Origin: a virus
DNA length: 64,000 nt
IMG/VR virus record: IMGVR_UViG_3300032323_003671
Coordinates: 1-64,000 of that record
Strand: one strand, 5' to 3'
Part shown: piece by piece, positions 1 to 64,000 of the stretch
How positions within the stretch are numbered: position 1 is the stretch's first letter
Layout of the letters: the number at the start of each line of letters is the position of its first letter
Program-made: the position numbers and the translations under genes
The notes under the pieces: model-generated
Seen by the model: only the letters and a program-made list of their open reading frames with translations
Database searches by the model: none
What the model was told of the DNA's origin: nothing

Positions 1-296
1 AGAAGGGATACCTCCCCCCTATTCTTTCAAGATAAAAATCCCCAATACAAAAAAAATATTATAAAAACAAAAAAAAAATAGTAAAATATTTTAAATAATA
101 GAGAAATAAATCCAAAAAAATATAAATCAAAAGTGAAATATTTCTTATTTTTGTTTAGGTCAATTCAAATTATGGAGAATTTCATTTTTTCGGTTTTTGC
201 AAAATCTTTTAGAGCATCCCTATTGCGAATGTTTGAATTCCATATTTATTGTAATTGACCAGTTCCTTTAATTATTCAAATATTTAATTACAAGCG

Positions 297-1121
297 ATGG
301 GGATCTCTAAAAGGCAAAAAAGAGTTCAGGGTTTAAAAAAATACAACCGAATACTTTCAGTCTTAATAAAAGACAAAAAGAAAAAGGGTGAAATTTACGA
401 TTTAAAGGAACTTCGTCAGTACGCAAGTAGTATTTACCCAAATTTCAAGCAAAAAGGCCTCAGGGACATTAAAAAAGGGGTTGTTTTAAGTTCTAGGCCT
501 AAAGAACTGCTTGAAACTCAAAGGGGGGCTGAAAGAAAAAAAGAAACTCCAGTATTTCCTGATGATTTAACAAATCCTGATAAAAGATTTTATTTTGATC
601 TTTATGATATGTTGGGTGATATTCAGTCAAAGACATCCAATAAAATCATTTTTGAATCAAAACTTGAAGGATCAGAAGGATTAATTATTCAAGGAGGTAC
701 TAAAATAGAGCCATCTATAAAAATATTCTACGAACAAAACTTCAAGAACTTTATTCATTATTTAGATCAGTTACGAAACAAAGGTTTAATTGATTACAAT
801 GACATTAAAATTGTTTGTACTGAACCGAAAAGAATTCCATTCTCATCAAATTGGAAAAGTTTTATAGTTTTGGCAGGTGCAGATGGTGAAGAAGTTGATC
901 CTGATTTAGAAAATTTGATTGATAATTATGATCCAAAAACAAGATACATAATTGAAAAAGCCCCAGACAAAAAGAAAAAGCCAAGACCAAGTGCAGCAGC
1001 TCAAATTAAAGATGATGAGAAGCAGAAAACGCTTCAATTAGCCTTGGAAATGGTTAAGAGAGGTGAAATGTCATGGGATAGGTATGATCAACTTTTAGAT
1101 AGGCTTTATCCTGATAAATAA
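297..1121 (+). CDS. hypothetical protein
   Basis: 274-aa ORF, first gene of the rightward arm; no motif recognised. Confidence 0.75.
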   Translation: MGISKRQKRVQGLKKYNRILSVLIKDKKKKGEIYDLKELRQYASSIYPNFKQKGLRDIKKGVVLSSRPKELLETQRGAERKKETPVFPDDLTNPDKRFYFDLYDMLGDIQSKTSNKIIFESKLEGSEGLIIQGGTKIEPSIKIFYEQNFKNFIHYLDQLRNKGLIDYNDIKIVCTEPKRIPFSSNWKSFIVLAGADGEEVDPDLENLIDNYDPKTRYIIEKAPDKKKKPRPSAAAQIKDDEKQKTLQLALEMVKRGEMSWDRYDQLLDRLYPDK

Positions 1122-1236
1122 TGAAAAAGAGATTCATAATTTTAAGATATCCAGGTATCGGACTTGGAATTGCTATAGAGAAAGAATCTCTAGGAATTGT
1201 ATTTTTTAATTTTTTAATCCAAATAAATTTTAAGTT

Positions 1237-1848
1237 ATGAGTAAAAGTAAATTTTTCGAAAAAGAAAATCTTGAATTTTCAAGAGATCAAATTGTTGTTA
1301 AGCATGCAACAAATCCTGAAATCACATTTAAGAAAGTAGGTCTTGATTATGTTGTTATCAGTCAAAATTCTCAAAGCATTTGTATTTATAGAGATCAGTT
1401 GACATCTTTAGGTTTTGCTCTTCAAGAAATTGGTGGAATGATTGCAGATGAAGAATCACAATCTGTAGATACAAATCGTTCAGTAAACATTGATTTACTT
1501 GTTGCAGGAAAATTAAATGAACACCAAGAAAATCCAAATATCGAGTTTGAACCAAAAACTGATACAGTAGAAGAACCTTTGCTAAATCATATTGAATCTG
1601 AATCCGAAGCAACTGATTCAGAAGTAGAAAATAATACACTTGATTCATCTTATATGGATGGTGGTGATGCAGTTTCTGAAAATAAAGAAGATATAATTGA
1701 TGATTCTCAAATTGAATCAGATCCTTCAAGTTTGACGACTAGCGATGAAATAAAATCAGAAAACGATCAAGAATCTAGCGATGCACCTAATGAAAGTTCT
1801 AGCAAAAGTTTCGCCAAGAAAGTAGGTCAGAAACTTGGTTTAATCTAA
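1237..1848 (+). CDS. hypothetical acidic protein
   Basis: 203-aa ORF with D/E/S-rich C-terminal half. Confidence 0.75.
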   Translation: MSKSKFFEKENLEFSRDQIVVKHATNPEITFKKVGLDYVVISQNSQSICIYRDQLTSLGFALQEIGGMIADEESQSVDTNRSVNIDLLVAGKLNEHQENPNIEFEPKTDTVEEPLLNHIESESEATDSEVENNTLDSSYMDGGDAVSENKEDIIDDSQIESDPSSLTTSDEIKSENDQESSDAPNESSSKSFAKKVGQKLGLI

Positions 1849-1879
1849 TACCAAAAAATCAAAATGTAAATGAATAGAT

Positions 1880-2326
1880 ATGGCAAAGAGAAAAACAATC
1901 GAAACATCTATTGAAGATGCCAATGTTGAAACTATTCAAGAAGCACCAGTAATTGAAGATTTTGTTCCTAAAATACCGATTACTGATGAAAACACAGTAG
2001 AATCGGAAAAAGTAAACAATGTTGTTTATTCAAAGAATTATTTCGAATCCGAAATTCTTTTCAAAATAAATACTGATAATCAAAATTTGTCTGAAAAATT
2101 TGATTTTACTGATGCTTTAATTGATTTAAATTTCATTCGTGGATTAGAACGTGCGGTTTTATCTAGACTAGAAGATTTGGGTTTAACTCCTGAATCGATG
2201 AAAGAATATAATATTGCTGCTGATATTTATCCATTTGTTTATAGCACAGCTTATCCGAATGGAGTTCTAGTTTTAGATATGAGTTATGATGAACTTAAAA
2301 CAATGCTTGTTGAGTTTAATTCATGA
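1880..2326 (+). CDS. hypothetical protein
   Basis: 148-aa ORF, ATGA-coupled to the next gene. Confidence 0.75.
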   Translation: MAKRKTIETSIEDANVETIQEAPVIEDFVPKIPITDENTVESEKVNNVVYSKNYFESEILFKINTDNQNLSEKFDFTDALIDLNFIRGLERAVLSRLEDLGLTPESMKEYNIAADIYPFVYSTAYPNGVLVLDMSYDELKTMLVEFNS

Positions 2327-3099
2327 AAAACATAGATGTTTCTTTCGAGGAATATGATCAGCTCGTGGAACTCCAAATTAAAAATGGAGTTCCATACGCT
2401 GAACACAATAAAGGTTCAAGAAAAACACTGTATGTTTTTGGATCGCCAGTCGCTTCCATAGTGTCTGGATACAATAGTTTAGATATTGGAGCTTTACCAT
2501 ATCCAAAATTTTATTCTTTTTTAGCAGCTTTTAAGAGAGGCCTATATCAAAACTTAATTTCGAATCAGGAGTTAATCAATTTTAAAATTGAATTTGATGG
2601 TTCAAGTCGTGGAAAAAATAGAGAGTTATTTCAAAAAATTGAAATCGAACAAAGTTATTTTAACCTGGATTTAATATCTGCATATTGGCAGATTGGATAT
2701 CGATTGGGATATTTATCAAAAAAAAACTATCAAAAATATTTTAAAGAAAATGACTACAAAGCAGCAAAGAGATTATGCTTTTCATTTTTGGCTAGATGTA
2801 ACTACAAAGAATATTTAAATCCAGATGGTTCAAAATATATTATTGAGTGTGATAATACTATTGATCAACAAGTCTATGATAATGTAAGAAATGAACTGTA
2901 CAGGATAATATTAGGCGCAGTTGATTTAATTAGTTCGAGTTATATTGATTATAATATTGATGGTATTTCATTTTTGAAATCAGAATTACCAGTAGTTAAA
3001 AAATACTTTGATGATTTGAAATTGGAGTATAAAATAAATCCTTGTGTAAAACAAGGTGATTCCCATTATCTATTTAAAGGCAAAATAAGGAGGTTTTAG
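2323..3099 (+). CDS. small family-B DNA polymerase-like palm-domain protein
   Basis: Motif A-like FNLDLISAYW, motif B-like YKAAKRL and motif C-like YIDYNIDGISF occur in PolB order; only 258 aa, no exonuclease domain. Confidence 0.45.
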   Translation: MKNIDVSFEEYDQLVELQIKNGVPYAEHNKGSRKTLYVFGSPVASIVSGYNSLDIGALPYPKFYSFLAAFKRGLYQNLISNQELINFKIEFDGSSRGKNRELFQKIEIEQSYFNLDLISAYWQIGYRLGYLSKKNYQKYFKENDYKAAKRLCFSFLARCNYKEYLNPDGSKYIIECDNTIDQQVYDNVRNELYRIILGAVDLISSSYIDYNIDGISFLKSELPVVKKYFDDLKLEYKINPCVKQGDSHYLFKGKIRRF

Positions 3100-3118
3100 T
3101 TAATAACTAACACTTATA

Positions 3119-3173
3119 TGTTAATAAATATACTTTTGTAATTATTAGTAATTAACAAAGTGTTGTATATTTG
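3119..3173 (+). promoter_or_regulatory. Bacteroidota-type promoter (TATATTTG at 3166-3173) with upstream TGTTAATAAATAT box
   Basis: Matches the TAnnTTTG -7 consensus; same box and 34-bp spacing recur at 61925-61979 on the - strand. Confidence 0.7.
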
Positions 3174-3197
3174 TACCATAATCGCAAATAAATAAGA

Positions 3198-3548
3198 ATG
3201 ATGAAAAATGAAACAACTCCAAAAGAAATTTCAGAATCACCTCTGAAAGAATTCAACCACACACCAGAACCTTGGTTGGTTGCTAATATTCCTGATATTA
3301 TGAATGGAATGTATGAGATATATAACAAACCTTTTGGACTTGGTATTATTGGATACTCTCATAATAAAGAAGATGCTAAAAGGATATCCGAGTGCGTGAA
3401 TGCGATGAAAGGCATTGAAAATCCAATTAAGTTCATGGAAGTAGTAAACTCAATGCTTACAATGATTGATAATGGAGAAAAGATTGATAATCATTCTCTT
3501 ATTTTTAAATGCATACCAATGTGGTATGAAAAAACCAAAGAACAATGA
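3198..3548 (+). CDS. hypothetical phage protein (first of cassette-like array)
   Basis: HTPEPW...DAKRISECVNAM pattern typical of phage ORFs; ends in KEQ junction. Confidence 0.7.
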   Translation: MMKNETTPKEISESPLKEFNHTPEPWLVANIPDIMNGMYEIYNKPFGLGIIGYSHNKEDAKRISECVNAMKGIENPIKFMEVVNSMLTMIDNGEKIDNHSLIFKCIPMWYEKTKEQ

Positions 3549-3715
3549 GAACATTTTATGTAATTAAAGACATAAGGGCTAACAAGTATTTGTCAGTAAA
3601 TGAAGATTGGAATGATTTTATGATATGTCAAGAGTTTGATTCTGAAGAATCTGCAATAAAAGAACTTGAAAGATGGGATGGTTATTTCATAATTGAGAAA
3701 ATATATCAACTTTAA
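3545..3715 (+). CDS. small hypothetical protein, paralog of 6297-6506
   Basis: 56 aa, read by hand: MRTFYVIKDIRANKYLS...EFDSEESA...FIIEKIY aligns with MAQTFYVIKQYRDDKFLS...EFASETEA...FVIEKY. Confidence 0.75.
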   Translation: MRTFYVIKDIRANKYLSVNEDWNDFMICQEFDSEESAIKELERWDGYFIIEKIYQL

Positions 3716-3727
3716 AAATTAATCAAA

Positions 3728-4078
3728 ATGCGCAGAAGCACAAGAAGGTTTTTAGGAAATATATTTATTACTCTATTTTCCCTACCTATATTAGCTGAGT
3801 TAGCCAAAGGCTCAAAAAAATCAAATAAAATCCCCTTAAACAAGGAAAATAATTCCATACAAGGCGTAAAACAACCAACAGCAGTAGAATGGCAATATAT
3901 TGAGCTTTCAAAATTTCTTAATGGCAAATCAGAATTTACCCATGCAAATGATATTCTAATTAAAGCCAAAGAAATGGAGCAGCAGCAGATATATAGAGCA
4001 GGTGCATATTACTTTCATGAACATGGTAAACTAACACCTACTCAATACTACAACGAAACCTTTAAACAAGAACAATGA
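3728..4078 (+). CDS. hypothetical phage protein
   Basis: TAVEW...KAKEMEQQQI...YYNETFKQEQ. Confidence 0.7.
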   Translation: MRRSTRRFLGNIFITLFSLPILAELAKGSKKSNKIPLNKENNSIQGVKQPTAVEWQYIELSKFLNGKSEFTHANDILIKAKEMEQQQIYRAGAYYFHEHGKLTPTQYYNETFKQEQ

Positions 4079-4212
4079 TAGCATTATTTATAGTACCAAT
4101 TGTATTGGTAGCATTTATTTCCTACTACTTAGGAAGAAACCGAGAAAGAGCTGAGTGGGATAAGTTATTTGAAGACGTAGAATTATCAAAAACTAAACAA
4201 CAAGAACAATGA
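4075..4212 (+). CDS. small membrane protein (45 aa)
   Basis: MIALFIVPIVLVAFISYYLG...KQQEQ; ATGA-coupled at both ends. Confidence 0.65.
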   Translation: MIALFIVPIVLVAFISYYLGRNRERAEWDKLFEDVELSKTKQQEQ

Positions 4213-4556
4213 AAGAAGAAGAATTAAAGTACAAGTATCCAGTAGGCGATTTTTTAAGTGGATTTTCAGAAGATCCTAATAATCCATGTGATTATGAACT
4301 TGAATGTCAAAGAATGGTAAGTAGAGGAGTTCAATATCTTGACGACCATAAAGAACTATGCGATGCAGTAGACATAGGAGGTGTTAAAACATCAGATCAA
4401 AGAATTCAACCAATGATTCATTTCATGTGCCTAAATGAATCAGGTCATTCTGGGATGATGATAGATAAAACTGTTAGAGTTTCTTTTGTCGCTAAGAAAA
4501 TGGGTTGGGAAACATACATTCAAAAAATAACAGAATTTAAAAACCAAGAACAATGA
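4209..4556 (+). CDS. hypothetical protein
   Basis: 115 aa, ends NQEQ, ATGA-coupled. Confidence 0.7.
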   Translation: MKEEELKYKYPVGDFLSGFSEDPNNPCDYELECQRMVSRGVQYLDDHKELCDAVDIGGVKTSDQRIQPMIHFMCLNESGHSGMMIDKTVRVSFVAKKMGWETYIQKITEFKNQEQ

Positions 4557-4669
4557 AAGAATTCTTGCTATTGCTATGGCAAACATTCATAGCACCTTAT
4601 AAAATGGTATGTAATTTATTTGATATGGAAGGAGATTACCTTTATAAACTTAAACAACAAGAAAAATGA
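4553..4669 (+). CDS. small hypothetical protein (38 aa)
   Basis: MKEFLLLLWQ...KQQEK; fills the gap with ATGA overlaps at both ends. Confidence 0.55.
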   Translation: MKEFLLLLWQTFIAPYKMVCNLFDMEGDYLYKLKQQEK

Positions 4670-4896
4670 AAAAAAAACTAACAGAGTCATTTAATGACCC
4701 ACAATTAAAAGAAAAATTACTTAGCAAAATTCGTGAATTTATTGAAAATGAAACAACAGAGTTTTCAACAAGCCAACTTCACATAGACAATTCTTCATTT
4801 TCATTATATGCAGATAATGGTAATGGTAATATCATGAAACGATTTGTTATACGAATTGAAGAACAATCCCAAGACGAACAATTTAAAGAACAATAA
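4666..4896 (+). CDS. hypothetical protein
   Basis: 76 aa, ends FKEQ. Confidence 0.65.
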   Translation: MKKKLTESFNDPQLKEKLLSKIREFIENETTEFSTSQLHIDNSSFSLYADNGNGNIMKRFVIRIEEQSQDEQFKEQ

Positions 4897-4897
4897 A

Positions 4898-5113
4898 ATG
4901 ACAGAGTTTAAGCAGTACCGAAGAAAAAGTATATCTGAGTTGAGACCTTATGTTGAAGGTGAGATTTTAGATGGAAAGGTGTCAATATCACAAGCTGATA
5001 AAGACAATGGAAGTCCAAAGTTAGGTGACATGATTGCAAGAAATCCAAAGAATCACGAAGACCAATGGCTTGTAGCCAAGCAATACTTTGAGGATAATTT
5101 AGAAGAAATTTAA
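4898..5113 (+). CDS. small phage protein
   Basis: Likely start ATG 4898; motif GDMIARNPKNHEDQWLVAKQYFEDN. Confidence 0.7.
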   Translation: MTEFKQYRRKSISELRPYVEGEILDGKVSISQADKDNGSPKLGDMIARNPKNHEDQWLVAKQYFEDNLEEI

Positions 5114-5125
5114 AGAACCAGAACG

Positions 5126-5332
5126 ATGAGTAAAATAAAAATAAAATTAGAATTAGTCAATGGTGTAGAAGGTGATTCTATTTACCTAAATGACACAAGA
5201 ATTTGTGGATCAAAACCTTGGGGTGGCGGAAAAGTTATGAAGAAATGGACTACCTCAATTGAAGACATTGAAAGTGCGCTTGGGTTTAAATTTACAGATG
5301 AGCAATTAGATACACTCAAACAACAAGAATGA
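5126..5332 (+). CDS. hypothetical protein
   Basis: 68 aa, ends KQQE. Confidence 0.65.
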   Translation: MSKIKIKLELVNGVEGDSIYLNDTRICGSKPWGGGKVMKKWTTSIEDIESALGFKFTDEQLDTLKQQE

Positions 5333-5387
5333 AAATAAAACAATGCTTAATAATTAATCAAAATCAAACACCTTAAAACAAGAACAA

Positions 5388-5804
5388 ATGAAACCAGTAA
5401 AAGCGAATGAATTACGTCTTGGTAATTTAGTCATGGATGGCCATGAAATTGAACAAGTCAATGCAAGAATGATTGACATGCTAGTAAAAAATGAAGCTGA
5501 ATTTAATCCTATCCCACTAACCGAAGAATGGTTAATTAAATTTGGTTTTAGTAAAATGGATGATACCACACCAAGTAATTATAGAGTCCATAAAAGCAAG
5601 ATGTTCTTTTACATTCGTTATGGTACGTTCACTACAGATATGGGTAAAACGGATTTAATCGGTTACAATGGATTATTCGTAGGCAACAAATTTGTAAGGG
5701 TTATCAGATACGTACATGATTTGCAAAACTTATATTTTCCCTTGATGTGTGAGGAATTACAACCTATCTACAAAAACTCTGAAGATGAAAGCAGTATTAG
5801 TTAA
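5388..5804 (+). CDS. Bacteroidota-phage-type hypothetical protein
   Basis: ELRLGNLV...PIPLTEEWLIKFGF...YVHDLQNLYF. Confidence 0.75.
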   Translation: MKPVKANELRLGNLVMDGHEIEQVNARMIDMLVKNEAEFNPIPLTEEWLIKFGFSKMDDTTPSNYRVHKSKMFFYIRYGTFTTDMGKTDLIGYNGLFVGNKFVRVIRYVHDLQNLYFPLMCEELQPIYKNSEDESSIS

Positions 5805-6297
5805 AAAAGCTGAATGTTGGTACAATCTTTATCAAGAAGAGATAGGATTTGCTTCAACTCATTGGGAATTGCAAGGGTATAAACTATGTCAAGAAAACTG
5901 TGATGAGATATTTGGAGTTTTGGATGTTGAGAAATTGGCAATAGATGAAATCGGTAAAAGGAACTTATCTGGTCAGATATACAATAATCATGAAATTTCA
6001 ATTTTTATCAAAGGCTTCAACAAAGCAATGGAGTTAAACAAAGACAAGTTGTTTACTTTGGAAGATATGAGAAAAGCTATCGATTGGACTATGAATCAGT
6101 ATTTTGAGTTTCATGAGTCACCAGCAATAGGAAGACGTGAACATTATTTACAATTACTTCAACAACCTCCAGATATTGAAGTTGAAATTGAGATGGAAAC
6201 AATTAGTGAGGGCTTGGATGAAAATGCACAACCTCAATTCAAACAAAGTATCAAACTTGATGAAAAAGGATGTTTAATCCTGAAAAAAGCAAAATAA
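5785..6297 (+). CDS. hypothetical phage protein
   Basis: Likely start ATG 5785 (MKAVLVKK). Confidence 0.7.
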   Translation: MKAVLVKKAECWYNLYQEEIGFASTHWELQGYKLCQENCDEIFGVLDVEKLAIDEIGKRNLSGQIYNNHEISIFIKGFNKAMELNKDKLFTLEDMRKAIDWTMNQYFEFHESPAIGRREHYLQLLQQPPDIEVEIEMETISEGLDENAQPQFKQSIKLDEKGCLILKKAK

Positions 6298-6506
6298 TGG
6301 CACAAACATTTTACGTTATCAAACAGTATAGAGATGATAAATTTTTATCAAGCGAAGGTTTCTGGACTTCATACGTATTTTCAAAAGAATTTGCATCTGA
6401 AACGGAGGCTTTAGAATTTATTGATCAATTAGCATCTTCTAGTTTTCATAGACCAATTATTTCAAACGTTTCTTTTGTAATTGAAAAGTATCACAAATAC
6501 ATTTAA
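6297..6506 (+). CDS. small hypothetical protein, paralog of 3545-3715
   Basis: TAATG-coupled start at 6297; similar to 3545-3715. Confidence 0.7.
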   Translation: MAQTFYVIKQYRDDKFLSSEGFWTSYVFSKEFASETEALEFIDQLASSSFHRPIISNVSFVIEKYHKYI

Positions 6507-6516
6507 ACCAGATAGT

Positions 6517-6882
6517 ATGGAACATTTGAAACAAGATATCATTGAACATAAAAAATTCAATGAGTTTAAAACAATTGAGAAAAAAGTCATTTGGTTGCTT
6601 GAAACGAATGCATATTTAAGGGATAGTGATGATCGTCTTTACAATAAATACATTGCCTTTCAACTAGGAGATGGAGATTTTGAAAAGGGAGTAGACATGC
6701 TAGAAAAAATGTCAGCTAAAAAATTTCTGATTCTTCTTGTGAATTCTTCAATAGTAAATTATGATACTTTGACTAGAGCCAGAAGAAAAGTTCAGGAAAA
6801 ATATCCGCATCTAAGAGGTGATTCTTATGTAAAGAGAAAGGCCGAATCAGAACACTGGAAAAATAACATTAACAATTATTAG
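6517..6882 (+). CDS. phage hypothetical protein
   Basis: LRDSDDRL...TRARRKVQEKYPHLRG. Confidence 0.7.
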   Translation: MEHLKQDIIEHKKFNEFKTIEKKVIWLLETNAYLRDSDDRLYNKYIAFQLGDGDFEKGVDMLEKMSAKKFLILLVNSSIVNYDTLTRARRKVQEKYPHLRGDSYVKRKAESEHWKNNINNY

Positions 6883-6884
6883 TC

Positions 6885-7319
6885 ATGCCAAAAGGAAAAA
6901 TTCTATCAATAAATTTTGTGAATGAATGGACTGCTGCCGATGGTACGCTTTATTACTATCACGCAATAGTTCTTGATAATGGAGATGTTGGATCTGCTGC
7001 TTTAAAATCGCAAAATCAATTCCAACTCGGTCAAAATATTGAGTACGAAATTGAAGGAGAACGCATTAAAAAAGTAAAACTTGTCATGCCATCCTCTTCC
7101 AAAAAAGCATCATCTGCAGCTCCTTCATATTCTGGCAGAAAATCATATTCAAAGTCAGCAAGAAACCCTGTAGATTTTTTGGGCTTTATTTATGGATATG
7201 CCAAGGACATTCACATTGCTGAAATGAATGTTACAGGAAAAGTAGTTCCGATTGAAAAGTTAAAGAGCAATGTTGAAGAAATGTATGCTCATATTCAAGA
7301 ACTTTTGGATAACGAATAA
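6885..7319 (+). CDS. putative OB-fold/SSB-like protein
   Basis: Beta-rich N-terminal domain, low-complexity linker, located in the replication block. Confidence 0.4.
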   Translation: MPKGKILSINFVNEWTAADGTLYYYHAIVLDNGDVGSAALKSQNQFQLGQNIEYEIEGERIKKVKLVMPSSSKKASSAAPSYSGRKSYSKSARNPVDFLGFIYGYAKDIHIAEMNVTGKVVPIEKLKSNVEEMYAHIQELLDNE

Positions 7320-7329
7320 TCAAATAGAC

Positions 7330-7506
7330 ATGGATGAAATTGAATCATTGCAAATTGCCATTGCAAGCACATTAGGTATTGTACCTACACCTTCTCAAAG
7401 TGAGAAAATCCTGGAAAAATTCAGATTAGTAAAATCCAAAAATTTGGAAGTTACAATTGCTCAATTAAAAAACATAAACAATGGACATAAGGAAATTAGC
7501 AATTGA
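7330..7506 (+). CDS. hypothetical protein
   Basis: Likely start ATG 7330. Confidence 0.55.
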   Translation: MDEIESLQIAIASTLGIVPTPSQSEKILEKFRLVKSKNLEVTIAQLKNINNGHKEISN

Positions 7507-7861
7507 AAAATTAGTGAATGCAGGTATATTCAATTCTGATGAAAAAATGATTTTGGCATTTACTCTTGGATATCAAGAAGGAAATGCAAGGCCTCCAATC
7601 ATGATCAATACAATTGAATCTTATCGAAGCGAAATAATGTCAAATATTTCTTTTCGTGATGTTTTGTGCATGCAACAAAGATTAAGTGTTGAAGATTACG
7701 AATACATGGTGTCCGAATTCATTCAGTTACAAATGGTAACTAGAAAAATATATTCGAACTCTAGTGAAGTTTTCAATCATTTAAGAAATTGGATTGCCTA
7801 TCAAAAAAAGAATTATTTGGAGAAGAAATCAAAATCCAATAAAAAGGAAGGCTTACTATGA
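7481..7861 (+). CDS. hypothetical protein, possible replication initiator/helicase-loader partner
   Basis: ATGA-coupled to dnaB; C-terminal FNHLRNWI resembles phage replisome-organiser tails. Confidence 0.45.
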   Translation: MDIRKLAIEKLVNAGIFNSDEKMILAFTLGYQEGNARPPIMINTIESYRSEIMSNISFRDVLCMQQRLSVEDYEYMVSEFIQLQMVTRKIYSNSSEVFNHLRNWIAYQKKNYLEKKSKSNKKEGLL

Positions 7862-9486
7862 CCAGGAAGAAAAAAGTTTATCTACAGCCACAAGTTGATC
7901 CTGAGTGGCAAGTAAAAGTAGAGAGAGTTATTTTAAGTACTGTTTTGATGGACAAAGAGGCCATTCATGTAGTGGCCAAAGATTTTCAATTAAAATATTT
8001 TCGAACAGATGAGAACATTCAAATAGCCAATGCAATAATTCAATTGATGATTGCCAATAAGAAAATCGATATGATTACACTTGTTGAGCAATTGAAGAAA
8101 AATGGAACACTTGAAAGCGCAGGTGGCATTGCATACATTTCTAGCCTTACGCATGCTTACAACAGATTCAATTTGGAAGAACACATGCTTGTTCTCAAAC
8201 AATATTGGCTTGCTCATTATATTACTGAGTGTTGTAACGTAGCTCAATCAGAAATCATTGAATACAAAAAAGACATTTTCGATGTTTACGCAAATTTGCA
8301 GAAAAAGCTAGACGATGCACAAAGAGATATCATTGTTAAGGATCTACAAAGTGTTGCCGATATTCATAAAGAAATACTTCAAAAGTCTTATGAATTTTTG
8401 GATGGTCAAATTACTTCTGGAGTACCAACTGGACTTGATAGATTAGATCTTTTAACAAATGGTTTTCAGAGTAGCGATTTAATTATTTTGGCAGGAAGAA
8501 CTTCAATGGGTAAAACCGCATTTTCTTTGAGCATATTAATTGAGCCTTGCATTCATCAAAAAATACCTATTGGCTACTTTTCTTTGGAAATGTCAAAGGA
8601 GCAAGTTGTAGGTCGTATTCAATCCATATTGTCAAAAATTTCGGTAAGTAAGATCATTAAAAAGCAATTAACTATTGAAGAAATAAATCAGGTTGCTCAC
8701 AAGGCAAATGAATTAATGACTTCTCCATTTTTTATCGATGATACTCCGAACATTTCAATAATGGAACTTAAATCTAAAGCTAGGAAACTAGTTCGTGAAG
8801 ATGGCGTGAGAATGATTGTAATCGATTATTTACAATTAATGAAGTCTGGAATCAAGACTTACAATAGAGAACAGGAAATAGCGGAAATTTCAAAAGCATT
8901 AAAAGCAATTGCCAAAGAATTAAATATCCCAGTTATTGCATTAAGTCAATTATCAAGGGGTGTAGAACAAAGAGGTGGAGATAAAAAACCGATGCTTTCT
9001 GATTTAAGAGATTCAGGTCAGATTGAGCAGGATGCCGATATGGTTTTATTTTGTTTCCGCCCAGAATATTATGGTCAATTAGAATATGAATGTTTCGGGC
9101 ATGTTTTACCTGCAGATAATTTATTTGTTTTAATCGTTTCTAAGCACAGAAATGGCGTATTGGGTGAAATTCCTTTACATTTTGAAGGCCAATACACTGA
9201 AATAAGCAATTATAGAGATGGAAATAGCCTTTATAATAGTGGTGCGATAAGAACACAAAACCAGACCAATCCTCAAAATACTAGTCAAAATGTTTCTAAT
9301 ATGTTGTCAGATGAAACAAATAAAGAAAATTCTAAATTTGGTAATATAACACCTAAAAATAGTATATTTGAAAAAGAAATAACTGGTCAAGAAAACAAAA
9401 ACAATTTATCCCGATTTAGTTCAAGTTTTGATAACCCCATAGATGAAATAGATTTTAATTCAAACGAAGAAGAAACACCATTTTAA
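7858..9486 (+). CDS. dnaB: replicative DNA helicase
   Basis: Walker A AGRTSMGKT, FSLEMS, IVIDYLQL, ALSQLSR, SDLRDSGQIEQDAD, KHRNG. Confidence 0.97.
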   Translation: MTRKKKVYLQPQVDPEWQVKVERVILSTVLMDKEAIHVVAKDFQLKYFRTDENIQIANAIIQLMIANKKIDMITLVEQLKKNGTLESAGGIAYISSLTHAYNRFNLEEHMLVLKQYWLAHYITECCNVAQSEIIEYKKDIFDVYANLQKKLDDAQRDIIVKDLQSVADIHKEILQKSYEFLDGQITSGVPTGLDRLDLLTNGFQSSDLIILAGRTSMGKTAFSLSILIEPCIHQKIPIGYFSLEMSKEQVVGRIQSILSKISVSKIIKKQLTIEEINQVAHKANELMTSPFFIDDTPNISIMELKSKARKLVREDGVRMIVIDYLQLMKSGIKTYNREQEIAEISKALKAIAKELNIPVIALSQLSRGVEQRGGDKKPMLSDLRDSGQIEQDADMVLFCFRPEYYGQLEYECFGHVLPADNLFVLIVSKHRNGVLGEIPLHFEGQYTEISNYRDGNSLYNSGAIRTQNQTNPQNTSQNVSNMLSDETNKENSKFGNITPKNSIFEKEITGQENKNNLSRFSSSFDNPIDEIDFNSNEEETPF

Positions 9487-9489
9487 ATT

Positions 9490-10008
9490 ATGGAATCAAA
9501 AAACAAGAAAATAGAAGAGATTATTTCTATTGTTTGCAATCATCAAAATATTGATCCCAAACTTATAGAAGAGACAAGTAGAAGACCACCAATACCATTT
9601 TTGAAAAAAGTAGTTGCATACATGTTACATAGACATCTTTCATTAAAAACCGAAGCCATTGCCGAGTTGTTGAAATTCAAAACTCATTCAAATGTGGTAA
9701 CTCACTTGAAACGATTAGACGAGCAAATGAGCTACGATAAAAAGTTGAAAAATGAAATCGGTGAATTGAACACAATAATTATTGAAAAGGGAATTTCAAA
9801 GTATTCAAACAAAAATAATAAGTGGTATTTATTTCTGGATTTGAATGATTTTTTCATAGCCACAAAAGGAGAAAAATCAATCTTATTTCACAACCATACT
9901 CTGAATGAAATTGAATTCATATTAGGCGATGGATGGCAAATTACTGAACATACTAAAACCAATAAATTCTTATTCCAGAATTACAAAAGTTTAAACAACA
10001 AAAATTAG
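9490..10008 (+). CDS. DnaA domain IV (C-terminal HTH)-like protein
   Basis: IISIVCNHQNI...SRR...VAYML...IAELL..KTHSNVVTHLKRL matches the DnaA_C pattern. Confidence 0.65.
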   Translation: MESKNKKIEEIISIVCNHQNIDPKLIEETSRRPPIPFLKKVVAYMLHRHLSLKTEAIAELLKFKTHSNVVTHLKRLDEQMSYDKKLKNEIGELNTIIIEKGISKYSNKNNKWYLFLDLNDFFIATKGEKSILFHNHTLNEIEFILGDGWQITEHTKTNKFLFQNYKSLNNKN

Positions 10009-10030
10009 TAACCAATCAAAACAAATAAGT

Positions 10031-10276
10031 ATGACCGAAGAACAATTAGAAGAGTTTAAAAATTCTGGAATACTTCCCATGGAAGTTTATGATGATACAG
10101 ATAAAACTGAACCAACTACAGAGATAACTATTTGCGATAGCATTTCAGGTGGCGTACAAGAAATAGATAACATGCCTAGAACAATTAGTTTAGTTCGATT
10201 AAAACTAATTAATGGCAAGTGGAAGGAGTTTCGTGCTGAATATATAATGAGAATGACAGACATACCAGGTTTATAA
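10031..10276 (+). CDS. hypothetical protein
   Basis: 81-aa ORF after a GTAACCAAT leader. Confidence 0.65.
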   Translation: MTEEQLEEFKNSGILPMEVYDDTDKTEPTTEITICDSISGGVQEIDNMPRTISLVRLKLINGKWKEFRAEYIMRMTDIPGL

Positions 10277-10296
10277 ATACCCTTAAATAAATTAGA

Positions 10297-10689
10297 ATGG
10301 AAATTATTTTTACAAGACATATCGTATCTGCTGAATTAGTGAGTTCAAAACCAGCAAGAGGTTATTATGTATTTGATACTCGAAAAGTTCGTATTGGCTC
10401 TAAATTTTTTGGATTGATTCCTATTTATGCAAAAATGTCTGGAATATTCGATGAAGAACCATTTTCTTCTGGAGAATATTATGGATCAATAGATGAATTT
10501 AATTCTGCACATCCACATTTTTATTTTGATCAATTAAAAAATCGTCTTTATCATAAAGACCATGTAAAGATTGTTCTGAGAAATGGAACTACTACAGATA
10601 TATATTCAAGATATCCAAAAGTTTTAGAAAATCTTTTCGAAAAAATCAAAACGGAAAAGTTCATTGAACTAAAACGAAAAATTTTTTAA
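10297..10689 (+). CDS. hypothetical protein
   Basis: 130-aa ORF. Confidence 0.7.
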   Translation: MEIIFTRHIVSAELVSSKPARGYYVFDTRKVRIGSKFFGLIPIYAKMSGIFDEEPFSSGEYYGSIDEFNSAHPHFYFDQLKNRLYHKDHVKIVLRNGTTTDIYSRYPKVLENLFEKIKTEKFIELKRKIF

Positions 10690-10764
10690 TCAAAATAAAT
10701 AAGCATGTATGAACTGCACTTATTTCTTAAAAGACAAAAAAAGTAACCAATAAAATAGAATAGA

Positions 10765-11370
10765 ATGGAAAGAGAAAAAACAATAACTCATTATGAGGAA
10801 AATCCTATTACAATTTCAATTAAAAATCCAACAAACGAACAAAAAAAATGGGTTTTATTTGGGACAAATGTATTTTTACATGAAGATAATTTTGGTTCGG
10901 ATGAAGGATTAAAAATTGAGAATAATGGTAATTATTCATATCAATCAATTTTACAAGATTTATCAAGCAAAAAAATACCAATAAGTATGTTGAGAATAAT
11001 GACTGACGTTAAAGTCAATTTTAATCAATGTATTTATTTTGAAAAAATAACTAATAGTACAAAACAGTTTTCTTCTGATAAAATATCTGAACATCTTGAT
11101 CGATATCAATTTCAATCAAATATAATTCAAATGCCATGCAGCCTATTTTTAGATAAAGAACATACAATATCTGGAAAAATAGAACCTAATTCACAAATGA
11201 TTTTCTCATTTTATTCTCCAAAATTAGAATCTGAAGAAAAAACTAAATCCAGAAAAATTATCAAGAAAGAATATTTTTTACTTCGAATGGCAAGAAATAT
11301 TTATTCAAAAACGAAAACATTTAAAACAAAATTATTGACTTTAATAAAAATAAATAAGCATGGAAAATGA
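10765..11370 (+). CDS. early-region paralog of the candidate major capsid protein
   Basis: NPITISIKNPT...VLFGTN...FG...SYQSIL...DRYQFQSNII aligns with 37422 NPYVIQYVNST...VLFGYN...FG...SYAALI...DAYQFQSDIL. Confidence 0.7.
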   Translation: MEREKTITHYEENPITISIKNPTNEQKKWVLFGTNVFLHEDNFGSDEGLKIENNGNYSYQSILQDLSSKKIPISMLRIMTDVKVNFNQCIYFEKITNSTKQFSSDKISEHLDRYQFQSNIIQMPCSLFLDKEHTISGKIEPNSQMIFSFYSPKLESEEKTKSRKIIKKEYFLLRMARNIYSKTKTFKTKLLTLIKINKHGK

Positions 11371-11638
11371 AACAACTAAACCATTGACACTTGGAGAACA
11401 GAGATGTCACATTGACTTCAATCCTTCAGCAGATGATAAGATTGGAAAATTCAAAAGAATGATGGCTGATGCTATTGACTTTCTTAATCAGGAAGATAAA
11501 GACACAGAATTAAGAGGAGATGAATATATGGAGCAAGCAAGATGTTTTAAAATCGCAATGGAACATTTAGAAACAGCTCAAATGTATGGCGTTAAAGCAA
11601 TTTCCAAATCACTTAAAGTAACCAATAAAAATAAATAA
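11360..11638 (+). CDS. Acb2/Tad1-like helical hairpin protein (candidate cyclic-nucleotide sponge)
   Basis: TLGEQR..FNPS...ARCFKIAMEHLETAQMYGVKAI resembles the Acb2/Tad1 C-terminal hairpin. Confidence 0.5.
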   Translation: MENETTKPLTLGEQRCHIDFNPSADDKIGKFKRMMADAIDFLNQEDKDTELRGDEYMEQARCFKIAMEHLETAQMYGVKAISKSLKVTNKNK

Positions 11639-11640
11639 AT

Positions 11641-12261
11641 ATGCAAATCACAGAAAACTGGGGTAAAGACGAAAACGGTGAACAATTGTACATTGAGTTC
11701 GGTAAAAATGGCCAAGGAATCACAGAAGAATTGGTCGCCATTGGAAAAAGAATTGAAGAATTGAGTAAACAATACAATGTTTACCTTCATCACGAAAGTT
11801 TCATAGACACTGCGGATGATGTGTACACTTTGAAATTTCAGCTAGTTAAAAAAGAAAATACCTTAACTAATGAAAGTCGTATTCCATTGCAATCCTTAAA
11901 AGTTTCAGAAAGCACATGTAATTGGAGTCCAGATCAAAAAATGGATACATGCAATTGGATTCCACCTACAAAATCAGATACATGCACATACCCTTTTCAA
12001 AATGAAACACCCGAACCAAAATTTGTCGAGTTTGAAACCCCAGAAACAAGAAGTTTATCCTTGGATTTAGTTTCTCCAATTCGTGTTGTGGATCTTGATA
12101 AAGGAAGTTTTAAAATTGTGGATTCCGAGGATTCAGAATACTTCTTTTACCAAACTAAAACAGGAAAACTTGCCTATGATGGTTGTTGTGTTGCTGTTGA
12201 GAACAAACAAAAGGTATTTGATCATTTGGAGACTCCTAAACCAGAACAAGAAGCAAAATAA
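11641..12261 (+). CDS. hypothetical protein with short TCNW-type repeats
   Basis: STCNWSP/DTCNWIP/DTCTYP. Confidence 0.7.
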   Translation: MQITENWGKDENGEQLYIEFGKNGQGITEELVAIGKRIEELSKQYNVYLHHESFIDTADDVYTLKFQLVKKENTLTNESRIPLQSLKVSESTCNWSPDQKMDTCNWIPPTKSDTCTYPFQNETPEPKFVEFETPETRSLSLDLVSPIRVVDLDKGSFKIVDSEDSEYFFYQTKTGKLAYDGCCVAVENKQKVFDHLETPKPEQEAK

Positions 12262-12273
12262 AAATAAAGAAGT

Positions 12274-12441
12274 ATGAACGCTTACTATCACTATAAATAT
12301 AGTAATGGATTACAATTTGTATCAACTGCAAACGAAACAATAATAAGATTAAAAACAGATTTCGGTTGCGAAATACCAAAGTGTATAGGCGTTTGGAGAT
12401 TTAAGAAAGTAAACAAAAAAGTAACCAATAAAAACAAATAA
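12274..12441 (+). CDS. small hypothetical protein (55 aa)
   Basis: Read by hand; ends KVTNKNK like 11360-11638 because both run through the GTAACCAAT repeat. Confidence 0.5.
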   Translation: MNAYYHYKYSNGLQFVSTANETIIRLKTDFGCEIPKCIGVWRFKKVNKKVTNKNK

Positions 12442-12443
12442 AT

Positions 12444-12821
12444 ATGAAAGAAAAATCACTTCACAACACAACTGCAAATGGCGCAAAAGAGAACGTTAAA
12501 GACATTCAATTTTGGGGCGATGAGGATACATTCCTTTTAATTTCAAAAGCATCTTCTGAATCGGAAGGTTGGATGAAATCAACCAAAGCAATGCCTGCAG
12601 GAAATTCAGTTGTAGTTCAAGTAACGACACAACAAAGAAATCCAAACCTAACTAATTCAATTGCCGAAGCATTGACTACTGTTGATAATGCCATTATTTG
12701 GGAATTGATAGGCCAAGATGGTAAAGCAGAATATCGCTGTATTGTTCAAAGAACAGACAAACATAAAGGAATGCGAACATACAAAACAAGTAACGGGCAA
12801 ATCATTAATTCAGAACAATAA
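12444..12821 (+). CDS. phage hypothetical protein
   Basis: KASSESEGWMKSTKAM...VVQVTTQQRNP. Confidence 0.7.
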   Translation: MKEKSLHNTTANGAKENVKDIQFWGDEDTFLLISKASSESEGWMKSTKAMPAGNSVVVQVTTQQRNPNLTNSIAEALTTVDNAIIWELIGQDGKAEYRCIVQRTDKHKGMRTYKTSNGQIINSEQ

Positions 12822-12861
12822 GCGAAATAAAATCAAATCTTTTTAAAAGATTGATTGGTTT

Positions 12862-12933
12862 ATTCACGTGGCGGAATTGGTAAGACGCAAGTTATTTATA
12901 CGAAAGTTATAGGTTCGAATACTATCCTGAATA
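12862..12933 (+). pseudogene. tRNA-like element with degenerate anticodon arm
   Basis: Acceptor ATTCACG/CCTGAAT+A (one mismatch), D-arm TGGCGGAATTGGTAAGACGC, T-arm ATAGGTTCGAATACTAT; no pairable anticodon stem. Confidence 0.6.
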
Positions 12934-12947
12934 CAAAGCAAACAAAC

Positions 12948-13607
12948 ATGCAAATCACAGATAAAATATCAATTACTAATGAGGATAATATGGCATTGAT
13001 GTCTCGTTATCCAGATAAGTATTTTGATTTGGCGATTGTAGATCCTCCCTATGGCATTGGTGAAGATGGTGCTAAAAACCATTCTCGAAACAAAGCAGCA
13101 AGAGCCACTAAATACACATCAAAAAGTTGGGATTGTTCTCCACCTTCTATTGAATATTTTAATGAATTATGTAGAGTTTCTAAAAATCAAATTATATGGG
13201 GCGCAAATCATTTCATTAGTCGTATTCCTTTAGATAGCAGTTGTTGGCTTGTTTGGAATAAATTAAATTCTGGAGATTTTGCAGATTGTGAATTAGCATA
13301 TACTTCATTTAATTCATCTGTTAGAAAGTTTGACTTTAGATGGAATGGAATGATTCAAGGTGATATGAAAAACAAAGAAATCAGAATTCATCCAACTCAA
13401 AAACCTGTTGCACTTTACAAATGGATTCTTGACAAGTATGCCAAACCAGGTGATAAAATACTTGATACCCATTTAGGAAGTGGATCAATAGCGATAGCAT
13501 GTCATGACTACGATTTTGAATTGACTGCATGCGAGCTTGATTCCGAATATTACCAAAAAGCAATAGAAAGAATAAAAAAACATACTAATCAACAAAAACT
13601 ATTTTAA
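12948..13607 (+). CDS. DNA adenine/N4-cytosine methyltransferase (beta class)
   Basis: DPPY, HPTQKP, ILDTHLGSGS; likely start ATG 12948. Confidence 0.93.
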   Translation: MQITDKISITNEDNMALMSRYPDKYFDLAIVDPPYGIGEDGAKNHSRNKAARATKYTSKSWDCSPPSIEYFNELCRVSKNQIIWGANHFISRIPLDSSCWLVWNKLNSGDFADCELAYTSFNSSVRKFDFRWNGMIQGDMKNKEIRIHPTQKPVALYKWILDKYAKPGDKILDTHLGSGSIAIACHDYDFELTACELDSEYYQKAIERIKKHTNQQKLF

Positions 13608-13916
13608 ATGTCGAAACAAAAAATTTACATTGCTGGCCCAATTACTGGATATGATTTATCAGAGCGTGATGCAACTTTTAAGAAATATCAATTATTTCTA
13701 GAAGACAATGGTTTTGAGGTTGTAAATCCTATGACCTTACCACATGATCATGATAAAAGTTGGGAAAGTTATATGCGTGAATGCATTACTGAATTAGTGA
13801 AATGCGACAAAATATTTTTAATTCCAGATTGGCATAAATCAAGAGGTGCAAAATTAGAGTTCGAAATTGCTGATAGTTTGAATATGGGAATGATTACTTA
13901 CAGTGGAAATTTATGA
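13608..13916 (+). CDS. DUF4406 / nucleoside 2-deoxyribosyltransferase-like protein
   Basis: KIYIAGPITG...VVNP...W.SYMR...CD.I...W.KSRGAKLE. Confidence 0.85.
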   Translation: MSKQKIYIAGPITGYDLSERDATFKKYQLFLEDNGFEVVNPMTLPHDHDKSWESYMRECITELVKCDKIFLIPDWHKSRGAKLEFEIADSLNMGMITYSGNL

Positions 13917-14059
13917 TTAATATTAAATTCAAGAAGTGTCTCCCATTTACTCACAAATGGATATTATTCAATTACGATGGATACAGTAAAATCTTTTGGT
14001 GTAAAAAATGCGATAAAGTCAAATCAATAAAAATTAGTAACCAATAAAAATAAATAAAC

Positions 14060-14572
14060 ATGATTAATTATTTTCAAGTAAAAGTAAGAGTAACAAGAAC
14101 TATTAAAGGTAAACCAAAAAGAGTTTTTGAAAATTACCTAGTATGGGCGCAATCATTTACAGAGGCCGAAGCGAATATCATGCAATCTCTGTTAAATCCA
14201 GAAAGAGAAAATTTCGAGCAAAACAAAACAATGACTATCAATGCCATTGATCGATTCCAGATTGATGATATTTTTGGTTCAGATTTTTCTGAGAAGTATT
14301 GGTTAGTAAAAGTTGACTACAATGTTCTAGATGGTAAACCAGTAAGATTAAAATATCTTATCAATTCAGCATCACCTGAAAAAGCATCAAGTGAATTGCT
14401 TGAAATTATTGCAAAGAATGAATCATCATCAAGATTTGAAGTTACCTCAATTTCTGCTTCTTCAATTTTAGAAGTTTTCACTTATGAAACTTCAAATTCA
14501 ACTACAAATGAAAGCGCAGAAGAATCAGAAGAAGTTGAAGAATCAGAAGAAATGAATGTTAACGAAGACTAA
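14060..14572 (+). CDS. DUF4494 family protein
   Basis: YFQVKVR...ENYLVWAQSFTEAEANI; Bacteroidota family. Confidence 0.75.
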   Translation: MINYFQVKVRVTRTIKGKPKRVFENYLVWAQSFTEAEANIMQSLLNPERENFEQNKTMTINAIDRFQIDDIFGSDFSEKYWLVKVDYNVLDGKPVRLKYLINSASPEKASSELLEIIAKNESSSRFEVTSISASSILEVFTYETSNSTTNESAEESEEVEESEEMNVNED

Positions 14573-14574
14573 CC

Positions 14575-14778
14575 ATGACTTACATTAAAGGAAATCGAAT
14601 TAATTCTTGTCTCTATGAAAGAAATATGACAAGATCTGAATTGATTGATAAAACTGGTATTGATGCATCCATGATGTCAAAAATTATTAATGGTTCAAAA
14701 AAGGATCTTAGATTGACAACAGCTCATCGTATTGCCAAAGCACTAGATTATCCATTAGAAGTAGTTTTTATTTTGTGA
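14575..14778 (+). CDS. XRE-family HTH regulator
   Basis: MTRSELIDKTGIDASMMSKIING...TAHRIAKAL. Confidence 0.9.
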   Translation: MTYIKGNRINSCLYERNMTRSELIDKTGIDASMMSKIINGSKKDLRLTTAHRIAKALDYPLEVVFIL

Positions 14779-14780
14779 TT

Positions 14781-14933
14781 ATGTTCAAAGTAGGAGATAA
14801 GGTTAATATAAAAAACCTAACACAGACAGGAGTTATTGTAGAAATCAGAAAAGACAAATTCAAGATTGAACTTGATGGTGGTTTCGGATTTTGGGTAGTT
14901 CAAAAAAACCAAATTTCATTGGTTGAAAAATGA
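14781..14933 (+). CDS. small KOW/SH3-like protein (50 aa)
   Basis: MFKVGDKVNIK...TGVIVEI; read by hand, ATGA-coupled. Confidence 0.6.
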   Translation: MFKVGDKVNIKNLTQTGVIVEIRKDKFKIELDGGFGFWVVQKNQISLVEK

Positions 14934-16042
14934 AATCAATCAAAGTAGGATCAGATTTTTCTGGTGTAGGTGCATTTAACCAAGCACTTATGCGTTTAGG
15001 TATCGATTTTAAAGAAGTTTTCGCATGCGACATGGACAAGTATGCTAGACAAACTTTTATTGCAAACTATGGAGAGCCTGAGTACTATCCACTGAATGTT
15101 TATGATCGAGAAATACCAAAAGAATCTTTGGATATCTATATGACTAGTCCTCCCTGCCAAGCATTTAGCCTGGCAGGGAAAAGACTAGGTAAAGACGATA
15201 AAAGGGGAATTCTCTTTTTCAATAGTCTTGAATTCATTCAGAAAAATAAACCAAGGTATTTCATTTTTGAAAATGTAAAGGGATTACTTTCTGATGATGG
15301 TGGCAAGACTTTTCAGGAATGGGTGAATCTTTTAGGCGGCAAATCAGTCAATGGCCTACCAGTTTTATTTCCATACGAAGAATCAGTGCCTTATCATCTA
15401 TATTGGAAAGTTCTCAATGCAAAGCACCATGGAGTTCCGCAAAATCGTGAGCGAGTGTTCTTGGTTGGCATTCGAGATGATTCCGACAACAAATTTCAAT
15501 TTCCAAGAGAGGAGCATTTATCCAAACGATTAAAAGATGTGCTTGAGCAAGAAATCGATCCAAAGTATTTTCTGAGTGAGAAATTATTATCCTATTTTGC
15601 AGACCATAAAGAAATGCATAAAGAACGTGGTAATGGATTTAAATTTGAACCTCATACAGACACCACAAAGGTATCAAATGCCATCAGTACAAAATGTGGA
15701 AGTAGACAAACAGATCCATTTATTAAAATAAAATCAGCTACGACCAAAGGTTACGAAGAGGCGCAAGAAGGTGATTCAATAAATTTCAGCGTTCCGAATA
15801 GTGAAACTAGAAGAGGCCGAGTTGGAAAAGGAGTAGCTCAAACTTTGGATACTGCTTGTAATCAAGGAACTTTAAAATCAGGAGAAATTCGAAGGCTTAC
15901 ACCTAGAGAATGTTTCCGATTAATGGACTTCCCAGATACATTTACTTGGCCTGTGTCCGACTCTCAAGCATACAAGCAAGCTGGCAATTCAATTGTGGTT
16001 GGAGTATTGTACAAAATAATTGCAAAATTCAAACTTAATTAA
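14930..16042 (+). CDS. DNA cytosine-C5 methyltransferase
   Basis: FSGVG, SPPCQAFS, FENVKGL, QNRERVF, RRLTPREC, YKQAGNSI. Confidence 0.96.
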   Translation: MKSIKVGSDFSGVGAFNQALMRLGIDFKEVFACDMDKYARQTFIANYGEPEYYPLNVYDREIPKESLDIYMTSPPCQAFSLAGKRLGKDDKRGILFFNSLEFIQKNKPRYFIFENVKGLLSDDGGKTFQEWVNLLGGKSVNGLPVLFPYEESVPYHLYWKVLNAKHHGVPQNRERVFLVGIRDDSDNKFQFPREEHLSKRLKDVLEQEIDPKYFLSEKLLSYFADHKEMHKERGNGFKFEPHTDTTKVSNAISTKCGSRQTDPFIKIKSATTKGYEEAQEGDSINFSVPNSETRRGRVGKGVAQTLDTACNQGTLKSGEIRRLTPRECFRLMDFPDTFTWPVSDSQAYKQAGNSIVVGVLYKIIAKFKLN

Positions 16043-16530
16043 TGAGTTCAAAGGCATCTATCGGTACACTATACATTAACAATGGTAGTGTATCGATTAT
16101 TGAAGAAAAGTGTTTTGTCTTGGATTCAAGTCGTAAATACTTTCTATTTGATGTTGTTCCCATGGGTGCAGTACGCATGTCTCAGAGTGATAAATGGAAA
16201 TTAAATCCTAACCACCACAATATTCTTCAAAGGCAAAGACCAGAGGTTACTAGGTATTTCAGATTTAAAAGAACTATCAAAGAACAATCGGTAAAAATGG
16301 GATATGTTCAAGATGCAACACTTGAAATTATATTTTTAGTTCCAATGCCAAGCAGTTGGTCCAAAAAGAAAAAGGAAAGACAAAATCGAATGCCTGTAAA
16401 AACAAGACCTGATATCGATAACTATGTAAAGGCATTTTTGGATGCATTATTAGTTGATGATGGATTTGTTTGGAAAATAATTGCAGAAAAGAGATATGCA
16501 TACAAGGGATCAATTATCGTTTACAAATAA
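16042..16530 (+). CDS. RusA-like Holliday junction resolvase
   Basis: MPSSWSKKK...RPDIDNYVKAFLDAL..DD..V.....KRY. Confidence 0.88.
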   Translation: MSSKASIGTLYINNGSVSIIEEKCFVLDSSRKYFLFDVVPMGAVRMSQSDKWKLNPNHHNILQRQRPEVTRYFRFKRTIKEQSVKMGYVQDATLEIIFLVPMPSSWSKKKKERQNRMPVKTRPDIDNYVKAFLDALLVDDGFVWKIIAEKRYAYKGSIIVYK

Positions 16531-16533
16531 GTC

Positions 16534-16722
16534 ATGAGTAAAAATATTTTATTTGGAACTATCAAAGTCCAAGAAGGAAAATCATCCAAAACTGTTGAAA
16601 AGGCTGTGTTCATAGAAGGATCAGAATACTATGTTTCGCATGCAGATAAAAAACAACCACCAAGAAAAATACTCCAGGTAATCGAAACTAAAATAATTGG
16701 CAAAACAAATCAAAATGCTTAA
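16534..16722 (+). CDS. hypothetical protein
   Basis: 62-aa ORF. Confidence 0.6.
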   Translation: MSKNILFGTIKVQEGKSSKTVEKAVFIEGSEYYVSHADKKQPPRKILQVIETKIIGKTNQNA

Positions 16723-16918
16723 AAGACATATACTTAAAGCGATATCTTATAGAATGTTAGGTACGCTTCAAACAATGACTATTGGATATTTCTTTACAGG
16801 AAGTTTTATCATTTCAGGATCTATAGGAATAACTGAATTGTGCGTAAAACCAATGATATACTTTCTTCACGAAAGATTTTGGTACAAGTACGTTAAGTTT
16901 GGATTGGATAAAAAATAA
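16715..16918 (+). CDS. DUF2061 small membrane protein
   Basis: KRHILKAISYR.LGT...K..IYFLHERFW. Confidence 0.85.
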   Translation: MLKRHILKAISYRMLGTLQTMTIGYFFTGSFIISGSIGITELCVKPMIYFLHERFWYKYVKFGLDKK

Positions 16919-16953
16919 AAAGGGAGACTACTATTATTCATCTCCCCAGTTTT
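16917..16953. terminator. probable bidirectional intrinsic terminator
   Basis: GGGAGA...TCTCCC stem with A-tract before and T-tract after, between convergent transcription units. Confidence 0.7.
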
Positions 16954-17190
16954 GTTCCTAAGCTACTGCTCGTAGTTTAGGAAACATTTCAATAACGTTT
17001 CCGTTTATTTTTTTTGTTGACCAAATTCACACCTCTTTCTAACTGTCAAAACCAACGACATCCCCAATGAACTTTGGTAGGTTTGCAAGATGCCTAACTA
17101 CCAGTTGACAAACACTTGTGGAGATGGAGGGATTCGAACCCTCGTCCAAATTAGCGACTAATGTCAATTCGATATTTCTATCAAGTCAAC
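16919..17190 (-). ncRNA. ssrA: circularly permuted (two-piece) tmRNA
   Basis: Acceptor piece ~17190-17119 ends GGACGAGGGTTCGAATCCCTCCATCTCCA; coding piece starts GGGGATG..GGTTTTGAC at 17065; acceptor stem has G3.U70; tag GNVIEMFPKLRAVA* at 17002-16958. Confidence 0.9.
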
Positions 17191-17193
17191 GTT

Positions 17194-17201
17194 CAAAGAT
17201 A
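17194..17201 (-). promoter_or_regulatory. TAnnTTTG promoter for the tmRNA
   Basis: TATCTTTG on the - strand, 3-4 nt before the acceptor piece. Confidence 0.7.
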
Positions 17202-17207
17202 AAATAA

Positions 17208-17771
17208 TTATTTTGATTCAGGTCTAGTGTAATACCAAAAAGCAAGAGCAAAAGCTGTTAAGCCTAATCCAATTGCAATATTACGATACTGAGTGGCAGT
17301 CAATCCTGATTTGTTGAAAGTATCGTTAGATGGGCTATATCGAAAATGCCAATCTTCTCCGATTGATTTTCCTTCATCCCACATCCAACCATATTTCTCA
17401 CCATTTTTCTTTACCCAATCTTGTGCAGATTTTGGATATAAGTCAATAGCTAATCCATAACCATGATTTGATTTACAACCTTTTGAAGTGGATGGATCAG
17501 CTGCAACTGCATTTTTGCCAGCTTTATATTTTTCCCACAGACACCATTGTGTAGCACCACCTTTGCAATTACGCTCAGTGTAGTCTCCTTTTCGACCACA
17601 TTTACGATAAGAAGATACCAAATTAAAAGTTACTCCAGAATCCTCTGCAGCAGCTTTCATTCTCAAATAAGAATCGGCAGCAGTTTTGAATAAAGCATGA
17701 TTACCTCCAACACTTTTTAATACAGAGCTAGATAGTTTACCATTCTCACCGATTCCTTCTTTGTATGCCAT
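17208..17771 (-). CDS. M15B (VanY-like) D,D-peptidase with C-terminal TM anchor
   Basis: SSYR...SNHGYGLAID...EDWHFRY; hydrophobic C-terminus. Confidence 0.88.
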   Translation of the reverse strand: MAYKEGIGENGKLSSSVLKSVGGNHALFKTAADSYLRMKAAAEDSGVTFNLVSSYRKCGRKGDYTERNCKGGATQWCLWEKYKAGKNAVAADPSTSKGCKSNHGYGLAIDLYPKSAQDWVKKNGEKYGWMWDEGKSIGEDWHFRYSPSNDTFNKSGLTATQYRNIAIGLGLTAFALAFWYYTRPESK

Positions 17772-18241
17772 TATTTTACAGTTGTAACGACAGTTTTATC
17801 AGGTTTCATAATCGTAAACTCTACTCTACGATTTTTATCTCTACCTTCTGAAGTTTCATTACTTGCAATTGGCATGGATTCTCCTTTTCCATCGGTAGCG
17901 ATTCTTGAAGCATCAACTCCTTTAGAAACTAAATAATTAGAAACTGCAATGGAACGTTTTTTAGAAAGTTCTAAATTGCTTGCATCACTACCAACGTTAT
18001 CGGTATGTCCAACAATTTTAATTTTCCAGGTTGGTTCTTTCACCAGTACATCTGCTAATTCATCTAAAAAAGGAAAAGATTCCGCTTTGATAATTGCTTT
18101 ACCATATTCGAAATTCAGATTATCAAACACATCTCTCAATGTTTGTTTGTCGGTCTTGCGATATTTAGTATAGTACCAAATACCTCCAATTAATAGAAGT
18201 ATTACTGCGCCAAGTGCGATTTTTTGATTTTTTTTCATCAT
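17771..18241 (-). CDS. OmpA-like peptidoglycan-binding protein with N-terminal TM
   Basis: GHTDNVG...NLELSKKRS..V..YL...G.GES.P...N.....R..NRRVEF. Confidence 0.93.
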   Translation of the reverse strand: MMKKNQKIALGAVILLLIGGIWYYTKYRKTDKQTLRDVFDNLNFEYGKAIIKAESFPFLDELADVLVKEPTWKIKIVGHTDNVGSDASNLELSKKRSIAVSNYLVSKGVDASRIATDGKGESMPIASNETSEGRDKNRRVEFTIMKPDKTVVTTVK

Positions 18242-18924
18242 GCTACTTTCAAATCGTTTACTGCGATATCTAATGATCCATTTTTGCCAAGCATCTTTTT
18301 AATGTAACCAGCAGTGATTGCTGGTACTGAAGTAACAACTTGTGCAGTATCTTTATTTGCTATTCCAGTGTTATTGAATCCTTTCAAGCCCCAATTGTAA
18401 AGGGCAATGATTCTATCCATACGGATAGCACCATTCGTAGTACCCCAAGGCTTATCCATATACTGTCCTAAAATGATAGAACCAATCAAAATGTTTAATT
18501 CGGGATTCATTTGATCCTGCATAGTCAACTTTCTTGTATTACCTTTTGCATCAAAAGTTATTCCGAAAGATTTTAGCTTTTGTTTTTCAAATTCTGATAG
18601 ACGACCTTGATTAAATTCTTTTGTCAAGGTAAAGTCAGGATTTCCTGTTCCTGCAACAAATTGTCTATTCCATTGCATTAAGCCAGTAGTTGGAGAATTA
18701 TTTTGTGATCCTGCAGTTGGATTACCATTTGATTCAACCATAGTGAATGCCAAAAGAACAGCAGGTGGGATTCTAGAACTTTCGCCATATTGTTTAAAGA
18801 ATGTACCATACTTAGACCATACATCTTTCATTTGTTTTGCTAGAGCTTCACGACTTGAATACCAATTACTAGGACTTACTAGATTTGGATTTTTTTGAGG
18901 AACGGATAGTGTATAAGTAGCCAT
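18238..18924 (-). CDS. SLT-family lytic transglycosylase
   Basis: VESNGNP, GLMQ, NPELNILIG, ALYNWG. Confidence 0.88.
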   Translation of the reverse strand: MATYTLSVPQKNPNLVSPSNWYSSREALAKQMKDVWSKYGTFFKQYGESSRIPPAVLLAFTMVESNGNPTAGSQNNSPTTGLMQWNRQFVAGTGNPDFTLTKEFNQGRLSEFEKQKLKSFGITFDAKGNTRKLTMQDQMNPELNILIGSIILGQYMDKPWGTTNGAIRMDRIIALYNWGLKGFNNTGIANKDTAQVVTSVPAITAGYIKKMLGKNGSLDIAVNDLKVA

Positions 18925-18929
18925 AGTTC

Positions 18930-19067
18930 TTAGTTAAATACGATTTTACGATTATTCTTTTTTTCGTCTTGTGTTTTCAGAGGACGAACTACAAAATAGT
19001 AATAGCCAGTACCTGCTAATAAAACGACTGCACCTAGCCCTAATATGAGTTTAAAATTTGATTTCAT
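18930..19067 (-). CDS. small membrane protein (45 aa)
   Basis: MKSNFKLILGLGAVVLLAGTGYYYF...NNRKIVFN; follows TACATTTG promoter at 19094-19087. Confidence 0.7.
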   Translation of the reverse strand: MKSNFKLILGLGAVVLLAGTGYYYFVVRPLKTQDEKKNNRKIVFN

Positions 19068-19193
19068 TTCTTTGGTTTTTGTTAAACAAATGTAATTATT
19101 TTATTCTTTATTGAATGAATAACTATTTATATATCAGTTTTTTTACTATAAAATAGGGATTTTTTGATTAAAATTGTACATTAATTTAAAGGT

Positions 19194-22100
19194 TTGAAAA
19201 AGATAAAAAAAACTAGCGATGCCAAGGATGGAGGACTATTTGTTGGCAAATCACATGACGATGGTGGGATTCCTGCTATAGTTGTAGATACTGGACAACC
19301 TATTGAGGTTGAAGGTGGTGAAGCTATTATTAATAAAAAGGCCACAGCCAAACACTGGAAAGAATTATCAAAAATCAATCAAAGTACTGGTGGCGTTCCA
19401 ATTCCTCCTCCTGATCGAGCAGATGAACTTATGGACAAGTTTGAAAAGGGAGGAAAGTTAACTCAATTGGAGAAAAAAACTATTCACAACAAGTGGAAAA
19501 ACTTGGTGAATATGACATACACTGAATTGAGAAAGTATTATGATTCCAAAGATGGCAAAACTAGTGGCTTAACTCAAAAAGAAGCTGATGATTTAGGTAT
19601 TGATTCAGGTCGTGAAAGTGCTGTATGGATCATGAAAATGAAACGCACAAACTACAAGGATTGGACACCTGAAATGTGGCGTTGGGCTAAAAAACAAATA
19701 AGTTTTATATCTCGAATGAGAGGTAACCAAGGCGAGTTAATGGAAAATGGCAGAAGAACTCCAAAATTAAAATCATTATTGATTTGGGGTCATAATCCTT
19801 ACAAATATGCAGGAGGCGGAGACATTCCAGCTGAAGCAAAGTATCCAGTTGATGCAAATTCTCTTCAAGTAATGCTTAAATATGCATCAAAAGAAGATGC
19901 ACCTGCTATTCAGGAACAAATAGCCAAACTTAAACAAGAACATAAAGAAAAGTACCAAAAGAATCGGAAAAAATATAAAGGAGGTGGTAAACCATCGGAT
20001 ATTGCCTCTGCAATACTTGGATTGAAAGCACTTTTGAAATATCCAGAATTACTAGAAAAATTTGATAAGGAAAATATAGAATACACTATCAAAGGATTAG
20101 AAATTCTTGATAAAATGCATCCTTCTGAAATTGATCCTAACGATACAAGTAGTGGAGTGAAATTTATTCCATACAAGGATTACGAAATAATGTATGATCC
20201 ATATACTAAAAACTACTATGCTAACGATGCTGAATTTGATTCTTTAGAAGATGCAAAAGCATTTTTAGATTCAGGTAAAATTTCTGATTCAATTAGAGGT
20301 GCAATGCATTATGAAGTGTATGGATATTCAAAAGGTGGGTCAGTAAATAATCAAACACTTTTAGCACCAAATGGTAAACCAACTAAATTAACTCCAGAAC
20401 AATACAAATTAGTTCGTACACCAGAATTCAAAGCCTGGTTTGGAGATTGGGAAAATGATCCTGAAAGCGCAAGTAAGGTAGTTGATAGTAATGGTGAGCC
20501 TAAAATATATTATCAAGGCGTACCATATTATCTATATCCTAATGGAAAATTTATTTACGAAAAAGATAATAATGGAATATTTTTTACATCTGATAAAAGA
20601 ATCGCTTTAACATATGGGGTAGTAAAAGAAGTATTCATCAATTGCAGAAATCCAAAAGATATCAGAAATTATTTTGGATTCGATGGTAAAAAAATACCGA
20701 ATAGTGTCAGAAATGATAGAAACTATGATTTTAAATCGGAAGAAGAAATCCAATATGCCAATTCAGATAAAGAAGTCATTAAATTTTATAAGGAAGTTAT
20801 CAATAAGTATGGTAAACCCATTGAAATAACTGTTGATTCTACTGGTGAAAAATTCAAATTTAAGAGTGTAGAAGAAATAAAAAAATTCTTAATTCCAACT
20901 TCAGAAAAAGGATTTTCATTTTTGAATTTTACACGTAGAAGTCTTTTTTGGAATTGGATAGCAGAATATATTAAAAATTCTGAATACGATGGGATATTTG
21001 CAACTGATGAAGATCGTCTTTCTGAAGAAATATCAGATAGTGTAGTTGTTTATAATTCTAATCAAATAAAACTTGCAGATGGAACGAATACTACTTTTGA
21101 TTCTGAAAATCCTGATATTCGATTTGAAGATGGAGGATCAGTAAATAATCAACCACTTTTAGCACCAAATGGTAAACCAAGTAATCTATCGCCAGAACAA
21201 TACAAATTAGTTCGCACACTAGAATTCAAAGCATGGTTTGGCGATTGGGAAAAATTGATTCAAGTCAAAATGAATGATTCTGCTATAGATGAAATTTCTC
21301 TGAAAAAAATATCAGATACAGTAAGTAAGGTCGTGGATTCAAATGGCGAACCTATGGTGGTTTATCACACAACTGACAAAGAATTTTTTATTTTCGATAA
21401 AAAAAAATCAAAAGAAGGATTCTTTTTCTCACCTCAAAAAGAAAGACTTTCAGTATATAATAAATCAAAAATAGGTCAGTATTTTTTAAATGTAAAAAAT
21501 CCTTCTCACGAATTGTTTAAATCAGATGTGAATTATATTTTATCGAAAGGATACGATGGAATTATGGATTATGGCCATGCAAGAAAAATAAATGAATCCT
21601 TGTATGAAATAATTGTTTTCGAACCTAATCAAATAAAACTTGCAGATGGAACGAATACTACTTTTGATTCTGAAAATCCTGATATTCGATTTGAAGATGG
21701 TGGCAAGACTGATTTAACATACAAAGAAAAATACAACAAGAAATATGGGTATGATTTGGATAAGTCTCACAGTCTTGAAGAAATAGCATCAAAAACAGGT
21801 ATTTCACTTGAAGGGCTTCAAGAAATTTTCAATAAAGGTGTGGGTGCTTATAGAACAAATCCTGAAAGCGTTAGACCAAATGTAAAATCTCCAGAACAAT
21901 GGGGAATGGCTAGAGTTTATAGCGCAGTCATGGGCGGTAAAACAGCAAAGATAGATTCAAAAGAACTTAAAATGGAAGGCGGAGGCAAAACCGATTCAGA
22001 AATGAATATAGAAAGATACGTTGTCAAACCTAGAGTAAAATTTGGGATGGTATTTGGGTATGTTGTTTACGATAATTTAGAAAAAAAGAATTTGCCTTAT

Positions 22101-22607
22101 GATTATGATGAAGATGAACAATGGAAAGCTCAATCAAAAGCAGATTTACAAAACGAATTGGAGAAAAATCGTTTAAATAAAATGGAAGAAGGTGGCGTAA
22201 CAGATAAAAAAGATACAGTAACCTTAGATATTCCATTACTCATAAGATTATTAGAATTATCAAGAGAAGACATTCAATCAGATGCTGACTTACACAAGGT
22301 TGTAGAAAATATGCTCGATTTAAAAAATAAGGAGGTCTTAACAATGGAGGATTATGATAAAATTTCTCAAATCGCAAAAGAAAAATTAATTTCCCAAGCG
22401 CATTATAATTTGACAAGAAAACAAGGCCGACCTGAATACGCACCGAATTCACGTGAAATTGAAGCAGAGATTGAAAGAATGATAAATACAGAAAAATCAA
22501 AATTTGCCGATGGTGGAATACTAGAATCTGATACAATGGTAGTTCTACAATCACCAACTGAAATGTTGGATGAAATCAACTTTAATGCACAATTTAAACC
22601 AGAATAA
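19194..22607 (+). CDS. modular polyvalent protein (DUF3140-like, two ART-PolyVal-like, DUF5824-like modules)
   Basis: VNMT..EL...SLLIWGHNP; two copies of RT.EFKAWFGDWE...KVVDSNGEP...NQIK; TGISL...GVGAY...EQWGMARV; modules separated by [FYM]xxGG. Confidence 0.75.
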   Translation: MKKIKKTSDAKDGGLFVGKSHDDGGIPAIVVDTGQPIEVEGGEAIINKKATAKHWKELSKINQSTGGVPIPPPDRADELMDKFEKGGKLTQLEKKTIHNKWKNLVNMTYTELRKYYDSKDGKTSGLTQKEADDLGIDSGRESAVWIMKMKRTNYKDWTPEMWRWAKKQISFISRMRGNQGELMENGRRTPKLKSLLIWGHNPYKYAGGGDIPAEAKYPVDANSLQVMLKYASKEDAPAIQEQIAKLKQEHKEKYQKNRKKYKGGGKPSDIASAILGLKALLKYPELLEKFDKENIEYTIKGLEILDKMHPSEIDPNDTSSGVKFIPYKDYEIMYDPYTKNYYANDAEFDSLEDAKAFLDSGKISDSIRGAMHYEVYGYSKGGSVNNQTLLAPNGKPTKLTPEQYKLVRTPEFKAWFGDWENDPESASKVVDSNGEPKIYYQGVPYYLYPNGKFIYEKDNNGIFFTSDKRIALTYGVVKEVFINCRNPKDIRNYFGFDGKKIPNSVRNDRNYDFKSEEEIQYANSDKEVIKFYKEVINKYGKPIEITVDSTGEKFKFKSVEEIKKFLIPTSEKGFSFLNFTRRSLFWNWIAEYIKNSEYDGIFATDEDRLSEEISDSVVVYNSNQIKLADGTNTTFDSENPDIRFEDGGSVNNQPLLAPNGKPSNLSPEQYKLVRTLEFKAWFGDWEKLIQVKMNDSAIDEISLKKISDTVSKVVDSNGEPMVVYHTTDKEFFIFDKKKSKEGFFFSPQKERLSVYNKSKIGQYFLNVKNPSHELFKSDVNYILSKGYDGIMDYGHARKINESLYEIIVFEPNQIKLADGTNTTFDSENPDIRFEDGGKTDLTYKEKYNKKYGYDLDKSHSLEEIASKTGISLEGLQEIFNKGVGAYRTNPESVRPNVKSPEQWGMARVYSAVMGGKTAKIDSKELKMEGGGKTDSEMNIERYVVKPRVKFGMVFGYVVYDNLEKKNLPYDYDEDEQWKAQSKADLQNELEKNRLNKMEEGGVTDKKDTVTLDIPLLIRLLELSREDIQSDADLHKVVENMLDLKNKEVLTMEDYDKISQIAKEKLISQAHYNLTRKQGRPEYAPNSREIEAEIERMINTEKSKFADGGILESDTMVVLQSPTEMLDEINFNAQFKPE
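21058..21700 (+). repeat. 76-bp identical direct repeat (21058-21133 = 21625-21700) in the duplicated ART-like module
   Basis: CTAATCAAATAAAACTTGCAGATGG...GATTTGAAGATGG occurs twice; module 5' ends (~20340 and ~21138) are also near-identical. Confidence 0.9.
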
Positions 22608-22610
22608 TAA

Positions 22611-25600
22611 ATGGAAGCCCAAGATATTCAAAAACAGGTAGAAGAAAGATTAAAAGCTCAACAAGAAGGCAAGGAATTCAAAGACATTGGTAAGGTTGCA
22701 TATACTAAAAAAGAAATGGCAGCCTACAGATTAATATCATCAAAAATGCTTGTGGATTTAGAAGTAGATCCTACAATAGCATTTAACATGGTCAAAAAAG
22801 AAAATGTTTGGCCTGCATATAATGTTCAAGAATTAAAAGAAAAAGGTGTTTCTAGTGGTGCTGCATTTATGATGGTTAAATTAAGGACATCAGTTCCTAA
22901 TAAACCTGAAAACTCTCCAAATAAGAGATCAAGTTATGTTCATTTTTTAGAATTACTTCAATCAGATTTACAAAAGTGTATGACTTACTCTGATGTTTAC
23001 AATTTGGCTCAAGAGTATCAAAAAATGCCATTGGATAAATTGATTGAATACTTTATCGATCCATCTATTTTCCAGATGGATGAAGAAAATAGAATACTTG
23101 TTTTAGAAAAAGCCAAAAATAATCCTTCTATTCAGAAATTTACAAGTCGAGGATCTATATATAATTTATTTAAAGAAGTATTTGCAACAACATTTGCAAA
23201 TCTCATTTTTAACAAGACAGATGCAACTAATGCAGTATGGTATCAAGCTAGAGAATTTGCAGCACTTTCAGAAGAAGATTCTAAAACGCTTATTGACAAA
23301 CAAATTGAATCGACAAAAAAGCAAGTAGAAGAAAATAATGCTGAAATTGAAAAAATCAAATCTGCATCATTTTCAGAACTAAAAAAAATAGCTGAAAAAT
23401 ATTACAGATTAAGTTCAGCAGCTAAAAAAATATACTATAGTGATCAACCTAAGTTGATGGAATTTCTATTAGAAACCTTTCAAAGGAAAAATCAAAGGAG
23501 GGAGCTTGAACTTGCGGCATACAAACAAAAATATTCTCCAAGGTTAGAGGATTGGAGTTGGTTTGAAAAACCTAAAACTGAATCAGATACTCCAACAAAA
23601 AAGAGAGAGAAATCTATTAATACCAAAGAACCTTTATCTTATATAAAAAGAATAGGTGGATATAAAATAAACACTGTCAAGGCACAAGAAATTATTGATT
23701 TATTTGGTTTTTCAGCTGTCAATTATGGAAAATATGTTGATGATGCCTGGTCGAAGCAACACACTAAACATTTTTTAGGTGCAATTTCAGATTTAGGTGA
23801 TGTTTTAAACATTGATATTAAAAAAGTAAATGAGATAGGTGGATTGTCTATTGCTTTTGGTGCGAAAGGTATTGCTGGACACATGGCAACATATTTTTCT
23901 CAAAGTCATGATATAAATCTTACTAGAGGAAATGGAGATGGTTCAGTTGCTCATGAATGGGGACATTATTTTGATAACATACTTTGTGATTTATCTGAAA
24001 AGAAAGCAGAACCAAAATTTGCATCAGCATCAAAAGCTGATAACGCAAGTATATCTGATATAGTTTCAAAAATAATGAACTTTATTTATAAAGGAGATCC
24101 AGAATATACCCCTAGAATTCCAATGACTTTTTATGCCAAAAAGTCTAGTTCTGTACCTTCGTATTATAGTTATAAATATGGCAATCAGTCTATAAAAATT
24201 TTAGATACTATTGAAGAAACGTTAGATCAGTATTTAGATTTAGCAGAAGTAAATAGAGATAGATATAATACTCAGTTAAGAGTTTTTGGATATATCATCG
24301 ATGCCTTCGGTTTGGATAAATATTTGATTCCTATGAAATTGACTACAAGTTATCACTTTCATAAATCTGCTTATTTTTCTTTCGTTTATTCAGGCACAAA
24401 AGAAAATGGTCAGCCTGCAATAATTACTGGTACAAGATCAGCCTATTGGACAAAAAATGTTGAGTTGTTTGCAAGAGCTTGGGAAACAGTAATTCTTAAA
24501 AAATTACTAGACAAAAATAGAGTTAGCAACTATTTAGTTGCTGATATTAATATGCAAGATGTCATTGATGAAAATTGGTTTCAACCTTATCCACAAGGAA
24601 AAGAACTTGAATATCTTGAAACTTTAATTGATGAACTAATAGATGCATTCAAATTAGTTTATTCGGTGGGAGATTTCAATCCACCAAGTAGTATCAGAGA
24701 GGATGAATATTTAGATTTATCTCCGAATACAGATGAAGGTAAAACTGAATCAGGAATGGTAATTGATAAATCAACCGAAACAAAAACAACAACTTTTATT
24801 GAAAACGATAAGGTAGTTGAACAAATTAAAAAACCAAGAAAACCTAGAACAAAGAAAACCGAAGCTGTCTCTCCAGAACCAAGTGTGGCAGCAATTGAAG
24901 AAAATTCTCTAGAATTACAAGAAGATGAAGAACCAAAAGTAGAAGAAATGCAAGAACAAGTAAAAAATGAATCGATTGACGATTCTCAGATAAATGTTTC
25001 TCTTTATGCAAATAATTGGAATCAAGTTCCTATTCGATGGAAAAATGTCAAAGGTATTCGTCCAATAGTAGTCAGTTTAAATCCATTTGATAAAAACCTA
25101 TTAAGTCTTGCAAAAATTATTGTCAATACAAACATTAATTTCACCCCAAAACCAATTTTTAGTGCAATGTCTTTTGATAGCTCTGGAGTAACTTTTACAG
25201 ATGCAAAGAAATTAGTTCATATCGCAGGTGAAAACATAGATTACACAGGAAACTATCCTACTTCTGAAACATCAAAATTTTTTCCAGGTTCAATTGAAAA
25301 ACAAACCAAAGAATTGAATGCTATTCAATATCCGAATTGGAGATCGATAGTACCTAAAGAAAGCAAAGTAGAAAAAATAGAGATTGATAAACTTTATCAG
25401 TATGTTGTAGTTGCACTAAACTATGCAAACAAAATAAATCATACCATTGGATTTAAGTTTAGCAATTCAGATTTTATTGGATTTGATGGTGAGTTTCTAA
25501 AAGACATTTTAGAAGTACTTATGAAACTGCAACATACCAAAGATATCTATGTTCATTGGGCAAGTTCAAGTAGAGCTGTTTTATTTAGTTATGAAAAATC

Positions 25601-27032
25601 AATTGACATTGAAAAATCAACTTATGCGTTATTAATGCCGATGATGTTGCATGATGGTATTAATCAATTAGGTGCATCAGATATTGATTACAAAAAAGAT
25701 TTGAATTGTTATTTTGATTTTTCTGATAATCAAATTTATAATGCCGATGGATCAGTAGCAGACTACAAAGAAAACTATGGAGATGCACCAGGAATGTCTT
25801 TGAATTTAATTTCAATGTTCGCTTCTTTCTTAAAATCAAGTAAATCAAAAAAAGACGCATATTTTTATAGCTACATAAGAGTAGATAACGATAGTATATT
25901 GGTTTCTGATAAGAATACAAGACTTGAAATTCCAAATGATTATGATTTAATAACAGGTCTTTATACTATTGAGAACAATGTTTTAATTCGTGATATTTCT
26001 GCAGATATAGATAACTATTCACTCGAAAAGAGAATAGCTACAAAAGATCCGATATTTGTTGCTAACACAGAGCAATTGCTTTTTTATATGAACAAAATGT
26101 CAAATCACCTATCTGATGATGATGATTTCAGACCTAAATTATCTGGATATATTTTTGAGAAAAAAGATAATCAAGTAAATGCAGTATCTACAGATGCTCA
26201 TACTTTGATCAAACTTGATATCACAAATGCAATTGAATCTTCAATCGATGAATTCAATGTAATTCTTGGGAATGCCACAACATTAATGAATGTTTCAAAA
26301 TCTTGGGATTCAAAAAAAGTTGCGGTTTACATTGATAGTAAGGAAGAAAAATATCGTATCGTTTCAGATAGAATTCATTTTGAAGGTAAATTATATGACA
26401 AAGGCGTTACAAATTGGCGAGCAGTAACTCCAAACATTGTAAATAATCAATTGAAATTTAATGTTAAAGATTTATTCTCTTGTTTGACTAATCCCGAACT
26501 TAAAAAGTATGCCGATAAATTCGGATCAAAAGTAAAAGACCTAGCTTTGTATAACAACTTTAATGAAGTTTATGCGATTTATGATGCAAAAAACAATAAT
26601 GAAAGTATCAAAGTTTGTGATTTAAAATTAAATCATACTGAAATAAACGAGTTGTTTAATATCAATGAATCTTATGTTTTAATAATGCCTGTTGTATTTA
26701 CGAATGGAAATTATTTCAATTTAGGAATAGGCAAACTTGAAGATGTAATGAATTCTATTGGTAAAGAAGAATGTACAGTAGTATATAAGGAATTAAATAG
26801 TGGCTATGTCTTCACTTCTGAAAATCTTTATTACAAAAACTCGGATGTTTACAAACCTGAGAAACCTAAAAAAGTTCAAAAACCAGTTGTCAAACCATCT
26901 GAACCTACTAATCAAAAGCAAGAAATATTAGATGCTTTAACTGGTGCGAAAACACTACTAAAATACGTATCAGGAGAGGATAAATCAAATCTTTCGGCTT
27001 ATATTAGAGGACTTGAAATCCTAATGAAATAA
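22611..27032 (+). CDS. large polyvalent protein: zincin/LPD1-like region plus beta-clamp-like repeats
   Basis: AHEWGHYFD and ELFARAWE; C-half YPNWRSIVP, IGFDGEFLKDIL, LLMPM, DDFRPKLSG...VSTDAHTL. Confidence 0.7.
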   Translation: MEAQDIQKQVEERLKAQQEGKEFKDIGKVAYTKKEMAAYRLISSKMLVDLEVDPTIAFNMVKKENVWPAYNVQELKEKGVSSGAAFMMVKLRTSVPNKPENSPNKRSSYVHFLELLQSDLQKCMTYSDVYNLAQEYQKMPLDKLIEYFIDPSIFQMDEENRILVLEKAKNNPSIQKFTSRGSIYNLFKEVFATTFANLIFNKTDATNAVWYQAREFAALSEEDSKTLIDKQIESTKKQVEENNAEIEKIKSASFSELKKIAEKYYRLSSAAKKIYYSDQPKLMEFLLETFQRKNQRRELELAAYKQKYSPRLEDWSWFEKPKTESDTPTKKREKSINTKEPLSYIKRIGGYKINTVKAQEIIDLFGFSAVNYGKYVDDAWSKQHTKHFLGAISDLGDVLNIDIKKVNEIGGLSIAFGAKGIAGHMATYFSQSHDINLTRGNGDGSVAHEWGHYFDNILCDLSEKKAEPKFASASKADNASISDIVSKIMNFIYKGDPEYTPRIPMTFYAKKSSSVPSYYSYKYGNQSIKILDTIEETLDQYLDLAEVNRDRYNTQLRVFGYIIDAFGLDKYLIPMKLTTSYHFHKSAYFSFVYSGTKENGQPAIITGTRSAYWTKNVELFARAWETVILKKLLDKNRVSNYLVADINMQDVIDENWFQPYPQGKELEYLETLIDELIDAFKLVYSVGDFNPPSSIREDEYLDLSPNTDEGKTESGMVIDKSTETKTTTFIENDKVVEQIKKPRKPRTKKTEAVSPEPSVAAIEENSLELQEDEEPKVEEMQEQVKNESIDDSQINVSLYANNWNQVPIRWKNVKGIRPIVVSLNPFDKNLLSLAKIIVNTNINFTPKPIFSAMSFDSSGVTFTDAKKLVHIAGENIDYTGNYPTSETSKFFPGSIEKQTKELNAIQYPNWRSIVPKESKVEKIEIDKLYQYVVVALNYANKINHTIGFKFSNSDFIGFDGEFLKDILEVLMKLQHTKDIYVHWASSSRAVLFSYEKSIDIEKSTYALLMPMMLHDGINQLGASDIDYKKDLNCYFDFSDNQIYNADGSVADYKENYGDAPGMSLNLISMFASFLKSSKSKKDAYFYSYIRVDNDSILVSDKNTRLEIPNDYDLITGLYTIENNVLIRDISADIDNYSLEKRIATKDPIFVANTEQLLFYMNKMSNHLSDDDDFRPKLSGYIFEKKDNQVNAVSTDAHTLIKLDITNAIESSIDEFNVILGNATTLMNVSKSWDSKKVAVYIDSKEEKYRIVSDRIHFEGKLYDKGVTNWRAVTPNIVNNQLKFNVKDLFSCLTNPELKKYADKFGSKVKDLALYNNFNEVYAIYDAKNNNESIKVCDLKLNHTEINELFNINESYVLIMPVVFTNGNYFNLGIGKLEDVMNSIGKEECTVVYKELNSGYVFTSENLYYKNSDVYKPEKPKKVQKPVVKPSEPTNQKQEILDALTGAKTLLKYVSGEDKSNLSAYIRGLEILMK

Positions 27033-27059
27033 ATAATAACTTTGTTAAAATCTTTTAAA

Positions 27060-27524
27060 ATGAATATTGCAGAAATCAAATCAGACATTCGAGATCTTGA
27101 AGCAGCTATAAAATCTCCTCAAACTCCAGATAACTTTAAAGAAAAAATGAAAGCGCAAGTTGAAGTTCTTAAAGTTAAACTTGAAGAGGCCGAATCCAAA
27201 GCCAAAGAACCAGCACCTGCTGAACCAAAAATTGAGCCGAAAAAAAAAGGTGTTCCATTACCTAAAGATCAACAACAAAAAGTTGAATACGATTGTGATG
27301 AACTAATTGCTCAGGCAAAGGCTAGACGTAAAGCAGCTAAAGAGCGTTCAAAAGCTCCTAAAAAAACCGAAGCGACAAAGAACAAAGAAAAAATCGAAAC
27401 AGTATTTGATAATGTGAAAAAACGTGCAGACGAAAAAGACATTTCAAAAGCAGAAATTGAAAAGCTAATTTCTGAGACAAAAACATTATTAAAATTATTA
27501 GAGACTAAATTATCATCTCTTTAA
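27060..27524 (+). CDS. K/E-rich coiled-coil protein
   Basis: Likely start ATG 27060. Confidence 0.7.
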   Translation: MNIAEIKSDIRDLEAAIKSPQTPDNFKEKMKAQVEVLKVKLEEAESKAKEPAPAEPKIEPKKKGVPLPKDQQQKVEYDCDELIAQAKARRKAAKERSKAPKKTEATKNKEKIETVFDNVKKRADEKDISKAEIEKLISETKTLLKLLETKLSSL

Positions 27525-27541
27525 AATCAAAAGTTCTTATC

Positions 27542-30073
27542 ATGGAATATAAATTGAAATTTGAAAATGGTCGCAGTTGTGAAATTTACTGTGAATCAGA
27601 TGGCAAACCTTTGCAAGATAAAATAAATGCTGCCGAAGAAAGATTTGGTAGTAAAGTAAAAACCATCAATGGCAAAGAAGTAACTGAACATGGTCTTGGT
27701 GGATTCTTAGTTGGTGCGATTATCGGTGGTTTAGCTGGTAATTCTGTATCCAAACAAGGCGTTAAAAAGACTATTAAATCAGTAGGTACAGAAGCCAAAA
27801 AAGTTGTCAAGAAAACAACAACAATTGCAAAAAAAGCAGTTGATGCAGTAAAAAAAAAAGAAGCACCAAAAAGTAAAAAATCAAACTACGTTCCAAATAG
27901 ACTAATTGATTCAATAGAAACAAAGTCAGGAAAAAAGATTGATAATAAGGATATTATCGATGGCGCACATACTAAAAAGAAAATTTTAGTTTCTAAAAAA
28001 AGAGTTGCATCAACTCCAAAAGATATCGATAAAGAAAAAGCACTTAAACTTCAAAGTGATTATCTATCTGCTAGAGAAATTAAAGTAGTAAACACTACCT
28101 ATGGTCGTAAAATCAAAGGATCTGAAATCATTGATGGTGCATACGTCAAAAAAGGTGTTTTTGCCGATGGTGGTTCAATAGAAGGGTTCAATTGGAAATC
28201 ATTTACCATATCTGAGCTTATTGAAGTTCTACCAGAAGATGTTCAATTTCTTTATTTCCAAAGACCTGATAAAAAAGAGTACATTAATTATTCAGATGTA
28301 TTGAAAGATAAATCATTATTGAATACTACATGGACTATTTCAGATTCTGGAGACATGAGTTTATCAAAAGGTTCTGAAAACTTGTACTTGGACATTGTAG
28401 TTTATGATCAGGCTACACGATCAGAGCAAGAAAATAAAATATCAATTTACACAAAAGATAATCATTCAGGATTGAAGAAGTTTGCATCTTCTTTAATTGA
28501 GAAATTCAAATCAGGCGGTAAAACAAAAGATAAATATGAAGGAGATATTGTAGAAATACGTCCTGCTTCTAAAAAATCAAACAAATTCATTATTTGGTCA
28601 GTTAAAAATGATATGATTTGGGCTAATGAAAAATTTGATTCAGTTTCTGAAGCCAAAGAATTTATTGAGCAAAACAAATTAGTTCTAAAAGACTCTTCAA
28701 TCTTTGAAGGCGGAGGCAAAACCGACTATCGCTATGAATACATGTTATTAGATCGTTTACGTCAAGACAATGATTACTTCCTAGGTTTCGGTGCTAGAAA
28801 TCCAAATAGATTGTGGGCAGGTAATGTAGACGAACAAATAGCCGAAATGAAAAAATTGTATAATAGTCTGCCTGAAAAGCCTGAATGGATTACCATGGAG
28901 GATATCGAAGAATATGAACGCAAAATGAAAACCGAAGAAATGGCTAAAGGTGGTGTGATTGGCGACAGTGGTACAATTACTGACACCAAAAGCATGTATC
29001 AAGGAAAGATGGGATTCATTGAGATGGACATGGGCAACGAATGGATTGTTAAAGTTCTGGATAATGGTAAAGAAAAAAGCGTAACAGTTCGTAAATCTGG
29101 ATTTAAAATACTTGAAGACGAAGAGTTTGGTGATGGTGGCAAAACTTCTAAAGAATATAAAATCTTTGAAGGATTTGATCATCTAAAAAAGAAAAATGTC
29201 TATCGAGTTATTGGTGTAGAAAACGATTATGTTGGTGAATGGCATAATACTCGTGAAGAAGCTCAATCTGAGATTGATTCAATGAGTCAAAAATTTGCAT
29301 CAGGTGGGATTGTAGGCAAGGACGTTACATTTAACCACTGGTCTGGTGATATTCGAAAAGGTATCATTACAGAGCAACTTGAAGATGGCCAATATGCAGT
29401 AAGTTCTGGTTATGGTTCAGTTTTAGTTAGTCCTGATGATATAATCTCAACAAGTGAAAGAGTTCCGCAAAAGAAATTCTTAGGAATTTTTGAAAAAGGC
29501 GGTATCGCAAATGATAAAAAAAAGTATGCTAAAGGTGGCAGCATAACATTTTCAGAAGATGATCAAGAAGGATTTGATTATTGGATTGAAGATGGTAATG
29601 CAAGAAAAAATGCAGATGGTACTTATTCCACACAAGATGCTCAATATCGAAATAAATTAACTTTAGATGAGTTAAAAAGATATTTTGTTAAAGAGTATTT
29701 GCCTGATAGCGATTATTTGAATCCAAGAGTTGAATCAAATCTTTTGACTGATGAAGAAAATGATACCTTAAATGAAGAATTAGAATCATTTGAAGACCTA
29801 ATTGATTACAAGGATATAAATACCTTCAGTTCGGGAGGGAATATGAATCACACTATGATTTTGTTAGATAATGGTCATATTTTGACTATTAATTGGGATT
29901 CAAAAGATGTTCAGTATTCTTTAGAAACATATCCTTCTATTGAGCAATATGCTTTTTCAGAAGATGGAGAATCAGGTTGGGATAATGAGTACTACACAGA
30001 AAACTCTGAATCTAGAATGAGTAACTTAAATGATGAAAGTTTATATTCATTTCTTTACAGATTGGTTGATTAA
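27542..30073 (+). CDS. modular polyvalent protein with LPD11-like and SH3-like modules
   Basis: YMLLDRLRQDNDYFLG.G.R...LWAG.V.EQI..MK.L.....EKPEWITME; about nine [FYM]xxGG spacers. Confidence 0.75.
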   Translation: MEYKLKFENGRSCEIYCESDGKPLQDKINAAEERFGSKVKTINGKEVTEHGLGGFLVGAIIGGLAGNSVSKQGVKKTIKSVGTEAKKVVKKTTTIAKKAVDAVKKKEAPKSKKSNYVPNRLIDSIETKSGKKIDNKDIIDGAHTKKKILVSKKRVASTPKDIDKEKALKLQSDYLSAREIKVVNTTYGRKIKGSEIIDGAYVKKGVFADGGSIEGFNWKSFTISELIEVLPEDVQFLYFQRPDKKEYINYSDVLKDKSLLNTTWTISDSGDMSLSKGSENLYLDIVVYDQATRSEQENKISIYTKDNHSGLKKFASSLIEKFKSGGKTKDKYEGDIVEIRPASKKSNKFIIWSVKNDMIWANEKFDSVSEAKEFIEQNKLVLKDSSIFEGGGKTDYRYEYMLLDRLRQDNDYFLGFGARNPNRLWAGNVDEQIAEMKKLYNSLPEKPEWITMEDIEEYERKMKTEEMAKGGVIGDSGTITDTKSMYQGKMGFIEMDMGNEWIVKVLDNGKEKSVTVRKSGFKILEDEEFGDGGKTSKEYKIFEGFDHLKKKNVYRVIGVENDYVGEWHNTREEAQSEIDSMSQKFASGGIVGKDVTFNHWSGDIRKGIITEQLEDGQYAVSSGYGSVLVSPDDIISTSERVPQKKFLGIFEKGGIANDKKKYAKGGSITFSEDDQEGFDYWIEDGNARKNADGTYSTQDAQYRNKLTLDELKRYFVKEYLPDSDYLNPRVESNLLTDEENDTLNEELESFEDLIDYKDINTFSSGGNMNHTMILLDNGHILTINWDSKDVQYSLETYPSIEQYAFSEDGESGWDNEYYTENSESRMSNLNDESLYSFLYRLVD

Positions 30074-30082
30074 AAGCAAATT

Positions 30083-30847
30083 ATGAAAAAAGAAACTATT
30101 GTAAGAAACACAATGCGTGAATTCAAGGAAGGGAAATTGCGTTCATCAAGTGGAGAAAAAGTTACTAGTCGCAAACAGGCGATTGCTATTGCTTTAAGTA
30201 AATCAGGTCAGTCCAAATTTGCTGCAGGTGGTATGGTAGGTCAAAACTTAGTTTTTGATCGTTGGGATGAAAAGTTAGAAGGCCGAATTATTGAAATAAC
30301 TGATTCAGGTGATTATATCGTTTCTTCTGGATCGAGAACTATTCTTGTTAGTCCTGATGATATCATTTCTTATGGAGACATGAAGCCTAAAAAAAGATTT
30401 TCTTTTTTCAAGGATGGTGGCACTACAAGTTCAGAGACGATTCTTTGGGCGGTAAAAGTAGGAGAACCTGATTGGAAAGAAGTTCTGATTACAAATAATC
30501 CAGATAAAATTGATGAAGCTCGAAAATGGGCTTCAGAAAATGGATTTGATAGATTTAGAGTTGCTTCTGTGGATATGTCAAGTCGTCCAGACTTTACCAA
30601 AACTTTTAAAGATGGAGGTGATGTAATGAAATACGATTGGGCTTCAATGTGGAAAAAACCATCTAAGTCTAGTAGAGTTATGATTGGTGATGTTGTTTTT
30701 CAAAAACATTCAGACCAACCTTACAAAATCATTGAATTACTTGATGATCAATACACAGTTGCGAAAATCGTTAATAATGAAGAAACCGAATGGAAAACCT
30801 TCAATAAGGATTTTTATGAGCATCGTATGTTTGAAAAACGTAATTAA
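30083..30847 (+). CDS. modular protein with N-terminal DUF6496-like domain
   Basis: MREFKEGKLRSSSGEKVTSRKQAIAIALS; FAAGG/FKDGG/FKDGG spacers; one module shared with 27542. Confidence 0.75.
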   Translation: MKKETIVRNTMREFKEGKLRSSSGEKVTSRKQAIAIALSKSGQSKFAAGGMVGQNLVFDRWDEKLEGRIIEITDSGDYIVSSGSRTILVSPDDIISYGDMKPKKRFSFFKDGGTTSSETILWAVKVGEPDWKEVLITNNPDKIDEARKWASENGFDRFRVASVDMSSRPDFTKTFKDGGDVMKYDWASMWKKPSKSSRVMIGDVVFQKHSDQPYKIIELLDDQYTVAKIVNNEETEWKTFNKDFYEHRMFEKRN

Positions 30848-30857
30848 TATTTAGGCT

Positions 30858-31565
30858 ATGCTATTTTCAAGAAGCAATTTAAAAACTTTCTTTGATTCGG
30901 TATTAACTGGTGAAAGCAAGACTTATGATGATCACAATTGGTACACTTCTTCAGGATTAAGATCATATATTAGAGGAGTCAATCAGAATCGCAACTCTGC
31001 ATTAAGTAAGGATTTATCTGATACCACTATTGCCGATGTCATGAAATTCCAAAAGAACCAACGTTCTAGCACTTCTGGCCAACTTTGGGCTACTGGAAGG
31101 TATCAGATTATTCCGACAACCTTAAAAGGCCTTGTGGATAACTATAAAATAAATCCAAATCAAAAGTATAGTGAAGCGGTTCAGGATGAACTTGGCGAAA
31201 AACTTTTACTTGGCAGAAGTAATCTTAGGAAGTACTTAAAGAAAGAAGTTCCTGATACCAAAGAAAATCGTGAGAAAGCAGCATTGGATATGGCAAAAAT
31301 ATGGAGTTCTATCGGAGTTCCATACGATATGCAAGGTTCAAGAAAAGCTATTAAGAAAAACCAAAGTTATTATTCTGGAGGTGGTGATACTGCATCTGTA
31401 AAAACCGAAACAGTTCAAGCAGCATTGCAAAAATTACGAAACTCAGATAATACAACACAAGAAAGTCCAAAACCAAATAATAATGGTAAAATTTTGGATA
31501 GTGTTTTCATTGCATTGTTTGTCATTGGATCTTACATTTTCTACAAAAAAATGACATCTATTTAA
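30858..31565 (+). CDS. lysozyme-like muramidase with C-terminal TM
   Basis: GES...ATGRYQIIPTTL...QD...WSS, lambda/GH104-like pattern. Confidence 0.75.
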   Translation: MLFSRSNLKTFFDSVLTGESKTYDDHNWYTSSGLRSYIRGVNQNRNSALSKDLSDTTIADVMKFQKNQRSSTSGQLWATGRYQIIPTTLKGLVDNYKINPNQKYSEAVQDELGEKLLLGRSNLRKYLKKEVPDTKENREKAALDMAKIWSSIGVPYDMQGSRKAIKKNQSYYSGGGDTASVKTETVQAALQKLRNSDNTTQESPKPNNNGKILDSVFIALFVIGSYIFYKKMTSI

Positions 31566-31623
31566 ACTCTATTGTGTAGTTTGAATCATAGATATTGATT
31601 ATATTTGAACAAAATAAATTTGT

Positions 31624-32196
31624 ATGAAATTAGGTATTGAAAAATTAATCGAGGAGCAAAAACTTGATTTGGAAAATTTACCAGCTGATATTCAAAAGCT
31701 GATTACCGATATTAAAAAATCGAAAAGTTCTATTGAATATAGAATTTCAATTGGTCAAAATATCAATCCAAAAACGATTGAAAGTCTCAAAGAAAGAGAC
31801 CAGGAATTGATTGAAAAACTATATGATCATTTAGATATTTCCTCAGACGATGATTCGCAAGAAGAAGAGGAGGAAGAAGATGATGATGATTCAACCGAAG
31901 GTGGCGAGGAAGAAGATGATGATTCACAAGAAGATGAAGAAGACGAAAACCAAGAAGAAAACATGGTAGATTTAAGTAAATACGATGCAAACAAAATAGA
32001 TTCAGAGTTATCTAGTCTGATTGATCAAGGAATCACAGAAATTAACTTTATGGACATTCGTTCTGCATGTCCGCATGCTTATGAACTTTTGTTTGAAGCG
32101 TATGAAGCCAACAAAGAAAACGGAGTTCGTACAACCTTCTATGAAATGATAGAAACGCAACCAAATTCAGAAACATTTAAAATCACAAAATTATGA
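31624..32196 (+). CDS. acidic hypothetical protein
   Basis: Long D/E tract; TATATTTG promoter at 31600-31607. Confidence 0.75.
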   Translation: MKLGIEKLIEEQKLDLENLPADIQKLITDIKKSKSSIEYRISIGQNINPKTIESLKERDQELIEKLYDHLDISSDDDSQEEEEEEDDDDSTEGGEEEDDDSQEDEEDENQEENMVDLSKYDANKIDSELSSLIDQGITEINFMDIRSACPHAYELLFEAYEANKENGVRTTFYEMIETQPNSETFKITKL

Positions 32197-32384
32197 TTGC
32201 AACTTTAAGTTCAAGCATGCCTGCAGCACCAACTTCAACAACAGGAGGCGGTGGCGATAAAACACTTTTAATTGCGGGTATAATCCTTGGTAGCTTTTTA
32301 TTGTATAAATTTGTTATCAAGCCAGAAATGGATAGACAAAAAGCATTAAAATATGAAAATAGCAATGGTGGGGGGCTTGAATAA
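32193..32384 (+). CDS. small membrane protein
   Basis: TLLIAGIILGSFLLYKF. Confidence 0.7.
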   Translation: MIATLSSSMPAAPTSTTGGGGDKTLLIAGIILGSFLLYKFVIKPEMDRQKALKYENSNGGGLE

Positions 32385-32565
32385 AGCTCAAACAATAGGA
32401 TTAATCACAGCAGTAGGTGTATCTTTGGCAGGTATTATTGCGGTAATTGAGTATGTGAATTCAAGAAAACACAGAGAATTACAACGTAAGAATGCTGAAT
32501 TGGAAAATCAAATTAAGCAGTTACAACTTTTGAAGTTGTCAAGCGATTTATCTGGGGAAGTATAA
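32353..32565 (+). CDS. small membrane protein with coiled coil
   Basis: TM segment followed by RELQRKNAELENQIKQL; start uncertain. Confidence 0.65.
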   Translation: MKIAMVGGLNKAQTIGLITAVGVSLAGIIAVIEYVNSRKHRELQRKNAELENQIKQLQLLKLSSDLSGEV

Positions 32566-32831
32566 TCCAAAGCTAAATCCAATAGATAAGCTGTAGTGTA
32601 CCAACGATCACTTTTCTTATTTGAAACTATATAAAATTGGGCGATTAATTTATCACCTATTTTGTAGTTTTTAAATATGTTTTTGAAATATTGAGTTTTT
32701 GTTGATAGGCAAACATTTCTTTCATTTGTCAATCCAACTTTCAAAACTATATTACAAAAGTCTTCGGCCTGATTAATTTCTATCAGTTCACCTTTTACCT
32801 TATTGAAATGTACTTGGTCGTTTTTTATCAT
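32508..32831 (-). CDS. DUF3127-like OB-fold protein
   Basis: VKGELIEI...KIGDKL...F.I.S....RWYT. Confidence 0.5.
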   Translation of the reverse strand: MIKNDQVHFNKVKGELIEINQAEDFCNIVLKVGLTNERNVCLSTKTQYFKNIFKNYKIGDKLIAQFYIVSNKKSDRWYTTAYLLDLALDYTSPDKSLDNFKSCNCLI

Positions 32832-32913
32832 ATCTGGAGATAAAGATAATCATTTCAATCATAATTAGTATATTTGTTCAAAACAGCACAATTAAAATAT
32901 AGAGAAGTGAACA

Positions 32914-33345
32914 ATGGAGAATGAAATTCATAAATCAGTATCTTCATTATTGAAAAACATTTCAGATGGCCTTTCAATGATGTCAATAGACGAATTAAGC
33001 AAAGCTATTTCTGATCTTGTTATCAAGAAAAAGTCAAATGTTGGGGATTTAGATAAATTGTATAACATAGTATGTGTTGAGTATGATGTATCTAAAAAAT
33101 CCTTAAACGAAAAATACTCTAGGGGTAATATTTACTTCGCTAAGATTACTCTTTGGACGATTATGAATAAACACCTGGGCATTTCAAAAAGAAAGATTGC
33201 ATCGATGTTTGAAACTTATCCTAATGCAGTCAATGTAGCGATTTCGTATTTCGAAAAATTGAATCCCCAAAAATTCAAAGCGGATGATAAGTTTCTTTCA
33301 AAATATCAGGTGTGCTTAAACGAATTTTATCAACAAATTAACTAA
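32914..33345 (+). CDS. second DnaA domain IV-like HTH protein
   Basis: IVCVEYDVS...SRG....AK......HLG.S...IA..F; TATATTTG promoter at 32869-32876. Confidence 0.55.
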   Translation: MENEIHKSVSSLLKNISDGLSMMSIDELSKAISDLVIKKKSNVGDLDKLYNIVCVEYDVSKKSLNEKYSRGNIYFAKITLWTIMNKHLGISKRKIASMFETYPNAVNVAISYFEKLNPQKFKADDKFLSKYQVCLNEFYQQIN

Positions 33346-33347
33346 GG

Positions 33348-34514
33348 ATGGCAAATAAGTATTACAAGAAAAGAGGCAATTTAAATTGGAAAGAGCGTAA
33401 ATTAATTGGCGATATTGAAGAGGCAATTGAAAAGAATCCAAATCTAGCCGATATTGAACCAGCAACGACTTTTGATGAATTGGAAAAATTGCATGTGAAG
33501 GTTACAGCACCTGATGCAAATTTTGAAGAAGTGAAACCTGATACTGAGACTTTGCCAAAAGATTCAGGTGAGAAAAAGCCCCAGTCAAATCCTTTTATTG
33601 ATCCTTTGAATCGTGAAGAACCGAATGTTCGTGATTACGTTCTTGAAGATCAATTTGACCCTTTTGCCGACCATAATAGTGCAACAAAAAGTACAAGTAC
33701 TTTTTCTGAACCTACTGATTATGATTCTGCCTTTGGTATTCCAGATGAAGAAGAACTTCGTAAGCAAGCCAAAGAATCGCAACAACGTCCAGGACAAGCG
33801 CAAACACAACAACGTCCACAACCAAGTAATAATCCCCAACCTTCGCAGGATTCAGCTCGTGATACTCGAAAGTCAAAACGATTTGCAAAGACAGTAGTAA
33901 ATACTGTTTGTAATTTGTTTGAAGTTGGTTTTGTTTGGTATGCCACAAAAGATATTTCAGAACAGCGATTGACTGAATATGAAATGTCAGGTGAAATGGA
34001 CTTATCGGTATTGGTTGAATTACCTGATGGTAGTGAAGCTACGGTAAAACAATTCTTTTTAAATCAATTAGGTGATATTCAAGCAGCATCAAAAATTGAT
34101 AAAGAAAAGCGTGATATGCTTGTTGATTCCTTGACTGAGTTATTCATTGAGAAAAATATTCAGCCAAGTAATACGGTAAACTTTGCAATTGATGCAGTTA
34201 CTGTTGGTGCAGAGCAAATAATGAAATTGGTGATGATTAGTTCACAAAACAATGCTATCCTCAATCAACTACGTGAGAGAAATGCAATGATGAAAGAGCA
34301 AGGCATGCCTACTCCACCACCTGCGCCAACTCCACCGCCAGCACCTACGCCAACTCCTACTTCTACGCCAACACCTGCGCCAGAGCCAACTCAATTTGTT
34401 CAGACAATGCCATTGACAAATGAAGCAATGCCTATTGAATTTTCTGATCAAGCATTGAGCAATGAAATGTCTATGGACTTATCTTTGTTAGATTCAATTG
34501 AAACTTCAGAATAA
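33348..34514 (+). CDS. hypothetical protein with Pro/Thr linker (possible packaging accessory)
   Basis: Immediately upstream of the ATPase; PTPPPAPTP repeats. Confidence 0.7.
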   Translation: MANKYYKKRGNLNWKERKLIGDIEEAIEKNPNLADIEPATTFDELEKLHVKVTAPDANFEEVKPDTETLPKDSGEKKPQSNPFIDPLNREEPNVRDYVLEDQFDPFADHNSATKSTSTFSEPTDYDSAFGIPDEEELRKQAKESQQRPGQAQTQQRPQPSNNPQPSQDSARDTRKSKRFAKTVVNTVCNLFEVGFVWYATKDISEQRLTEYEMSGEMDLSVLVELPDGSEATVKQFFLNQLGDIQAASKIDKEKRDMLVDSLTELFIEKNIQPSNTVNFAIDAVTVGAEQIMKLVMISSQNNAILNQLRERNAMMKEQGMPTPPPAPTPPPAPTPTPTSTPTPAPEPTQFVQTMPLTNEAMPIEFSDQALSNEMSMDLSLLDSIETSE

Positions 34515-34516
34515 TT

Positions 34517-35356
34517 ATGTCAGATTCAAATCTTAGAGAAGCAGGTATGATGGCCATTACTGGTATTCAAGGTGTCGGAAAGACATACTTGAACCAGCAT
34601 ATTATTTACGACTATGTTCGTGATAAAGTGGCTATTAAAGTACGTGGTAGAAAGTGTCTTATTTTTGATACCAATGGTGAGTACACTAAAAGTCAATTTG
34701 AGAAAAATGGCATGCAAAACTTTGATGCCAAAATCATTGCCATAAAAGACGTTGGTCAATGGAGTAAGTCTCCAGGAATTGAATGCCGAAGAATTGATGC
34801 AAAAACTTTGCCGATCATGCAAAAGCGTGAGGCTATCGAGTATATCATGAGACATTTTAGAAATGGCATGTTAGTACTAGAGGATGTCAACACATATATT
34901 CTCAATGTAACACACATGGAGAAAATTGTATCAGGTCTTGTATCTCTTCGACATAGGGCAGTTGACATTTTGATTTCATATCAGTCTTTGCGTGTAGTAG
35001 AGCCTCGTATTTGGCAAAATAGCCGATGGGTGCGCATGCATTACCAAGCGGATAATGTAAATGATATCAAGGGTAAAGTAAATAACCCTACGATGTTTAA
35101 AATCGCTCAGTACGTTGTAAATAATCGTTATTTCGATGGTGATAAGCGTTTCTATGTTTACATTCACAATTTTGCCAATAAGATCGAAGGTGATTTTACT
35201 TTGGATGAATTCAAAAAAGCATGCGCTCAATATATCAATGCCAACAAGAAGTATTTGAAAGAATATAAAGAAATGAGTAATTGTTCAGATGCCGAAGCTA
35301 TTGAAGGATTAACAAACCAATATATTTCTCAGTATTATGGAAATGACAATCAATAA
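34517..35356 (+). CDS. A32/P9-like FtsK-HerA genome-packaging ATPase
   Basis: Walker A GIQGVGKT, IFDTNGEY, Walker B LVLED, arginine finger LRH, ISYQS...P.I.QN; 279 aa, no nuclease domain. Confidence 0.85.
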   Translation: MSDSNLREAGMMAITGIQGVGKTYLNQHIIYDYVRDKVAIKVRGRKCLIFDTNGEYTKSQFEKNGMQNFDAKIIAIKDVGQWSKSPGIECRRIDAKTLPIMQKREAIEYIMRHFRNGMLVLEDVNTYILNVTHMEKIVSGLVSLRHRAVDILISYQSLRVVEPRIWQNSRWVRMHYQADNVNDIKGKVNNPTMFKIAQYVVNNRYFDGDKRFYVYIHNFANKIEGDFTLDEFKKACAQYINANKKYLKEYKEMSNCSDAEAIEGLTNQYISQYYGNDNQ

Positions 35357-35567
35357 TTTCTTAGTTATCTGGTTATGTTTGAATGCTATTGCTATTCTAT
35401 TAGGCATGCTTCGAACTGACTTTTGGAAAATCCAAAAAGACACTGAATTGATTTTTAAAAATCATAGCTTTTTGTATAAAACATTTATCAGCATAACTTT
35501 ATTTATGCTTTTGCCTTTTACTATCGGAGAAACCTTAATTAATATCAAAAATCGCTTAAAAAAATAA
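35337..35567 (+). CDS. small two-TM membrane protein
   Basis: Two hydrophobic segments. Confidence 0.65.
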   Translation: MEMTINNFLVIWLCLNAIAILLGMLRTDFWKIQKDTELIFKNHSFLYKTFISITLFMLLPFTIGETLINIKNRLKK

Positions 35568-35569
35568 GT

Positions 35570-36049
35570 ATGAAACCAATGAAAATCGTAATGTCCAAAT
35601 TTCCTCACTTGTCAAACGTGAAGAATAATATCTCAACCATGCAACGTGAGATTGAACTTTTGAATAAAAGAAAACGTCTTTGGACAGCAGAACTTGCAAA
35701 CAAAACTCCATACGAACAAAATGAAATGGAGCTTTTGATTTTGAGAACCGATCGTGAATTGTCAAGATTATTCAAAGGATTGAGTGATCAAGAAATTCAC
35801 TTCAAAAACTACAAAGCAAATCTTGATGAAAATATCAAGAAACTGAATCTCAATTATGATGAGTTTGTTGATGAGTGCAAAAAATTAAAATCAACCAACG
35901 AAGAGGTTAAGAAAATTTTCGATGAGTTTACTCAATTTGATTTTAATGCAAACTGGGAGGCCAAGGTAATGTTCTATGCATCTTTGAAAAGGGCAACTGA
36001 ACCTAAGGTTAAGCAAGATTCTGAAAAAGTATTAAGCGTAATGCCTTAA
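35570..36049 (+). CDS. coiled-coil hypothetical protein
   Basis: 159-aa ORF. Confidence 0.7.
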   Translation: MKPMKIVMSKFPHLSNVKNNISTMQREIELLNKRKRLWTAELANKTPYEQNEMELLILRTDRELSRLFKGLSDQEIHFKNYKANLDENIKKLNLNYDEFVDECKKLKSTNEEVKKIFDEFTQFDFNANWEAKVMFYASLKRATEPKVKQDSEKVLSVMP

Positions 36050-36063
36050 ATCTTGAAAATCAG

Positions 36064-36990
36064 ATGAATTTAACGTCAGTATTAGTTGTACTGAATGAAA
36101 AATTTTATGCTCTCGATGTCCTAGAAGATAACATTAAAACAGCTGGAACTAAAATCCAGCTGTTAGTTTATAATCATGGATTGCTGGATCCTGAAATGAT
36201 TGAATCCATTAAGGCAATATCCTCGGAATACATTGAAGATTTCAGTCCAATTAAAAAAACATTTTCTGAATGTTGTAATGCTTTGCTTCGAATAGCATCA
36301 GGTAAATATATATGTGTCTTCTACGATTATGGATATTTGAATGATGATTGGTTAAGCATGCTCATTGCAAGCCATAAAAACATAGGTAAAAGTGGCGTAG
36401 TTGCCATTAACAATTTGCGATGTCATGATGTTTCTTTCGAAATGAATTCAGAATTTGAATTAGAACCAGTTTATAGAAATGAAGAAAACTTAGTTTCTGG
36501 AATCATACTATTCAACAAAGAAGTCTTAATTACTATTGGTGGATTCAAGCCTGATTTGAATTTACATTATTCAGCATTTGATTTTTGCGATAGATTATCA
36601 TTATCAGGATTCGTTAATTATTACGTACCTGGCACTTCAATAATAAAACATAGTGAATATGTTGATTCTTACGTTAGTGATACTTATCATTTCAAGAAAG
36701 CAAAAGTCCAAAACCAAAAACAATTATTTGTCAAGATTTATCATATTGAAGAGAATGATCAAAAATTCATAGATGATATTAATAAACACCTTGACATTCC
36801 TATTTACTATAGTGATAAATTTGGATCGGTAATATTTATTACAGATACGCTAAATCCCTTGCAGCTTCAAATTATCAATGTTTATTTAATTAAACACAAT
36901 AAACAGTTGGAGTTGAAAAGCATCAGCTATTTTGATGAATTTCTCCTTAAAAATTCTATTTTAGGTATTATAGTACCAAACAATATTTAG
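36064..36990 (+). CDS. GT2-like glycosyltransferase (possibly divergent)
   Basis: CNALLRIASGKYIC...WL..L...IGGF.......DFCDRL..G pattern; DxD appears degenerate. Confidence 0.65.
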   Translation: MNLTSVLVVLNEKFYALDVLEDNIKTAGTKIQLLVYNHGLLDPEMIESIKAISSEYIEDFSPIKKTFSECCNALLRIASGKYICVFYDYGYLNDDWLSMLIASHKNIGKSGVVAINNLRCHDVSFEMNSEFELEPVYRNEENLVSGIILFNKEVLITIGGFKPDLNLHYSAFDFCDRLSLSGFVNYYVPGTSIIKHSEYVDSYVSDTYHFKKAKVQNQKQLFVKIYHIEENDQKFIDDINKHLDIPIYYSDKFGSVIFITDTLNPLQLQIINVYLIKHNKQLELKSISYFDEFLLKNSILGIIVPNNI

Positions 36991-37006
36991 TATTTGTTCA
37001 TAATTG

Positions 37007-37048
37007 ATGCCTTGTATCCTTTACCAATAAGGGATACAGGGCATTTTT
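37007..37048 (+). terminator. intrinsic terminator
   Basis: ATGCCTTGTATCCTT...AAGGGATACAGGGCAT followed by a T run. Confidence 0.8.
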
Positions 37049-37049
37049 G

Positions 37050-37140
37050 CGTTATTTGAACAATAAGTTAACAAGTGTAGTACTTAATCATTTTCTAAAT
37101 TTGAATGATTAGTTCTTATTAATAACTTAAAAATCGAAAA
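37050..37140 (+). promoter_or_regulatory. late promoter module, copy 1
   Basis: TTTGAACAAT...TAAATTTG (37096-37103)...AAAATCGAAAAATG; resembles modules at 47160 and 53062. Confidence 0.65.
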
Positions 37141-37245
37141 ATGAAAAAACCAACTTTAAACGCAACAGACTTTGTAGTAATCTTAGGATTATTCATGGTA
37201 GGTTTGGCTGTTCACCAGAAAGTGGTAGCACCTCGCCTCAAATAA
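37141..37245 (+). CDS. 34-aa membrane peptide upstream of the capsid gene
   Basis: MKKPTLNATDFVVILGLFMVGLAVHQKVVAPRLK*, first ORF after the promoter. Confidence 0.7.
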   Translation: MKKPTLNATDFVVILGLFMVGLAVHQKVVAPRLK

Positions 37246-37421
37246 GTCTTTATCGCTTTAGACTTGTTCTGCTATCAGCTTTATGTTGAATGTGTAGAAT
37301 TCGAAAAAACAAAAGTGAAAAAGTCAGCGTATCGCTGGTTTGAAATTTTTTAGAGTTTTAGTAAAAACTTGACAATTAAACCAATTTAAAAACCTCCTTA
37401 ATAGGAAAAATACTTAAAAAA

Positions 37422-38174
37422 ATGAACGCAACAGAAAAAGAATTGCATCGCTTTTTAGGGGTAGCTGAAAAAATGTCTGGATACGATGGTATGGACTATG
37501 AAGGCGACCTTTCGTCTTTTGACGATATGGATTTCTTTGATGGTGGAGAAGGTATTAACGACCCGATGTCTTTCGCTGATGGTGGAGCATCAACCGTTAA
37601 CGTTTCTAACCCATACGTTATCCAATATGTTAACTCAACACCAGGTACTCTTACCGCTGTGTTGTTCGGTTACAACAACTTCTTTAATGATCCAACAGGT
37701 CAGTTCGGCAACCCAGTGGGTATCACCGTAACCAACTTGCAAGGTTCATCTTATGCTGCCTTGATTGGTCAGACTTCAAACAAAGCATTCCAAATTGGAA
37801 AATGGCGTTTTCAGTCTGCTTCAGCTGGTCAGTTGAGCCAAACACTTACTGTATCACATTTCGATGCGAACGGTAACCAATACTCAACTCCGTTGAACTT
37901 ATCAATCATGCGTGATGCTTACCAGTTCCAGTCAGATATCTTGGATATCACCAAGGTAATCACAGTGGACGGTAACACTCAAATCACGTTCCCATTGTTA
38001 GCGTTGACTACATTGGTAATCTCTATGTTCCCAGTAAGCGTTGTTAGTACTAAAGCAGTACTTAACGGTGGTATAGCTCTTAACAAAGCAGTTGCTCCAC
38101 GTCTTTCTGGTAAAAACGTAGCACCAGTGATTATCAACACTAATCAAAGAGTTGGTGGCGTAACCAAAGCGTAG
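37422..38174 (+). CDS. candidate major capsid protein (beta-rich, possibly single jelly-roll) with acidic N-terminal propeptide
   Basis: High-expression codon bias (TTC/AAC/ATC/GGT/CGT), own promoter and terminator, near the packaging ATPase, two paralogs; fold not verified. Confidence 0.6.
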   Translation: MNATEKELHRFLGVAEKMSGYDGMDYEGDLSSFDDMDFFDGGEGINDPMSFADGGASTVNVSNPYVIQYVNSTPGTLTAVLFGYNNFFNDPTGQFGNPVGITVTNLQGSSYAALIGQTSNKAFQIGKWRFQSASAGQLSQTLTVSHFDANGNQYSTPLNLSIMRDAYQFQSDILDITKVITVDGNTQITFPLLALTTLVISMFPVSVVSTKAVLNGGIALNKAVAPRLSGKNVAPVIINTNQRVGGVTKA

Positions 38175-38198
38175 ATAAAAAACCGATCGCTATAAAAG

Positions 38199-38234
38199 AA
38201 AGGCAGAGTCGTATAACGTCTTTGCCTTTTTTTT
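38199..38234 (+). terminator. intrinsic terminator after the capsid gene
   Basis: AAAGGCAGAG...CTTTGCCTTT plus T tract. Confidence 0.8.
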
Positions 38235-38249
38235 CTTAAAATCATTAGT

Positions 38250-38750
38250 ATGAGAAGAAATCCAGAACGTACAAATCAACTTCAACAGCGAGTAACTTTA
38301 CTTGGTACTATTGCCAATGGTTCTACAGCAAAAGCTAGAAACCTATTGAAAAAATACAAGATGCCAGATGCAGTTAATCATGAAGATTTAGAATATAAGC
38401 TAACTCAGTTATATCATCAGCAAGGTGATAAGATTGAGCTTGAAAAAGATTTGGCAATGATTCATCCTCACAAAGATTTTATCTTGAAATATTCTCAAAT
38501 TAAAAAAGAAGAGCCAACAGATATGGAAGCACCTTTGGAAAAAACAAAGCAAGCCATTACAGAAACTAGTTCTTGTGCTTGTGGTTGTGGATCAATGGGA
38601 TTTGATGGAGTAAAATCGAATGCATCAGGTTATTCAAATGCTGCTGGTGATGCCTCAGTAGCAAGCCCAATGGGTACAAATACAGGCATGATAGTTATCG
38701 GAGTTCTTGGGATGGTTACAGTCCTTGCATTAACTCTAAATAGACAATAA
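38250..38750 (+). CDS. putative virion membrane protein (C-terminal TM, CACGC, SNAxG motifs)
   Basis: KSNASGYSNAAG; hydrophobic tail. Confidence 0.7.
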   Translation: MRRNPERTNQLQQRVTLLGTIANGSTAKARNLLKKYKMPDAVNHEDLEYKLTQLYHQQGDKIELEKDLAMIHPHKDFILKYSQIKKEEPTDMEAPLEKTKQAITETSSCACGCGSMGFDGVKSNASGYSNAAGDASVASPMGTNTGMIVIGVLGMVTVLALTLNRQ

Positions 38751-39208
38751 TGGACGTAGTTTGCCTTGATAAGACACCAATTCTGATTCATAACACAGAG
38801 CATAAAAACTTTGTTGAAACAGATAAGTCAGTTCCGAAAGGAACAAAAATGACAGGTCAATTTATGAATGTTATTGGCAAAAGAAAAGGAAAAGAATTTA
38901 CATATCGCCTATTCAAAGATGAAGATGGCGTAATTGTTTACCAAAATAAAGTAAAACCGATGGAAGTAACATTGAACGCAACAGGAGATGATGAAACAAG
39001 AGTTATCACATTCCCAAATGTACAAGACAATCTAAAAACGCATGCTATTGTTTCAGCAGGTGCAGCAGTAATTGCTTTTGCTGTGGCAAAACGCATGGGC
39101 AAAGCCAACAAAACAGCATTTTGGGCAGCGGCAGGTTCTGCAGTTGTAGGTTATGTAGCTGTAAGTATGATTGCAAAAAACCAAAGAATTAAATACCAAA
39201 AAATTTAG
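38750..39208 (+). CDS. putative virion membrane protein (two C-terminal TMs)
   Basis: TLNATG followed by an Ala-rich hairpin. Confidence 0.7.
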   Translation: MDVVCLDKTPILIHNTEHKNFVETDKSVPKGTKMTGQFMNVIGKRKGKEFTYRLFKDEDGVIVYQNKVKPMEVTLNATGDDETRVITFPNVQDNLKTHAIVSAGAAVIAFAVAKRMGKANKTAFWAAAGSAVVGYVAVSMIAKNQRIKYQKI

Positions 39209-39210
39209 TC

Positions 39211-40458
39211 ATGGAAGAAATTCAAAACTATAACCAGGTTGTCGTAAATCTTGATTCTGAAGGTGGTATTAGTGTGAACACACCTACAACTACTTTCGAG
39301 GAGGCGTTTATGGGTGAAGAATTTTCTGAAGCTCAGGGTAAAAGAAGAGCAAAGAAACAATCTCGCAAAATCCAAAAAACTACTGATAAGCGTGCAAGAA
39401 AAACTGCAAAACGTGGCAAAAAGTCTGATCGTCAAGAAGAAAGACTTGGCAGACGTGCTACTCGTAAGTCTTTAAAACAAGACATTCGTGATGAGCAAGC
39501 GGAACGCAGACAAACACGTAGGTCAAGAAGACCATCTGCAGTTGATCAAATCGTTTCAGCAAGGGAAAAAATGCGCCCAGAAGAAGAATACGTTGAAGAA
39601 ACATTCCAAGAAGGTTTCAGAGATGAAGAATATGATAACAAATATTATCCTTCTGATGAGCAAGAAGAACAAGAATACAATGATTCTGAAGAATTAGATC
39701 AAGATTACCAAGATGATCAAGATTATCAAGATGAATCAGAGTATGAAGAAGACGAAGCTGATTATGGTGATGATTCTGAATCCGAAGGTATGGATGAAGA
39801 AATTATCTATGACGAAGAGAATAATTTCACAGGAGAAATGAGTGGTAAAAAACCAGTTCCCAAAGAAATTATGGATTGTTGTATGAAAATCGAATGGAAC
39901 GATGAACTAATTGCTCGCTTGAAAGATGCAAAGCAAAAAAATAGTTTGTCTGATGTTTCAACGATGAGAATTCAAGATGTCATTGATGAGAAACAATCTC
40001 GCATGAATGAATTAAAGAGTTCACTTGATGATTATGCTAAACAATCTCCTGAGAATGCTGCAATTGCGAAAGAAGCTAGAATGAAAGCTCGTAAAGAACG
40101 CATGAAAATTTGTCCTTATCCAATTCGCAAAAGACTTCGTGAACGTGGAATGAGTGATCAACAAATAAATGAGTGGTGGACAAAAACAGGTCAACAAAAA
40201 ATTGAGCAAAAAATGTCCAACGCTGCTGGTATGCCAAGCGTAAGTACTCGTGAAGAATCTACAAGAATTGCAGATTTTGAAGAGCCAGTTTTGGACTATG
40301 ATCAACCAAAAACACAAGTAGTTGATATTGATGAGAATGGAGAAGTAAAATCAAACATGACAGGTGAAAATAAAGACTTTTGGAAGTCTGTACTCATTGG
40401 TTCATTAGTCGGTTTTGCAGCTATTTATGCCATTAACAAATACAAATTGTTGAAATAA
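39211..40458 (+). CDS. putative virion protein with basic and acidic tracts and C-terminal TM
   Basis: FSEAQG plus R/K tract, D/E tract, SNAAG, SNMTG, TM; related to 54434. Confidence 0.75.
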   Translation: MEEIQNYNQVVVNLDSEGGISVNTPTTTFEEAFMGEEFSEAQGKRRAKKQSRKIQKTTDKRARKTAKRGKKSDRQEERLGRRATRKSLKQDIRDEQAERRQTRRSRRPSAVDQIVSAREKMRPEEEYVEETFQEGFRDEEYDNKYYPSDEQEEQEYNDSEELDQDYQDDQDYQDESEYEEDEADYGDDSESEGMDEEIIYDEENNFTGEMSGKKPVPKEIMDCCMKIEWNDELIARLKDAKQKNSLSDVSTMRIQDVIDEKQSRMNELKSSLDDYAKQSPENAAIAKEARMKARKERMKICPYPIRKRLRERGMSDQQINEWWTKTGQQKIEQKMSNAAGMPSVSTREESTRIADFEEPVLDYDQPKTQVVDIDENGEVKSNMTGENKDFWKSVLIGSLVGFAAIYAINKYKLLK

Positions 40459-40730
40459 TGACTATCTATCAAACACTTTACAATTCTGATAACAAGGAAG
40501 CTGAATATCAGAAAAGAGGTAAAACCTGGTACAAAAGAAAGAAAGGTTCAAGTGAGAATTGGTATAAAGTGGATTCTAAATATTTTTCCAATTTGAACTC
40601 TAAATTTAAAGATGCACCATTTCTTTACAACTATACTACTACTGCAAAAGTAGGAGCGGCAGCGTTATTGGTTTTAGCTGGTTACATCACTTATAAGAAG
40701 TTTTATGGACTACAAAAGATATCAAAATAA
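40458..40730 (+). CDS. small membrane protein
   Basis: C-terminal TM. Confidence 0.7.
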   Translation: MTIYQTLYNSDNKEAEYQKRGKTWYKRKKGSSENWYKVDSKYFSNLNSKFKDAPFLYNYTTTAKVGAAALLVLAGYITYKKFYGLQKISK

Positions 40731-41316
40731 GCATCGTAAAATGATGAATAAACTTGGTCAGATTATCGTTACTGATAAATCAGACTTTGTTTCTATGCTT
40801 GATGCATCAAATACTCCTTACGCAAGTCAGGATGATTCTGATTTAATCAAGGCATTCATTATTGATATTCCAGAAAATGATCAGTTGAAAGTTTTGACTT
40901 CATACATGCTTGAAGACAAACTTTCGGCAACTCCATCAGTAGATAATGAAGCAGTTTATGAAAACTACGAAACTATTTACAATTATTGGGATTTTGATGT
41001 TACTGAAGATTACATGAAATCAAATGCTGTAGGTGCTATTGCAGGTGCAGTAAGTGCAGGTGCAAACTTGACAAATACTGCATTACAAGGCCGACAACAG
41101 CGTAAATATGGTGCTACAATGGCAGCACAAAAGCAAGCTGAATCAAAAACAGAGCTTTTAAAAGGATTAATCGCTCAGAAACAAGCGGAGGCGGATAAAA
41201 CTAAATCCATTGAAGAGAATAAATCCAAGACTAAAAGAAATCTGATTATTGCAGGATCTATTGTCGCAGGATTGACAATTGTTGGCGTGGCTATTTACTT
41301 TATAAGAAGAAAATGA
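40705..41316 (+). CDS. putative virion membrane protein
   Basis: KSNAVGAIAGAV, coiled coil, C-terminal TM ending RRK. Confidence 0.7.
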   Translation: MDYKRYQNKHRKMMNKLGQIIVTDKSDFVSMLDASNTPYASQDDSDLIKAFIIDIPENDQLKVLTSYMLEDKLSATPSVDNEAVYENYETIYNYWDFDVTEDYMKSNAVGAIAGAVSAGANLTNTALQGRQQRKYGATMAAQKQAESKTELLKGLIAQKQAEADKTKSIEENKSKTKRNLIIAGSIVAGLTIVGVAIYFIRRK

Positions 41317-41420
41317 GAAAGATTTTATCCATAATCGCTTTAGGTGGTGTCCTTTATGGTATTTATAAAGGATATGAAAGAGCCAAGCGAACTCAGCAAA
41401 ACGTAAAATTGCAATCATGA
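41313..41420 (+). CDS. 35-aa membrane peptide
   Basis: MRKILSIIALGGVLYGIYKG..., ATGA-coupled at both ends. Confidence 0.6.
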   Translation: MRKILSIIALGGVLYGIYKGYERAKRTQQNVKLQS

Positions 41421-41731
41421 AACTCAGTAAAAAACATTATATGATTGGTGGTGGATTGCTACTCGCAAGTTTGGCTGCATATTACTATTTTGGTTCGGCA
41501 ACAGTAAATCAATTTTACGAATTCGAAGTAGCTTCTAATCAATCAGGCCAAGGCATTTTCTATAGCGTAGATATGCGTAAATATGAGAAAGCTAGAAATG
41601 AGTTTTCAAGGAACTTAACTCGTTCAGAAGCCAGAGAATTGATTAACTTAGTAAAACAAAAAAAATATAACCAACGATATGAAACCCTAATTAAAAAATG
41701 GGGATTGACATCGGTTAAATCTGAAAAATGA
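41417..41731 (+). CDS. membrane protein (N-terminal TM)
   Basis: IGGGLLLASLAAYYYF. Confidence 0.7.
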   Translation: MKLSKKHYMIGGGLLLASLAAYYYFGSATVNQFYEFEVASNQSGQGIFYSVDMRKYEKARNEFSRNLTRSEARELINLVKQKKYNQRYETLIKKWGLTSVKSEK

Positions 41732-42225
41732 AAAAGTCATATATCATAACAAAAGACGTAAAATCTCCAGTTGTTGTAAGTAGCCAAGTCGCTCACAAAC
41801 CAGCACAAGTAAGATTTCAGACATTTCGCAGAGGACAAATTGTTCAAGGTGAATTAAAACATGCAGACAATAAGCCTGCATTTGTTTTGGTCGGACGTAT
41901 GTGTGTCATTCCAGTAAATTGCGTAAAAGAATTGCAAGGAAAAGAAATTACATCAAATTTCAATGATCAAGATGGCCAAAGCCAAGCACCTGCTCAAAAG
42001 AAAACAATTCAAGTAGAGAATCCAAAAATCAAATACATGGATGCCCTTTTGATTGGTGGTGTGGTTGGATATGCAGCAGTGCATGTAGCAATTCAGAAAG
42101 GTTATATTCAAAGTGAAGATCCCAAAGCAAAAATTTATGGTGCTTTAGGTGGCGCAGTGCTAGGCATGTACCTAGTATATAGAAATGTTAGTAGTCAAAA
42201 ACCAAAAACAACTCCAAAACAATGA
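41728..42225 (+). CDS. putative virion membrane protein (two C-terminal TMs)
   Basis: Architecture like 38750. Confidence 0.7.
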   Translation: MKKSYIITKDVKSPVVVSSQVAHKPAQVRFQTFRRGQIVQGELKHADNKPAFVLVGRMCVIPVNCVKELQGKEITSNFNDQDGQSQAPAQKKTIQVENPKIKYMDALLIGGVVGYAAVHVAIQKGYIQSEDPKAKIYGALGGAVLGMYLVYRNVSSQKPKTTPKQ

Positions 42226-42587
42226 TTAGTGTAGAAACAGCTCGTCCAGTATATTCAGCTTTTGGTGGTAAGGATCTTACTCCAGAACAAAAGAAAGAAC
42301 GTCAAAAAAAACGTATCGAAAAAGCAAAACAAATCTATCAAACTGCAAAAGAGACAGGTAGCTTAACAGCACTTGAAAATATTGCAATGAGAGCAGGTGC
42401 GCCATTAGCTCCCACAACTGATCCAAACTCAGGTGGTGGTGCAGGTGTTGGCACAAATGGTGATCCAAAAGGAAAAGGATGGGCAGACCTATCTACTCCT
42501 TATAAAGTAGGTATCATTGGTGGCAGCCTTTTAGTTGTAGGTGTAGCTGTTTGGTATTTTGGATTTAGAAACAAAGCAAAGAAGTAA
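42222..42587 (+). CDS. putative virion membrane protein, paralog of 54982
   Basis: MISVETARPVYSAFG vs MIEVNTARPVYSNAIG; basic tract; C-terminal TM. Confidence 0.75.
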   Translation: MISVETARPVYSAFGGKDLTPEQKKERQKKRIEKAKQIYQTAKETGSLTALENIAMRAGAPLAPTTDPNSGGGAGVGTNGDPKGKGWADLSTPYKVGIIGGSLLVVGVAVWYFGFRNKAKK

Positions 42588-43363
42588 TGGAACAAACTTG
42601 GGAAACGGATAAAAGATCGCTTTCCTTGAATGTTTCAATTAAATGTCAAGGCAAATGCAAATTTCGTGTAGTTGCCACAGATTTTAATGTAAACACCAAG
42701 TATGCTGATCGTACAATTGAAGTAGATGGTTTTCGAACAATCTATTTGTCTTTTGTAACATCTCCAGAGAAAGTGAGAATCATTGTAACTCCAAAAGGAG
42801 ATACAAACAACTATTTGGTGGATATCAAAGAGAAACCACTAAAGACATATCAGATTTATCTTGACGAACAAGCGAAGAAATTTGTAAAGTTTGCACAAGA
42901 ATTTTCTAGTGTATGTGGATACTCTAAAGCAACACCACAAGGCCGATTTTTCAGAACTAAGGACAAAGAGTTCTCAATTCGTTTTTATCCTTTCATTTCC
43001 CAAAATGGAAAAGTAAGCACCTCGCCTGCTAGAATTGGCCACAATACTGGTATTATTGACGTATCTAAACTTCATTTTGATAGATATACAATACCAATGA
43101 GAATGATTATTCTTTTACACGAATTTTCTCATAAGTATCGTAATCCTAAGATCGATCTTGAAATATCAAATGAGTTTGGGGCAGATTTAAACGCATTATA
43201 CATATATTTGGGATTAGGTTACTCCAAGGTGGATGCAATCTTTGTTTTTGCTAATGTATTTTTGAAAGCTCAGACCGATCAGAATATAATGCGCATGCGT
43301 AAAATCATGGATTACATTCAGAAATTCGAAAATGGAGAAATCGCCAAACCATTGACAAATTAA
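42587..43363 (+). CDS. zinc metalloprotease (gluzincin-like), candidate maturation protease
   Basis: ILLHEFSH followed by NEFGAD (HExxH...ExxAD). Confidence 0.7.
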   Translation: MEQTWETDKRSLSLNVSIKCQGKCKFRVVATDFNVNTKYADRTIEVDGFRTIYLSFVTSPEKVRIIVTPKGDTNNYLVDIKEKPLKTYQIYLDEQAKKFVKFAQEFSSVCGYSKATPQGRFFRTKDKEFSIRFYPFISQNGKVSTSPARIGHNTGIIDVSKLHFDRYTIPMRMIILLHEFSHKYRNPKIDLEISNEFGADLNALYIYLGLGYSKVDAIFVFANVFLKAQTDQNIMRMRKIMDYIQKFENGEIAKPLTN

Positions 43364-43364
43364 T

Positions 43365-44309
43365 ATGAATATCTGGGAAGAAGATATCAATGAATGGGAT
43401 GGATCATCTTACGATGATTTGTTCGAAAATAATTCTCAAAACTTAGATGATTTTGAGAATGAACCTGATATTATGGATATCGAGGATATCGATTTTAGTG
43501 GCATTAATGGAAAATCAACAAAAGAAAAACTTCGCAAAATTTCCAGAAAGACTGTTTCAGCTCGTATAGTTCCCAAAAAAAAAAGACTGAGTAGTGATAA
43601 GTCAATTTCAAGAAAAATAGTTGCGAAGCGAAATGTTGAATATGTTTTTAGTAAAAACAAAGGCCGACAAACCACCACTGAGATAAAACTCCCTGATAAT
43701 CGTGAGGTTCTTATTAAAGGTGTAGATGAGTTTATTCTATCCCAAGGTAGTGATCAAGTAAAGAATATAGGTTATTACAAAGGCGAGAAACTTCGTGAGC
43801 TTGTCCTAATCATAAATAATACTACTCCAAACGACATTGACATTGAATTTTTCAATCTTTCAACTCCTTTGGATTACATGTATGCAACTGCCAATAACTT
43901 AAACAATCTGATTCAAGTAGCTGGTGATAACAAGGTTAGTTACTCCGACATGTTGTTTAACTTATTAGCAAATCCAACAATTTTGCCAAACGCAAAATTT
44001 AGTTTATCTGGGCCTTTCAAAGATGCTCAGTATGCTCAACCAATGATTTTCAAGAATAAAAATATTGCAGGTTTTGAAAAAGTACATCCAATTCAAAACT
44101 CCTTGAATATCGATATAGATCAGAATCAAAATGATATTGTTTATTGGGATATAGAACAGAGCTTAGGACGATTATTTTGTCCTGATGGTATGGACGTGAT
44201 GCAATATAAAGTTCTTGCAGGCATGTCCGTTATTTTTGGCTTCTACTATAAGCAAATCAGTTTGAAAAAAGTATTTATCCCAGAACTTAGAAATAAAGGT
44301 ATCCTATGA
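43365..44309 (+). CDS. second capsid-family protein with acidic and basic N-terminal extension
   Basis: C-half INNTT...SYSDML...QP...DIDQNQNDI...DG..V.Y.VLA...V aligns with 37422. Confidence 0.6.
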   Translation: MNIWEEDINEWDGSSYDDLFENNSQNLDDFENEPDIMDIEDIDFSGINGKSTKEKLRKISRKTVSARIVPKKKRLSSDKSISRKIVAKRNVEYVFSKNKGRQTTTEIKLPDNREVLIKGVDEFILSQGSDQVKNIGYYKGEKLRELVLIINNTTPNDIDIEFFNLSTPLDYMYATANNLNNLIQVAGDNKVSYSDMLFNLLANPTILPNAKFSLSGPFKDAQYAQPMIFKNKNIAGFEKVHPIQNSLNIDIDQNQNDIVYWDIEQSLGRLFCPDGMDVMQYKVLAGMSVIFGFYYKQISLKKVFIPELRNKGIL

Positions 44310-46543
44310 TGCTCGATTCACAAAAATATCAGAATACTACTAGGACAATTACTGGTCTAGTGAATTTCGTATTTAATACGGATACGATTATCATTTGCGA
44401 TACAACACTTGGGCCAGTGCAAATCGAATTGTTAGAAATTCCTGCAAATAGTTGGAACACAACTAGGAAATTCTATTTTTTAGATTCTGGTAATGCTACA
44501 GCAAATAACATTACGATTACTGCACCTGCAGGTTATACGATTAATGGTCAATCTACTTTAGTATTGAATGCCAATAATCAAAATGCTTTAGTTCGAGTGG
44601 GATCAAATACTGATTATCTCGCATATACTTCTACTGGTAATGGGTCAAACCTTGCAGTTCTAAATCAAGGCGTTCAGATTACTCCTAGTGCTGTTTCAAT
44701 GAACTTCTTAGGAATTCAAGCTACAGCTGTAGGAAATGCTGTTACGATTCAGAATAATTTCATTTCTGGAACGTATGCTCAGATCGCTTTACTTGCATCT
44801 TCAAATCAATTGATACCAAGTCAAGGATATCAAATTACCAATGCCTTGTTTGGATCATTACCAACAACAAATATATCGGTCTATCTTCAAGCCATTTCTT
44901 CAAATGAATTATCGTTATCAGGTTCAGGTTATTTCTTCAATGCCGATTACGATGGTGCTGGTGTCTATACAGGAATCCCTGGTTTTGTTGCTCAATTAGG
45001 TATTTGGTCTTTGAGCCTATTGCCTGTTATTGGAGACGTATGTATTTGGAACAATTTACATTACGTGAATACGACAGGAGCAAATGGGTTGACTAATCCT
45101 CAATCAGATGCAGTAAACTGGACTTTGTTAAGCTATAGTGCTACTAACGGTTATATCGTTGAAGTAGATGCAATAGAATACGATTTTAGCACCAATAGAA
45201 TTATCAGAAGAACGGATAAAAGATTAAATACAGTCGAATGGTGTATTGCTTTTGCTGGATATGATAGTTTCAATCATTTTAGATGGGGTGATAACAAATG
45301 TTTCAACAATATTATTTTAGGATCTGTTCTTTACAATTGTAATAATCAAAAAGATTCAGTATTCAATACTTTGAACAAGTCTTCGGTTATTGTAGGATCT
45401 GCCACTGTAGGTGGTAGTGTAGAAATGACTCAAAATCAAATTTCAAATTCTTTGGTATTCATGCCTTTTGAATCATTAGGAGGCGAATCATTCTTTTTGA
45501 ACTCAATTAATTTTTGTTCACTTGTATTTGGTAAGAACAATTTTACAATTACCGACACAGGCACTTTCGGTAGAAATGTCATGAACAATTCTACTTTGGC
45601 AAATATTACTTTTGAAGGCCAATACACAAATAATATTTTTGATAATTGTACTTCTGGCACTTTGAATCAAAATAGATTTGGTTCTATTTCATATAATGTT
45701 ATTGATAATTCAAATTTTGATATTTTCAATAATAGTGGAGTAGTTTTAAATAATGAAATCAGATCTAGTAGTACATTCTCTATTACTAGTCTCAACACTG
45801 GTGATATTATTTCTAATGAAGTTTCATTTGCTTCAGTATTTACAATTGGCATTAACTCATCAAATATTGAGAAAAACATTATTAAGAGTACTTCCAATGT
45901 TTTATTGGCAAACAATTCAAATCAGGTATTTAATAATTTCATTATGAATACCACATTTAATTGTGCGAATACTCAAACTTCTAGAGTTATTGGAAATACA
46001 TGGTACACTTCTTCGGTAAGTATTGCTAATTGTAATGGTAACGTTACTGACAATACATTCAAAAATAGCAGTCTAACAATTTCAACATTAAGTGTATCAA
46101 TTTCTGAAAACAATGTCAATAATGGAACGCTTAATGTAACAACTTTGAGTACAGCAATTTCTGGTGGTATTTATATCGATGGAGTAGCCACAACGCAATA
46201 TGTACTTAATTTGAATGATCCTGCAGTGTTCAATGCAGGAACTTTAACTATTGCAAATGGTATTGCTTCATTCTTTGGAGTTTACACTTTGCTAAATTGT
46301 GCAGGACAAAACATTACCAAAATTGTAAATCCAAATCCAAACGTTCCAATTCGTTTAATTCCAGATGCAAACACTGTTATTTTGACTAGAACAGCAGTAG
46401 GTGGAGCGGTAGCAAACGATATTATTGCTTCCACAGCCACAGCATCATGGACATTGACTTATAGAGCATCAGGTTGTGATTCAATTCAGTTAAGAAGATT
46501 AAATACTCTCAATGGAGTAATAGAAACAGAAATTTACGTTTAA
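44306..46543 (+). CDS. spike/receptor-binding protein with beta-helix region
   Basis: N/S/T-rich repeating beta-strands; N-terminal domain related to 53181. Confidence 0.65.
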   Translation: MMLDSQKYQNTTRTITGLVNFVFNTDTIIICDTTLGPVQIELLEIPANSWNTTRKFYFLDSGNATANNITITAPAGYTINGQSTLVLNANNQNALVRVGSNTDYLAYTSTGNGSNLAVLNQGVQITPSAVSMNFLGIQATAVGNAVTIQNNFISGTYAQIALLASSNQLIPSQGYQITNALFGSLPTTNISVYLQAISSNELSLSGSGYFFNADYDGAGVYTGIPGFVAQLGIWSLSLLPVIGDVCIWNNLHYVNTTGANGLTNPQSDAVNWTLLSYSATNGYIVEVDAIEYDFSTNRIIRRTDKRLNTVEWCIAFAGYDSFNHFRWGDNKCFNNIILGSVLYNCNNQKDSVFNTLNKSSVIVGSATVGGSVEMTQNQISNSLVFMPFESLGGESFFLNSINFCSLVFGKNNFTITDTGTFGRNVMNNSTLANITFEGQYTNNIFDNCTSGTLNQNRFGSISYNVIDNSNFDIFNNSGVVLNNEIRSSSTFSITSLNTGDIISNEVSFASVFTIGINSSNIEKNIIKSTSNVLLANNSNQVFNNFIMNTTFNCANTQTSRVIGNTWYTSSVSIANCNGNVTDNTFKNSSLTISTLSVSISENNVNNGTLNVTTLSTAISGGIYIDGVATTQYVLNLNDPAVFNAGTLTIANGIASFFGVYTLLNCAGQNITKIVNPNPNVPIRLIPDANTVILTRTAVGGAVANDIIASTATASWTLTYRASGCDSIQLRRLNTLNGVIETEIYV

Positions 46544-46553
46544 AATATAAAAT

Positions 46554-47063
46554 ATGGCAGCATCATCCGCAGCAAGCGCAGTATATAGTGGTCTTGATCC
46601 AAGATTGAAATTTGGTTTACAAATTGGCGCAGTAATAGTAGTAGGAGTAGTAGTATATCAATTGGTGAAAAAATCAAATCAGTTTTTTGATGATCAAGCT
46701 AACAGAGACGAAAACCAAAGTACAGCTAATGAACTTGAACAACTAAACAAGAATCCATCTACACGCCAAAAGATTTCTAATTCTCAGGCGCAAGCCTATG
46801 CAAATAGTATCTATGGATCGATGCAAGGTATTGGTACAGATGAGCAAGCTATCAAAGACATTTTCTACAACATTAAAAATGATGCAGACTTTCTTGCCAT
46901 CAAAAAATATTTTGGCACAAAAACAATTTGGTCAGGAACTCCAGTTTTCGTAGCTGATTTCAGAGGAACTTTAGTGCCATGTTTAAGAAATGAACTAAGT
47001 GCATACTGGGTCAATGCAATCAACAAAATACTTCGTGATAAGAAAATCAAGTATCGTGTATAA
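46554..47063 (+). CDS. membrane-anchored annexin-repeat-like protein
   Basis: ANSIYGSMQGIGTDEQAIKDIF...I...FG...L..ELS matches the annexin GxGTDE motif; N-terminal TM. Confidence 0.6.
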   Translation: MAASSAASAVYSGLDPRLKFGLQIGAVIVVGVVVYQLVKKSNQFFDDQANRDENQSTANELEQLNKNPSTRQKISNSQAQAYANSIYGSMQGIGTDEQAIKDIFYNIKNDADFLAIKKYFGTKTIWSGTPVFVADFRGTLVPCLRNELSAYWVNAINKILRDKKIKYRV

Positions 47064-47111
47064 AAAATAAGTATTTTTATACCAGATATTTTGATCCATC
47101 GCCTAATTTAG

Positions 47112-47143
47112 AGTGCATTTTTATCATGAAAATGCACTTTTTT
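47112..47143 (+). terminator. intrinsic terminator
   Basis: AGTGCATTTT...AAAATGCACT plus T tract. Confidence 0.75.
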
Positions 47144-47159
47144 ATTTATATCAATTTTG

Positions 47160-47278
47160 TTAGTGGTTAATTTCGAACAATTTAATCTTTCATGAATTGA
47201 ATTGAAGGCCATTCGTATTATTTATATTTGAAGATTAAATCTATTGATTTACTATTTATTTATCAAAAATCGAAAAAA
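47160..47278 (+). promoter_or_regulatory. late promoter module, copy 2
   Basis: TTAGTGGTTAATTTCGAACAATTTAAT...TTCGTATT...TATATTTGAAGA...CGAAAAAAATG. Confidence 0.75.
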
Positions 47279-47494
47279 ATGAAATTAATTCAAGATTCAA
47301 CAGCGAAAATTAAAGCAAATCCTATCTCTTCTGTAGTAGGTGGTGTAGCAGGTTTTTACGTAACTCGTAAATATATCTCTACAAAATGGTGGGCTTTAAG
47401 TCTTGGTGCAGTAGTTGGTTTAGTTGGTGGTGCAATGACAGGAAGTGCTATTGCAGCAAAATCAACAACTCCAAAAGCAGCAGACGTAAAATAA
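47279..47494 (+). CDS. glycine-zipper small membrane protein
   Basis: Likely start ATG 47279; two GxxxG-rich TMs; own promoter and downstream hairpin (47518-47574). Confidence 0.75.
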   Translation: MKLIQDSTAKIKANPISSVVGGVAGFYVTRKYISTKWWALSLGAVVGLVGGAMTGSAIAAKSTTPKAADVK

Positions 47495-47595
47495 GAAAAA
47501 CGTCTTTCTTAGATCTTTAAGGGCAAAGAATCCAATATGTCAATGTATAGTGGTTAATAGCACCTTTGCCCTTATTTCTTATTTAATTTCTGTTT

Positions 47596-50124
47596 ATGTC
47601 AAGTAGGTCATTTGGTTTTTCTGGTGGAAATAGTGGCAGTGGCCCAGTTCCTCCAGGTGGTGTAGTAATATTAGGTGCAGGTGCAGGATCATCCGAAAGA
47701 TGTGGTAATAGTAATTCCGCATCGGGTGCTTATGCAACTGGATTAGGTCGTTGTAATAATGCCTCAGGAGATTTTTCAACTATCAGTGGCGGTTATTCTC
47801 ATTCTGCTAGTGGATGCTATGCTACAATCAGTGGCGGTTACAATAATAATGCTAGTGCCTATTCAACTACAGTTGGAGGTGGTGCATTTAACACTTCATC
47901 AGCATTTGGTTCAACTGTATCAGGAGGAAGGGCAAACACAGCGAGTTCTTTGTATGGATACATAGGTGCTGGTTTTGCGAATACTGTATCAGGAAACTAT
48001 GCCTTAATAAGTGGCGGTAAATTTAATACATCTAGCTGTTATGCATCGGTTGTTGCAGGTGGATATGGTAACGATGCTACAAATTGTTTTTCTGCAATAG
48101 GTGGCGGTTTAGACAACACATCTTCTGGTTGCGTTTCATTTGTTGGTGGCGGTAAACAAAATAGTGCCAGTGGTCAATATAGTACTATTAGTGGTGGTTA
48201 CAATAATAACTCTAATTGTTATTCTTCTTCAGTAAATGGTGGTGCATTTAACACTGCAAATTCTTTTTATTCAGTTGCAACTGGTGGTAGAGGAAATACA
48301 GCTTCTGGTTTTTCAGCTACAGTTAGTGGATATTTTAATACATCCTCAAATGACTATGCTGTTGTATCTGGTGGTGCATTTAATACATCGAATGGAGTTC
48401 TATCCGCAATATTAGGAGGTTTACAAAATACAGCATGTGCAAATTATTCGGTTATAACTGGCGGTAGACAGAATGGTGCAAATGGAGGATATTCATTTAT
48501 AGGCAGCGGAAGACAAAATACAACCAGTGGTGATTATTCAGTAGTAACTGGTGGAACTTTAAATCGTGCAACTGCTAATTGTAGTGCTGTAGTTGGTGGT
48601 GCATTTAATTGTGCTTCTGCAGACTTCGCATTTATTGGTGGCGGTGGACGGAATACGATATCTGCTTTTCAATCAACTATTTCAGGAGGTTATTGCAATA
48701 ATATATGTTCTGGTTCTCAATGGTCTACAATTGCAGGCGGTTGTTGCAATTTAGTTGATCCTAATTCATCAGTTTCAACAATTGGTGGGGGTTCATGTAA
48801 TGAAACAGGTAATGCTTATTCAACAATAAGTGGAGGATACAAAAACTTTGCGTTTGGTATTTATTCAAAAATTGGTGGTGGTAGACAAAATAGTGCCAGT
48901 GGTCAATATAGTACTATTGGTGGCGGTGGTGGTAATCCTGTTATTGGTTACGGAGGCAACGCAGCCTTTGGTGGTCATTCAACTATTGGTGGAGGACATA
49001 GTAACAGTACTTCAGGATATTATGCTACCATTGGAGGTGGTTATTGTAACCAAGCAACAACTACTTCAGCAACAATAAATGGCGGTAATCGAAATACAGC
49101 CTCTTCCTACGCATCATTTATTGGTAGTGGTACTCGGAACACAGCATCGGGAGATAATTCTATTGTGGTTGGTGGTTTTCTAAATCAATCTACTGGTGAG
49201 CAAGCTAGTATAGTTGGGGGTAGATTTAATTCTGCAACAAGCCCATATAGTTCAATTGTTAATGGTTTAGCAAATTCAATTCAAACTACAGACCCTAATT
49301 TCCTTGGTGGTAATTACTATTCTCATATTAGTTCAGGTTGTTGTAATACAATATGTACATTTATAAATGATTCAAATCCTCTATTACTTAATAGTTATTA
49401 TGATTCTTCTTTTATTGGAGGTGGTAGAAATAATATAATTCGTAACACAATTAGCTCATATTATGGAAGTTGTTTTAATACTTTTTCTTTATCTCATGTC
49501 ATTTCTGGAGGTAATTTAAATAGAATTGATATTAATACACTTCCGTTTCTTGGAAATTTTAGATATTATCCATCTACAATATCAGGTGGATATAATAACA
49601 TTATCCAAATGCCTAATTTTGGTATTTTAAATGGATCTACAATTGGTGGTGGATTATGTAACTCAATTGATTCTGCTTCTTATGCTACAATTGGAGGTGG
49701 TAGATCTAATTGTATGAGTTATATAATGGGATCTCCTGACTATTCAACAATATCAGGTGGTTATGCCAATTCTTCTGTTAATTCTTGTAATGCTATTTCA
49801 GGTGGTGCATTCAACACAATTTCAGGAAGTAGATCAGTAATTGGTGGAGGTAATAATAATACAATTTCAGCATATACAAGTTTTATCGGTGGTGGTGTTA
49901 TTAATACAATTTCAGGAACATACTTATCTGGTATCTTAGGTGGTGGATTTAACACAATTAGTGGTTACAATAATGCTTTTATAGTTGGTTCAAATATTGT
50001 AGCTGATAGATCATGTACAACATTTGTGAATAACCTTTCAATAAAAAATATTCCAACAAGTGCTGCTGGTTTACCTTCAGGATCAGTATGGGCAAATGGT
50101 ACTATTTTAGAAATTGTACCGTAA
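47596..50124 (+). CDS. glycine-rich repeat fibre/spike protein
   Basis: Many ~15-aa S-x-I-x-GG-x-x-N-x-A repeats. Confidence 0.75.
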   Translation: MSSRSFGFSGGNSGSGPVPPGGVVILGAGAGSSERCGNSNSASGAYATGLGRCNNASGDFSTISGGYSHSASGCYATISGGYNNNASAYSTTVGGGAFNTSSAFGSTVSGGRANTASSLYGYIGAGFANTVSGNYALISGGKFNTSSCYASVVAGGYGNDATNCFSAIGGGLDNTSSGCVSFVGGGKQNSASGQYSTISGGYNNNSNCYSSSVNGGAFNTANSFYSVATGGRGNTASGFSATVSGYFNTSSNDYAVVSGGAFNTSNGVLSAILGGLQNTACANYSVITGGRQNGANGGYSFIGSGRQNTTSGDYSVVTGGTLNRATANCSAVVGGAFNCASADFAFIGGGGRNTISAFQSTISGGYCNNICSGSQWSTIAGGCCNLVDPNSSVSTIGGGSCNETGNAYSTISGGYKNFAFGIYSKIGGGRQNSASGQYSTIGGGGGNPVIGYGGNAAFGGHSTIGGGHSNSTSGYYATIGGGYCNQATTTSATINGGNRNTASSYASFIGSGTRNTASGDNSIVVGGFLNQSTGEQASIVGGRFNSATSPYSSIVNGLANSIQTTDPNFLGGNYYSHISSGCCNTICTFINDSNPLLLNSYYDSSFIGGGRNNIIRNTISSYYGSCFNTFSLSHVISGGNLNRIDINTLPFLGNFRYYPSTISGGYNNIIQMPNFGILNGSTIGGGLCNSIDSASYATIGGGRSNCMSYIMGSPDYSTISGGYANSSVNSCNAISGGAFNTISGSRSVIGGGNNNTISAYTSFIGGGVINTISGTYLSGILGGGFNTISGYNNAFIVGSNIVADRSCTTFVNNLSIKNIPTSAAGLPSGSVWANGTILEIVP

Positions 50125-50135
50125 AACATTGTATA

Positions 50136-50600
50136 ATGAAACTAAGTAATAATTTTTGGTTAATTGAATTCACTAGAAGTGATTTAGCTAAACGCCTTGG
50201 CATTAGTAATCAACCTACCAAAGCGCATTTAGAAAATATCAAATTACTTTGTGAAAAGGTTTTAGAACCGATTCGAGAACACTTTGATACTCCTATTTAT
50301 ATTAGTTCGGGATATAGATCGATAGAACTAAATAAGAAAACTCCTGGTGCATCTACTACTTCTCAACATTCAAGTGGAGAGGCAGCAGATATCGATATGG
50401 ATGGTAGCATCATTTCAAATGCGGATGTCTTTAATTACATAAAAGAAAATCTAGAGTTTGATCAACTTATCTGGGAATTTGGTACAGATACAAATCCTGA
50501 TTGGGTTCATGTATCCTTTGAATCCTCAGGTAAACAACGTAAACAAATTCTTAAAGCGGTTAAATCAGGCGGAAAGAAATTTTATAGAAAGTTTAAATAA
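50136..50600 (+). CDS. M15A peptidase (endolysin)
   Basis: SSGYRS..LN...SQHSSGEAADI...DQLIWE...WVHVS; likely start ATG 50136. Confidence 0.9.
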   Translation: MKLSNNFWLIEFTRSDLAKRLGISNQPTKAHLENIKLLCEKVLEPIREHFDTPIYISSGYRSIELNKKTPGASTTSQHSSGEAADIDMDGSIISNADVFNYIKENLEFDQLIWEFGTDTNPDWVHVSFESSGKQRKQILKAVKSGGKKFYRKFK

Positions 50601-50630
50601 AATACTACTTTTATGTTCAAATAATAAAAA

Positions 50631-50963
50631 ATGGCAAACGAAACTCAAACTTGGAACACTATTCACATCTTTGGTTATGGTGAAACTCAAATCATCGGCA
50701 AAGATTTAAATAAAAAAGTACCTACATCTGTTTTGACTACAGTTCAAGCGGTTGTGGATAATGTATATTCTTTCAAACCAGAAGGAAACACAGCGACAGA
50801 AGAATATCATGCTGTAAATATCTTTAACACTATGTTTGCTGATTGGCAAACAAAACAACAAGGCGTTCAGGGTTGGAGAGTTCAATATGCTGATCTTGAT
50901 AGTGCGGCAATTGAAGCACTTGCAGCAGAAATCGTTGCATACGTAGCACCAGTTACAGAGTAA
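50631..50963 (+). CDS. hypothetical protein
   Basis: 110-aa ORF. Confidence 0.7.
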   Translation: MANETQTWNTIHIFGYGETQIIGKDLNKKVPTSVLTTVQAVVDNVYSFKPEGNTATEEYHAVNIFNTMFADWQTKQQGVQGWRVQYADLDSAAIEALAAEIVAYVAPVTE

Positions 50964-50988
50964 TAAACTACACATCAAATAAATAAGT

Positions 50989-51933
50989 ATGAAAAACATC
51001 ATTTTCAAAATTGATGGTGGGATTGGTAAATCCATCATGGCAACTGCAGTTTGTGAGGCAATTAAGAAACAATATCCAAACGATAAATTAATTGTTATCA
51101 CAGCCTATCCAGACGTATTTCTTTGCAATCCAAATGTAGATAAGTGTTATACACATAACAACTTATTCTACTTTTATCAGGATTTTGTAGACAATAAGTC
51201 TATTCGTGCATTCTTGCATGATCCTTATTTAGAGACATCTTTCATTAAAAGAGAGTGTCATTTAATTGAAACATGGTGTTCAATGTTTTCTATTAAATAC
51301 AATGGAGAACAACCAAAATTATATTTGACTGATAGAGAGGTTAATTTCTATGCAAATCAATTTGCATCTGACAAGCCAATTTTCTTGATTCAAACAAATG
51401 GGGGTGGTGCAGAACAAGGAATTAAATATTCTTGGTCTAGAGACATTCCTCAACAAGCTGCACAACAAATTGTCAATCATTATGCAAGTAATGGTTTCAA
51501 TGTAGTGCATATTCGTAGAGAAGACCAATTAGCATTACAGAATACCACTCCAGTATCTGCAGATTTTCGTGCAATTGCATCTTTGATAAAATTGTCAAGT
51601 GTTCGTCTATTCATGGATAGTTTTGCTCAACACGCAGCAGCAGCACTTGAATTACCAAGTACTGTTCTTTGGATTGCAAATACTCCAGAACAATTTGGAT
51701 ACAATATCCATAGCAATATCATTGCGAACAAAGAAACTGCAACTCCAGAATTGAAAAATTCAGTATTTTCTAGATACAATATTGCAGGTGGCCTTTTAGA
51801 ATTCCCATACAACTCTGAATCAGAAATTTTCGACTTAGAAAAAGTTGTAAAGTCTATCGATGATTTTATCAATCCAGTAGAAACTGAAATTGAAGAAGTA
51901 CAATTACCGAAGAAAAAATTAAATTCTAAATAA
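50989..51933 (+). CDS. GT9-like glycosyltransferase
   Basis: GGIG..IMATAV...IKKQYP...F..NPNVD...DSFAQHAAAAL..PS.VLW. Confidence 0.8.
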   Translation: MKNIIFKIDGGIGKSIMATAVCEAIKKQYPNDKLIVITAYPDVFLCNPNVDKCYTHNNLFYFYQDFVDNKSIRAFLHDPYLETSFIKRECHLIETWCSMFSIKYNGEQPKLYLTDREVNFYANQFASDKPIFLIQTNGGGAEQGIKYSWSRDIPQQAAQQIVNHYASNGFNVVHIRREDQLALQNTTPVSADFRAIASLIKLSSVRLFMDSFAQHAAAALELPSTVLWIANTPEQFGYNIHSNIIANKETATPELKNSVFSRYNIAGGLLEFPYNSESEIFDLEKVVKSIDDFINPVETEIEEVQLPKKKLNSK

Positions 51934-51939
51934 TTCGTT

Positions 51940-52764
51940 ATGCCGAAAAAGATTTTTTTTCAGTCTAGCATGCCTAGATCGGGTTCTACTATTTTACAAA
52001 ATATCGTAGGTCAAAATCCTAACTTTTATGTTACGCCAACATCAGGTGTTTTGGAATTAGTTTTTGGTGCTAGAGCCAACTATACAACTTCTCCAGAATT
52101 CAAAGCGCAAGATTCTGAATTGATGGCCAAAGCATTTAAGAATTTTTGTGTTCAAGGAATAAATGGTTTTTACGATGGTATTACTGACAAACCTTATGTT
52201 TTAGACAAAAGCAGAGGTTGGGGAGTTTATCGACCTTTTTTAGATGAATTCTATCCTGATCCTAAAATCATTTGCATGGTTAGGGATTTAAGAAGTGTTT
52301 TGGCTTCTTATGAAAAAATATATCGAAAGTCTCAACTGAAACATGATCCTATTCGTGATGATGCCTCAGCTAGGGGTACTACAGTACACAAACGTATTGA
52401 TGAATGGGTAAATCCTCAGAATACGATTGGTCGTGCAGTAGAGCGTATTTTTGAAATGATTCGACTTGGATATGATGATAAGATTCTATTTGTAAAATTT
52501 GAGGATCTAGCACTTTATCCAGACTTGGAGATGAAACGTATCTATAACTACTTAGGTTTAGATTATTTCGAACATGATTTTGATAATATTCAACAAATTA
52601 CCAAAGAAGACGATGCAGTTTACGGACTGACATCCGATTTACATACAATTAAGCCAAGATTAGAACCTTTGAAAAAGGATTTCAAAGAAATTCTTGGTAA
52701 AGATATTTGTGATTGGATTCAAAATAATTATTCCTGGTATCAAGAAAAATTCAATTATAGATAA
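51940..52764 (+). CDS. sulfotransferase
   Basis: PAPS-binding MPRSGST, DKSR.W, KIICMVRD...LAS, FEDL..P. Confidence 0.9.
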   Translation: MPKKIFFQSSMPRSGSTILQNIVGQNPNFYVTPTSGVLELVFGARANYTTSPEFKAQDSELMAKAFKNFCVQGINGFYDGITDKPYVLDKSRGWGVYRPFLDEFYPDPKIICMVRDLRSVLASYEKIYRKSQLKHDPIRDDASARGTTVHKRIDEWVNPQNTIGRAVERIFEMIRLGYDDKILFVKFEDLALYPDLEMKRIYNYLGLDYFEHDFDNIQQITKEDDAVYGLTSDLHTIKPRLEPLKKDFKEILGKDICDWIQNNYSWYQEKFNYR

Positions 52765-52798
52765 TTACTATCTTTGAAAGAATTAAATACTTAACACT

Positions 52799-53065
52799 AT
52801 GGGAGTTTCTCAAAACATTTGGACATATAAATTATCAGCAGGTACATTGAACATTGATTCAAACTATGGATTACTTGTAATTTCAATCATACTTGAATCT
52901 GGTACAGGTACAGTTACGGGGACTGCCCTTTTAAATGGTGTGGCATCAACTCCAATAGATCTTGCAGTAGGTGTTCCTTTGACTATTTCAACAGATGGAA
53001 ACACAATTCTTGGAGACGTAAGTATTACTACAACAGGTGTAGTTTCTATTGTCGGTAGGTCTTAG
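52799..53065 (+). CDS. small beta-rich structural protein, paralog of 57006
   Basis: QNIWTYKL...ID..YGL..IS...STP..L.VG...TTGV..I.G shared. Confidence 0.75.
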   Translation: MGVSQNIWTYKLSAGTLNIDSNYGLLVISIILESGTGTVTGTALLNGVASTPIDLAVGVPLTISTDGNTILGDVSITTTGVVSIVGRS

Positions 53066-53180
53066 TGGTTAATTTTGAACAATTTAATTTCTGAATATTT
53101 CAATTCAGATGCTTTCGTATTTTCTATATTTGAAGAATAAATGTATTGAATTGTTTATTAATTAATTAAAACCGAAAAAA
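53062..53180 (+). promoter_or_regulatory. late promoter module, copy 3
   Basis: TTAGTGGTTAATTTTGAACAATTTAAT...TTCGTATT...TATATTTGAAGA...CGAAAAAAATG. Confidence 0.75.
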
Positions 53181-53558
53181 ATGCCAACAGTACAAGGAAC
53201 AAACTATCTTCGAGTAGCTACCACAGCAGTATTAGCAGATAGCACATACGATCTTACTTTGAAAGATAACAATGGTAACGTTTTCCCAAAAACAACCATT
53301 GAAATTAACACAACATTGGGTGATGGAGAGTTCAATCTTCCTTCAATTGCCTCTTTAGGTGCAGCAGCACAAAATTGTCAGGTAGTTATCGTAGTGGATA
53401 ACTCTACAAATGATGTAATTGTTGATCCTGCATTAACCGATAAAATCGGTGGTTTAGCAGCAGGCGCACCATACACTATTGCGGCAGGTGCAGCAGGTCA
53501 AAATATAGTTCTATATCCAGTGGATGGAACTACATGGGGATTTGTTTACACAGCATAA
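53181..53558 (+). CDS. small structural protein related to the N-terminal domain of spike 44306
   Basis: TIEINTTLGDGEFNLPSI vs TIICDTTLGPVQIELLEI; own promoter and hairpin terminator (53579-53608). Confidence 0.65.
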   Translation: MPTVQGTNYLRVATTAVLADSTYDLTLKDNNGNVFPKTTIEINTTLGDGEFNLPSIASLGAAAQNCQVVIVVDNSTNDVIVDPALTDKIGGLAAGAPYTIAAGAAGQNIVLYPVDGTTWGFVYTA

Positions 53559-53622
53559 TCTAAACATTCTAGAAAGCAAAGGTAGGTAGCAGAAATGTTA
53601 CCTACCTTATAATTCATTTTAC

Positions 53623-54432
53623 ATGAAGAACAAGAACATTCTTACTATTGCAGGTATTTTGATTGCTGGTTCGGCAATTTATTTTGGTATTAAATGGTAT
53701 CAAAAAAATCAAGAAGAAAAAAATCAATTACCTAAGCCAGATCCAGTTGTTACTCCTTCTGGTAATGGTACGGATTTAGCTCCGAGCGATGTGGAAAATC
53801 CATTCTTAAATATTGACGAAGTAAAAGCGTTTCAAGATTGGATGGATGCAAAGCACCCTAATTGGGTAAATGGTAAGAATTTAAATAAAGGTGCAGGATA
53901 TGGTAATTTTGGCCCAGCTACAAAGGCAGCCTTTACTACTTATGGTGCTGAATACCTTAAATCATTACAACCAGCACCTGCTCAATTGTCTGAGAATCAG
54001 AAAAAAGATATTCAGACTATCATGGCTCATGGAACTGGAGATAAATCAAAAGAATCATATTTAAAAGCAACAATTGCAAAGTATCCTAACTACACTGCTA
54101 ATTGGGCTAATTCAATTCGTAGAAGAATAGAAACTAATGGCCAACAAGGAACAACTTTCCTTTTTGCTAATCAGATTTATGAATCTTTTTCTGGAAACAG
54201 AATCTATCGTGGCACTTTGCTAGGTAAAAAGCCAGAAGTAAAGGCTAACGCTAAATTGCGTAGAGAATCTAAATGGAATACAAGCACTCAACCTGTAGGT
54301 GTAGGTGCAGACTTAGGTAAAGTCAAAGGTTATTTTTACAATAAAAATGACAAGGCTTTATTTGTCTATGTTCCAGACCAAAATAAATCCCTAACAAATA
54401 AATGGATTTGGGTAGGATCAATAAAATTTTAA
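53623..54432 (+). CDS. membrane-anchored protein with peptidoglycan-binding-like domain
   Basis: N-terminal TM; VKAFQDWM...GNFGPATKAA. Confidence 0.6.
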   Translation: MKNKNILTIAGILIAGSAIYFGIKWYQKNQEEKNQLPKPDPVVTPSGNGTDLAPSDVENPFLNIDEVKAFQDWMDAKHPNWVNGKNLNKGAGYGNFGPATKAAFTTYGAEYLKSLQPAPAQLSENQKKDIQTIMAHGTGDKSKESYLKATIAKYPNYTANWANSIRRRIETNGQQGTTFLFANQIYESFSGNRIYRGTLLGKKPEVKANAKLRRESKWNTSTQPVGVGADLGKVKGYFYNKNDKALFVYVPDQNKSLTNKWIWVGSIKF

Positions 54433-54433
54433 T

Positions 54434-54985
54434 ATGAGAGAGCAAGAAATTAGACCAGTTCGTTTTATGGTGGCCAATGGATTTTCTGAGTTACGTCCGC
54501 CAACAATTTATGGTGATGTATCTCCGATGTCCGCATTTGATGGAGAACCTATCAATGATACAGAATTCCCATTCACTGAGGAAATTATGCTTGAATTTTC
54601 AAATGCCGATGGTAAAGCTAGACGTGCTAAAAGACGTTCTGCTCGATCAGATAAAAAGCAAGGTAAGGCTAGTGCCAAAAAAGACCGCCAATCAGATAGA
54701 TCAGCTGCTAGAAAACAGCGTGCTGATATTCGTGAAAGAAGAATGTCTTTGAAAGAAAAAGAACAAGCAACACAAGCGGAAGTTGCTAAGAAAATCGGTG
54801 AACAATCTCCTGAAGAAATTGCTTTGATGAATCAAATTGCTAGTCAAGGTACTACCAAAAGTGAAACCGCACCAAAAGTAGGCATGAGTAAAGGTCTTAA
54901 AATTGGCCTTATTGCTGGATCCGTTGCTGTTTTGACAATTGTAGTCATTGCCATTGTTAAATCCCGTAAAAAATCTAAAAAATGA
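54434..54985 (+). CDS. basic putative virion membrane protein, related to 39211
   Basis: FSNADG plus R/K tract; C-terminal TM. Confidence 0.75.
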   Translation: MREQEIRPVRFMVANGFSELRPPTIYGDVSPMSAFDGEPINDTEFPFTEEIMLEFSNADGKARRAKRRSARSDKKQGKASAKKDRQSDRSAARKQRADIRERRMSLKEKEQATQAEVAKKIGEQSPEEIALMNQIASQGTTKSETAPKVGMSKGLKIGLIAGSVAVLTIVVIAIVKSRKKSKK

Positions 54986-55665
54986 TTGAAGTAAACACAG
55001 CTCGTCCAGTATATTCTAATGCTATAGGTGATAAATTAAAAAGATCACCAGAAAAAAAAGCCAAAACTCAGGAGAATAGAGCCGAACGTGCGGAAAAAAG
55101 AAGTGGTCGTAAGGCAAAAAGAAATGCCAAGAAACTTATCCGCATGGAAAATAAAGGCAAAAAGAAGTTTTTCTATCCTTTAACAAAGATTTTTGGCAAA
55201 AAGAAAAAGTACAAAGATGGATCAACAATTGAAGTTCCTGCCGAAAATACAGTTGTAGTTTCAACCAAAGATGGTAAAACAGCATCTTTGGATAAAACAG
55301 AGATTGCAAAAGCACTCAATATTCCTGAAAGCCAGGTTACGCCAGCAAAAGTTCAAGAAGTTGTTGTGAATGTACCACAAGCAAGTGCAGGCCCAGCAGC
55401 AAACGAAACAGGAACTCCAGTAGGTGAGCCAGTTCTTGCAATTCCAATAAAAGATGAAGATGTAATCATTACAGACGATGGTTCAGCGTATTTATCTGAT
55501 GATACTCAATCTCAGGATGAAAAATTGAAAAATGTTGCCGATGATGATAAAGAAGCACAGAAAAAAATTAAAATCGGAAAAATTTTATTGATTTCTGGTG
55601 TTGTAATCGTTGTTTTAGGTGCAGTCGTTTACTTTATGAATAAAGATTCAAAAGCTGAAAAATAA
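54982..55665 (+). CDS. basic putative virion membrane protein, paralog of 42222
   Basis: RPVYSNAIG plus basic tract; C-terminal TM. Confidence 0.75.
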   Translation: MIEVNTARPVYSNAIGDKLKRSPEKKAKTQENRAERAEKRSGRKAKRNAKKLIRMENKGKKKFFYPLTKIFGKKKKYKDGSTIEVPAENTVVVSTKDGKTASLDKTEIAKALNIPESQVTPAKVQEVVVNVPQASAGPAANETGTPVGEPVLAIPIKDEDVIITDDGSAYLSDDTQSQDEKLKNVADDDKEAQKKIKIGKILLISGVVIVVLGAVVYFMNKDSKAEK

Positions 55666-55668
55666 ATC

Positions 55669-56031
55669 ATGGGAAAAGAAAAAGATTTGTTGGGTAATCC
55701 ATATAAGCAGTCTAATCCTACATTAAGTTTAGGATCAACATTAAGCATCAATACCCCTGCTCCAATCATCGGAACAAATGGTATTTCATACAAACCAGGT
55801 AAGTACACTACTCTTACAAATCCAGATTTAGGCAATCCTTTTAGAAAGAATCCATCAGGAAAAACAGATATGAGTTTAAAGAAACCTTCTGAAATGAAAA
55901 TGGATCGCAAAAAATCTGAAACCACTGATCAAACTCAGTCAAATACAATGGGTAAAACTACTACTTATGTAATCGTAGGGATACTTGCTGTAGTTGGAAT
56001 TAGTTTATTATTAAGAACAAATAATGAATAA
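55669..56031 (+). CDS. membrane protein (C-terminal TM)
   Basis: LGNP repeat; hydrophobic tail. Confidence 0.7.
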   Translation: MGKEKDLLGNPYKQSNPTLSLGSTLSINTPAPIIGTNGISYKPGKYTTLTNPDLGNPFRKNPSGKTDMSLKKPSEMKMDRKKSETTDQTQSNTMGKTTTYVIVGILAVVGISLLLRTNNE

Positions 56032-56043
56032 ATTTATTGAAAC

Positions 56044-56490
56044 ATGGAAACTATGTTTTATTTTAGAATTCAAAGTCGTATGAAAATGACCATTTTTTTA
56101 ACCATTATGTTCCCTCTAGTATCCATGTCATTTATTGCATCATATTGTTATGAAGCAACTTTACTTTATTGGCAAGAATACTTTGCCCTATCGATGGCTA
56201 TTGGTCTTGATGGATTTTTTGGGATGATTAATGGTATTAAGAAAGAAGGATTTAAATCTTTCAAGGCACTCAGAATCGGTAAATCATTCTTTTCTTGGAA
56301 TCTTATTCTAACTTCAATACTCATTACACAAAAAGCGTTTCCAGCAGCGTCTTGGCTTGATGAGACTTTTATTATTCCAGTAATCAGCTTCTTACTTATT
56401 TCCACTATTAAAAATGCAAGTCAGGCAGGTTTTATTAAGGCCGAACTTGTAAACGTAATCATGGAAAAAATTGACCAACATAAAAATTAA
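56044..56490 (+). CDS. putative holin
   Basis: Multiple TMs; LDGFFG...K.EGF.S...IS..KNA...G pattern of holin-4-like proteins. Confidence 0.65.
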   Translation: METMFYFRIQSRMKMTIFLTIMFPLVSMSFIASYCYEATLLYWQEYFALSMAIGLDGFFGMINGIKKEGFKSFKALRIGKSFFSWNLILTSILITQKAFPAASWLDETFIIPVISFLLISTIKNASQAGFIKAELVNVIMEKIDQHKN

Positions 56491-56493
56491 GCC

Positions 56494-57006
56494 ATGAAAT
56501 TCGAAAAAAAATACGCTATTGGTGCAGCTATTGGACTTGTTTCTTTAACAGGTTTTTATCTCTATACTCAGATCATGAAAGTCTTAAACTATCGCTTGGA
56601 TTTCAAGGGATTTAAGAACGTTTCTATCAATCAGAAAGGCATGTCCTTCACGATTGTATATGAGTATGAAAATAAAGCAAATATCAGCATCACTTTGGCA
56701 GAACAAAAGTATGAAGTGTATATTGATGGAGTGTATATTACGACATTGACAAACTTTGCACCAAATACTTTGTCGGGAAGCAAGCCTTCTCTTATTGAGG
56801 TGAATGTAAATCTTACGCTTGACGAACTCAAAAAAGTAAAATTACCTTGGGCTAGATTACTTCTTAAACCAGGTGAAGTTGAAGTAACCAATGTAATGCG
56901 TTGGAAAGTCAAATATGGCATTTTGAAAATTCCTTACAAATACACTTACAAAGTTTCTTTAAAAGAAATCATCGGATGGTACGTTCCGATTGTCAATAAG
57001 CTCTAA
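56494..57006 (+). CDS. LEA-2-like beta-sandwich protein with N-terminal TM
   Basis: ENKANISITL....YEVYIDG..I. Confidence 0.6.
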   Translation: MKFEKKYAIGAAIGLVSLTGFYLYTQIMKVLNYRLDFKGFKNVSINQKGMSFTIVYEYENKANISITLAEQKYEVYIDGVYITTLTNFAPNTLSGSKPSLIEVNVNLTLDELKKVKLPWARLLLKPGEVEVTNVMRWKVKYGILKIPYKYTYKVSLKEIIGWYVPIVNKL

Positions 57007-57275
57007 TGAATAGCATTGGCCAGACAATTTGGACGTATGAGCTAAACAATAATTCGATTTTAATTGATCGTACTTATGGTTTAACTATCATTTCATTTAC
57101 ATTAATTTCTGGTGCAGGATTTTATCAAGGTGCAAGTCTAGCCAATTCAATTGCTTCTACGCCTGTAAACCTAGTAGTAGGTCAAGCTGTAACCATTTGT
57201 AGTGATTCAAATAATCCATTAGATCAGTTTCTTATTTCCACAACTGGAGTAATTGCAATAATTGGAAAACAATAG
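57006..57275 (+). CDS. small beta-rich structural protein, paralog of 52799
   Basis: Similar to 52799-53065. Confidence 0.75.
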   Translation: MNSIGQTIWTYELNNNSILIDRTYGLTIISFTLISGAGFYQGASLANSIASTPVNLVVGQAVTICSDSNNPLDQFLISTTGVIAIIGKQ

Positions 57276-57277
57276 AT

Positions 57278-57790
57278 ATGTGTGATAGCTTTGGATTTGA
57301 TTCAATAAATTCTGGTTCAGCACCTGCAGCACAAAATATCTATGGTAGTTATTTTGATACTACTATTCAACAAGCATTAGTTATCAATACTCCTTATGCC
57401 ATGCTGCTAGATACGGTTGATGTGCAAAATGGCGTACAATTACTTGCTGGATCTCAAATAAAAGTATTCAATACTGGAGTTTATAATTTGCAATTCTCAG
57501 CACAATTATTTAGAACGGGAGGTGGTAATCCTGCATCTATCGATATTTGGATTCGGAAAAATGGAACTACAAACGTACCTCATTCAAACACTAAAGTTGA
57601 CATTCAATCAAATAGTGTATTTCTTGTAGCTGCATGGAATTGGTTTGTTTCTTTGAATGCAGGCGAATTTGTAGAAATAATGTGGTCAGTTACCGATAAT
57701 AGGATTCAACTTCAATCAGCACCAGAAAATTTAATAATTCCACATCCTGCAATCCCATCTTTGATTACGACTATCAATAAAGTTAGTTGA
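57278..57790 (+). CDS. C1q/BclA-C-like spike domain protein
   Basis: GVYNLQFSAQL...DIWIRKNG...AWNWFV.L.AG..VEIMW. Confidence 0.65.
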   Translation: MCDSFGFDSINSGSAPAAQNIYGSYFDTTIQQALVINTPYAMLLDTVDVQNGVQLLAGSQIKVFNTGVYNLQFSAQLFRTGGGNPASIDIWIRKNGTTNVPHSNTKVDIQSNSVFLVAAWNWFVSLNAGEFVEIMWSVTDNRIQLQSAPENLIIPHPAIPSLITTINKVS

Positions 57791-57860
57791 TTTTTTATAG
57801 TCAACTTTATTAACAATCTGATTTATTGAATTATATTTGTTCAAACTTAAATAAATAGAT

Positions 57861-58100
57861 ATGAGCTTAACTGGAATGCTTGGCGGATTAATTGACAGTG
57901 AAGGAATAGTAACTGAGAAAATCCAAACAACTCTTGATGATTTATCAGAGGAACTAAAAGAACCTAACTTTCGTAATTTCTTTATTACGATTATCCCAAT
58001 CAATGAAGAATTTGATTTTCAATGCGTTGTTTATCATAGAACACCAGAAGGAATAAAAATGGTTAGAGAAATCACTATCAAAGAAATCGTTGAAAAATAA
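57861..58100 (+). CDS. hypothetical protein
   Basis: 79 aa; TATATTTG promoter at 57832-57839. Confidence 0.7.
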   Translation: MSLTGMLGGLIDSEGIVTEKIQTTLDDLSEELKEPNFRNFFITIIPINEEFDFQCVVYHRTPEGIKMVREITIKEIVEK

Positions 58101-58459
58101 TGAAAATCGATAGAATATATATCAGTCTATCGTTATCGCTATTTTGCTTAATATTTAGTATCTGGAGTTATTTCAATTCGAATAAAAAGGATTCAATTAA
58201 CTCCAATGATACTATTGAAAATTATTTTCTCGATCAAAGAAAATCGATTGAGAAACAAAATCAATTGCTCATTCACAAACTGGATAGTTTAGAAAAAAAG
58301 ATTGACAAGAATCAAATTAAACTTGTCCAAATCCAAAACCAGAAAAAAGAAATCGAGTATGTCTACCAAAATAAAATTAATCAGATTGATGCTTACTATA
58401 CTAATGGTATCGTCAATGAATTCAATTTGCTTTTCTCAAAAGGTAATTTCCGAAAATAA
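58100..58459 (+). CDS. N-terminal TM coiled-coil protein (spanin-like)
   Basis: TM plus coiled coil; overlaps the next gene. Confidence 0.5.
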   Translation: MKIDRIYISLSLSLFCLIFSIWSYFNSNKKDSINSNDTIENYFLDQRKSIEKQNQLLIHKLDSLEKKIDKNQIKLVQIQNQKKEIEYVYQNKINQIDAYYTNGIVNEFNLLFSKGNFRK

Positions 58460-58799
58460 TGACACTTTGATATGTTTTGATTTAGAACAATCAAAATACA
58501 TTCTTAAAGAAATGAATCATGCTATCTTTTTAGATAGCATTAATCGCCTCTCGCAATCCGAAATAAGATTATTGAACACTACTATCAAAGATTTACAGAT
58601 AATCGTTGAGAGCCAAAAAGAACAGATAATTTTAAGAGATGTCGATTACAAGATATCCAAGACCGAAACAAAATTGCTAAAAGAAAAAAACGAATCCCTT
58701 AAAAAAGAGATCCGTTTACAAAAGTTTTACAAATGGCTGTCAATTGGCGTAGGTACAATAACTACTTCATTTATGACTTATTTGTATCTGACAAAATAG
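58359..58799 (+). CDS. signal-peptide coiled-coil protein with C-terminal TM (spanin-like partner)
   Basis: Starts inside the previous gene in another frame. Confidence 0.5.
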   Translation: MSTKIKLIRLMLTILMVSSMNSICFSQKVISENNDTLICFDLEQSKYILKEMNHAIFLDSINRLSQSEIRLLNTTIKDLQIIVESQKEQIILRDVDYKISKTETKLLKEKNESLKKEIRLQKFYKWLSIGVGTITTSFMTYLYLTK

Positions 58800-59007
58800 A
58801 TTTACCCTTAGTATTTAAGTACTCAGTGTAATCTGAAATTAAATAGCAAGACCAAGCCTTATCCTTTTCTTTTCGAACTACAGGACATGATCTACCAAGG
58901 CAGAATTTCATGAATGGAATTCTGTGTTCTTTCGGAATATCATCTATCACAATGTAGTGAACATTTCGAATAGGATTTTTCCAATTAATTTCAGGTGCGC
59001 TTTTCAT
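58771..59007 (-). CDS. hypothetical protein
   Basis: 78 aa, last gene of the leftward arm. Confidence 0.6.
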   Translation of the reverse strand: MKSAPEINWKNPIRNVHYIVIDDIPKEHRIPFMKFCLGRSCPVVRKEKDKAWSCYLISDYTEYLNTKGKSILSDTNKS

Positions 59008-59073
59008 TATTTTTTTGTTATTGTACCTTAGTGTGCTTTAAATAAAATAAAGGATTTCTTATTTTAATTTTGA

Positions 59074-59349
59074 CTAAACACCAGAATATTGTCTTTCTGT
59101 GATATTCGCATGCGTAAGATTATTTTCTTCATCTGTAATTAATGACATGTATCCCATCGTAGAGATATGGTACTTGTAATCATTAATTTCAGGAACAAAA
59201 TCTTTGGTGGTGGTAGCTATTGCAAAGATAGTAATTCCTGCAACAAGAATTTCTTGATCATCAAATAGAATCCTCCATTGTTCACCAGGATTATTAGCTG
59301 CAGTATTAAAACGAATTTTGTAAGTTTTCAGATTCAATTCAGTTGACAT
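59074..59349 (-). CDS. hypothetical protein
   Basis: 91-aa ORF. Confidence 0.65.
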   Translation of the reverse strand: MSTELNLKTYKIRFNTAANNPGEQWRILFDDQEILVAGITIFAIATTTKDFVPEINDYKYHISTMGYMSLITDEENNLTHANITERQYSGV

Positions 59350-59354
59350 AATTT

Positions 59355-60098
59355 TTAGTATTTATTGGTAATTAACCATCTTAAAATGGTTTGAACATTG
59401 ACTACAATTTCAGGATTCATATATTTTCTAGCAAATGCTCTAGCAATTGGGAATCCATATTTTGCATCTCTTACAGAAAAAAGATGATGATTGATTAGTT
59501 GAGTGGTATGATCATAAATCTCTTTACTAGTTTTTCCCCAAACTTTTGAAATTAATTTTCTTTCATAATCCACTTTTACTTCAAAATCATTATCGGCAGC
59601 TTCAAGGCATAAATTCAATTGATCAGGAGAATATCTATTTAAGTAAGAATTTACTTCAATTAAAAAATCTTTGATTTTATTATCATAATTCTCTAGACCA
59701 TTAACGATATCTTCATTATTTTTCATCTGCTCACGAATTTTTGTAGCTGAAATATCAGCAACATCTGCAGGCGGAAGATGCTCTATAATGTCATAACCAA
59801 CACCTCTACCAAAGTTTACACTTTCGATATCTGGAACAATAATTACTTTGATGCATCCTTTTTCAATTTCTTTAAAAAATCGTAAGTTCAATGCCTTTTC
59901 AATTTCTAATGCTGGCCATGGATTTTTATCATCTACTGGAACATCTCGAATGGCAATACAAACATTTTTACCTTCGTTCAAAGATTGATTAATTAGCCAT
60001 TGGTGGCCATCATGCCAAGGTTGCCATCTACCGATATACAAACAAAATTTGTTAGGTGCATCGGTTTTGTTTTCAGAAGTCTTATGATATAAATTCAT
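59355..60098 (-). CDS. HxGH nucleotidyltransferase (cytidylyltransferase-like)
   Basis: IGRWQPWHDGH...GRGVGY...ISATKIR; coupled to cysC. Confidence 0.85.
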   Translation of the reverse strand: MNLYHKTSENKTDAPNKFCLYIGRWQPWHDGHQWLINQSLNEGKNVCIAIRDVPVDDKNPWPALEIEKALNLRFFKEIEKGCIKVIIVPDIESVNFGRGVGYDIIEHLPPADVADISATKIREQMKNNEDIVNGLENYDNKIKDFLIEVNSYLNRYSPDQLNLCLEAADNDFEVKVDYERKLISKVWGKTSKEIYDHTTQLINHHLFSVRDAKYGFPIARAFARKYMNPEIVVNVQTILRWLITNKY

Positions 60099-60565
60099 TA
60101 GATAAGAATAGTTAAAAGATTGATAAACGATTGAAAAGGAGTTAATCCTGTAGTATCAATTGCAACTGCATCAGATATTTCAAAAGGAGAAGGTTGTTCA
60201 AAATAGTCTACAAAGTATTCTTCTCTACCTCTTTTTTCTGAACAATGGACGTATATTTCAACACCACCTACTTCTTTGCAGAAATCCATTCTCTGATCAC
60301 GAAAAGGACTAACCATACAAACGATAACAATAATATCGTTTTGGATTAGAAATCGGCAACAAGATTGAACCAAGTCAACGTTTTTCAATCTACCTTCTTT
60401 GGAGTAGTCTTGATTCTTAAAAATGTCTCTGATATTATCACCATCGAGAATGACAACTTTTTTTCCAATTTCAAATTTGTCGATGTGTTCTTTTAGCAAA
60501 TTAGCTAAAGTGGTTTTACCAGCACCAGGTTGGCCAGTAAACCAATAAAGGTTTCTTAATTCCAT
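60098..60565 (-). CDS. cysC: adenylylsulfate (APS) kinase
   Basis: WFTGQPGAGKTTLA, LDGDNIR, YSKEGR..N, VSPF...R. Confidence 0.9.
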   Translation of the reverse strand: MELRNLYWFTGQPGAGKTTLANLLKEHIDKFEIGKKVVILDGDNIRDIFKNQDYSKEGRLKNVDLVQSCCRFLIQNDIIVIVCMVSPFRDQRMDFCKEVGGVEIYVHCSEKRGREEYFVDYFEQPSPFEISDAVAIDTTGLTPFQSFINLLTILI

Positions 60566-60694
60566 GCTTATTTATTTGAAGTAAAATACCCATAAAGGGC
60601 TAGTGTAAAGATAAGTAAAAATAGGCAAATTAAAGCGTAAAAAGCAGCTTTAGATGTATATTCATACTTCAAGTTTGACCTCTGATCCCAAACT

Positions 60695-60928
60695 TCAATT
60701 TGTCGTTTCTTCGGTTTTTTCATCTTGGTAAAGATTATCGATTTTTACTACAGCTTCATAAATGGTTAAATTATCATTTGCATGTTCAACCAAAGTCGCC
60801 ATTATTTGTCTTTTACAATCCTTAACATTTTTATTGATGTTCCAGTTGATAAGTCTGATAATTTCCTTTTTCTTATCTTTTGGAATTTCAGTTAAGGACT
60901 GAATCAATTCTTCTAAAGATTCATCCAT
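60695..60928 (-). CDS. hypothetical protein
   Basis: 77-aa ORF. Confidence 0.6.
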   Translation of the reverse strand: MDESLEELIQSLTEIPKDKKKEIIRLINWNINKNVKDCKRQIMATLVEHANDNLTIYEAVVKIDNLYQDEKTEETTN

Positions 60929-60937
60929 AAATAAAAA

Positions 60938-61402
60938 CTATTTTTTTAAAATTCTCTTAGTCGGCACATAACAAAAAACGGAATCATCATCATAAGAATA
61001 GAATCTCTTCAAATATCCTTTCTTGAAAAATTTGGACAACAATCTAGAGATATCTTTTCTAGTTAATTCAAAGTTTTGTTCTTTGATAAGAAAATTAGCT
61101 ATCGTGCTTGTTGTAAAGGTAGTATCATAAAAAGATTCTCGAATAGTATCTTTTACCAATTTTGTCTTGTTTTCAACTTTTTTTGGCGTACTCTCCACTT
61201 GTGCATCTTCTACCACATTAATAACAATTACGTTTGGATTATTAGGATCTTGCTTGGCACTCTGATGAAGATTATCAACCATTTTATCCCAATCAGCTTC
61301 TTTATCCACTTCTTGCTCTGTAGATTCAATCTTTGAACACTTAAAAAATTTACACCAAAAACGAACAACGAAGTCTGGCATAGAATAGAATAACTTTTTC
61401 AT
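60938..61402 (-). CDS. protein with C-terminal winged-helix-like domain
   Basis: FTTSTIA...ISRLLSKFFKKGYLKR......Y. Confidence 0.55.
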   Translation of the reverse strand: MKKLFYSMPDFVVRFWCKFFKCSKIESTEQEVDKEADWDKMVDNLHQSAKQDPNNPNVIVINVVEDAQVESTPKKVENKTKLVKDTIRESFYDTTFTTSTIANFLIKEQNFELTRKDISRLLSKFFKKGYLKRFYSYDDDSVFCYVPTKRILKK

Positions 61403-61421
61403 AGTTTAAGTTTATTAAATA

Positions 61422-61673
61422 TTAATTATGATTCAACTGATCAACCTGAATCAATCCCATTACAGTTGATTTATTCATGCTAATTGATTGACTTTTTTCA
61501 TTGATCACATCTCCTTTGTTGACACAGTACAATGGCTCAATGCCTGGATAATTCTTGTAATGAATGTTTAAAGCTGATTGCATGTCCTTAGCTTCAATAT
61601 TGTACGAATTCAAATACATCGTCTCAGAATTTGGATAAAAGACAACATGGTACAATTTTAAGATACTTTTCAT
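61422..61673 (-). CDS. hypothetical protein
   Basis: 83-aa ORF. Confidence 0.6.
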   Translation of the reverse strand: MKSILKLYHVVFYPNSETMYLNSYNIEAKDMQSALNIHYKNYPGIEPLYCVNKGDVINEKSQSISMNKSTVMGLIQVDQLNHN

Positions 61674-61697
61674 TCTTATTTATTTAGGGGTTAAAAA

Positions 61698-61904
61698 CTA
61701 ATTCCAGGTTACTTGATGCTTAATAATATCCAAGGCAACTTTAAAATGTACAAAGTTGTAAGGATCTAATCTATTTTGTTTACAAACCTGTTTTACCATC
61801 AGCATAGTTCCATACATGTCGTTTGACATCATTTTCATAACGTCTTGTTCGGCAAGAGGTAAGTAACTGATTTCAATCACTTTCACATTTTTTAAATTGT
61901 CCAT
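61698..61904 (-). CDS. hypothetical protein
   Basis: Likely start ATG 61904, just after the TATATTTG promoter at 61932-61925. Confidence 0.6.
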   Translation of the reverse strand: MDNLKNVKVIEISYLPLAEQDVMKMMSNDMYGTMLMVKQVCKQNRLDPYNFVHFKVALDIIKHQVTWN

Positions 61905-61924
61905 TTCAGTATGATTTAACAGAA

Positions 61925-61979
61925 CAAATATATAAACAATTAACATTTGTTGTGTTATCGTACAACATATTTATTAACA
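61925..61979 (-). promoter_or_regulatory. early promoter with TGTTAATAAATAT box
   Basis: Same box, 34-bp spacer and TATATTTG as 3119-3173. Confidence 0.7.
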
Positions 61980-62017
61980 ATAGATTGTAAATAATTAACA
62001 ATACGTGAAAATTTAGG

Positions 62018-62050
62018 GAAAAAGAAAAGGCATCGTGTAGCCGATGCCTC
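62018..62050 (-). terminator. intrinsic terminator
   Basis: AGGCATCG-GCTACA-CGATGCCT plus T tract on the - strand. Confidence 0.8.
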
Positions 62051-62113
62051 TCCCATAAGAACGAATGAATATCAAAGATAATAAATAGTTTGAATCCGAT
62101 ATCGTCAATTAAA

Positions 62114-62557
62114 TTATTTACTTGAAGAATCCCATTCTTTCTCTGTCTGCAGGTATTTCTGATAATCGTTTGTTACGCAAATAAAAATAGTATTTGAATG
62201 GCTTTCGTATTCGTATTCTGCTATCCACAACCATCCATGAACAAAGTCCAGATAAAAAGGCTTATCTTCATCAATAGTACCAACATAGTTTTTGAATATT
62301 CTACTATCAGTTATGCTTTTCAAATCAATATTGGTATCAGACTCTACATGAGGAATAATATTATCAATAAAAGCTGGTAAAATTCTGGATTCTAAGATAG
62401 CTCCTTCAAGTTCTGTTATTTGATCTTCACTTAATCCGATTTTACTACCTAGTGGTAAAATATGTGGTAAGTAAAAGTCAATACCTATATTATGATTAAT
62501 GTTATCCCATGGATCTAACACAACCAATCGATAAGATACTTTTTGCTCCATTACCAT
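62114..62557 (-). CDS. hypothetical protein
   Basis: 147-aa ORF. Confidence 0.65.
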   Translation of the reverse strand: MVMEQKVSYRLVVLDPWDNINHNIGIDFYLPHILPLGSKIGLSEDQITELEGAILESRILPAFIDNIIPHVESDTNIDLKSITDSRIFKNYVGTIDEDKPFYLDFVHGWLWIAEYEYESHSNTIFICVTNDYQKYLQTEKEWDSSSK

Positions 62558-63054
62558 ATGTTATAGCGTAAAACATCCATACCGAAAGACAAATCATATT
62601 TTTGCATGATTTTGTCTTTGATTTCTTCTAAGCTGGTTTCTCCTAAATTTCTAAAACGAAGTAGTCGCTTCTCTTCTAGGGAAACCAAATCCCCAAGGAT
62701 TTCAACATCACCACCCAACAAACAATTCTTGGTTCTTTCTGATAAACCTAAATGAATGATTTTCGTTTGCAGTAATTTTTTCATTGCATTGAAGCGTTTT
62801 TTATAGCCTATCAAATCAAAAGTTTCATGATATATTTGCTTAAAATCAATATCTTCAATATCAGATTTTGAGTTGGCATTTTTCAAACAATTTTTTGCAA
62901 AGTCTACACAATCATTATAATGTCGATTGTCAGCCTCTTTCAAAATTGAACTAAATTTTACCATGAGTTCGTATGAATTGTAACGATTTCTTTCAATTTG
63001 TGTGAGCAAAAATTGTATTTCATCGCTTAACCATTGTGTTGAATGTTCTTGCAT
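62551..63054 (-). CDS. phage protein fused to an RNA polymerase alpha C-terminal domain
   Basis: LGLSERTKNCL......LGDLV......LRFRNLGETSLEEI.......LSFGMDV.RY. Confidence 0.85.
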   Translation of the reverse strand: MQEHSTQWLSDEIQFLLTQIERNRYNSYELMVKFSSILKEADNRHYNDCVDFAKNCLKNANSKSDIEDIDFKQIYHETFDLIGYKKRFNAMKKLLQTKIIHLGLSERTKNCLLGGDVEILGDLVSLEEKRLLRFRNLGETSLEEIKDKIMQKYDLSFGMDVLRYNIW

Positions 63055-63257
63055 CGTTCTTGTTTTTTAAAGTTGTGGTTGATAATTTTAGCATTAAAAT
63101 TTAATTGTCCTTTGTAGTATTTGGTAAGGTAATCAGCTTCAGTTCTATTGAATCTAAAAGAAGCACTAAACTTTTTATTGGATTCCTTTAAAATGTTATC
63201 CCAATCTCTGATATTGCTAGAATTCAGTTCTTCTACAAATTCAATAATTCGGTTCAT
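63027..63257 (-). CDS. hypothetical protein
   Basis: 76 aa, contains a KKQER junction. Confidence 0.55.
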   Translation of the reverse strand: MNRIIEFVEELNSSNIRDWDNILKESNKKFSASFRFNRTEADYLTKYYKGQLNFNAKIINHNFKKQERCKNIQHNG

Positions 63258-63269
63258 ATTGAAATTGAA

Positions 63270-63416
63270 TTAAAACCATTGTTTTGAACATTTTTGACAT
63301 TCATAAATTAATGAAGTTCCTTCTATATCTACAATTTCCATTTTGGTATTGCAGCATGGACTTTTTTTTCTAATGTAATTGATAATATCAATGATTCCCA
63401 AAAATATTTTTTTCAT
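63270..63416 (-). CDS. small zinc-ribbon-like protein (48 aa)
   Basis: SPCCNTKM...YECQKCSKQW, read by hand. Confidence 0.6.
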   Translation of the reverse strand: MKKIFLGIIDIINYIRKKSPCCNTKMEIVDIEGTSLIYECQKCSKQWF

Positions 63417-63441
63417 TCTTCTATTTGTTTTTCTTGTTTTT

Positions 63442-63474
63442 TAGACATTTTCTAGACATTTTCTAGACATTTTT
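63442..63474. repeat. three copies of an 11-bp tandem repeat (TAGACATTTTC)
   Basis: Visible directly in an intergenic region; third copy ends in T. Confidence 0.8.
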
Positions 63475-63608
63475 TAAATTAATCCAATATAAATACCTAA
63501 GCCAATTGTAATCAGAGTTATTAGTTCCAAAATAAGAAATCCCCAACCTTCCTGGTCTTCTTTGCGATCACGACCATGGTCATGATTATTTTGGTTTTTA
63601 TAGTTCAT
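63474..63608 (-). CDS. small membrane protein (44 aa)
   Basis: Starts at a CAAGAACAATG junction; C-terminal TM. Confidence 0.55.
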   Translation of the reverse strand: MNYKNQNNHDHGRDRKEDQEGWGFLILELITLITIGLGIYIGLI

Positions 63609-63620
63609 TGTTCTTGTTGT

Positions 63621-63857
63621 TTAGTTAGTTCTTTCACTAATTTGATATTTATTCCATTTAAAAGGATTTGTAGTATCAATTTCTCTCCAAATTCCTATTA
63701 TTCCAAACATAACTAAACCTATTAATACTCCGAAAATAATAACTACATAGGTCAATGGATTAAATGGGTTGATTCTAAATTTAATCCAAGTTCCATATGA
63801 ATCTTCATATTGCTTTTCCTGTTTAATATATAGATACTTAAATATTTTATTCTTCAT
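63621..63857 (-). CDS. membrane protein
   Basis: RINPFNPLTY plus TM...NPFKW. Confidence 0.65.
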   Translation of the reverse strand: MKNKIFKYLYIKQEKQYEDSYGTWIKFRINPFNPLTYVVIIFGVLIGLVMFGIIGIWREIDTTNPFKWNKYQISERTN

Positions 63858-64000
63858 TATTTTTGTTATTAAAGGTTTCTAACTCTTGTGTAAGAATAGC
63901 ATTCATTTCTTTTTGTGATTCAAGTTCTGATTCTAACTGAATAATTCTTTCAGCACTAAACTCTTTTAGTCTTTTTTGATAATGTTCAAGTTGTACTTGT

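Follow-up and report, generated by a model that had tools for sequence, protein, structure and literature searches.

An eight-residue seam between exchangeable modules may mark where polyvalent chains of an uncultured virus are cut into separate host-manipulating proteins

Organization of the gene block

The window analysed, a stretch of 64,000 nucleotides, represents positions 1 to 64,000 of the IMG/VR virus record IMGVR_UViG_3300032323_003671, which is 73,262 b long with a completeness of 48% according to CheckV. It contains a block of polyvalent genes located directly upstream of capsid-like, ATPase and membrane-protein genes, and this order is syntenic in three related records (G001-G003). 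The virus is uncultured and bacterial, and it looks like a tailless, membrane-containing virus, as suggested by weak Pfam matches to FtsK/HerA-type ATPases and by the lack of any PHROG match for the nine late-region proteins tried. The relevant features are:

19194..22607, + strand: polyvalent protein 1 (P0001), 1137 aa, TTG start; an 87-aa N-terminal head domain followed by nine seam-delimited segments
Modules of P0001, + strand: DUF3140-like; ART-PolyVal at 20340-21137 and at 21138-21704; DUF5824-like
Seams of ORF 19194, first residue (first of 15 nt), + strand: FEKGG 83 (19440), YAGGG 205 (19806), YKGGG 261 (19974), YSKGG 378 (20325), FEDGG 644 (21123) and 833 (21690), MEGGG 927 (21972), MEEGG 997 (22182), FADGG 1104 (22503)
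22611..27032, + strand: large polyvalent protein without seams (P0004), 1473 aa; HEWGH, LPD1
27042..27524, + strand: stand-alone gene of family F10, 160 aa; homologues elsewhere are seam-delimited modules inside polyproteins
27542..30073, + strand: polyvalent protein 2 (P0002), 843 aa; nine seams after an N-terminal segment
Modules of P0002, + strand: LPD11 at 28718-28954; VSPDDIIS module at 29309-29503
Seams of ORF 27542, first residue (first nt), + strand: FADGG 207 (28160), FKSGG 322 (28505), FEGGG 388 (28703), MAKGG 467 (28940), FGDGG 529 (29126), FASGG 585 (29294), FEKGG 650 (29489), YAKGG 662 (29525), FSSGG 762 (29825)
30083..30847, + strand: polyvalent protein 3, 254 aa; DUF6496-like, VSPDDIIS module (30233-30421) and two more modules
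Seams of ORF 30083, first residue (first nt), + strand: FAAGG 46 (30218), FKDGG 109 (30407) and 175 (30605)
30858..31565, + strand: final gene of the block, 235 aa; one seam-like YYSGGG (aa 171-176)
37422..38174, + strand: capsid-like protein; acidic leader ending in MSFADGG (aa 49-55, DNA 37566-37586)
42587..43363, + strand: HExxH protein, 258 aa; LHEF[SA]H...E.GAD behind an N-terminal beta-sandwich

In the product of gene 30858, which has no Pfam match at E <= 0.01, the YYSGGG separates the main domain from a hydrophobic C-terminal tail.

The seam and its distribution

All 21 [FYM]xxGG sites that a preliminary description of this DNA had listed in genes 19194, 27542 and 30083 were found in place by ORF translation and motif scanning (21/21). 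Shuffling each of the three proteins 5000 times gave 0.63, 0.60 and 0.12 sites on average and at most 4, 5 and 3, against 9, 9 and 3 observed, respectively. The two long genes, 19194 and 27542, thus cannot owe their sites to chance, while the 30083 protein by itself is not significant, its three sites equalling the shuffle maximum. The enrichment check proposed earlier was also borne out by the density of the motif, which is about 8-fold higher in the six-gene block (22 per 4102 aa) than in the record's other 94 ORFs of at least 80 aa (12 per 17,349 aa). The large protein P0004 has none, the shuffle mean being 0.27.

The true motif is longer, namely [KR]-[FYM]-x-x-G-G-x-[IVTL], and in the four related records scanned (G000-G003) this extended form occurs 43 times within the syntenic blocks and never outside them; the proteins thus display, as viral polyproteins do, a single conserved junction motif that is found nowhere else in the proteome. 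Of 655 sites from 123 proteins, 572 (87%) have I, V, T or L as the second residue past the Gly-Gly, and 321 (49%) have K or R before the aromatic residue. Preferences on either side of the Gly-Gly imply that both flanks are read, as they would be at protease subsites. Two residues separate the hydrophobic residue (F in 59 cases, Y in 23, M in 5) from the Gly-Gly at each of 87 sites (87/87). Furthermore, 25 of 42 P0002 homologues carry 4-16 seams and one carries a single seam, whereas 16 LPD11 proteins have none, a distribution indicating that the seam is, as far as these homologues go, the property of a system and not of a domain. None of four tailed-phage records that were examined has such seams.

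What is conserved and selected is the peptide and not the DNA. Indeed, the codons of the first Gly (GGT 12, GGA 6, GGC 3) and of the second (GGT 7, GGC 7, GGA 4, GGG 3) are mixed like the background, those of the aromatic residue are also mixed (TTT 11, TTC 3, TAT 4), and the mean DNA identity of the seams over 24 nt is 53%. These data bear on the premise that the DNA of the seam could be a recombination signal, its sequence being the crossover site and the peptide a by-product. The exact words shared by seam windows are in fact longer than those of random in-frame windows (mean 5.89 vs 5.21 nt), and 4 of 209 pairs share at least 12 nt, with a maximum of 20 nt, a result attained by none of 200 control sets; yet this excess is what would be expected from a conserved peptide alone, and the free variation of synonymous codons for the two glycines and the aromatic residue, together with the low identity, makes a DNA-level signal very unlikely in this genome.

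Modules and their shuffling

The domains recognized by Pfam are DUF3140 (aa 101-180), ART-PolyVal (E 5.5e-24) and DUF5824 (842-920) in P0001, LPD11 (397-462, E 1.5e-30) in P0002 and DUF6496 (6-40) in the ORF 30083 protein. Considering the best-scoring stretches listed, all five stay inside a single motif-bounded segment, with no domain running across a motif, so that the earlier claim that domains sit between motifs holds for 5/5. Two or more domains of the polyvalent repertoire are accordingly present in one polypeptide (ART-PolyVal, DUF5824 and DUF3140 in P0001), encoded by a virus and near its structural genes. The N-terminal segment of P0002 consists of a hydrophobic, glycine-zipper-like stretch and a Lys-rich tract.

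The two duplications that had been described are both real. The ART module is present twice in P0001 (aa 383-648 and 649-837), each copy beginning after a motif and the two having the common ending ...NQIKLADGTNTTFDSENPDIRFEDGG, and the VSPDDIIS module is common to 27542 (aa 580-659) and 30083 (aa 41-118) with 42.5% identity. The module families cut out by the seams are constant in length (e.g., 63-71, 46-56 and 79-84 aa). The comparison of module order with related genomes, suggested at the outset, confirmed the motif as a shuffling boundary: in relatives, modules are reordered, swapped, duplicated or made into separate genes exactly at the seams, and a single exact cassette swap sets the nearest homologue (P0005, 76% identical) apart. 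Of 114 BLAST alignment ends, 40% fall within 10 aa of a seam, whereas random positions do so in 17% of the cases, and the highest value in 2000 simulations was 32%; the common seam itself, however, lengthens alignments and thereby biases this test.

The units between seams are also autonomous, as in viral polyproteins. Residues 393-466 of P0002 match positions 12-84 of the 84-position phrog_15551 and align end to end with Cellulophaga phage phi17:2 gp130 (70 aa) and Aeromonas phage Aeh1p155 (85 aa), whose termini lie no more than 5 residues from P0002 seams; thus, in cultured tailed phages whole stand-alone small proteins correspond to the LPD11 module. Likewise, the module that gene 27042 encodes on its own is bounded by seams in P0014, P0019 and P0025; residue 10 of the gene product aligns with residue 216 of P0019 and P0025, 4 residues past a seam that ends at 212, and its C-terminus with that of P0014. 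It is therefore nearly certain that 19194, 27542 and 30083 encode polyvalent proteins built as beads on a string, in which a conserved N-terminal segment is followed by autonomous modules of 50-270 aa and in which a conserved, peptide-selected seam joins the modules and is where they are gained or lost, duplicated, rearranged and split off into genes.

The head domain and its cargo

The head domain of P0001 is also N-terminal in database proteins, 95 in all with P0001 counted, 80 of which have at least three seams. The cargo found behind this head domain includes ART-PolyVal, N6 methylase, PAPS reductase, ArdA, ParB, RelA/SpoT and RadC and is typical of delivered counter-defence proteins.

The seam could also be a docking or packing handle, bound by a virion component (the inner membrane, the capsid interior or a DNA-delivery device) or by a chaperone for multivalent loading. 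It recurs as a short linear motif preceded by basic residues, the head domain itself holds three GG turns (DGGLF, DGGIP and EGGEA), and weak matches to this domain reach P0133, which carries the tape-measure family PF10145 (E 2e-4). In addition, FATGG (733-737) and YATGG (778-782) occur in the C-terminal region of lambda gpH, a region that remains attached to the tail tip according to PMC12617516. On the other hand, the BLAST comparison of the head domain with gpH is not significant (E 0.22), and one signal per protein would be enough for loading, yet there are nine per chain, placed exactly at the module borders. A docking function is for these reasons considered improbable.

Hinge or cleavage site

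The module borders were also compared with a structure prediction. In the AlphaFold model of P0002 the confident blocks (212-322, 334-383, 396-463 and 590-638) are indeed seam-bounded; the nine seams all fall in stretches of pLDDT < 50, but this is only mildly informative in a model that is weak overall (mean pLDDT 45, 512/843 residues below 50).

The seam may alternatively never be cleaved, functioning as a helix stop followed by a flexible Gly-Gly hinge, so that adjacent modules can fold on their own, and as an in-frame cassette joint, the chains remaining intact as tethered multi-enzyme strings. A Lys before the aromatic residue and a Gly-Gly after it resemble an ordinary glycine helix cap, which needs no protease; the K or R before the seam and the beta-branched residue or Leu two positions after it fit glycine C-capping patterns; and three of the nine P0002 seams come directly after predicted helices (H308-324, H452-468 and H570-586), each ended by the aromatic residue, which lies in the last turn. 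An uncleaved joint would account for all the shuffling evidence equally well. Some P0002 seams, however, come after beta-rich modules (e.g., after 634-637), a hinge would not need eight constrained positions across hundreds of unrelated modules (655 sites), and other phages have modules as separate small proteins. Protein 22611, a multidomain protein of 1473 aa that manages without seams in the same genome, argues against cutting, but with the 16 seam-free LPD11 proteins it indicates equally that strings of domains can do without such hinges. As a precedent for intact chains, PMC5512222 describes the N4 vRNAP as being packaged without processing, and ArdC and TraC1 as being transferred in full-length form. 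An uncleaved seam is considered rather less likely than not.

The preferred reading, to which a probability somewhat below one half (about 0.45) is assigned, is that the seam is the recognition site of an endopeptidase. In this scheme the chains, encoded beside the virion genes, would be late products, would enter the next host along with the DNA and would subsequently be cleaved at the Gly-Gly or immediately next to it; the free small proteins so produced (ADP-ribosyltransferases, LPD11, DUF3140, DUF6496 and others) would act on host defence and metabolism. The cutting enzyme may be the HExxH protein encoded by 42587, the best encoded candidate, or alternatively a host enzyme.

Candidate processing enzymes

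Among the 78 ORFs of the window that were scanned, Pfam finds no proteases beyond M15/VanY wall hydrolases, which are also the only peptidases when 61 ORFs are scanned together. No Pfam or PDB sequence match of the 42587 product reaches significance, the best Pfam hit being DUF4932 (E 0.043), and an Atlas lead (score 0.88) points to a DUF4344 metallopeptidase. Its catalytic half is modelled poorly (pLDDT 30-45), and Foldseek with this model returned nothing informative. Nevertheless, its LHEF[SA]H...E.GAD, i.e., an HExxH with a downstream Glu, is invariant in 4/4 records, homologues with 53-56% identity are present in two further records, and each of the six records that reach that far encodes an HExxH...E protein within its virion module (6/6). 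As no other protease-like gene is conserved in the lineage, 42587 is the best encoded candidate for the processing enzyme.

The zincin of 22611, which had been named as another candidate, is not supported as a general protease. Its HEWGH (aa 448-452, DNA 23952-23966), located next to LPD1 (aa 609-680, E 2.3e-12), matches no Pfam peptidase model and is missing from the counterparts of P0004 in G001 and G003, i.e., in two of three relatives. The same protein has a weak match to the DNA polymerase III beta (sliding clamp) family at aa 1170-1263.

The capsid leader does contain the FADGG that had been noted at residues 51-55, but its kinship with the seams was not supported. In relatives the leader reads MSFADGS, MSYASGT or MSFASGS, with the second Gly replaced by S or T, and the site fits a separate virion-protein motif, S-[NFY]-A-x-G, so that the link between the leader and the seams appears weak. 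Speculatively, one enzyme might cut both motifs, in which case they would have [FYMN]-x-x-G as their common core and be severed behind the first Gly.

Comparison with known systems

The adenovirus protease has the consensus (M/L/I)xGG-X, and the ASFV polyproteins are cut by pS273R at GG-X. The likeness to the present proteins, also invoked in the preliminary description, lies in the many Gly-Gly sites per precursor, the preceding hydrophobic residue and the tailless, membrane-containing look of the virus, whereas cutting and carriage within the particle are established there and proposed here. As a mechanism, cleavage after the Gly-Gly by an adenain/Ulp1-family cysteine protease is scarcely tenable: neither the (M/L/I)-x-G-G consensus nor a cysteine protease gene was found, Peptidase_C5 (PF00770), C48 (PF02902) and C39 giving 0 matches at E <= 1 in the six frames of the 73-kb record, an absence that is not proof in a record of 48% completeness, and the hydrophobic residue stands three, not two, positions ahead of the first Gly.

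In T4, gp21 cuts Alt and the internal proteins, at sites shared with the head proteins, and phiKZ-like phages behave similarly; the trimmed effectors, which are injected with the DNA, include an ADP-ribosyltransferase. The present set resembles them in containing such an enzyme, injection and trimming being features of those phages that may have a parallel here. Their motifs, however, end in Glu and are cut by a serine protease belonging to tailed-phage heads, their targets are single proteins with a leader and not chains of exchangeable modules, and here the motif of the head proteins, S-[NFY]-A-x-G, differs from the seam. Double-glycine leader peptides, cut after Gly-Gly by C39 peptidase domains, likewise have hydrophobic positions upstream, but there the leader is single, N-terminal and linked to export, cutting is a feature of the C39 systems, and no C39 match was obtained here.

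As reported in PMC12617516 and bioRxiv 10.1101/2022.09.20.507954, the tape measures of lambda and T5 are processed to gpH* + gpHC and to pb2* + pb2C, respectively. It is a Gly-rich C-terminal region that is cut, in lambda by an unidentified enzyme and at a site stated to be unlocated, and in T5 with host involvement, as indicated by the title of a cited 1973 paper. The 92-residue pb2C of T5 has its boundary at FVPR|AEGG, a sequence different from the seam, and these proteins, unlike the present chains, have one cut each and no module shuffling.

Among the closest known counterparts are the polyvalent proteins of Iyer, Burroughs, Anand, de Souza and Aravind (2017, PMC5512222), predicted in that paper to travel with the DNA and proposed there to be processed by zincin metallopeptidases. 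Its main text defines no junction motif and uses the words "linker", "glycine" and "boundar" 0 times. Like those proteins, the present ones are phage-encoded multi-domain strings with ART-PolyVal, LPD1, LPD11 and an HExxH motif; unlike them, they belong to an apparently tailless virus, and their modules are mostly very small (50-120 aa) and joined by one fixed eight-residue seam.

The seam motif and its setting

The source record (73,262 bases, of which the window covers 1-64000) is low in G+C (~0.29-0.37 in 2-kb windows), and directly 5' of its late genes lies a block of six genes that all run in one direction. This block, its principal products and two of the downstream genes are as follows.

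19194-31565, block of six co-directional genes
19194, P0001, 1137 aa
22611, P0004, 1473 aa, with an HEWGH sequence
27042, product of 160 aa
27542, P0002, 843 aa
30083, P0003, 254 aa
37422, capsid-like protein
42587, HExxH protein of 258 aa

Translation of the four largest block genes confirmed that each [FYM]xxGG site (hereafter "seam") reported in the preliminary description is present at the residue named. P0001, P0002 and P0003 contain 9, 9 and 3 sites, respectively. When each sequence was shuffled 5000 times, the average number of sites was 0.63, 0.60 and 0.12, and the highest numbers reached were 4, 5 and 3; thus the two long proteins exceed all their shuffles and are significantly enriched in seams, and the 254-aa protein is by itself not significant, its shuffle maximum being equal to the number observed. 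P0004, their 1473-aa neighbour, has no site. Overall the block is denser than the rest of the record, with 22 sites in 4102 aa vs 12 in the 17,349 aa of the remaining 94 ORFs of at least 80 aa. An 842-aa glycine-rich protein encoded at 47596-50124, with 62 GG dipeptides, contributes four F[IV]GGG sequences to these twelve out-of-block matches.

Three related records (G001-G003), found by a scan with the capsid-like protein (65-80% identity) and taken whole, all possess a syntenic block, in which the motif density per 100 aa is 0.32-0.51 as opposed to 0.025-0.032 outside. Together the four records have 87 sites, from which a longer consensus can be derived. Its aromatic position is occupied by F (59 sites), Y (23) or M (5) and is directly preceded by K in 45 cases. 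A/E/K and D/K/T follow in turn and lead to G-G, and two positions past GG there is V, I, T or L at 70 sites; within a larger set of 655 sites from 123 proteins the latter position is occupied by I, V, T or L in 87% and the aromatic is preceded by K or R in 49%. The extended form, [KR][FYM]xxGGx[IVTL], occurs 11, 10, 12 and 10 times within the four blocks and never outside them. At 29489-29539 two seams are found 12 residues apart (FEKGG IANDKKK YAKGG) and similar mini-spacers of 6-12 aa exist in the relatives; these may be the scars of lost modules.

The glycine codons of the 21 seams are mixed, as in the background, and mean identity over their 24 nt is 53%, which led us to reject a DNA-level conservation of the seam in this genome. 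The exact words shared by seam windows are slightly longer than in controls (at least 12 nt in 4 of 209 pairs), an excess at the level expected from a conserved peptide, and it is the seam peptide on which selection works. Processing of the chains directed by the seams is plausible, and we give this reading a probability of roughly 45%.

Seams as module borders

In five cases out of five the best-scoring Pfam stretches lie inside a single seam-bounded segment. In seam-rich proteins 40% of 114 BLAST alignment ends are located within 10 aa of a seam, a percentage that is inflated by the shared seam itself, compared with 17% for random positions; the observed figure was reached in none of 2000 simulations, whose maximum was 32%. 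Cutting 47 proteins at their seams produced 351 segments, and the families into which these were clustered are of near-constant length (F1, 63-71 aa in most members; F6, 46-56 aa; F7, 64-70 aa; F9, 79-84 aa) and differ in order from protein to protein. Thus, the order in P0002 is F3 F4 F16 F9 F2 F11 F1. F5 F8, and that in P0005, a homologue 76% identical to it, is F3 F4 F19 F9 F2 F11 F1 F5 F8, while in a 7-sequence alignment entire modules are gained or lost between invariant GG columns. The earlier proposal that the motif also acts as a shuffling boundary is supported by the segment families, by the alignment ends and by these whole-module insertions and deletions at GG; module order in relatives, a comparison suggested at the same time, shows modules swapped and reordered between seams.

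Some modules also occur as entire proteins. Two cultured tailed phages encode the LPD11 module (P0002 residues 393-466) as a stand-alone gene: it aligns with the complete proteins gp130 (70 aa) of Cellulophaga phage phi17:2 and Aeh1p155 (85 aa) of Aeromonas phage Aeh1, whose termini are no more than 5 residues from P0002 seams, and matches positions 12-84 of the 84-position profile phrog_15551. Gene 27042, in turn, encodes on its own a module that seams delimit in the homologues P0014, P0019 and P0025, and residue 10 of its product aligns 4 residues past a seam. Gene borders and seams are thus interchangeable.

Although P0002 gave a weak AlphaFold model (mean pLDDT 45), the confident blocks in it (212-322, 334-383, 396-463 and 590-638) are seam-bounded. 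All nine seams fall in stretches with pLDDT <50, an observation that is only mildly informative because 61% of the residues are below this value, and five of nine low-to-high transitions occur 0-7 residues past the last Gly of a seam. The main rival to processing, namely that the seam is a helix cap or hinge joint that is never cleaved, is somewhat less probable; if this were so, the seam would be a natural plug-and-play linker marking domain borders to single-residue precision, useful for annotation and for multi-domain protein design.

Gene content and the head domain

Pfam identifies ART-PolyVal, DUF5824 and DUF3140 in the product of 19194, LPD11 in that of 27542, DUF6496 in that of 30083, and LPD1 together with a weak sliding-clamp match in that of 22611. 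These products are polyvalent proteins in the sense of Iyer et al. 2017 (PMC5512222), the main text of which contains none of the strings "linker", "glycine" and "boundar", though its supplements might show seam alignments; a description of the seam was not found in the full-text literature searched.

The segment formed by the first 90 residues of the 19194 product is found at the head of 95 database proteins (625-1990 aa). At least three seams are present in 80 of them (434 sites in 91,618 aa), and the cargo comprises, among others, ART-PolyVal, N6 methylase, PAPS reductase, ArdA, ParB, RelA/SpoT, RadC and clamp domains, a repertoire such as would be expected for delivered counter-defence proteins. 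The head domain is 64-72% identical across G001-G003, with alignments starting at residue 1. It spans 19194-19454 (P0001 residues 1-87) and displays three GG turns; one of its weakest matches is to a protein that carries PF10145, a tape-measure family. The C-terminal half of P0004 (25000-27032) contains, within a polyvalent protein, a sliding-clamp-like region (DNA_pol3_beta_2, E 2.7e-4), and relatives sharing the head domain have clear PF02767 and PF00712 clamp domains. In the conserved first segment of P0002 (residues 1-211; 27542-28174) a hydrophobic stretch resembling a glycine zipper, GLGGFLVGAIIGGLAG, precedes a Lys-rich tract, and this segment could provide the chain with a membrane anchor or DNA-binding handle.

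Distribution of seams and type of virus

Among 42 P0002 homologues, 25 have 4-16 seams, one has a single seam and 16, all LPD11 proteins, have none. Of the ART or LPD11 homologues, Bacteroides phage BF1-TP2 gp68 is seam-poor (4 motifs in 3633 aa) and two cr85_1 RNAP subunits have no motif; the extended motif is absent from 17 proteins of crAss001 (gp19-gp46). Every seam-bearing record that could be placed (G000-G003, G004, G005 and G007, G000 being the record studied here) has the window's packaging-type ATPase, with 62-71% identity in the last three; the ATPase is absent from G006, a fragment of 19 kb. No seam-rich ORF is present in loci L032-L036, to which P0127 led, and related-locus searches with P0003 and P0020 as queries found nothing. 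Since the placed seam-bearing records share the ATPase and the tailed-phage proteins tested are seam-poor, the seam is, in our own tests, a hallmark of one virus lineage.

A small FtsK/HerA-like ATPase is encoded at 34517-35356 (weak DUF87 and TrwB matches), and numerous small proteins with hydrophobic C-terminal tails at 30858-47063. Pfam scans revealed no terminase, portal or tail families, and nine late-region proteins had no match in PHROGs. The ATPase, the hydrophobic-tail proteins and the lack of PHROG or tail-family matches agree with a large tailless, membrane-containing virus. Matches to APS kinase and two sulfotransferase families were obtained among 61 scanned window ORFs, probably at 59355-60565 on the minus strand, a P-loop being found in ORF 60098-60565; together with the PAPS-reductase modules within polyvalent proteins of relatives, they hint at a sulfur or PAPS-related theme.

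Candidate cutting enzymes and a second motif

As to the enzyme by which seam-directed processing would be carried out, Pfam found no processing protease in 17 proteins scanned singly and 61 further window ORFs scanned as a batch, in which the only peptidases were M15/VanY wall hydrolases. The analogy with adenain- or Ulp1-type enzymes drawn in the preliminary description is unsupported, the C48 (PF02902), C5 (PF00770) and C39 (PF03412) models having no match in six frames of the record. Zincin peptidases were proposed to process polyvalent proteins in the main text of Iyer et al. The 22611 zincin, one of the enzymes named at the outset, loses ground as a candidate in that HEWGH is missing from its counterparts in G001 and G003. 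The other, the 42587 protein, has LHEF[SA]H...E.GAD kept in all four records and homologues in G004 and G007. It has no PDB sequence match at E <=10, a Pfam match to DUF4932 alone (E 0.043), and an AlphaFold model with mean pLDDT 52.7 (30-45 in the HExxH half), for which Foldseek returned only generic beta-sandwich matches (E 2e-3 or worse). The Atlas, in which its family numbers over 300 members, provided leads only; the protein stands as a candidate peptidase that sequence and fold searches did not confirm. A host enzyme is a possible cutter.

The capsid leader had been said to end in the seam motif. MSFADGG is indeed present in the window, but the relatives read MSFADGS, MSYASGT and MSFASGS, the second Gly not being kept, and the site fits another motif, S-[NFY]-A-x-G. 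The latter has 7, 5, 12 and 6 matches per record; in 1000 shuffles the average was 0.5-1.1 and the peak 4-5. The matches lie nearly always in virion-module proteins (window 37422-56490, e.g., 38250, 39211, 40705, 54434 and 54982, with counterparts in G001-G003), often with an acidic leader on one side and a basic or membrane segment on the other. These sites may be the maturation cut sites of structural proteins, and, because [FYN]-x-x-G is common to both motifs, one may speculate that a single enzyme serves both.

Significance and comparison with known systems

A more specific scheme, unlikely in our estimation, is that early and counter-defence proteins, which in tailed phages are the products of dozens of separate small genes, travel as genuine polyproteins in one lineage of bacterial viruses that are large, tailless and membrane-containing. 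Strung behind a loading domain, these proteins would be carried in the particle and set free in the new host by cutting at an 8-residue Gly-Gly code reserved for this purpose. The cuts would be made by a zinc-type virion protease of a new kind, represented by the 42587 family, which would trim structural proteins too, at the related S-[NFY]-A-x-G sites; the code would double as the standard joint by which any small gene could be plugged into a chain.

For the separation of the parts of polyvalent proteins, a known class, and for the evolution of these proteins, the locus offers a precise and testable rule, i.e., one 8-residue seam per joint, none in the remaining proteome, kept through module turnover, and the product of 30083, with its three seams, is a handy test substrate. 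If the seam is cut, a bacterial DNA virus would offer an unambiguous example of polyprotein processing, a new protease specificity would be indicated, and dozens of 50-120-aa modules could be taken as separate delivered effectors, forming a catalogue of candidate anti-defence proteins.

A parallel, suggestive only, may be drawn with tape-measure proteins. In lambda, gpH loses a ~14-kDa piece of its glycine-rich C-terminal region by a cut whose site and catalyst are stated to be unknown (PMC12617516), and FATGG and YATGG are present inside this region; in T5 pb2, on the other hand, the boundary of the 92-residue pb2C reads FVPR|AEGG, unlike the seam.

What the first reader, a model, noticed from the sequence alone, without database searches (positions are those of the whole stretch)
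37422..44309. Two related capsid-like proteins in the late region (possible two-MCP single-jelly-roll architecture)
Seen: 37422 (from about residue 60) and the C-half of 43365 share a collinear pattern: N.T, SY..L, Q.L/P, D..Q.Q.DI, DG...I...LA...V. The ~190-aa domain is about one jelly roll in size. Established: Halopanivirales (SH1 VP4/VP7, P23-77 VP16/VP17) build capsids from two related single-jelly-roll proteins. Inference: similar design here, or a major/minor capsid pair.
Basis: partly seen in the sequence, partly recalled or inferred. Interest (0 to 1): 0.8.

Follow-up and report, generated by a model that had tools for sequence, protein, structure and literature searches.

The report
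Paralogous jelly-roll virion proteins, tailless phage
Two genes in the structural region of an uncultured, apparently tailless bacterial virus encode distantly related copies of the same small beta-sandwich (jelly-roll) domain, probably the shell protein and a second capsid or vertex protein of a virus group that has not been described.

Summary
BLASTP finds nothing between pA (37422-38174) and pB (43365-44309). A diverse profile of the pA domain aligns to the pB family over 140 columns, pA 65-206 to pB 146-297: hhalign probability 95.8%, E 7.4e-9. Twelve controls gave at most 1%. The two AlphaFold2 cores are beta-sandwiches whose secondary structure agrees at 106 of 140 aligned positions.

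My best reading is that pA is the major capsid protein and pB a vertex (penton-like) or second capsid protein. The domain family is large and unnamed, with 1003 clusters. It includes a third paralog at 10765-11370, membrane-anchored forms and tandem forms of 2 to 4 domains. The scan noted a look-alike pair in another genome (e1-6184272).

The parts
37422..38174 (+). pA, 250 aa: a precursor of the putative major capsid protein. It has an acidic leader, a single jelly-roll core and a conserved C-terminal tail.
   Evidence: ORF. 625 relatives at E<=1e-3, none named and none with Pfam domains. 53-80% identity across 14 IMG/VR loci, as conserved as the ATPase. No Pfam, PHROG or NCBIfam match.
37422..37583 (+). 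pA leader, residues 1-54: a helix at 3-18, then an acidic Asp/aromatic tract ending in M-S-F-A-D-G. It is probably a propeptide (inferred).
   Evidence: pLDDT below 50 for residues 1-61. S50, A52 and G54 are nearly invariant in A1. The paralog at 10765 starts where this leader ends.
37605..38045 (+). pA jelly-roll core, residues 62-208. The stretch aligned to pB is residues 65-206, or 37614-38039.
38046..38171 (+). pA C-terminal tail, residues 209-250. It is nearly invariant in sequence but unstructured in the monomer model, so it is a candidate inter-subunit or membrane-contact arm (inferred).
   Evidence: pLDDT below 50 for residues 209-250. Many invariant columns, including K211, A225, P226, L228-N232, V236, I238 and T240. 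A similar motif sits at the N-terminus of relative P0292.
43365..44309 (+). pB, 314 aa: a divergent paralog of pA with an acidic leader, a basic arm and a jelly-roll core. It is a putative vertex (penton-like) or second capsid protein.
   Evidence: ORF. 425 relatives at E<=1e-3, without Pfam domains; one JGI record carries a YggX name that nothing here supports. 37-69% identity across loci, always directly upstream of the spike gene.
43365..43673 (+). pB N-terminal region: an acidic leader (residues 1-49, ending D-F-S-x-x-x-G) followed by a Lys/Arg-rich arm (about residues 50-103) whose length varies between relatives.
   Evidence: D43 and F44 are invariant, S45 and G49 nearly invariant. The region between the leader and the core varies from a few to about 150 residues in A2. 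pLDDT is mostly below 50.
43773..44264 (+). pB jelly-roll core, residues 137-300. The stretch aligned to pA is residues 146-297, or 43800-44255.
10765..11370 (+). pC, 201 aa: a third paralog of the same domain, without the acidic leader, lying in the accessory-gene arm.
   Evidence: the genome search E 3.8e-8. BLASTP against pA gives E 4e-10, 23% identity over 168 aa. Domain HMM E 3.9e-45.
34517..35356 (+). P-loop ATPase, 279 aa: a putative FtsK/HerA-type genome-packaging ATPase.
   Evidence: Pfam DUF87 (HerA) E 2.2e-4 and TrwB 1.1e-3, both below their cut-offs. Atlas neighbour clusters carry DUF87 or Zot on 13-20% of members. 56-84% identity in 13 loci. No PDB match by sequence.
38250..42587 (+). 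A run of small genes between pA and pB. Most encode proteins with a hydrophobic C-terminal segment, so they are putative virion membrane proteins.
   Evidence: Translations. Orthologues m166, m152, m203 and m165 are syntenic in the related loci.
42587..43363 (+). 258-aa protein with an HExxH motif, directly upstream of pB. It is a candidate zinc protease that removes the leaders (inferred).
   Evidence: H178, E179, H182 and E196 are invariant in 14 orthologues. Database support is weak only: Peptidase_M56 in 3 of 14 members, best E 0.025. No PDB match.
44306..46543 (+). 745-aa Asn/Ser/Thr-rich protein, a putative spike. Its start codon overlaps the pB stop codon.
   Evidence: Coordinates. A homologous gene follows pB in all 13 IMG/VR loci that reach that far and in L020 and L023.
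37006..37045 (+). Strong terminator-like hairpin upstream of pA. Together with the hairpin at 47110-47140 it brackets a putative pA-to-46554 transcription unit.
   Evidence: 18-pair stem followed by a T run, and a 14-pair stem at 47110-47140. This is a pattern match only.

Best explanation
pA and pB are ancient paralogs that share one single jelly-roll domain, and both are structural proteins of the virion. The virus is an uncultured bacterial virus, probably of Bacteroidota. It has no recognisable head-tail genes, an FtsK/HerA-like ATPase and a large set of small membrane proteins, so it is probably an icosahedral particle with an internal membrane. pA is the most conserved beta-rich protein and the first gene of the structural transcription unit, so it is most likely the major capsid protein. 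pB is more divergent, carries a basic N-terminal arm of variable length and is always translationally coupled to the spike gene. It is most likely the vertex (penton-like) protein that seats the spike, and less likely a second shell protein. Both are made with acidic N-terminal leaders ending in an aromatic-S-x-x-x-G motif. These leaders are probably removed during assembly, perhaps by the conserved HExxH protein encoded directly upstream of pB. Shown here: the homology, the beta-sandwich fold prediction, the synteny and conservation, and the failure to detect head-tail genes. Inferred: the capsid role, the division into major and vertex proteins, the cleavage, and the internal membrane.
Confidence: 0.5

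Rival explanations
1. This is a two-MCP capsid. pA and pB co-assemble, as heterodimers or mixed hexamers, into pseudo-hexameric capsomers of upright single jelly rolls, as in Halopanivirales (P23-77 VP16/VP17, SH1 VP4/VP7). The pentons would be made by one of the two or by an unrecognised protein.
Against: There is no sequence similarity to VP16 or VP17 (probability 0.6% or less), and no Halopanivirales chain among the rows shown. The genes are 5.2 kb apart, whereas in P23-77 the ATPase, VP16 and VP17 genes lie within one 2.7-kb stretch. pB evolves faster than pA and is coupled to a spike gene needed in few copies. The number of paralogs varies between relatives, from 2 to 4, which does not fit a fixed heterodimer.
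Confidence: 0.2
2. The two are not shell proteins. The shared domain would be a membrane-associated or ligand-binding beta-sandwich (TNF/C1q-like, carbohydrate-binding-module-like or nucleoplasmin-like) used for virion-membrane organisation, host attachment or DNA or protein chaperoning. The real capsid protein would be something unrecognised, or the particle is not icosahedral.
For: TNF/C1q, nucleoplasmin-like, carbohydrate-binding and fibre-knob structures score as well as capsid proteins for pA. Relatives exist with transmembrane anchors, with tandem repeats of up to four domains, and in an accessory-gene region. pA has a long acidic tract next to a nucleoplasmin-sized core.
Against: pA is as conserved as the ATPase and is the leading gene of the structural unit. 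No alternative capsid candidate of any known fold was detected in up to 146 kb. For pB the top 13 structural rows are all virion proteins. A packaging-type ATPase implies a preformed container.
Confidence: 0.2
3. The resemblance is due to chance or composition, and the two proteins are unrelated.
For: BLASTP finds nothing. The first profile comparison gave only 58.9% probability.
Against: E 7.4e-9 over 140 columns with a deeper profile, against E 0.05 or more in 12 controls. The independently predicted secondary structures are in register. An independent profile hits pB orthologues in other genomes.
Confidence: 0.02

Closest known systems
Halopanivirales (Helvetiavirae): P23-77 VP16/VP17, SH1 VP4/VP7
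   Same: Tailless particles with an internal membrane, a small P-loop packaging ATPase, and two related single jelly-roll capsid proteins of unequal size encoded as separate genes. The design is recalled from the literature and confirmed by the ICTV abstract starts and the P23-77 annotation.
   Different: No detectable sequence relation and no structural match listed. The genes here are not adjacent to each other. The genomes are 48-146 kb against 16-31 kb. The host is probably Bacteroidota from fresh or waste water rather than Thermus or haloarchaea. Both proteins here carry acidic leaders.
PRD1-type vertex: single jelly-roll penton P31 with spike genes, beside a double jelly-roll MCP P3
Sulfolobus polyhedral virus 1 (Portogloboviridae)
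   Different: SPV1 is an archaeal virus with a small genome and no packaging ATPase of this type known to me. The match is in the non-specific range, and no match to pA was listed.
Salisaeta icosahedral phage 1 (SSIP-1)
   Same: A large (43.8 kb) tailless phage; the record has no assigned taxonomy below Viruses and annotates no capsid protein by name. The internal membrane and the host's kinship to Bacteroidota are recalled.
   Different: No similarity of any SSIP-1 ORF to the pA, pB or ATPase profiles: hmmsearch gave no hit at E<=1 among the 375 ORFs of the two fetched genomes, and hhalign gave 0.5% or less.

Membership tests
pA/pB/pC jelly-roll domain family (unnamed; defined here) | Significant profile match over the whole domain of about 145 aa | tested here: met
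   pB: hhalign 95.8%, E 7.4e-9, 140 columns; HMM E 3.1e-5. pC: E 3.9e-45. Controls are clean.
pA/pB/pC jelly-roll domain family (unnamed; defined here) | Same order of secondary-structure elements in independent models | tested here: met
   106 of 140 aligned positions are in the same DSSP state, against a mean of 36% and a maximum of 51% for shifted controls. Coordinates could not be superimposed with the tools available.
Halopanivirales-type two-MCP capsid (Helvetiavirae) | Two separate genes, each encoding a single jelly-roll protein | tested here: met
   AlphaFold2 gives one beta-sandwich core in each protein, and the neighbours are jelly rolls.
Halopanivirales-type two-MCP capsid (Helvetiavirae) | Sequence homology to VP16/VP17-class MCPs | tested here: not met
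   hhalign of both profiles against P23-77 VP16, VP17 and VP11 gave probability 0.6% or less; hmmsearch gave no hit at E<=1. Only P23-77 was tested, not SH1, HHIV-2 or SNJ1.
Halopanivirales-type two-MCP capsid (Helvetiavirae) | Structural superposition on VP16/VP17 or VP4/VP7, with strands upright in the shell | tested here: inconclusive
   No such chain appears in the rows shown, but unlisted families are not excluded. Orientation in a shell cannot be predicted here.
Halopanivirales-type two-MCP capsid (Helvetiavirae) | The two MCP genes adjacent to each other, in a block with the ATPase gene | tested here: not met
   pA starts 2.1 kb after the ATPase gene and pB 5.2 kb after pA, and this order is conserved in 13 of 13 loci. 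In P23-77 the genes lie at 6740-9389.
Halopanivirales-type two-MCP capsid (Helvetiavirae) | Both proteins abundant in virions and co-assembled in capsomers | not testable with these tools
   This needs virion proteomics or cryo-EM. No isolate exists in the phage collection.
FtsK/HerA-type (A32/P9-like) packaging ATPase of tailless membrane-containing viruses | Match to HerA/FtsK-family models above threshold | tested here: inconclusive
   DUF87 scores 21.9 bits against a cut-off of 23.2, E 2.2e-4. Atlas neighbour clusters carry DUF87 or Zot on 13-20% of members. No PDB hit. hhalign against the P23-77 ATPase gave 1.6%.
PRD1-type penton protein (for pB) | Single jelly-roll protein encoded next to spike genes | tested here: met
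   The pB stop codon overlaps the start of the 745-aa spike gene, and this adjacency is conserved in 13 of 13 loci plus 2 MAG loci.
PRD1-type penton protein (for pB) | Forms pentamers at fivefold vertices | not testable with these tools
   No multimer prediction or particle data were available.
Caudoviricetes (HK97-fold head-tail phages) | HK97 capsid, large terminase and portal present | tested here: not met
   Pfam PF05065, PF03354 and PF04860 hit 0 of 5 records, with hits in the control genomes. No such PHROG among 28 proteins. Caveats: one model per function was used, and the records are incomplete.

The most novel reading that the evidence does not exclude
A widespread, undescribed lineage of large (48-146 kb) tailless bacterial viruses builds its shell from unfused single jelly-roll paralogs of one sequence family. 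The same family also occurs, in related viruses, as membrane-anchored single domains and as tandem fusions of two, three and four domains. That would give a living series, still detectable by sequence, from single to multiple jelly-roll capsid proteins, and so a direct handle on how double jelly-roll capsid proteins arose. These would also be by far the largest viruses known with single jelly-roll shells.
Probability: 0.2. Interest if true: 0.9.

Novelty: new variant of a known kind. Interest (0 to 1): 0.62.

Why it matters
Tailless bacterial viruses with internal membranes are few in culture and small: PRD1 15 kb, P23-77 17 kb, SSIP-1 44 kb (the PRD1 size is recalled; the other two are). This module defines a group that is common in aquatic metagenomes. 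There are 625 and 425 protein relatives at 90% clustering and holders in 11 studies. It has no member among 50,697 deposited phage genomes and no Pfam, PHROG or NCBIfam family for either protein.

If pA and pB form the shell and vertices, the group extends single jelly-roll capsid architecture to bacterial viruses of 50-150 kb. The family's single, membrane-anchored and 2-4-fold tandem forms would make the long-standing hypothesis that double jelly-roll proteins arose by duplication of a single one testable with sequences rather than folds alone. On the practical side, the two profiles built here would let metagenome pipelines recognise these contigs. At present they are binned into bacterial, archaeal and even giant-virus MAGs.

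Tried and rejected
1. Pairwise BLASTP of pA against pB found nothing in the claimed region. It was too insensitive, and profiles were needed.

2. Pfam, PHROGs and NCBIfam gave no family for pA or pB. Profile searches of PDB sequences gave only a stray hit at E 0.56 for pA and nothing for pB.

3. Foldseek against the PDB with the pA model gave no match at E<=1e-3. BFVD gave only generic jelly rolls, with best E about 2e-4 for pA and 6e-4 for pB and high rmsd. The Atlas gave no usable hit for pA and holds no model of it.

4. No Halopanivirales, SSIP-1 or other specific capsid family stood out in any structure list. This absence is reported here only; it does not exclude them.

5. Expression: no listed holder is on record as RNA. 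The one run labelled RNA-Seq (X13) is marked 'probably DNA' and is kept as contigs. Its longest piece (1058 nt, 37175-38232) covers exactly pA, but a DNA run (X8) breaks at nearly the same places (37009-38198). The pattern therefore reflects sequence conservation and is no evidence of expression.

6. The Bacteroidota-type promoter motif TAnnTTTG is not enriched in the window: 115 matches against 102 +/- 9.6 expected. I dropped it as evidence for a strong pA promoter. The sigma-70 scan was also below expectation.

7. The tandem-domain relatives P0304 and P0269, and their alignment A6, gave no confirmed locus in viral contigs. The metagenome scan found single-domain relatives and one 4-domain protein (L035), but not the contigs of the 2-3-domain proteins themselves. 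Their genomic context stays unknown.

8. Pfam Capsid_NCLDV hit 0 of 5 records, but it also gave no hit in any control genome, so this says nothing.

9. The HExxH protein has only weak family hints and no PDB hit. Its protease role is inferred from the invariant motif.

10. Literature: four full-text searches (I saw listings and abstract starts only and opened no paper) turned up no description of this virus group or of these proteins. Supplementary files were not consulted. Published metagenomic surveys may list such contigs in supplements that I could not see.

11. Host: 3 of 6 MAG loci are labelled Bacteroidota, including Saprospira; the others are labelled Clostridiaceae and archaeal bins. 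Binning of viral contigs is unreliable, so the host call is weak.


Full report
**What is there.** The window is the first 64,000 bases of a 73,262-base IMG/VR virus record. The record is classed as linear, with a CheckV completeness estimate of 48%. G+C is 29-37%. The two ORFs of the finding are real: pA at 37422-38174 (250 aa) and pB at 43365-44309 (314 aa), both on the + strand.

They lie in a long run of + strand genes:
- a 279-aa P-loop ATPase at 34517;
- about ten small proteins with hydrophobic segments between pA and pB;
- a 258-aa HExxH protein at 42587;
- a 745-aa Asn/Ser/Thr-rich protein at 44306, whose start overlaps the pB stop;
- an 842-aa Gly/Asn/Ser-repeat protein at 47596;
- an M15 peptidase at 50088;
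- a sulfotransferase at 51940 and a holin-like protein at 56044.

Upstream are three polyvalent-protein genes (ART-PolyVal, LPD1 and LPD11 domains), a DnaB helicase and a C5 methylase.

**Is the resemblance real?** BLASTP sees nothing between the two proteins except a weak match of the acidic N-termini at E 0.51. Each protein belongs to a large, tightly conserved and unnamed family: 625 relatives for pA and 425 for pB at E<=1e-3 among 5.8 billion sequences, with no Pfam domains. One JGI record of the pB family carries a YggX name that nothing here supports.

- An exhaustive HMM search with pA relatives plus the internal paralog found 1003 cluster representatives at E<=1e-3, 489 of them at 1e-10 or better.
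- A profile of 151 domains cut from the best 150 hits (Neff 6.2) aligned to 121 pB-family sequences with 95.8% probability and E 7.4e-9 over 140 columns, pA 65-206 to pB 146-297.
- The reversed pB alignment, ten column shuffles and the ATPase family all scored 1.0% or less and E 0.05 or more.
- The same domain HMM, run on all 245 ORFs of the record, ranked pA (1.2e-82), a third paralog pC at 10765-11370 (3.9e-45) and pB (3.1e-5, residues 141-298). The next ORF scored 0.59.
- A further profile without any pB sequence picked up the pB orthologue in 3 of 5 related virus records and missed it in the other 2.

**Fold.** AlphaFold2 on the family alignments gave a confident core for pA (residues 62-208, block pLDDT mostly 64-93). 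Its leader (1-61) and tail (209-250) are disordered. The pB core is less confident (about residues 137-300, block pLDDT 51-86). Both cores are beta-sandwiches with the same order of elements: three strands, a ten-residue helix, a long strand, a five-residue helix, then five more strands. When the hhalign alignment is laid over the two independent DSSP strings, 106 of 140 aligned positions are in the same state, against a mean of 36% and a maximum of 51% for circularly shifted controls. I could not superimpose coordinates.

Structure searches returned jelly rolls, mostly from virions.

**Context across relatives.** Fourteen IMG/VR loci carry pA orthologues at 53-80% identity, on contigs of 19 to 146 kb. 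In all 13 with enough downstream DNA the order is the same: p143, p388, ATPase, (p159, GT-like), pA, m166, m152..., m203, m165..., HExxH, pB, spike. L005 and L006 appear to be the same virus filed twice. Two MAG contigs show the same order.

Identity to the window's proteins is 53-80% for pA, 56-84% for the ATPase, 49-74% for the HExxH protein, 37-69% for pB and 32-52% for the spike. The 146-kb contig has two extra pA paralogs beside its ATPase. In a distant lineage (ATPase 36% identical; L032 and L035) the pA-like gene lies directly upstream of the ATPase and begins with a hydrophobic helix. L035 also has a 340-aa one-domain paralog and a 655-aa protein with four tandem domains. Among the cluster representatives, several proteins have two or three tandem domains, and two have membrane anchors.

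Two other small beta-rich proteins of the window are not core genes: 53181 is in 3 of 5 related records and 57278 in 1 of 5.

**What is absent.** None of 28 proteins scanned against PHROGs matched a terminase, portal, HK97 capsid or tail tube. The only tail-category hits are a weak tape-measure match for 46554 and a 'lytic tail protein' match for a glycosidase-like protein. Pfam Phage_capsid, TerL_ATPase and Phage_portal hit 0 of 5 related records, while the same searches did give hits in control genomes. The last 9 kb of the record holds only small - strand ORFs.

tblastn of pA, pB, pC and the ATPase against 50,697 deposited phage genomes found nothing. The ATPase is only weakly assigned: DUF87/HerA scores 21.9 bits against a cut-off of 23.2, and its Atlas neighbours carry DUF87 or Zot on a minority of members.

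**Comparison with the proposed model.** I fetched P23-77 and SSIP-1. Neither the pA-domain, pB nor ATPase profile hit any of the 375 ORFs of these two genomes at E<=1. hhalign against VP16, VP17, VP11, the P23-77 ATPase and eleven SSIP-1 proteins gave 1.6% or less. In P23-77 the ATPase, VP16 and VP17 genes lie within 2.7 kb. Here pA and pB are separated by 5.2 kb of membrane-protein genes, and that separation is conserved. So the system resembles Halopanivirales in having two unfused jelly-roll paralogs, but it fails two membership features (sequence relation and gene arrangement). The decisive feature, co-assembly in capsomers, cannot be tested here.

**Most likely mechanism.** pA is as conserved as the ATPase. 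It is the first gene after a strong terminator-like hairpin at 37006-37045, in a unit that seems to run to the hairpin at 47110-47140 (pattern matches only). It also has a nearly invariant but unstructured C-terminal tail of the kind capsid proteins use for contacts between subunits. I take it to be the shell protein.

pB evolves faster and has a Lys/Arg-rich arm of very variable length before its core. It is coupled to the spike gene in every relative. I take it to be the vertex protein that seats the spike, as PRD1 P31 or the SPV1 penton do (those two roles are recalled, not tested). A second shell protein remains possible.

Both proteins start with acidic leaders that end in an aromatic-S-x-x-x-G motif: M-S-F-A-D-G in pA and D-F-S-x-x-x-G in pB, with the S and G nearly invariant. 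Similar leaders head many membrane proteins here and in L030. pC begins where the pA leader ends. The HExxH protein directly upstream of pB keeps H178, E179, H182 and E196 in 14 of 14 orthologues and is my candidate for the processing enzyme. That last point is inference only.

**Weaknesses.** No expression or proteomic evidence could be obtained. The models rest on shallow alignments. Structural matches are non-specific. The family's membrane-anchored, tandem and accessory-region members could point to a non-shell role.

**Novelty and verdict.** Four full-text searches found no description of this group (listings only). The proteins have no family in Pfam, PHROGs or NCBIfam. The virus occurs in aquatic, freshwater and wastewater metagenomes from 11 studies, and its contigs have been binned into Bacteroidota, Clostridiaceae, archaeal and giant-virus MAGs.

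I rate it a new variant of a known kind: jelly-roll capsid proteins with an FtsK/HerA-type ATPase in a tailless, membrane-containing virus. There is an unexcluded and much more interesting reading, that one sequence family spans single to quadruple jelly-roll capsid proteins. The scan's first stage noted the same pattern in another genome (e1-6184272).

Noticed in passing
window 42587-43363: A 258-aa protein directly upstream of pB keeps an HExxH motif plus a downstream Glu (H178, E179, H182, E196) in 14 of 14 orthologues. It is 49-74% identical across relatives. It is a candidate zinc protease for the leader peptides, but family matches are only weak (Peptidase_M56 in 3 of 14 members, best E 0.025).
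   Followed up: partly
L035:17549-19516 and L035:13723-14745; also P0253, P0269, P0276, P0304: The pA-type domain occurs in tandem. There are four copies in a 655-aa protein of a 123-kb metagenome contig, and two or three copies in several cluster representatives that end in a shared ENKKWW motif. The genomic context of the 2-3-copy forms could not be recovered.
   Followed up: partly
L035:9839-10648 and L032:4791-5615: In a distant lineage (ATPase 36% identical) the pA-like protein starts with a hydrophobic, transmembrane-like helix instead of an acidic leader. It lies directly upstream of the ATPase gene.
   Followed up: no
P0292 (N-terminus) compared with window 38046-38171: The nearly invariant C-terminal tail motif of pA (P-R-L-S-G-K-N-V-A-P-V-I-I) reappears at the N-terminus of relative P0292, before a hydrophobic segment and the jelly roll. 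The peptide looks like a movable interaction module.
   Followed up: no
L030:9832-15693: In a relative whose pA is 35% identical, six consecutive proteins (five of them with predicted membrane segments) begin with almost the same leader (N-F-E-P-x-x-S-N-x-L-x-E-x-F-S-x-A-x-G). This is a much clearer version of the leader motif seen in the window's own virion proteins.
   Followed up: no
window 37142-37246: A 34-codon ORF encoding a single hydrophobic helix lies between the terminator-like hairpin at 37006-37045 and pA. It is too short to be listed by the ORF tool at its default setting.
   Followed up: no
window 47596-50124: The 842-aa Gly/Asn/Ser-repeat protein shows many contig joints that skip 400-1500 bases inside the gene in two DNA runs. 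Either the repeat number differs between strains or assemblies collapse there.
   Followed up: no
L008 (IMG/VR contig of 146,216 bases): 2016-2783 and 2795-3523: This much larger relative has two additional pA paralogs next to its ATPase gene, besides the regular pA and pB. The paralog number therefore varies from 2 to 4 within the group.
   Followed up: partly
L005 and L006: Two IMG/VR records, one of them labelled as a giant-virus MAG contig, have identical gene spacing and identities over the module. They appear to be the same virus filed twice. Contigs of this group are binned as giant viruses, bacteria and archaea.
   Followed up: no
window 53181-53558: A 125-aa beta-rich protein has 1-3 tandem paralogs in 3 of 5 related records and none in the other 2. 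It may be a variable decoration or fibre component.
   Followed up: partly
window 16867-17210 (- strand): ARAGORN calls a permuted tmRNA gene with tag peptide GNVIEMFPKLRAVA.
   Followed up: no

Follow-up and report, generated by a model that had tools for sequence, protein, structure and literature searches.

Why do otherwise unrelated proteins of one virus share a short S-N-A-x-G peptide, and could a metalloprotease encoded among them be the enzyme that reads it? The window, by which we mean the whole 64,000-nucleotide stretch analysed, holds 96 ORFs (19,740 aa) of a 73,262-bp record with 125 ORFs (23,022 aa) whose completeness is rated at 48%; the genome of one relative reaches up to 146 kb. 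The source is an uncultured, apparently tailless bacterial virus whose host probably belongs to the Bacteroidota. An internal membrane is suggested by 12 ORFs whose products have a hydrophobic C-terminal segment, together with the jelly-roll and FtsK/HerA-like gene set. The ATPase 34517 belongs to a family present in 53 of 78 related loci, with Pfam DUF87 (HerA) detected in 17 of 30 members (best E 7.8e-7); its PDB profile matches include HerA (E 0.01) and the STIV B204 packaging NTPase (E 0.056). Together with 37422 and 42587, it constitutes the conserved core. Our literature search found no paper on this shared-motif/zincin system. Feature coordinates are collected in Table 1.

Table 1. Coordinates of the proteins discussed and of their motif sites (nucleotide positions in the window)
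Feature	Length (aa)	Coordinates	Strand	Domains and sites
Polyvalent proteins (multi-domain) 19431, 22611, 27542, 30083		19431..30847	+	Pfam ART-PolyVal, LPD1, LPD11
P-loop ATPase, FtsK/HerA type	279	34517..35356	+	Likely packaging ATPase
Coat-like protein 1	250	37422..38174	+	N-terminal helix, disordered acidic leader, jelly-roll core from ~residue 61; MSGYDG 37473-37490; MSFADG 37566-37583
Tail-anchored protein	166	38250..38750	+	Tandem KSNASG + YSNAAG 38613-38648
Membrane protein	152	38750..39208	+	LNATG 38972-38986
Tail-anchored protein	415	39211..40458	+	Acidic leader, FSEAQG 39322-39339, then basic tract; GEMSG 39832-39846; MSNAAG 40213-40230; KSNMTG 40348-40365
Tail-anchored protein	203	40705..41316	+	KSNAVG 41017-41034, immediately upstream of Gly/Ala-rich hydrophobic stretch
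Tail-anchored basic protein	121	42222..42587	+	YSAFGG (residues 11-16) 42252-42269
Candidate maturation protease	258	42587..43363	+	HEFSH 43118-43132; EFGAD 43172-43186
Coat-like protein 2	314	43365..44309	+	Acidic 43-aa leader, FSGING 43494-43511, basic arm, jelly-roll core
Tail-anchored basic protein	183	54434..54985	+	MSAFDG 54527-54544; FSNADG 54596-54613
Tail-anchored basic protein	227	54982..55665	+	YSNAIG (residues 11-16) 55012-55029
Tail-anchored protein	120	55669..56031	+	QSNTMG 55936-55953 (candidate extra site)

A short signal in the late proteins

The original prediction held that the motif recurs in virion proteins, and every pentapeptide it listed is present in the ORF named. One register was corrected: since orthologues of 39211 read S-E-(I/A)-(S/T)-G, the matching peptide is GEMSG, three residues downstream of the NNFTG first proposed. 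Strict S-N-A-x-G has six matches in five proteins of the 96 window ORFs, all of them within the late block (38250-55665), and the expected enrichment is evident: 5000 within-protein shuffles over all 125 ORFs of the record averaged 0.556 matches and peaked at 4, none reaching six. When a preceding F/Y/M/K is required, the same six matches compare with a shuffle mean of 0.084. We read the complete signal as a hexapeptide, (F/Y/M/K)-S-(N, more rarely G/S/E/F/Y)-(A or another hydrophobic)-x-G, a short linear signal carried by at least 10 late proteins.

In an unbiased list of 4-of-5-residue patterns of the window (~640,000 patterns), SNA.G falls outside the top 15-25, which come from paralogue families and the repeat protein 47596. 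A case built on the window by itself would therefore fail multiple testing, and the weight lies in conservation among relatives. Searched for [FYWLIM].[NG][AFVM][DNESTG]G, 670 proteins of closer relatives yielded 115 matches where 33.2 were expected, and 1273 proteins of distant relatives yielded 227 where 54.7 were expected; such broader patterns were fixed post hoc from data already inspected, and counts across loci, which contain orthologues, lack independence. Enrichment of the strict S-N form is not universal among relatives: SN[AVIFMLC].G has zero matches in 10 of 61 loci. Ser and Gly are also spaced variably, as S-x-x-x-G here and as S-(F/Y)-x-G in the Rhodocytophaga relative. Among homologues the motif keeps its position while the flanking sequence drifts.

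Chance, composition or the common ancestry of a few N-termini could produce such a recurrence with no function of its own. The N-terminus of 54982 is paralogous to that of 42222 (both M-I-x-V-x-T-A-R-P-V-Y-S), 39211 and 54434 have E-F-S-x-A-x-G-K-(A)-R-R-A-K in common, and the modest rank of SNA.G in the unbiased list points the same way. We nevertheless find this explanation scarcely credible, given that no shuffle reached the observed count, that the carriers include otherwise unrelated proteins, and that the motif columns are near-invariant within leaders that cannot otherwise be aligned; the conservation data already contradict it.

Position of the motif in coat-like and membrane proteins

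Judging from profile comparison and modelling, 37422 and 43365 are paralogues, each a coat-like protein with a single jelly-roll: the core of 43365 matches 37422 with a probability of 91.7% (hhalign, E 7.8e-7, 147 columns), and 37422 gave weak matches to jelly-roll capsid proteins. An AlphaFold2 model of 37422 built with 42 sequences has a pLDDT above 90 at residues 61-210 and below 50 at 20-31 and 36-60, and places both motif sites in the low-confidence stretch between the N-terminal helix and the jelly-roll core. Conservation in homologues, which had been anticipated, is clear for both proteins. In the 37422 family, each of 49 distinct leaders contains at least one site, usually two; A52 is retained in 52 of 56 sequences and G54 in 49. 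In the 43365 family, D43, S45 and G49 are found in 20/20 sequences and F44 in 19/20, while adjacent columns vary, and of the 120 homologues retrieved from databases, 115 have (F/Y/W)-S-x-hydrophobic-x-G. Their leaders measure 41-74 aa with a net charge of −11 to −31, and the 40 residues after the motif carry +7 to +17.

Coat maturation in nodaviruses, tetraviruses and reoviruses proceeds by self-cleavage at asparagine. A protease-free break of the same kind (N|A) would suit the fact that no pair is more frequent at positions 3-4 than Asn-Ala, and that two motif carriers are jelly-roll coat proteins. We consider it very improbable here, since the asparagine is dispensable: of the 115 homologues of 43365 with the motif, 63 have N at position 3, 39 have S and 13 have G, D, A or another residue, and sites in the window also have G, A, E or F there. 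To our knowledge, asparagine self-cleavages need a folded context, and a linear motif within disordered sequence of a leader would not provide it.

Orthologous sites are also retained for 42222, 54982, 54434, 40705, 38250 and 38750. At the residues that YSAFGG occupies in 42222, its three orthologues have FSNATG, YSNAGG and FSNVTG; 16 distinct orthologues of 40705 usually read (F/Y)SN(A/V)GG, most with a second site, x-N-F-D-G, ~30 residues upstream; and those of 38750 read T-E-V-T-L-(G/N)-A-(D/T/N)-(G/S) where 38750 has its LNATG. For 39211, the corresponding sites in three related loci (L002-L004) are MSNAKG-KGRARRK, SE(I/A)(S/T)G and MSFATG/SNFSG. Several sites adjoin a membrane segment: the tandem of 38250 lies 11 residues upstream of its C-terminal one, with one or two copies kept in orthologues between a Cys-rich stretch and that segment, KSNMTG of 39211 lies four residues upstream, and the candidate site QSNTMG of 55669, outside the list first proposed, lies one residue upstream. 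Taken together, the alignments support a real motif under selection, which sits in variable or disordered leaders right before conserved mature parts.

The motif had been said to precede Arg/Lys-rich tracts, and the net charge of the following 40 residues agrees (+16 in 39211, +14 in 54434, +11 in 54982, +4 in 42222 and +15 in 43365); in 54434, KARRAKRR comes directly after FSNADG. The acidic leader said often to come before the motif is present in 39211 (−8), 54434 (−7) and 43365 (−17), while leaders of 54982 and 42222 have a net charge of 0. The proposal that the basic tracts condense DNA finds no support here. Four of the five proteins are tail-anchored, and a membrane assembled in the manner of PRD1 would turn their basic N-terminal parts to the coat and not to the DNA-filled lumen.

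A candidate protease and the polyvalent proteins

The HExxH...ExxAD gene noted within the block is indeed there. The model of 42587 (pLDDT 93.5) comprises an N-terminal beta-sandwich (residues 1-85) and a helical zincin domain with HEFSH at 178-182 and EFGAD at 196-200, in which H178, E179, H182, E196, G198, A199 and D200 are invariant in 22/22 aligned homologues. The family counts 634 proteins at E≤0.001. Residues 114-250 align with E. coli BepA (M48; 6sar_A) over 119 positions with an rmsd of 4.1 and a Z of 7.6, a value within the range that the tool labels common, and 3c37_B follows with a Z of 6.5. Foldseek returned no match to the model at E≤0.001, no Pfam, PHROG or NCBIfam model reached threshold, and Pfam Peptidase_M56 was detected in 4 of 22 family members (best E 0.0085). 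We thus describe 42587 as a conserved predicted zincin that weakly resembles M48 proteases. Among 62 loci fetched via the coat gene alone, 57 contain a homologue, and the remaining five end less than 2.3 kb past the coat gene; the catalytic signature is intact in all 57 sufficiently long loci.

Selection on the motif, its position at the leader/mature junction and the presence of a zincin in the module make adenovirus-like maturation cleavage the most economical reading, and we lean towards the motif being the cleavage site of 42587. The enzyme would be an active zinc metalloprotease that recognises and cuts the motif during particle maturation, stripping the acidic leaders of both coat-like proteins (~54 aa from 37422, ~49 aa from 43365) as well as the leaders that precede the basic tracts in tail-anchored 39211, 54434, 54982 and 42222. 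Loss of the leaders would free basic tracts that acidic leaders otherwise neutralise, and cuts at the pre-anchor sites of 38250, 39211 and 55669 would detach soluble parts from the membrane. We propose that the cut falls between the third and fourth residues of the motif (N|A); position 4 is always hydrophobic, matching the hydrophobic preference of the gluzincin S1′ pocket.

The motif could instead remain uncut and serve as a docking or targeting signal by which one common assembly partner (the coat lattice, a scaffold, a membrane patch, or the beta-sandwich of 42587 acting as a chaperone) draws unrelated proteins into the particle. Binding motifs are typically short, located in disordered regions and sometimes in tandem, as in KSNASG-YSNAAG of 38250 and KSNAEG-FSNAPG of the related locus L016, and 42587 does carry the additional N-terminal beta-sandwich. 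We hold this to be a serious yet unlikely alternative: it leaves unexplained the zincin signature preserved in 57/57 loci, the exact coincidence of the motif with the point where leader meets mature part in each coat protein, and its occurrence at the domain borders of polyvalent proteins. Targeting and cutting are moreover compatible with each other, and both occur in T4, whose capsid-targeting sequences double as targeting signals.

The polyvalent proteins, which are probably injected, bring in a related motif, K-(F/Y/M)-A-x-G-G, which lies at their domain borders. At such borders in three of them, (F/Y/M)-x-x-G-G occurs 9, 9 and 3 times against shuffle means of 0.53, 0.59 and 0.11, while 22611 has zero sites; F.DGG occurs 10 times against a shuffle mean of 0.186, and at least 10 occurrences were seen in 0/5000 shuffles. 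Sites at 754 and 848 flank Pfam DUF5824 (763-841), and those at 388 and 467 flank LPD11 (397-462). In polyvalent proteins of relatives, 17 sites were counted where 1.96 were expected, and 14 where the expectation was 1.46. The regular border motif is absent from two domain-sharing polyvalent proteins of tailed Bacteroides phages (0 vs 1.21 and 4 vs 2.14).

A second HExxH (HEWGH) is found in a zincin-like domain of 22611, whose residues 355-476 match NCBIfam CLCA_X at E 7.9e-21, a score under the curated cut-off. This domain, or a host protease, might cut the motif in place of 42587. Zincin-like domains have been proposed to process polyvalent proteins (Iyer et al. 2017, PMC5512222), and 22611 is itself free of the sites that its neighbours carry. 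Against this, it is the 42587 family that accompanies the motif-bearing coat gene as part of the conserved core, and the CLCA_X match stays below its cut-off; we judge another enzyme improbable. Under the favoured reading, the polyvalent sites would be cut either by 42587 or by the 22611 domain, and the proteins would thereby be split into domain-sized fragments.

Comparison with known systems

The adenovirus protease AVP cuts at (M/I/L)-x-G-G|x and (M/I/L)-x-G-x|G. Its sites lie in pIIIa, pVI, pVII, pVIII, pX/mu and pTP (PMC4246237). Both systems have a Gly-containing motif with an upstream hydrophobic residue, common to many unrelated precursors that include basic core proteins, in a jelly-roll-coated particle (here predicted) with the protease gene among late genes. 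The analogy with adenovirus and poxvirus processing that had been drawn is thus apt in function and fails as kinship, 42587 being a metalloprotease and theirs cysteine proteases. AVP belongs to a eukaryotic virus, recognises a different motif and cuts demonstrably, whereas the cleavage by a bacterial virus zincin is here predicted from sequence comparison.

In T4, the prohead protease gp21 cleaves (L/I)-x-E sites, internal proteins carry capsid-targeting sequences, and phiKZ-type head proteases are comparable. Short N-terminal leaders, targeting to the particle and subsequent removal at a common motif (here proposed) are shared; unlike our candidate, those enzymes belong to the serine proteases and come from tailed phages whose coats are HK97-type, and motif and enzyme class are unrelated.

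As in the polyvalent proteins of phages and conjugative elements, ART-PolyVal, LPD1 and LPD11 are present here, with a zincin-like domain in 22611. The portion of Iyer et al. 2017 (PMC5512222) available to us does not mention a regular (F/Y/M)-A-x-G-G border motif, with 0 occurrences of 'linker' or 'glycine'.

The gene set also recalls the Helvetiavirae. Viruses such as P23-77, SH1 and HHIV-2 build their coats from two major proteins of the single jelly-roll type, package DNA with an FtsK/HerA-type ATPase and contain an internal membrane, and we know of no maturation protease in this group. As in these viruses (reviewed in PMC8328091), two paralogous single jelly-roll proteins adjoin an FtsK/HerA-like ATPase and many small membrane proteins are encoded. 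Helvetiavirae coat proteins gave no sequence or strong fold match, the best Z being 6.1 for a PR772 chain; genomes are far larger here (a 73-kb record that is 48% complete), and the host group differs, being probably Bacteroidota.

Finally, among the M48/M56 zincins compared (E. coli BepA, HtpX, BlaR1 and Ste24/ZMPSTE24), 42587 shares HExxH with a downstream Glu and a C-terminal domain that aligns to BepA. It differs in being soluble and virus-encoded, in its N-terminal beta-sandwich and in an HExxH-to-Glu spacing of only 14 residues. The signal of the M48 protease ZMPSTE24 in prelamin A, R-S-Y-L-L-G (PMC4680568), offers a precedent for the proposed signal and itself fits S-(aromatic)-(hydrophobic)-x-G.

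The motif and its conservation

Every pentapeptide named in the original prediction, which described a recurrent S-N-A-x-G motif separating leaders from basic or membrane segments of virion proteins, was found in the window. The strict form SNAxG matches six times in 5 of the 96 window ORFs, all inside 38250-55665, and the proposed enrichment was borne out by 5000 within-protein shuffles of all 125 ORFs in the record (23,022 aa), which yielded a mean of 0.556 and a maximum of 4 matches. The residue preceding the Ser of the strict form is always K, M, F or Y; once it is included in the pattern, whole-record shuffles give a mean of 0.084 against the six observed. SNA.G was not near the top of an unbiased list of all 4-of-5 residue patterns in this genome. 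The window alone would therefore not carry the claim, whose weight, in terms of sequence, rests on conservation in relatives.

The anticipated conservation in homologues was indeed observed, since three relatives whose version of the coat-like, putative jelly-roll protein 37422 is 65-80% identical keep the motif at the same places. Related loci were gathered using the family of the candidate zincin maturation protease 42587 (61 viral and 17 genome loci). In the family of 43365, the other protein of this kind, D43, S45 and G49 are present in 20/20 sequences and F44 in 19/20, and position 47 is hydrophobic in 20/20, while the columns between and around them are variable. The pattern (F/Y/W)-S-x-hydrophobic-x-G was found in 115 of the best 120 of 425 homologues of 43365, the five misses being two proteins truncated at the N-terminus, one that reads F-T-S-I-D-G and two that read F-S-S-L-D-S. 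In these homologues, a leader of 41-74 aa with a net charge of -11 to -31 precedes the motif, and the next 40 residues carry +7 to +17. Likewise, among 62 loci gathered through the 37422 gene, at least one site, and usually two, occurs in 49 of 49 distinct leaders, reading M-S-G-(Y/F)-D-x and M-S-(Y/F)-A-(S/G)-G in close relatives, and F-x-N-A-D-G-F and F-(F/M)-x-A-(N/D)-G in distant ones (25-35% identity). The coat gene of two loci (L025 and L026) appeared to be leaderless; this reading was rejected, as ATG-only ORF calling had hidden a leader containing FFNADG, in frame upstream of the called start. Orthologous sites are also kept in the membrane or tail-anchored late proteins 42222, 54982, 54434, 40705 (two sites), 38250 and 38750. 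Several virion proteins hence share a short motif where precursor leader and mature part meet, as in a maturation protease system.

Over the 61 viral loci, SN[AVIFMLC].G was observed 173 times against 59.7 expected, with zero matches in 10 loci, so that the S-N form is not universal. With a broader pattern, closer relatives gave 115 matches (33.2 expected) and distant relatives 227 (54.7 expected); this pattern was chosen after the data had been seen, and its counts include orthologues and hence are not independent events. Taken together, the sequences indicate that the motif is a real, well-conserved signal, and an origin by chance or paralogy is scarcely credible. Self-cleavage at Asn is nearly as hard to sustain, given that this residue occupies only 63 of the 115 sites in the 43365 homologues. 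Two other readings were rejected. Many sites read N-A-S or N-A-T and resemble an N-glycosylation sequon (N-x-S/T), but 18 of 63 FSN sites and 39 of 39 FSS sites in the 43365 homologues lack it. A sortase- or exosortase-like sorting signal, consisting of a motif, a membrane segment and a basic tail, suits the late membrane proteins 38250 and 39211; it was discarded as a general explanation because sites near the N-terminus that precede basic tracts do not fit it.

The candidate protease and the predicted cut

The HExxH...ExxAD gene singled out by the original prediction proved to be a conserved one. Its product, 42587, is one of 634 family members, and none of the 120 that were listed has a precomputed Pfam domain. 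HEFSH lies at residues 178-182, and all 22 aligned homologues share H178, E179, H182, E196, G198, A199 and D200 without exception; the first three of these belong to the HExxH zinc-binding and catalytic motif of zincins (clan MA, gluzincins). The invariant E196, a candidate third zinc ligand, is at the start of helix 196-209 in a model (pLDDT 93.5) composed of a beta-sandwich (1-85) followed by a helical domain. VIA-align superimposed residues 114-250 on the M48 peptidase BepA of E. coli (6sar_A; Z 7.6, rmsd 4.1, 119 aligned), and 42587 on a putative zinc peptidase (3c37_B; Z 6.5, rmsd 5.3, 127 aligned), both in a score range that the tool calls common. Foldseek detected the sandwich alone and gave no match at E<=0.001, and a PDB sequence-profile search with the family returned nothing useful. 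No M48 or M56 family profile scored above its curated threshold, and there was no Pfam, PHROG or NCBIfam match at default limits; Peptidase_M56 was detected weakly in 4 of 22 family members (best E 0.0085). Because 42587 fails the M48/M56 profile test, it is filed here only as a zincin.

The protease family itself contains F-S-x-x-x-G (42587 residues 106-111, with F106 and G111 invariant), placed where the helix linking beta-sandwich and catalytic domain ends. This segment is helical in the model and fits the motif; it could be structural, or else a self-processing or pseudo-substrate site.

The protease and coat genes are strongly linked. A protease homologue is present in 57 of the 62 loci gathered through the coat gene alone, and the five loci without one end less than 2.3 kb past the coat gene, while the protease normally lies ~4-5 kb downstream. 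When the 78 related loci were searched by blastp, all 78 had the protease, 64 had the coat gene and 53 had the FtsK/HerA-like ATPase 34517. By both counts the protease gene is conserved within a morphogenetic module. These observations, together with the placement of the motif, suggest that it probably works as a cleavage site, and on balance we favor 42587 as the enzyme that would cut it. The sequence data show directly the motif and its conservation, where it sits relative to leaders and domains, the zincin signature and the linkage of the genes; enzyme activity, cleavage at the motif, the bond that is cut and what would follow from it are inferred. Cleavage by some other enzyme seems unlikely. 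The same conserved signal could instead be a docking element that stays uncut, which we regard as rather improbable though deserving of consideration.

If 42587 does cut at the motif, the scissile bond is predicted between motif positions 3 and 4, because position 4 is always hydrophobic, as preferred by the S1' pocket of gluzincins (thermolysin-like enzymes). In the R-S-Y-L-L-G sequence cut by ZMPSTE24, cleavage falls between Y and L. Recognition of this sequence by ZMPSTE24, an M48 enzyme, is described in PMC4680568.

The particle and its virus group

The window covers the first 64 kb of a 73,262-bp IMG/VR virus record. The record has a CheckV completeness of 48% and a G+C content of ~32%, and its genes at 19-59 kb are on the + strand nearly throughout.

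Coordinates of features in the window and in the remainder of the record
Feature	Position (strand)	Details
Replication/DNA-modification genes	left part of window	DnaB, two methylases, RusA
Four large polyvalent proteins	19.4-30.8 kb	ART-PolyVal, LPD1, LPD11 domains (Pfam)
Endolysin-like protein	30858-31565	PHROG endolysin families, E 3.8e-16; C-terminal membrane segment
Late-gene block, mostly without annotation	33-58 kb	M15 peptidase and holin-like gene at its end
Protein of Gly-rich repeats	47596-50124	842 aa; TI.GG 15 times
Sulfotransferase gene	51940-52764	
Adenylylsulfate-kinase-like gene	60098-60565 (-)	
Small protein with bacterial RNA polymerase alpha C-terminal domain	62551-63054 (-)	Pfam E 1.5e-16
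Y-V-H-x-L-Q-N paralogues	window 5388-5804; record 64690-65079, 68076-68504, 68532-69128 (- strand)	four small proteins sharing C-terminal Y-V-H-x-L-Q-N-(L/I)-(Y/W)-F; function unassigned

In the model of 37422, an N-terminal helix (3-18) is followed by a low-confidence stretch (20-60) containing both sites and by an eight-strand beta core with pLDDT >90. Fold searches were weak, with Z no higher than 6.1 and Foldseek E-values of roughly 1e-3 to 1e-4, but the lists were dominated by single jelly-roll capsid proteins, including those of PR772 (one chain, Z 6.1), phiCjT23 and FLiP, as well as the coats of picorna-like and satellite viruses. Comparison of the 43365 and 37422 family profiles with hhalign (probability 91.7%, E 7.8e-7, 147 columns) implies that the virus has two paralogous, probably jelly-roll proteins, the acidic leader of each ending in the motif. 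This pair recalls viruses with coats made of two single jelly-roll proteins. In the protein atlas, 43365 resembles Cressdnaviricota capsid clusters at 0.87 and the product of gene 33348 matches unnamed viral clusters, both of which are leads only; a PDB sequence-profile search with the 43365 family gave nothing useful. The P-loop ATPase 34517 adjoins the coat-like genes and has weak FtsK/HerA and STIV B204 likeness: DUF87 was detected in 17 of 30 family members (best E 7.8e-7), the window protein scoring 21.9 bits against a cut-off of 23.2, and the match to STIV B204 had an E of 0.056. At 30.8-56 kb, twelve ORFs have one hydrophobic segment each, at the C-terminus, and the motif is found in six of the twelve.

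No tailed-phage hallmark genes were found in the window, and Terminase_6N was absent from 5 of 5 large related contigs, all incomplete. A PHROGs search of the 150 longest of 186 ORFs from an incomplete 146-kb relative revealed no portal, HK97 coat, tube, sheath or tape measure; its sole terminase-like match (phrog_2666, E 4e-6) was weak and fell on the ATPase orthologue. The gene content thus points to a likely tailless, membrane-containing particle.

Several other genes of the virus deserve mention. The endolysin-like protein may be a virion-associated, membrane-anchored wall hydrolase, and the product of 47596, which has no family match in Pfam, PHROG or NCBIfam, is probably a fibre or spike. 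The sulfotransferase and adenylylsulfate-kinase-like genes hint at sulfation of a glycan or protein.

Most relatives come from Bacteroidota metagenome bins (9 of 17 genome-collection loci), with one in an Ignavibacteria bin and the others scattered. A tblastn search of 50,697 phage records for cultured relatives returned no match for 37422, 42587 or 34517, and full-text searches retrieved no paper on the virus group or the motif. Three relatives have records of 146,216 bp (G001, which contains three transposase genes), 169,658 bp (G002) and 102,495 bp (G003), all rated incomplete. Tailless bacterial viruses are not known to come near sizes of 100-170 kb, and our analysis flags an unstudied, apparently tailless lineage whose genomes would be far larger than theirs. 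A smaller related record (G009, 63,287 bp, locus L017) is classed in IMG/VR as having inverted terminal repeats, as would be expected if the genome were linear and its replication protein-primed. One cultured strain, Rhodocytophaga aerolata KACC 12507, has a distant copy of the module on a contig of 136,788 bp (L077). Its protease is 33% identical, the leader of its coat-like gene reads AFLNFSGEE, and S-F-L-G directly precedes basic tracts in two of its proteins. This copy adjoins chromosomal-type genes and may thus be a prophage or a remnant.

Polyvalent proteins and a possible scheme for particle maturation

A related motif marks domain borders in the polyvalent proteins. F-x-D-G-G occurs 10 times in 5 proteins (mean 0.186; 0 of 5000 shuffles reached 10), and (F/Y/M)-x-x-G-G is found 9, 9 and 3 times in the polyvalent proteins 19431, 27542 and 30083, against 0.53, 0.59 and 0.11 expected, as well as twice in the 37422 leader. 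These sites bracket Pfam domains: sites at 4 and 126 enclose DUF3140 (22-101), and DUF5824 (763-841) is likewise flanked by sites at 754 and 848 and LPD11 (397-462) by sites at 388 and 467. The polyvalent proteins of four relatives are organized likewise, with the consensus K-(F/Y/M)-(A/E/K)-x-G-G-x-(V/I/L) and with counts such as 17 sites over 1732 aa, where 1.96 were expected, and 14 over 1232 aa, where 1.46 were expected. Relatives of 27542 were not recovered by a pattern search of viral contigs and were found by searching related records. There was no such excess in polyvalent proteins of tailed Bacteroides phages sharing a domain (0 against 1.21 and 4 against 2.14, two controls only); Cellulophaga phage phi17:2 was discarded as a control because its LPD11 is a small stand-alone gene. 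The M-S-F-A-D-G-G site of 37422 fits both motifs, and its orthologues read M-S-(Y/F)-A-S-G, so that N, F and Y are interchangeable there. The remaining polyvalent protein, 22611, has no (F/Y/M)-x-x-G-G site and contains a second HExxH, HEWGH, inside a CLCA_X-like zincin match. Self-processing of polyvalent proteins by zincin-like domains was proposed by Iyer et al. 2017 (PMC5512222), and the available portion of that article makes no mention of a Gly-Gly border motif.

One further element of the original prediction, that cleavage frees basic tracts to condense DNA, found no support. Four of the five basic-tract carriers (39211, 54434, 54982, 42222 and 43365) are tail-anchored, and in a PRD1-like assembly route the N-terminal parts of such membrane proteins would face the coat. 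The basic carriers may therefore bridge coat and membrane instead.

Combining these elements, we tentatively envisage that, throughout a large group of uncultured Bacteroidota viruses with big genomes, jelly-roll coats and no tails, the whole particle is matured by one virus-encoded zincin, a reading that we hold with less than even confidence. Both coat paralogues and the membrane-anchored basic proteins would lose their acidic leaders to this zincin, which would also free other proteins from their membrane anchors. It would cut the packaged polyvalent proteins at their K-(F/Y/M)-A-x-G-G borders as well, yielding some twenty effectors, each about the size of a domain. If true, this would explain in concrete terms how polyvalent proteins are processed into separate effectors, as has long been proposed. 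It would also provide a simple sequence rule predicting the mature ends of ~10 virion proteins in hundreds of uncultured viruses, and an enzyme-substrate pair directly testable in vitro.

Proteolytic maturation is well documented in tailed phages and in eukaryotic jelly-roll viruses. To our knowledge, no such process has been reported in membrane-containing jelly-roll viruses of bacteria or archaea, and the system proposed here would be the first in which a prokaryotic jelly-roll virus uses a maturation protease. Phage T4 uses a leader-plus-cleavage scheme that works alike, although the enzyme class, motif and virus group differ here. The same three differences separate our system from adenovirus maturation, which also works alike (PMC4246237). 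No papain-like or Ulp1-like cysteine protease family appeared in Pfam scans of 75 window ORFs. The resemblance to adenain-type maturation is functional only, and the zincin system, if confirmed, would have arrived convergently at the adenovirus scheme with an enzyme of another class.
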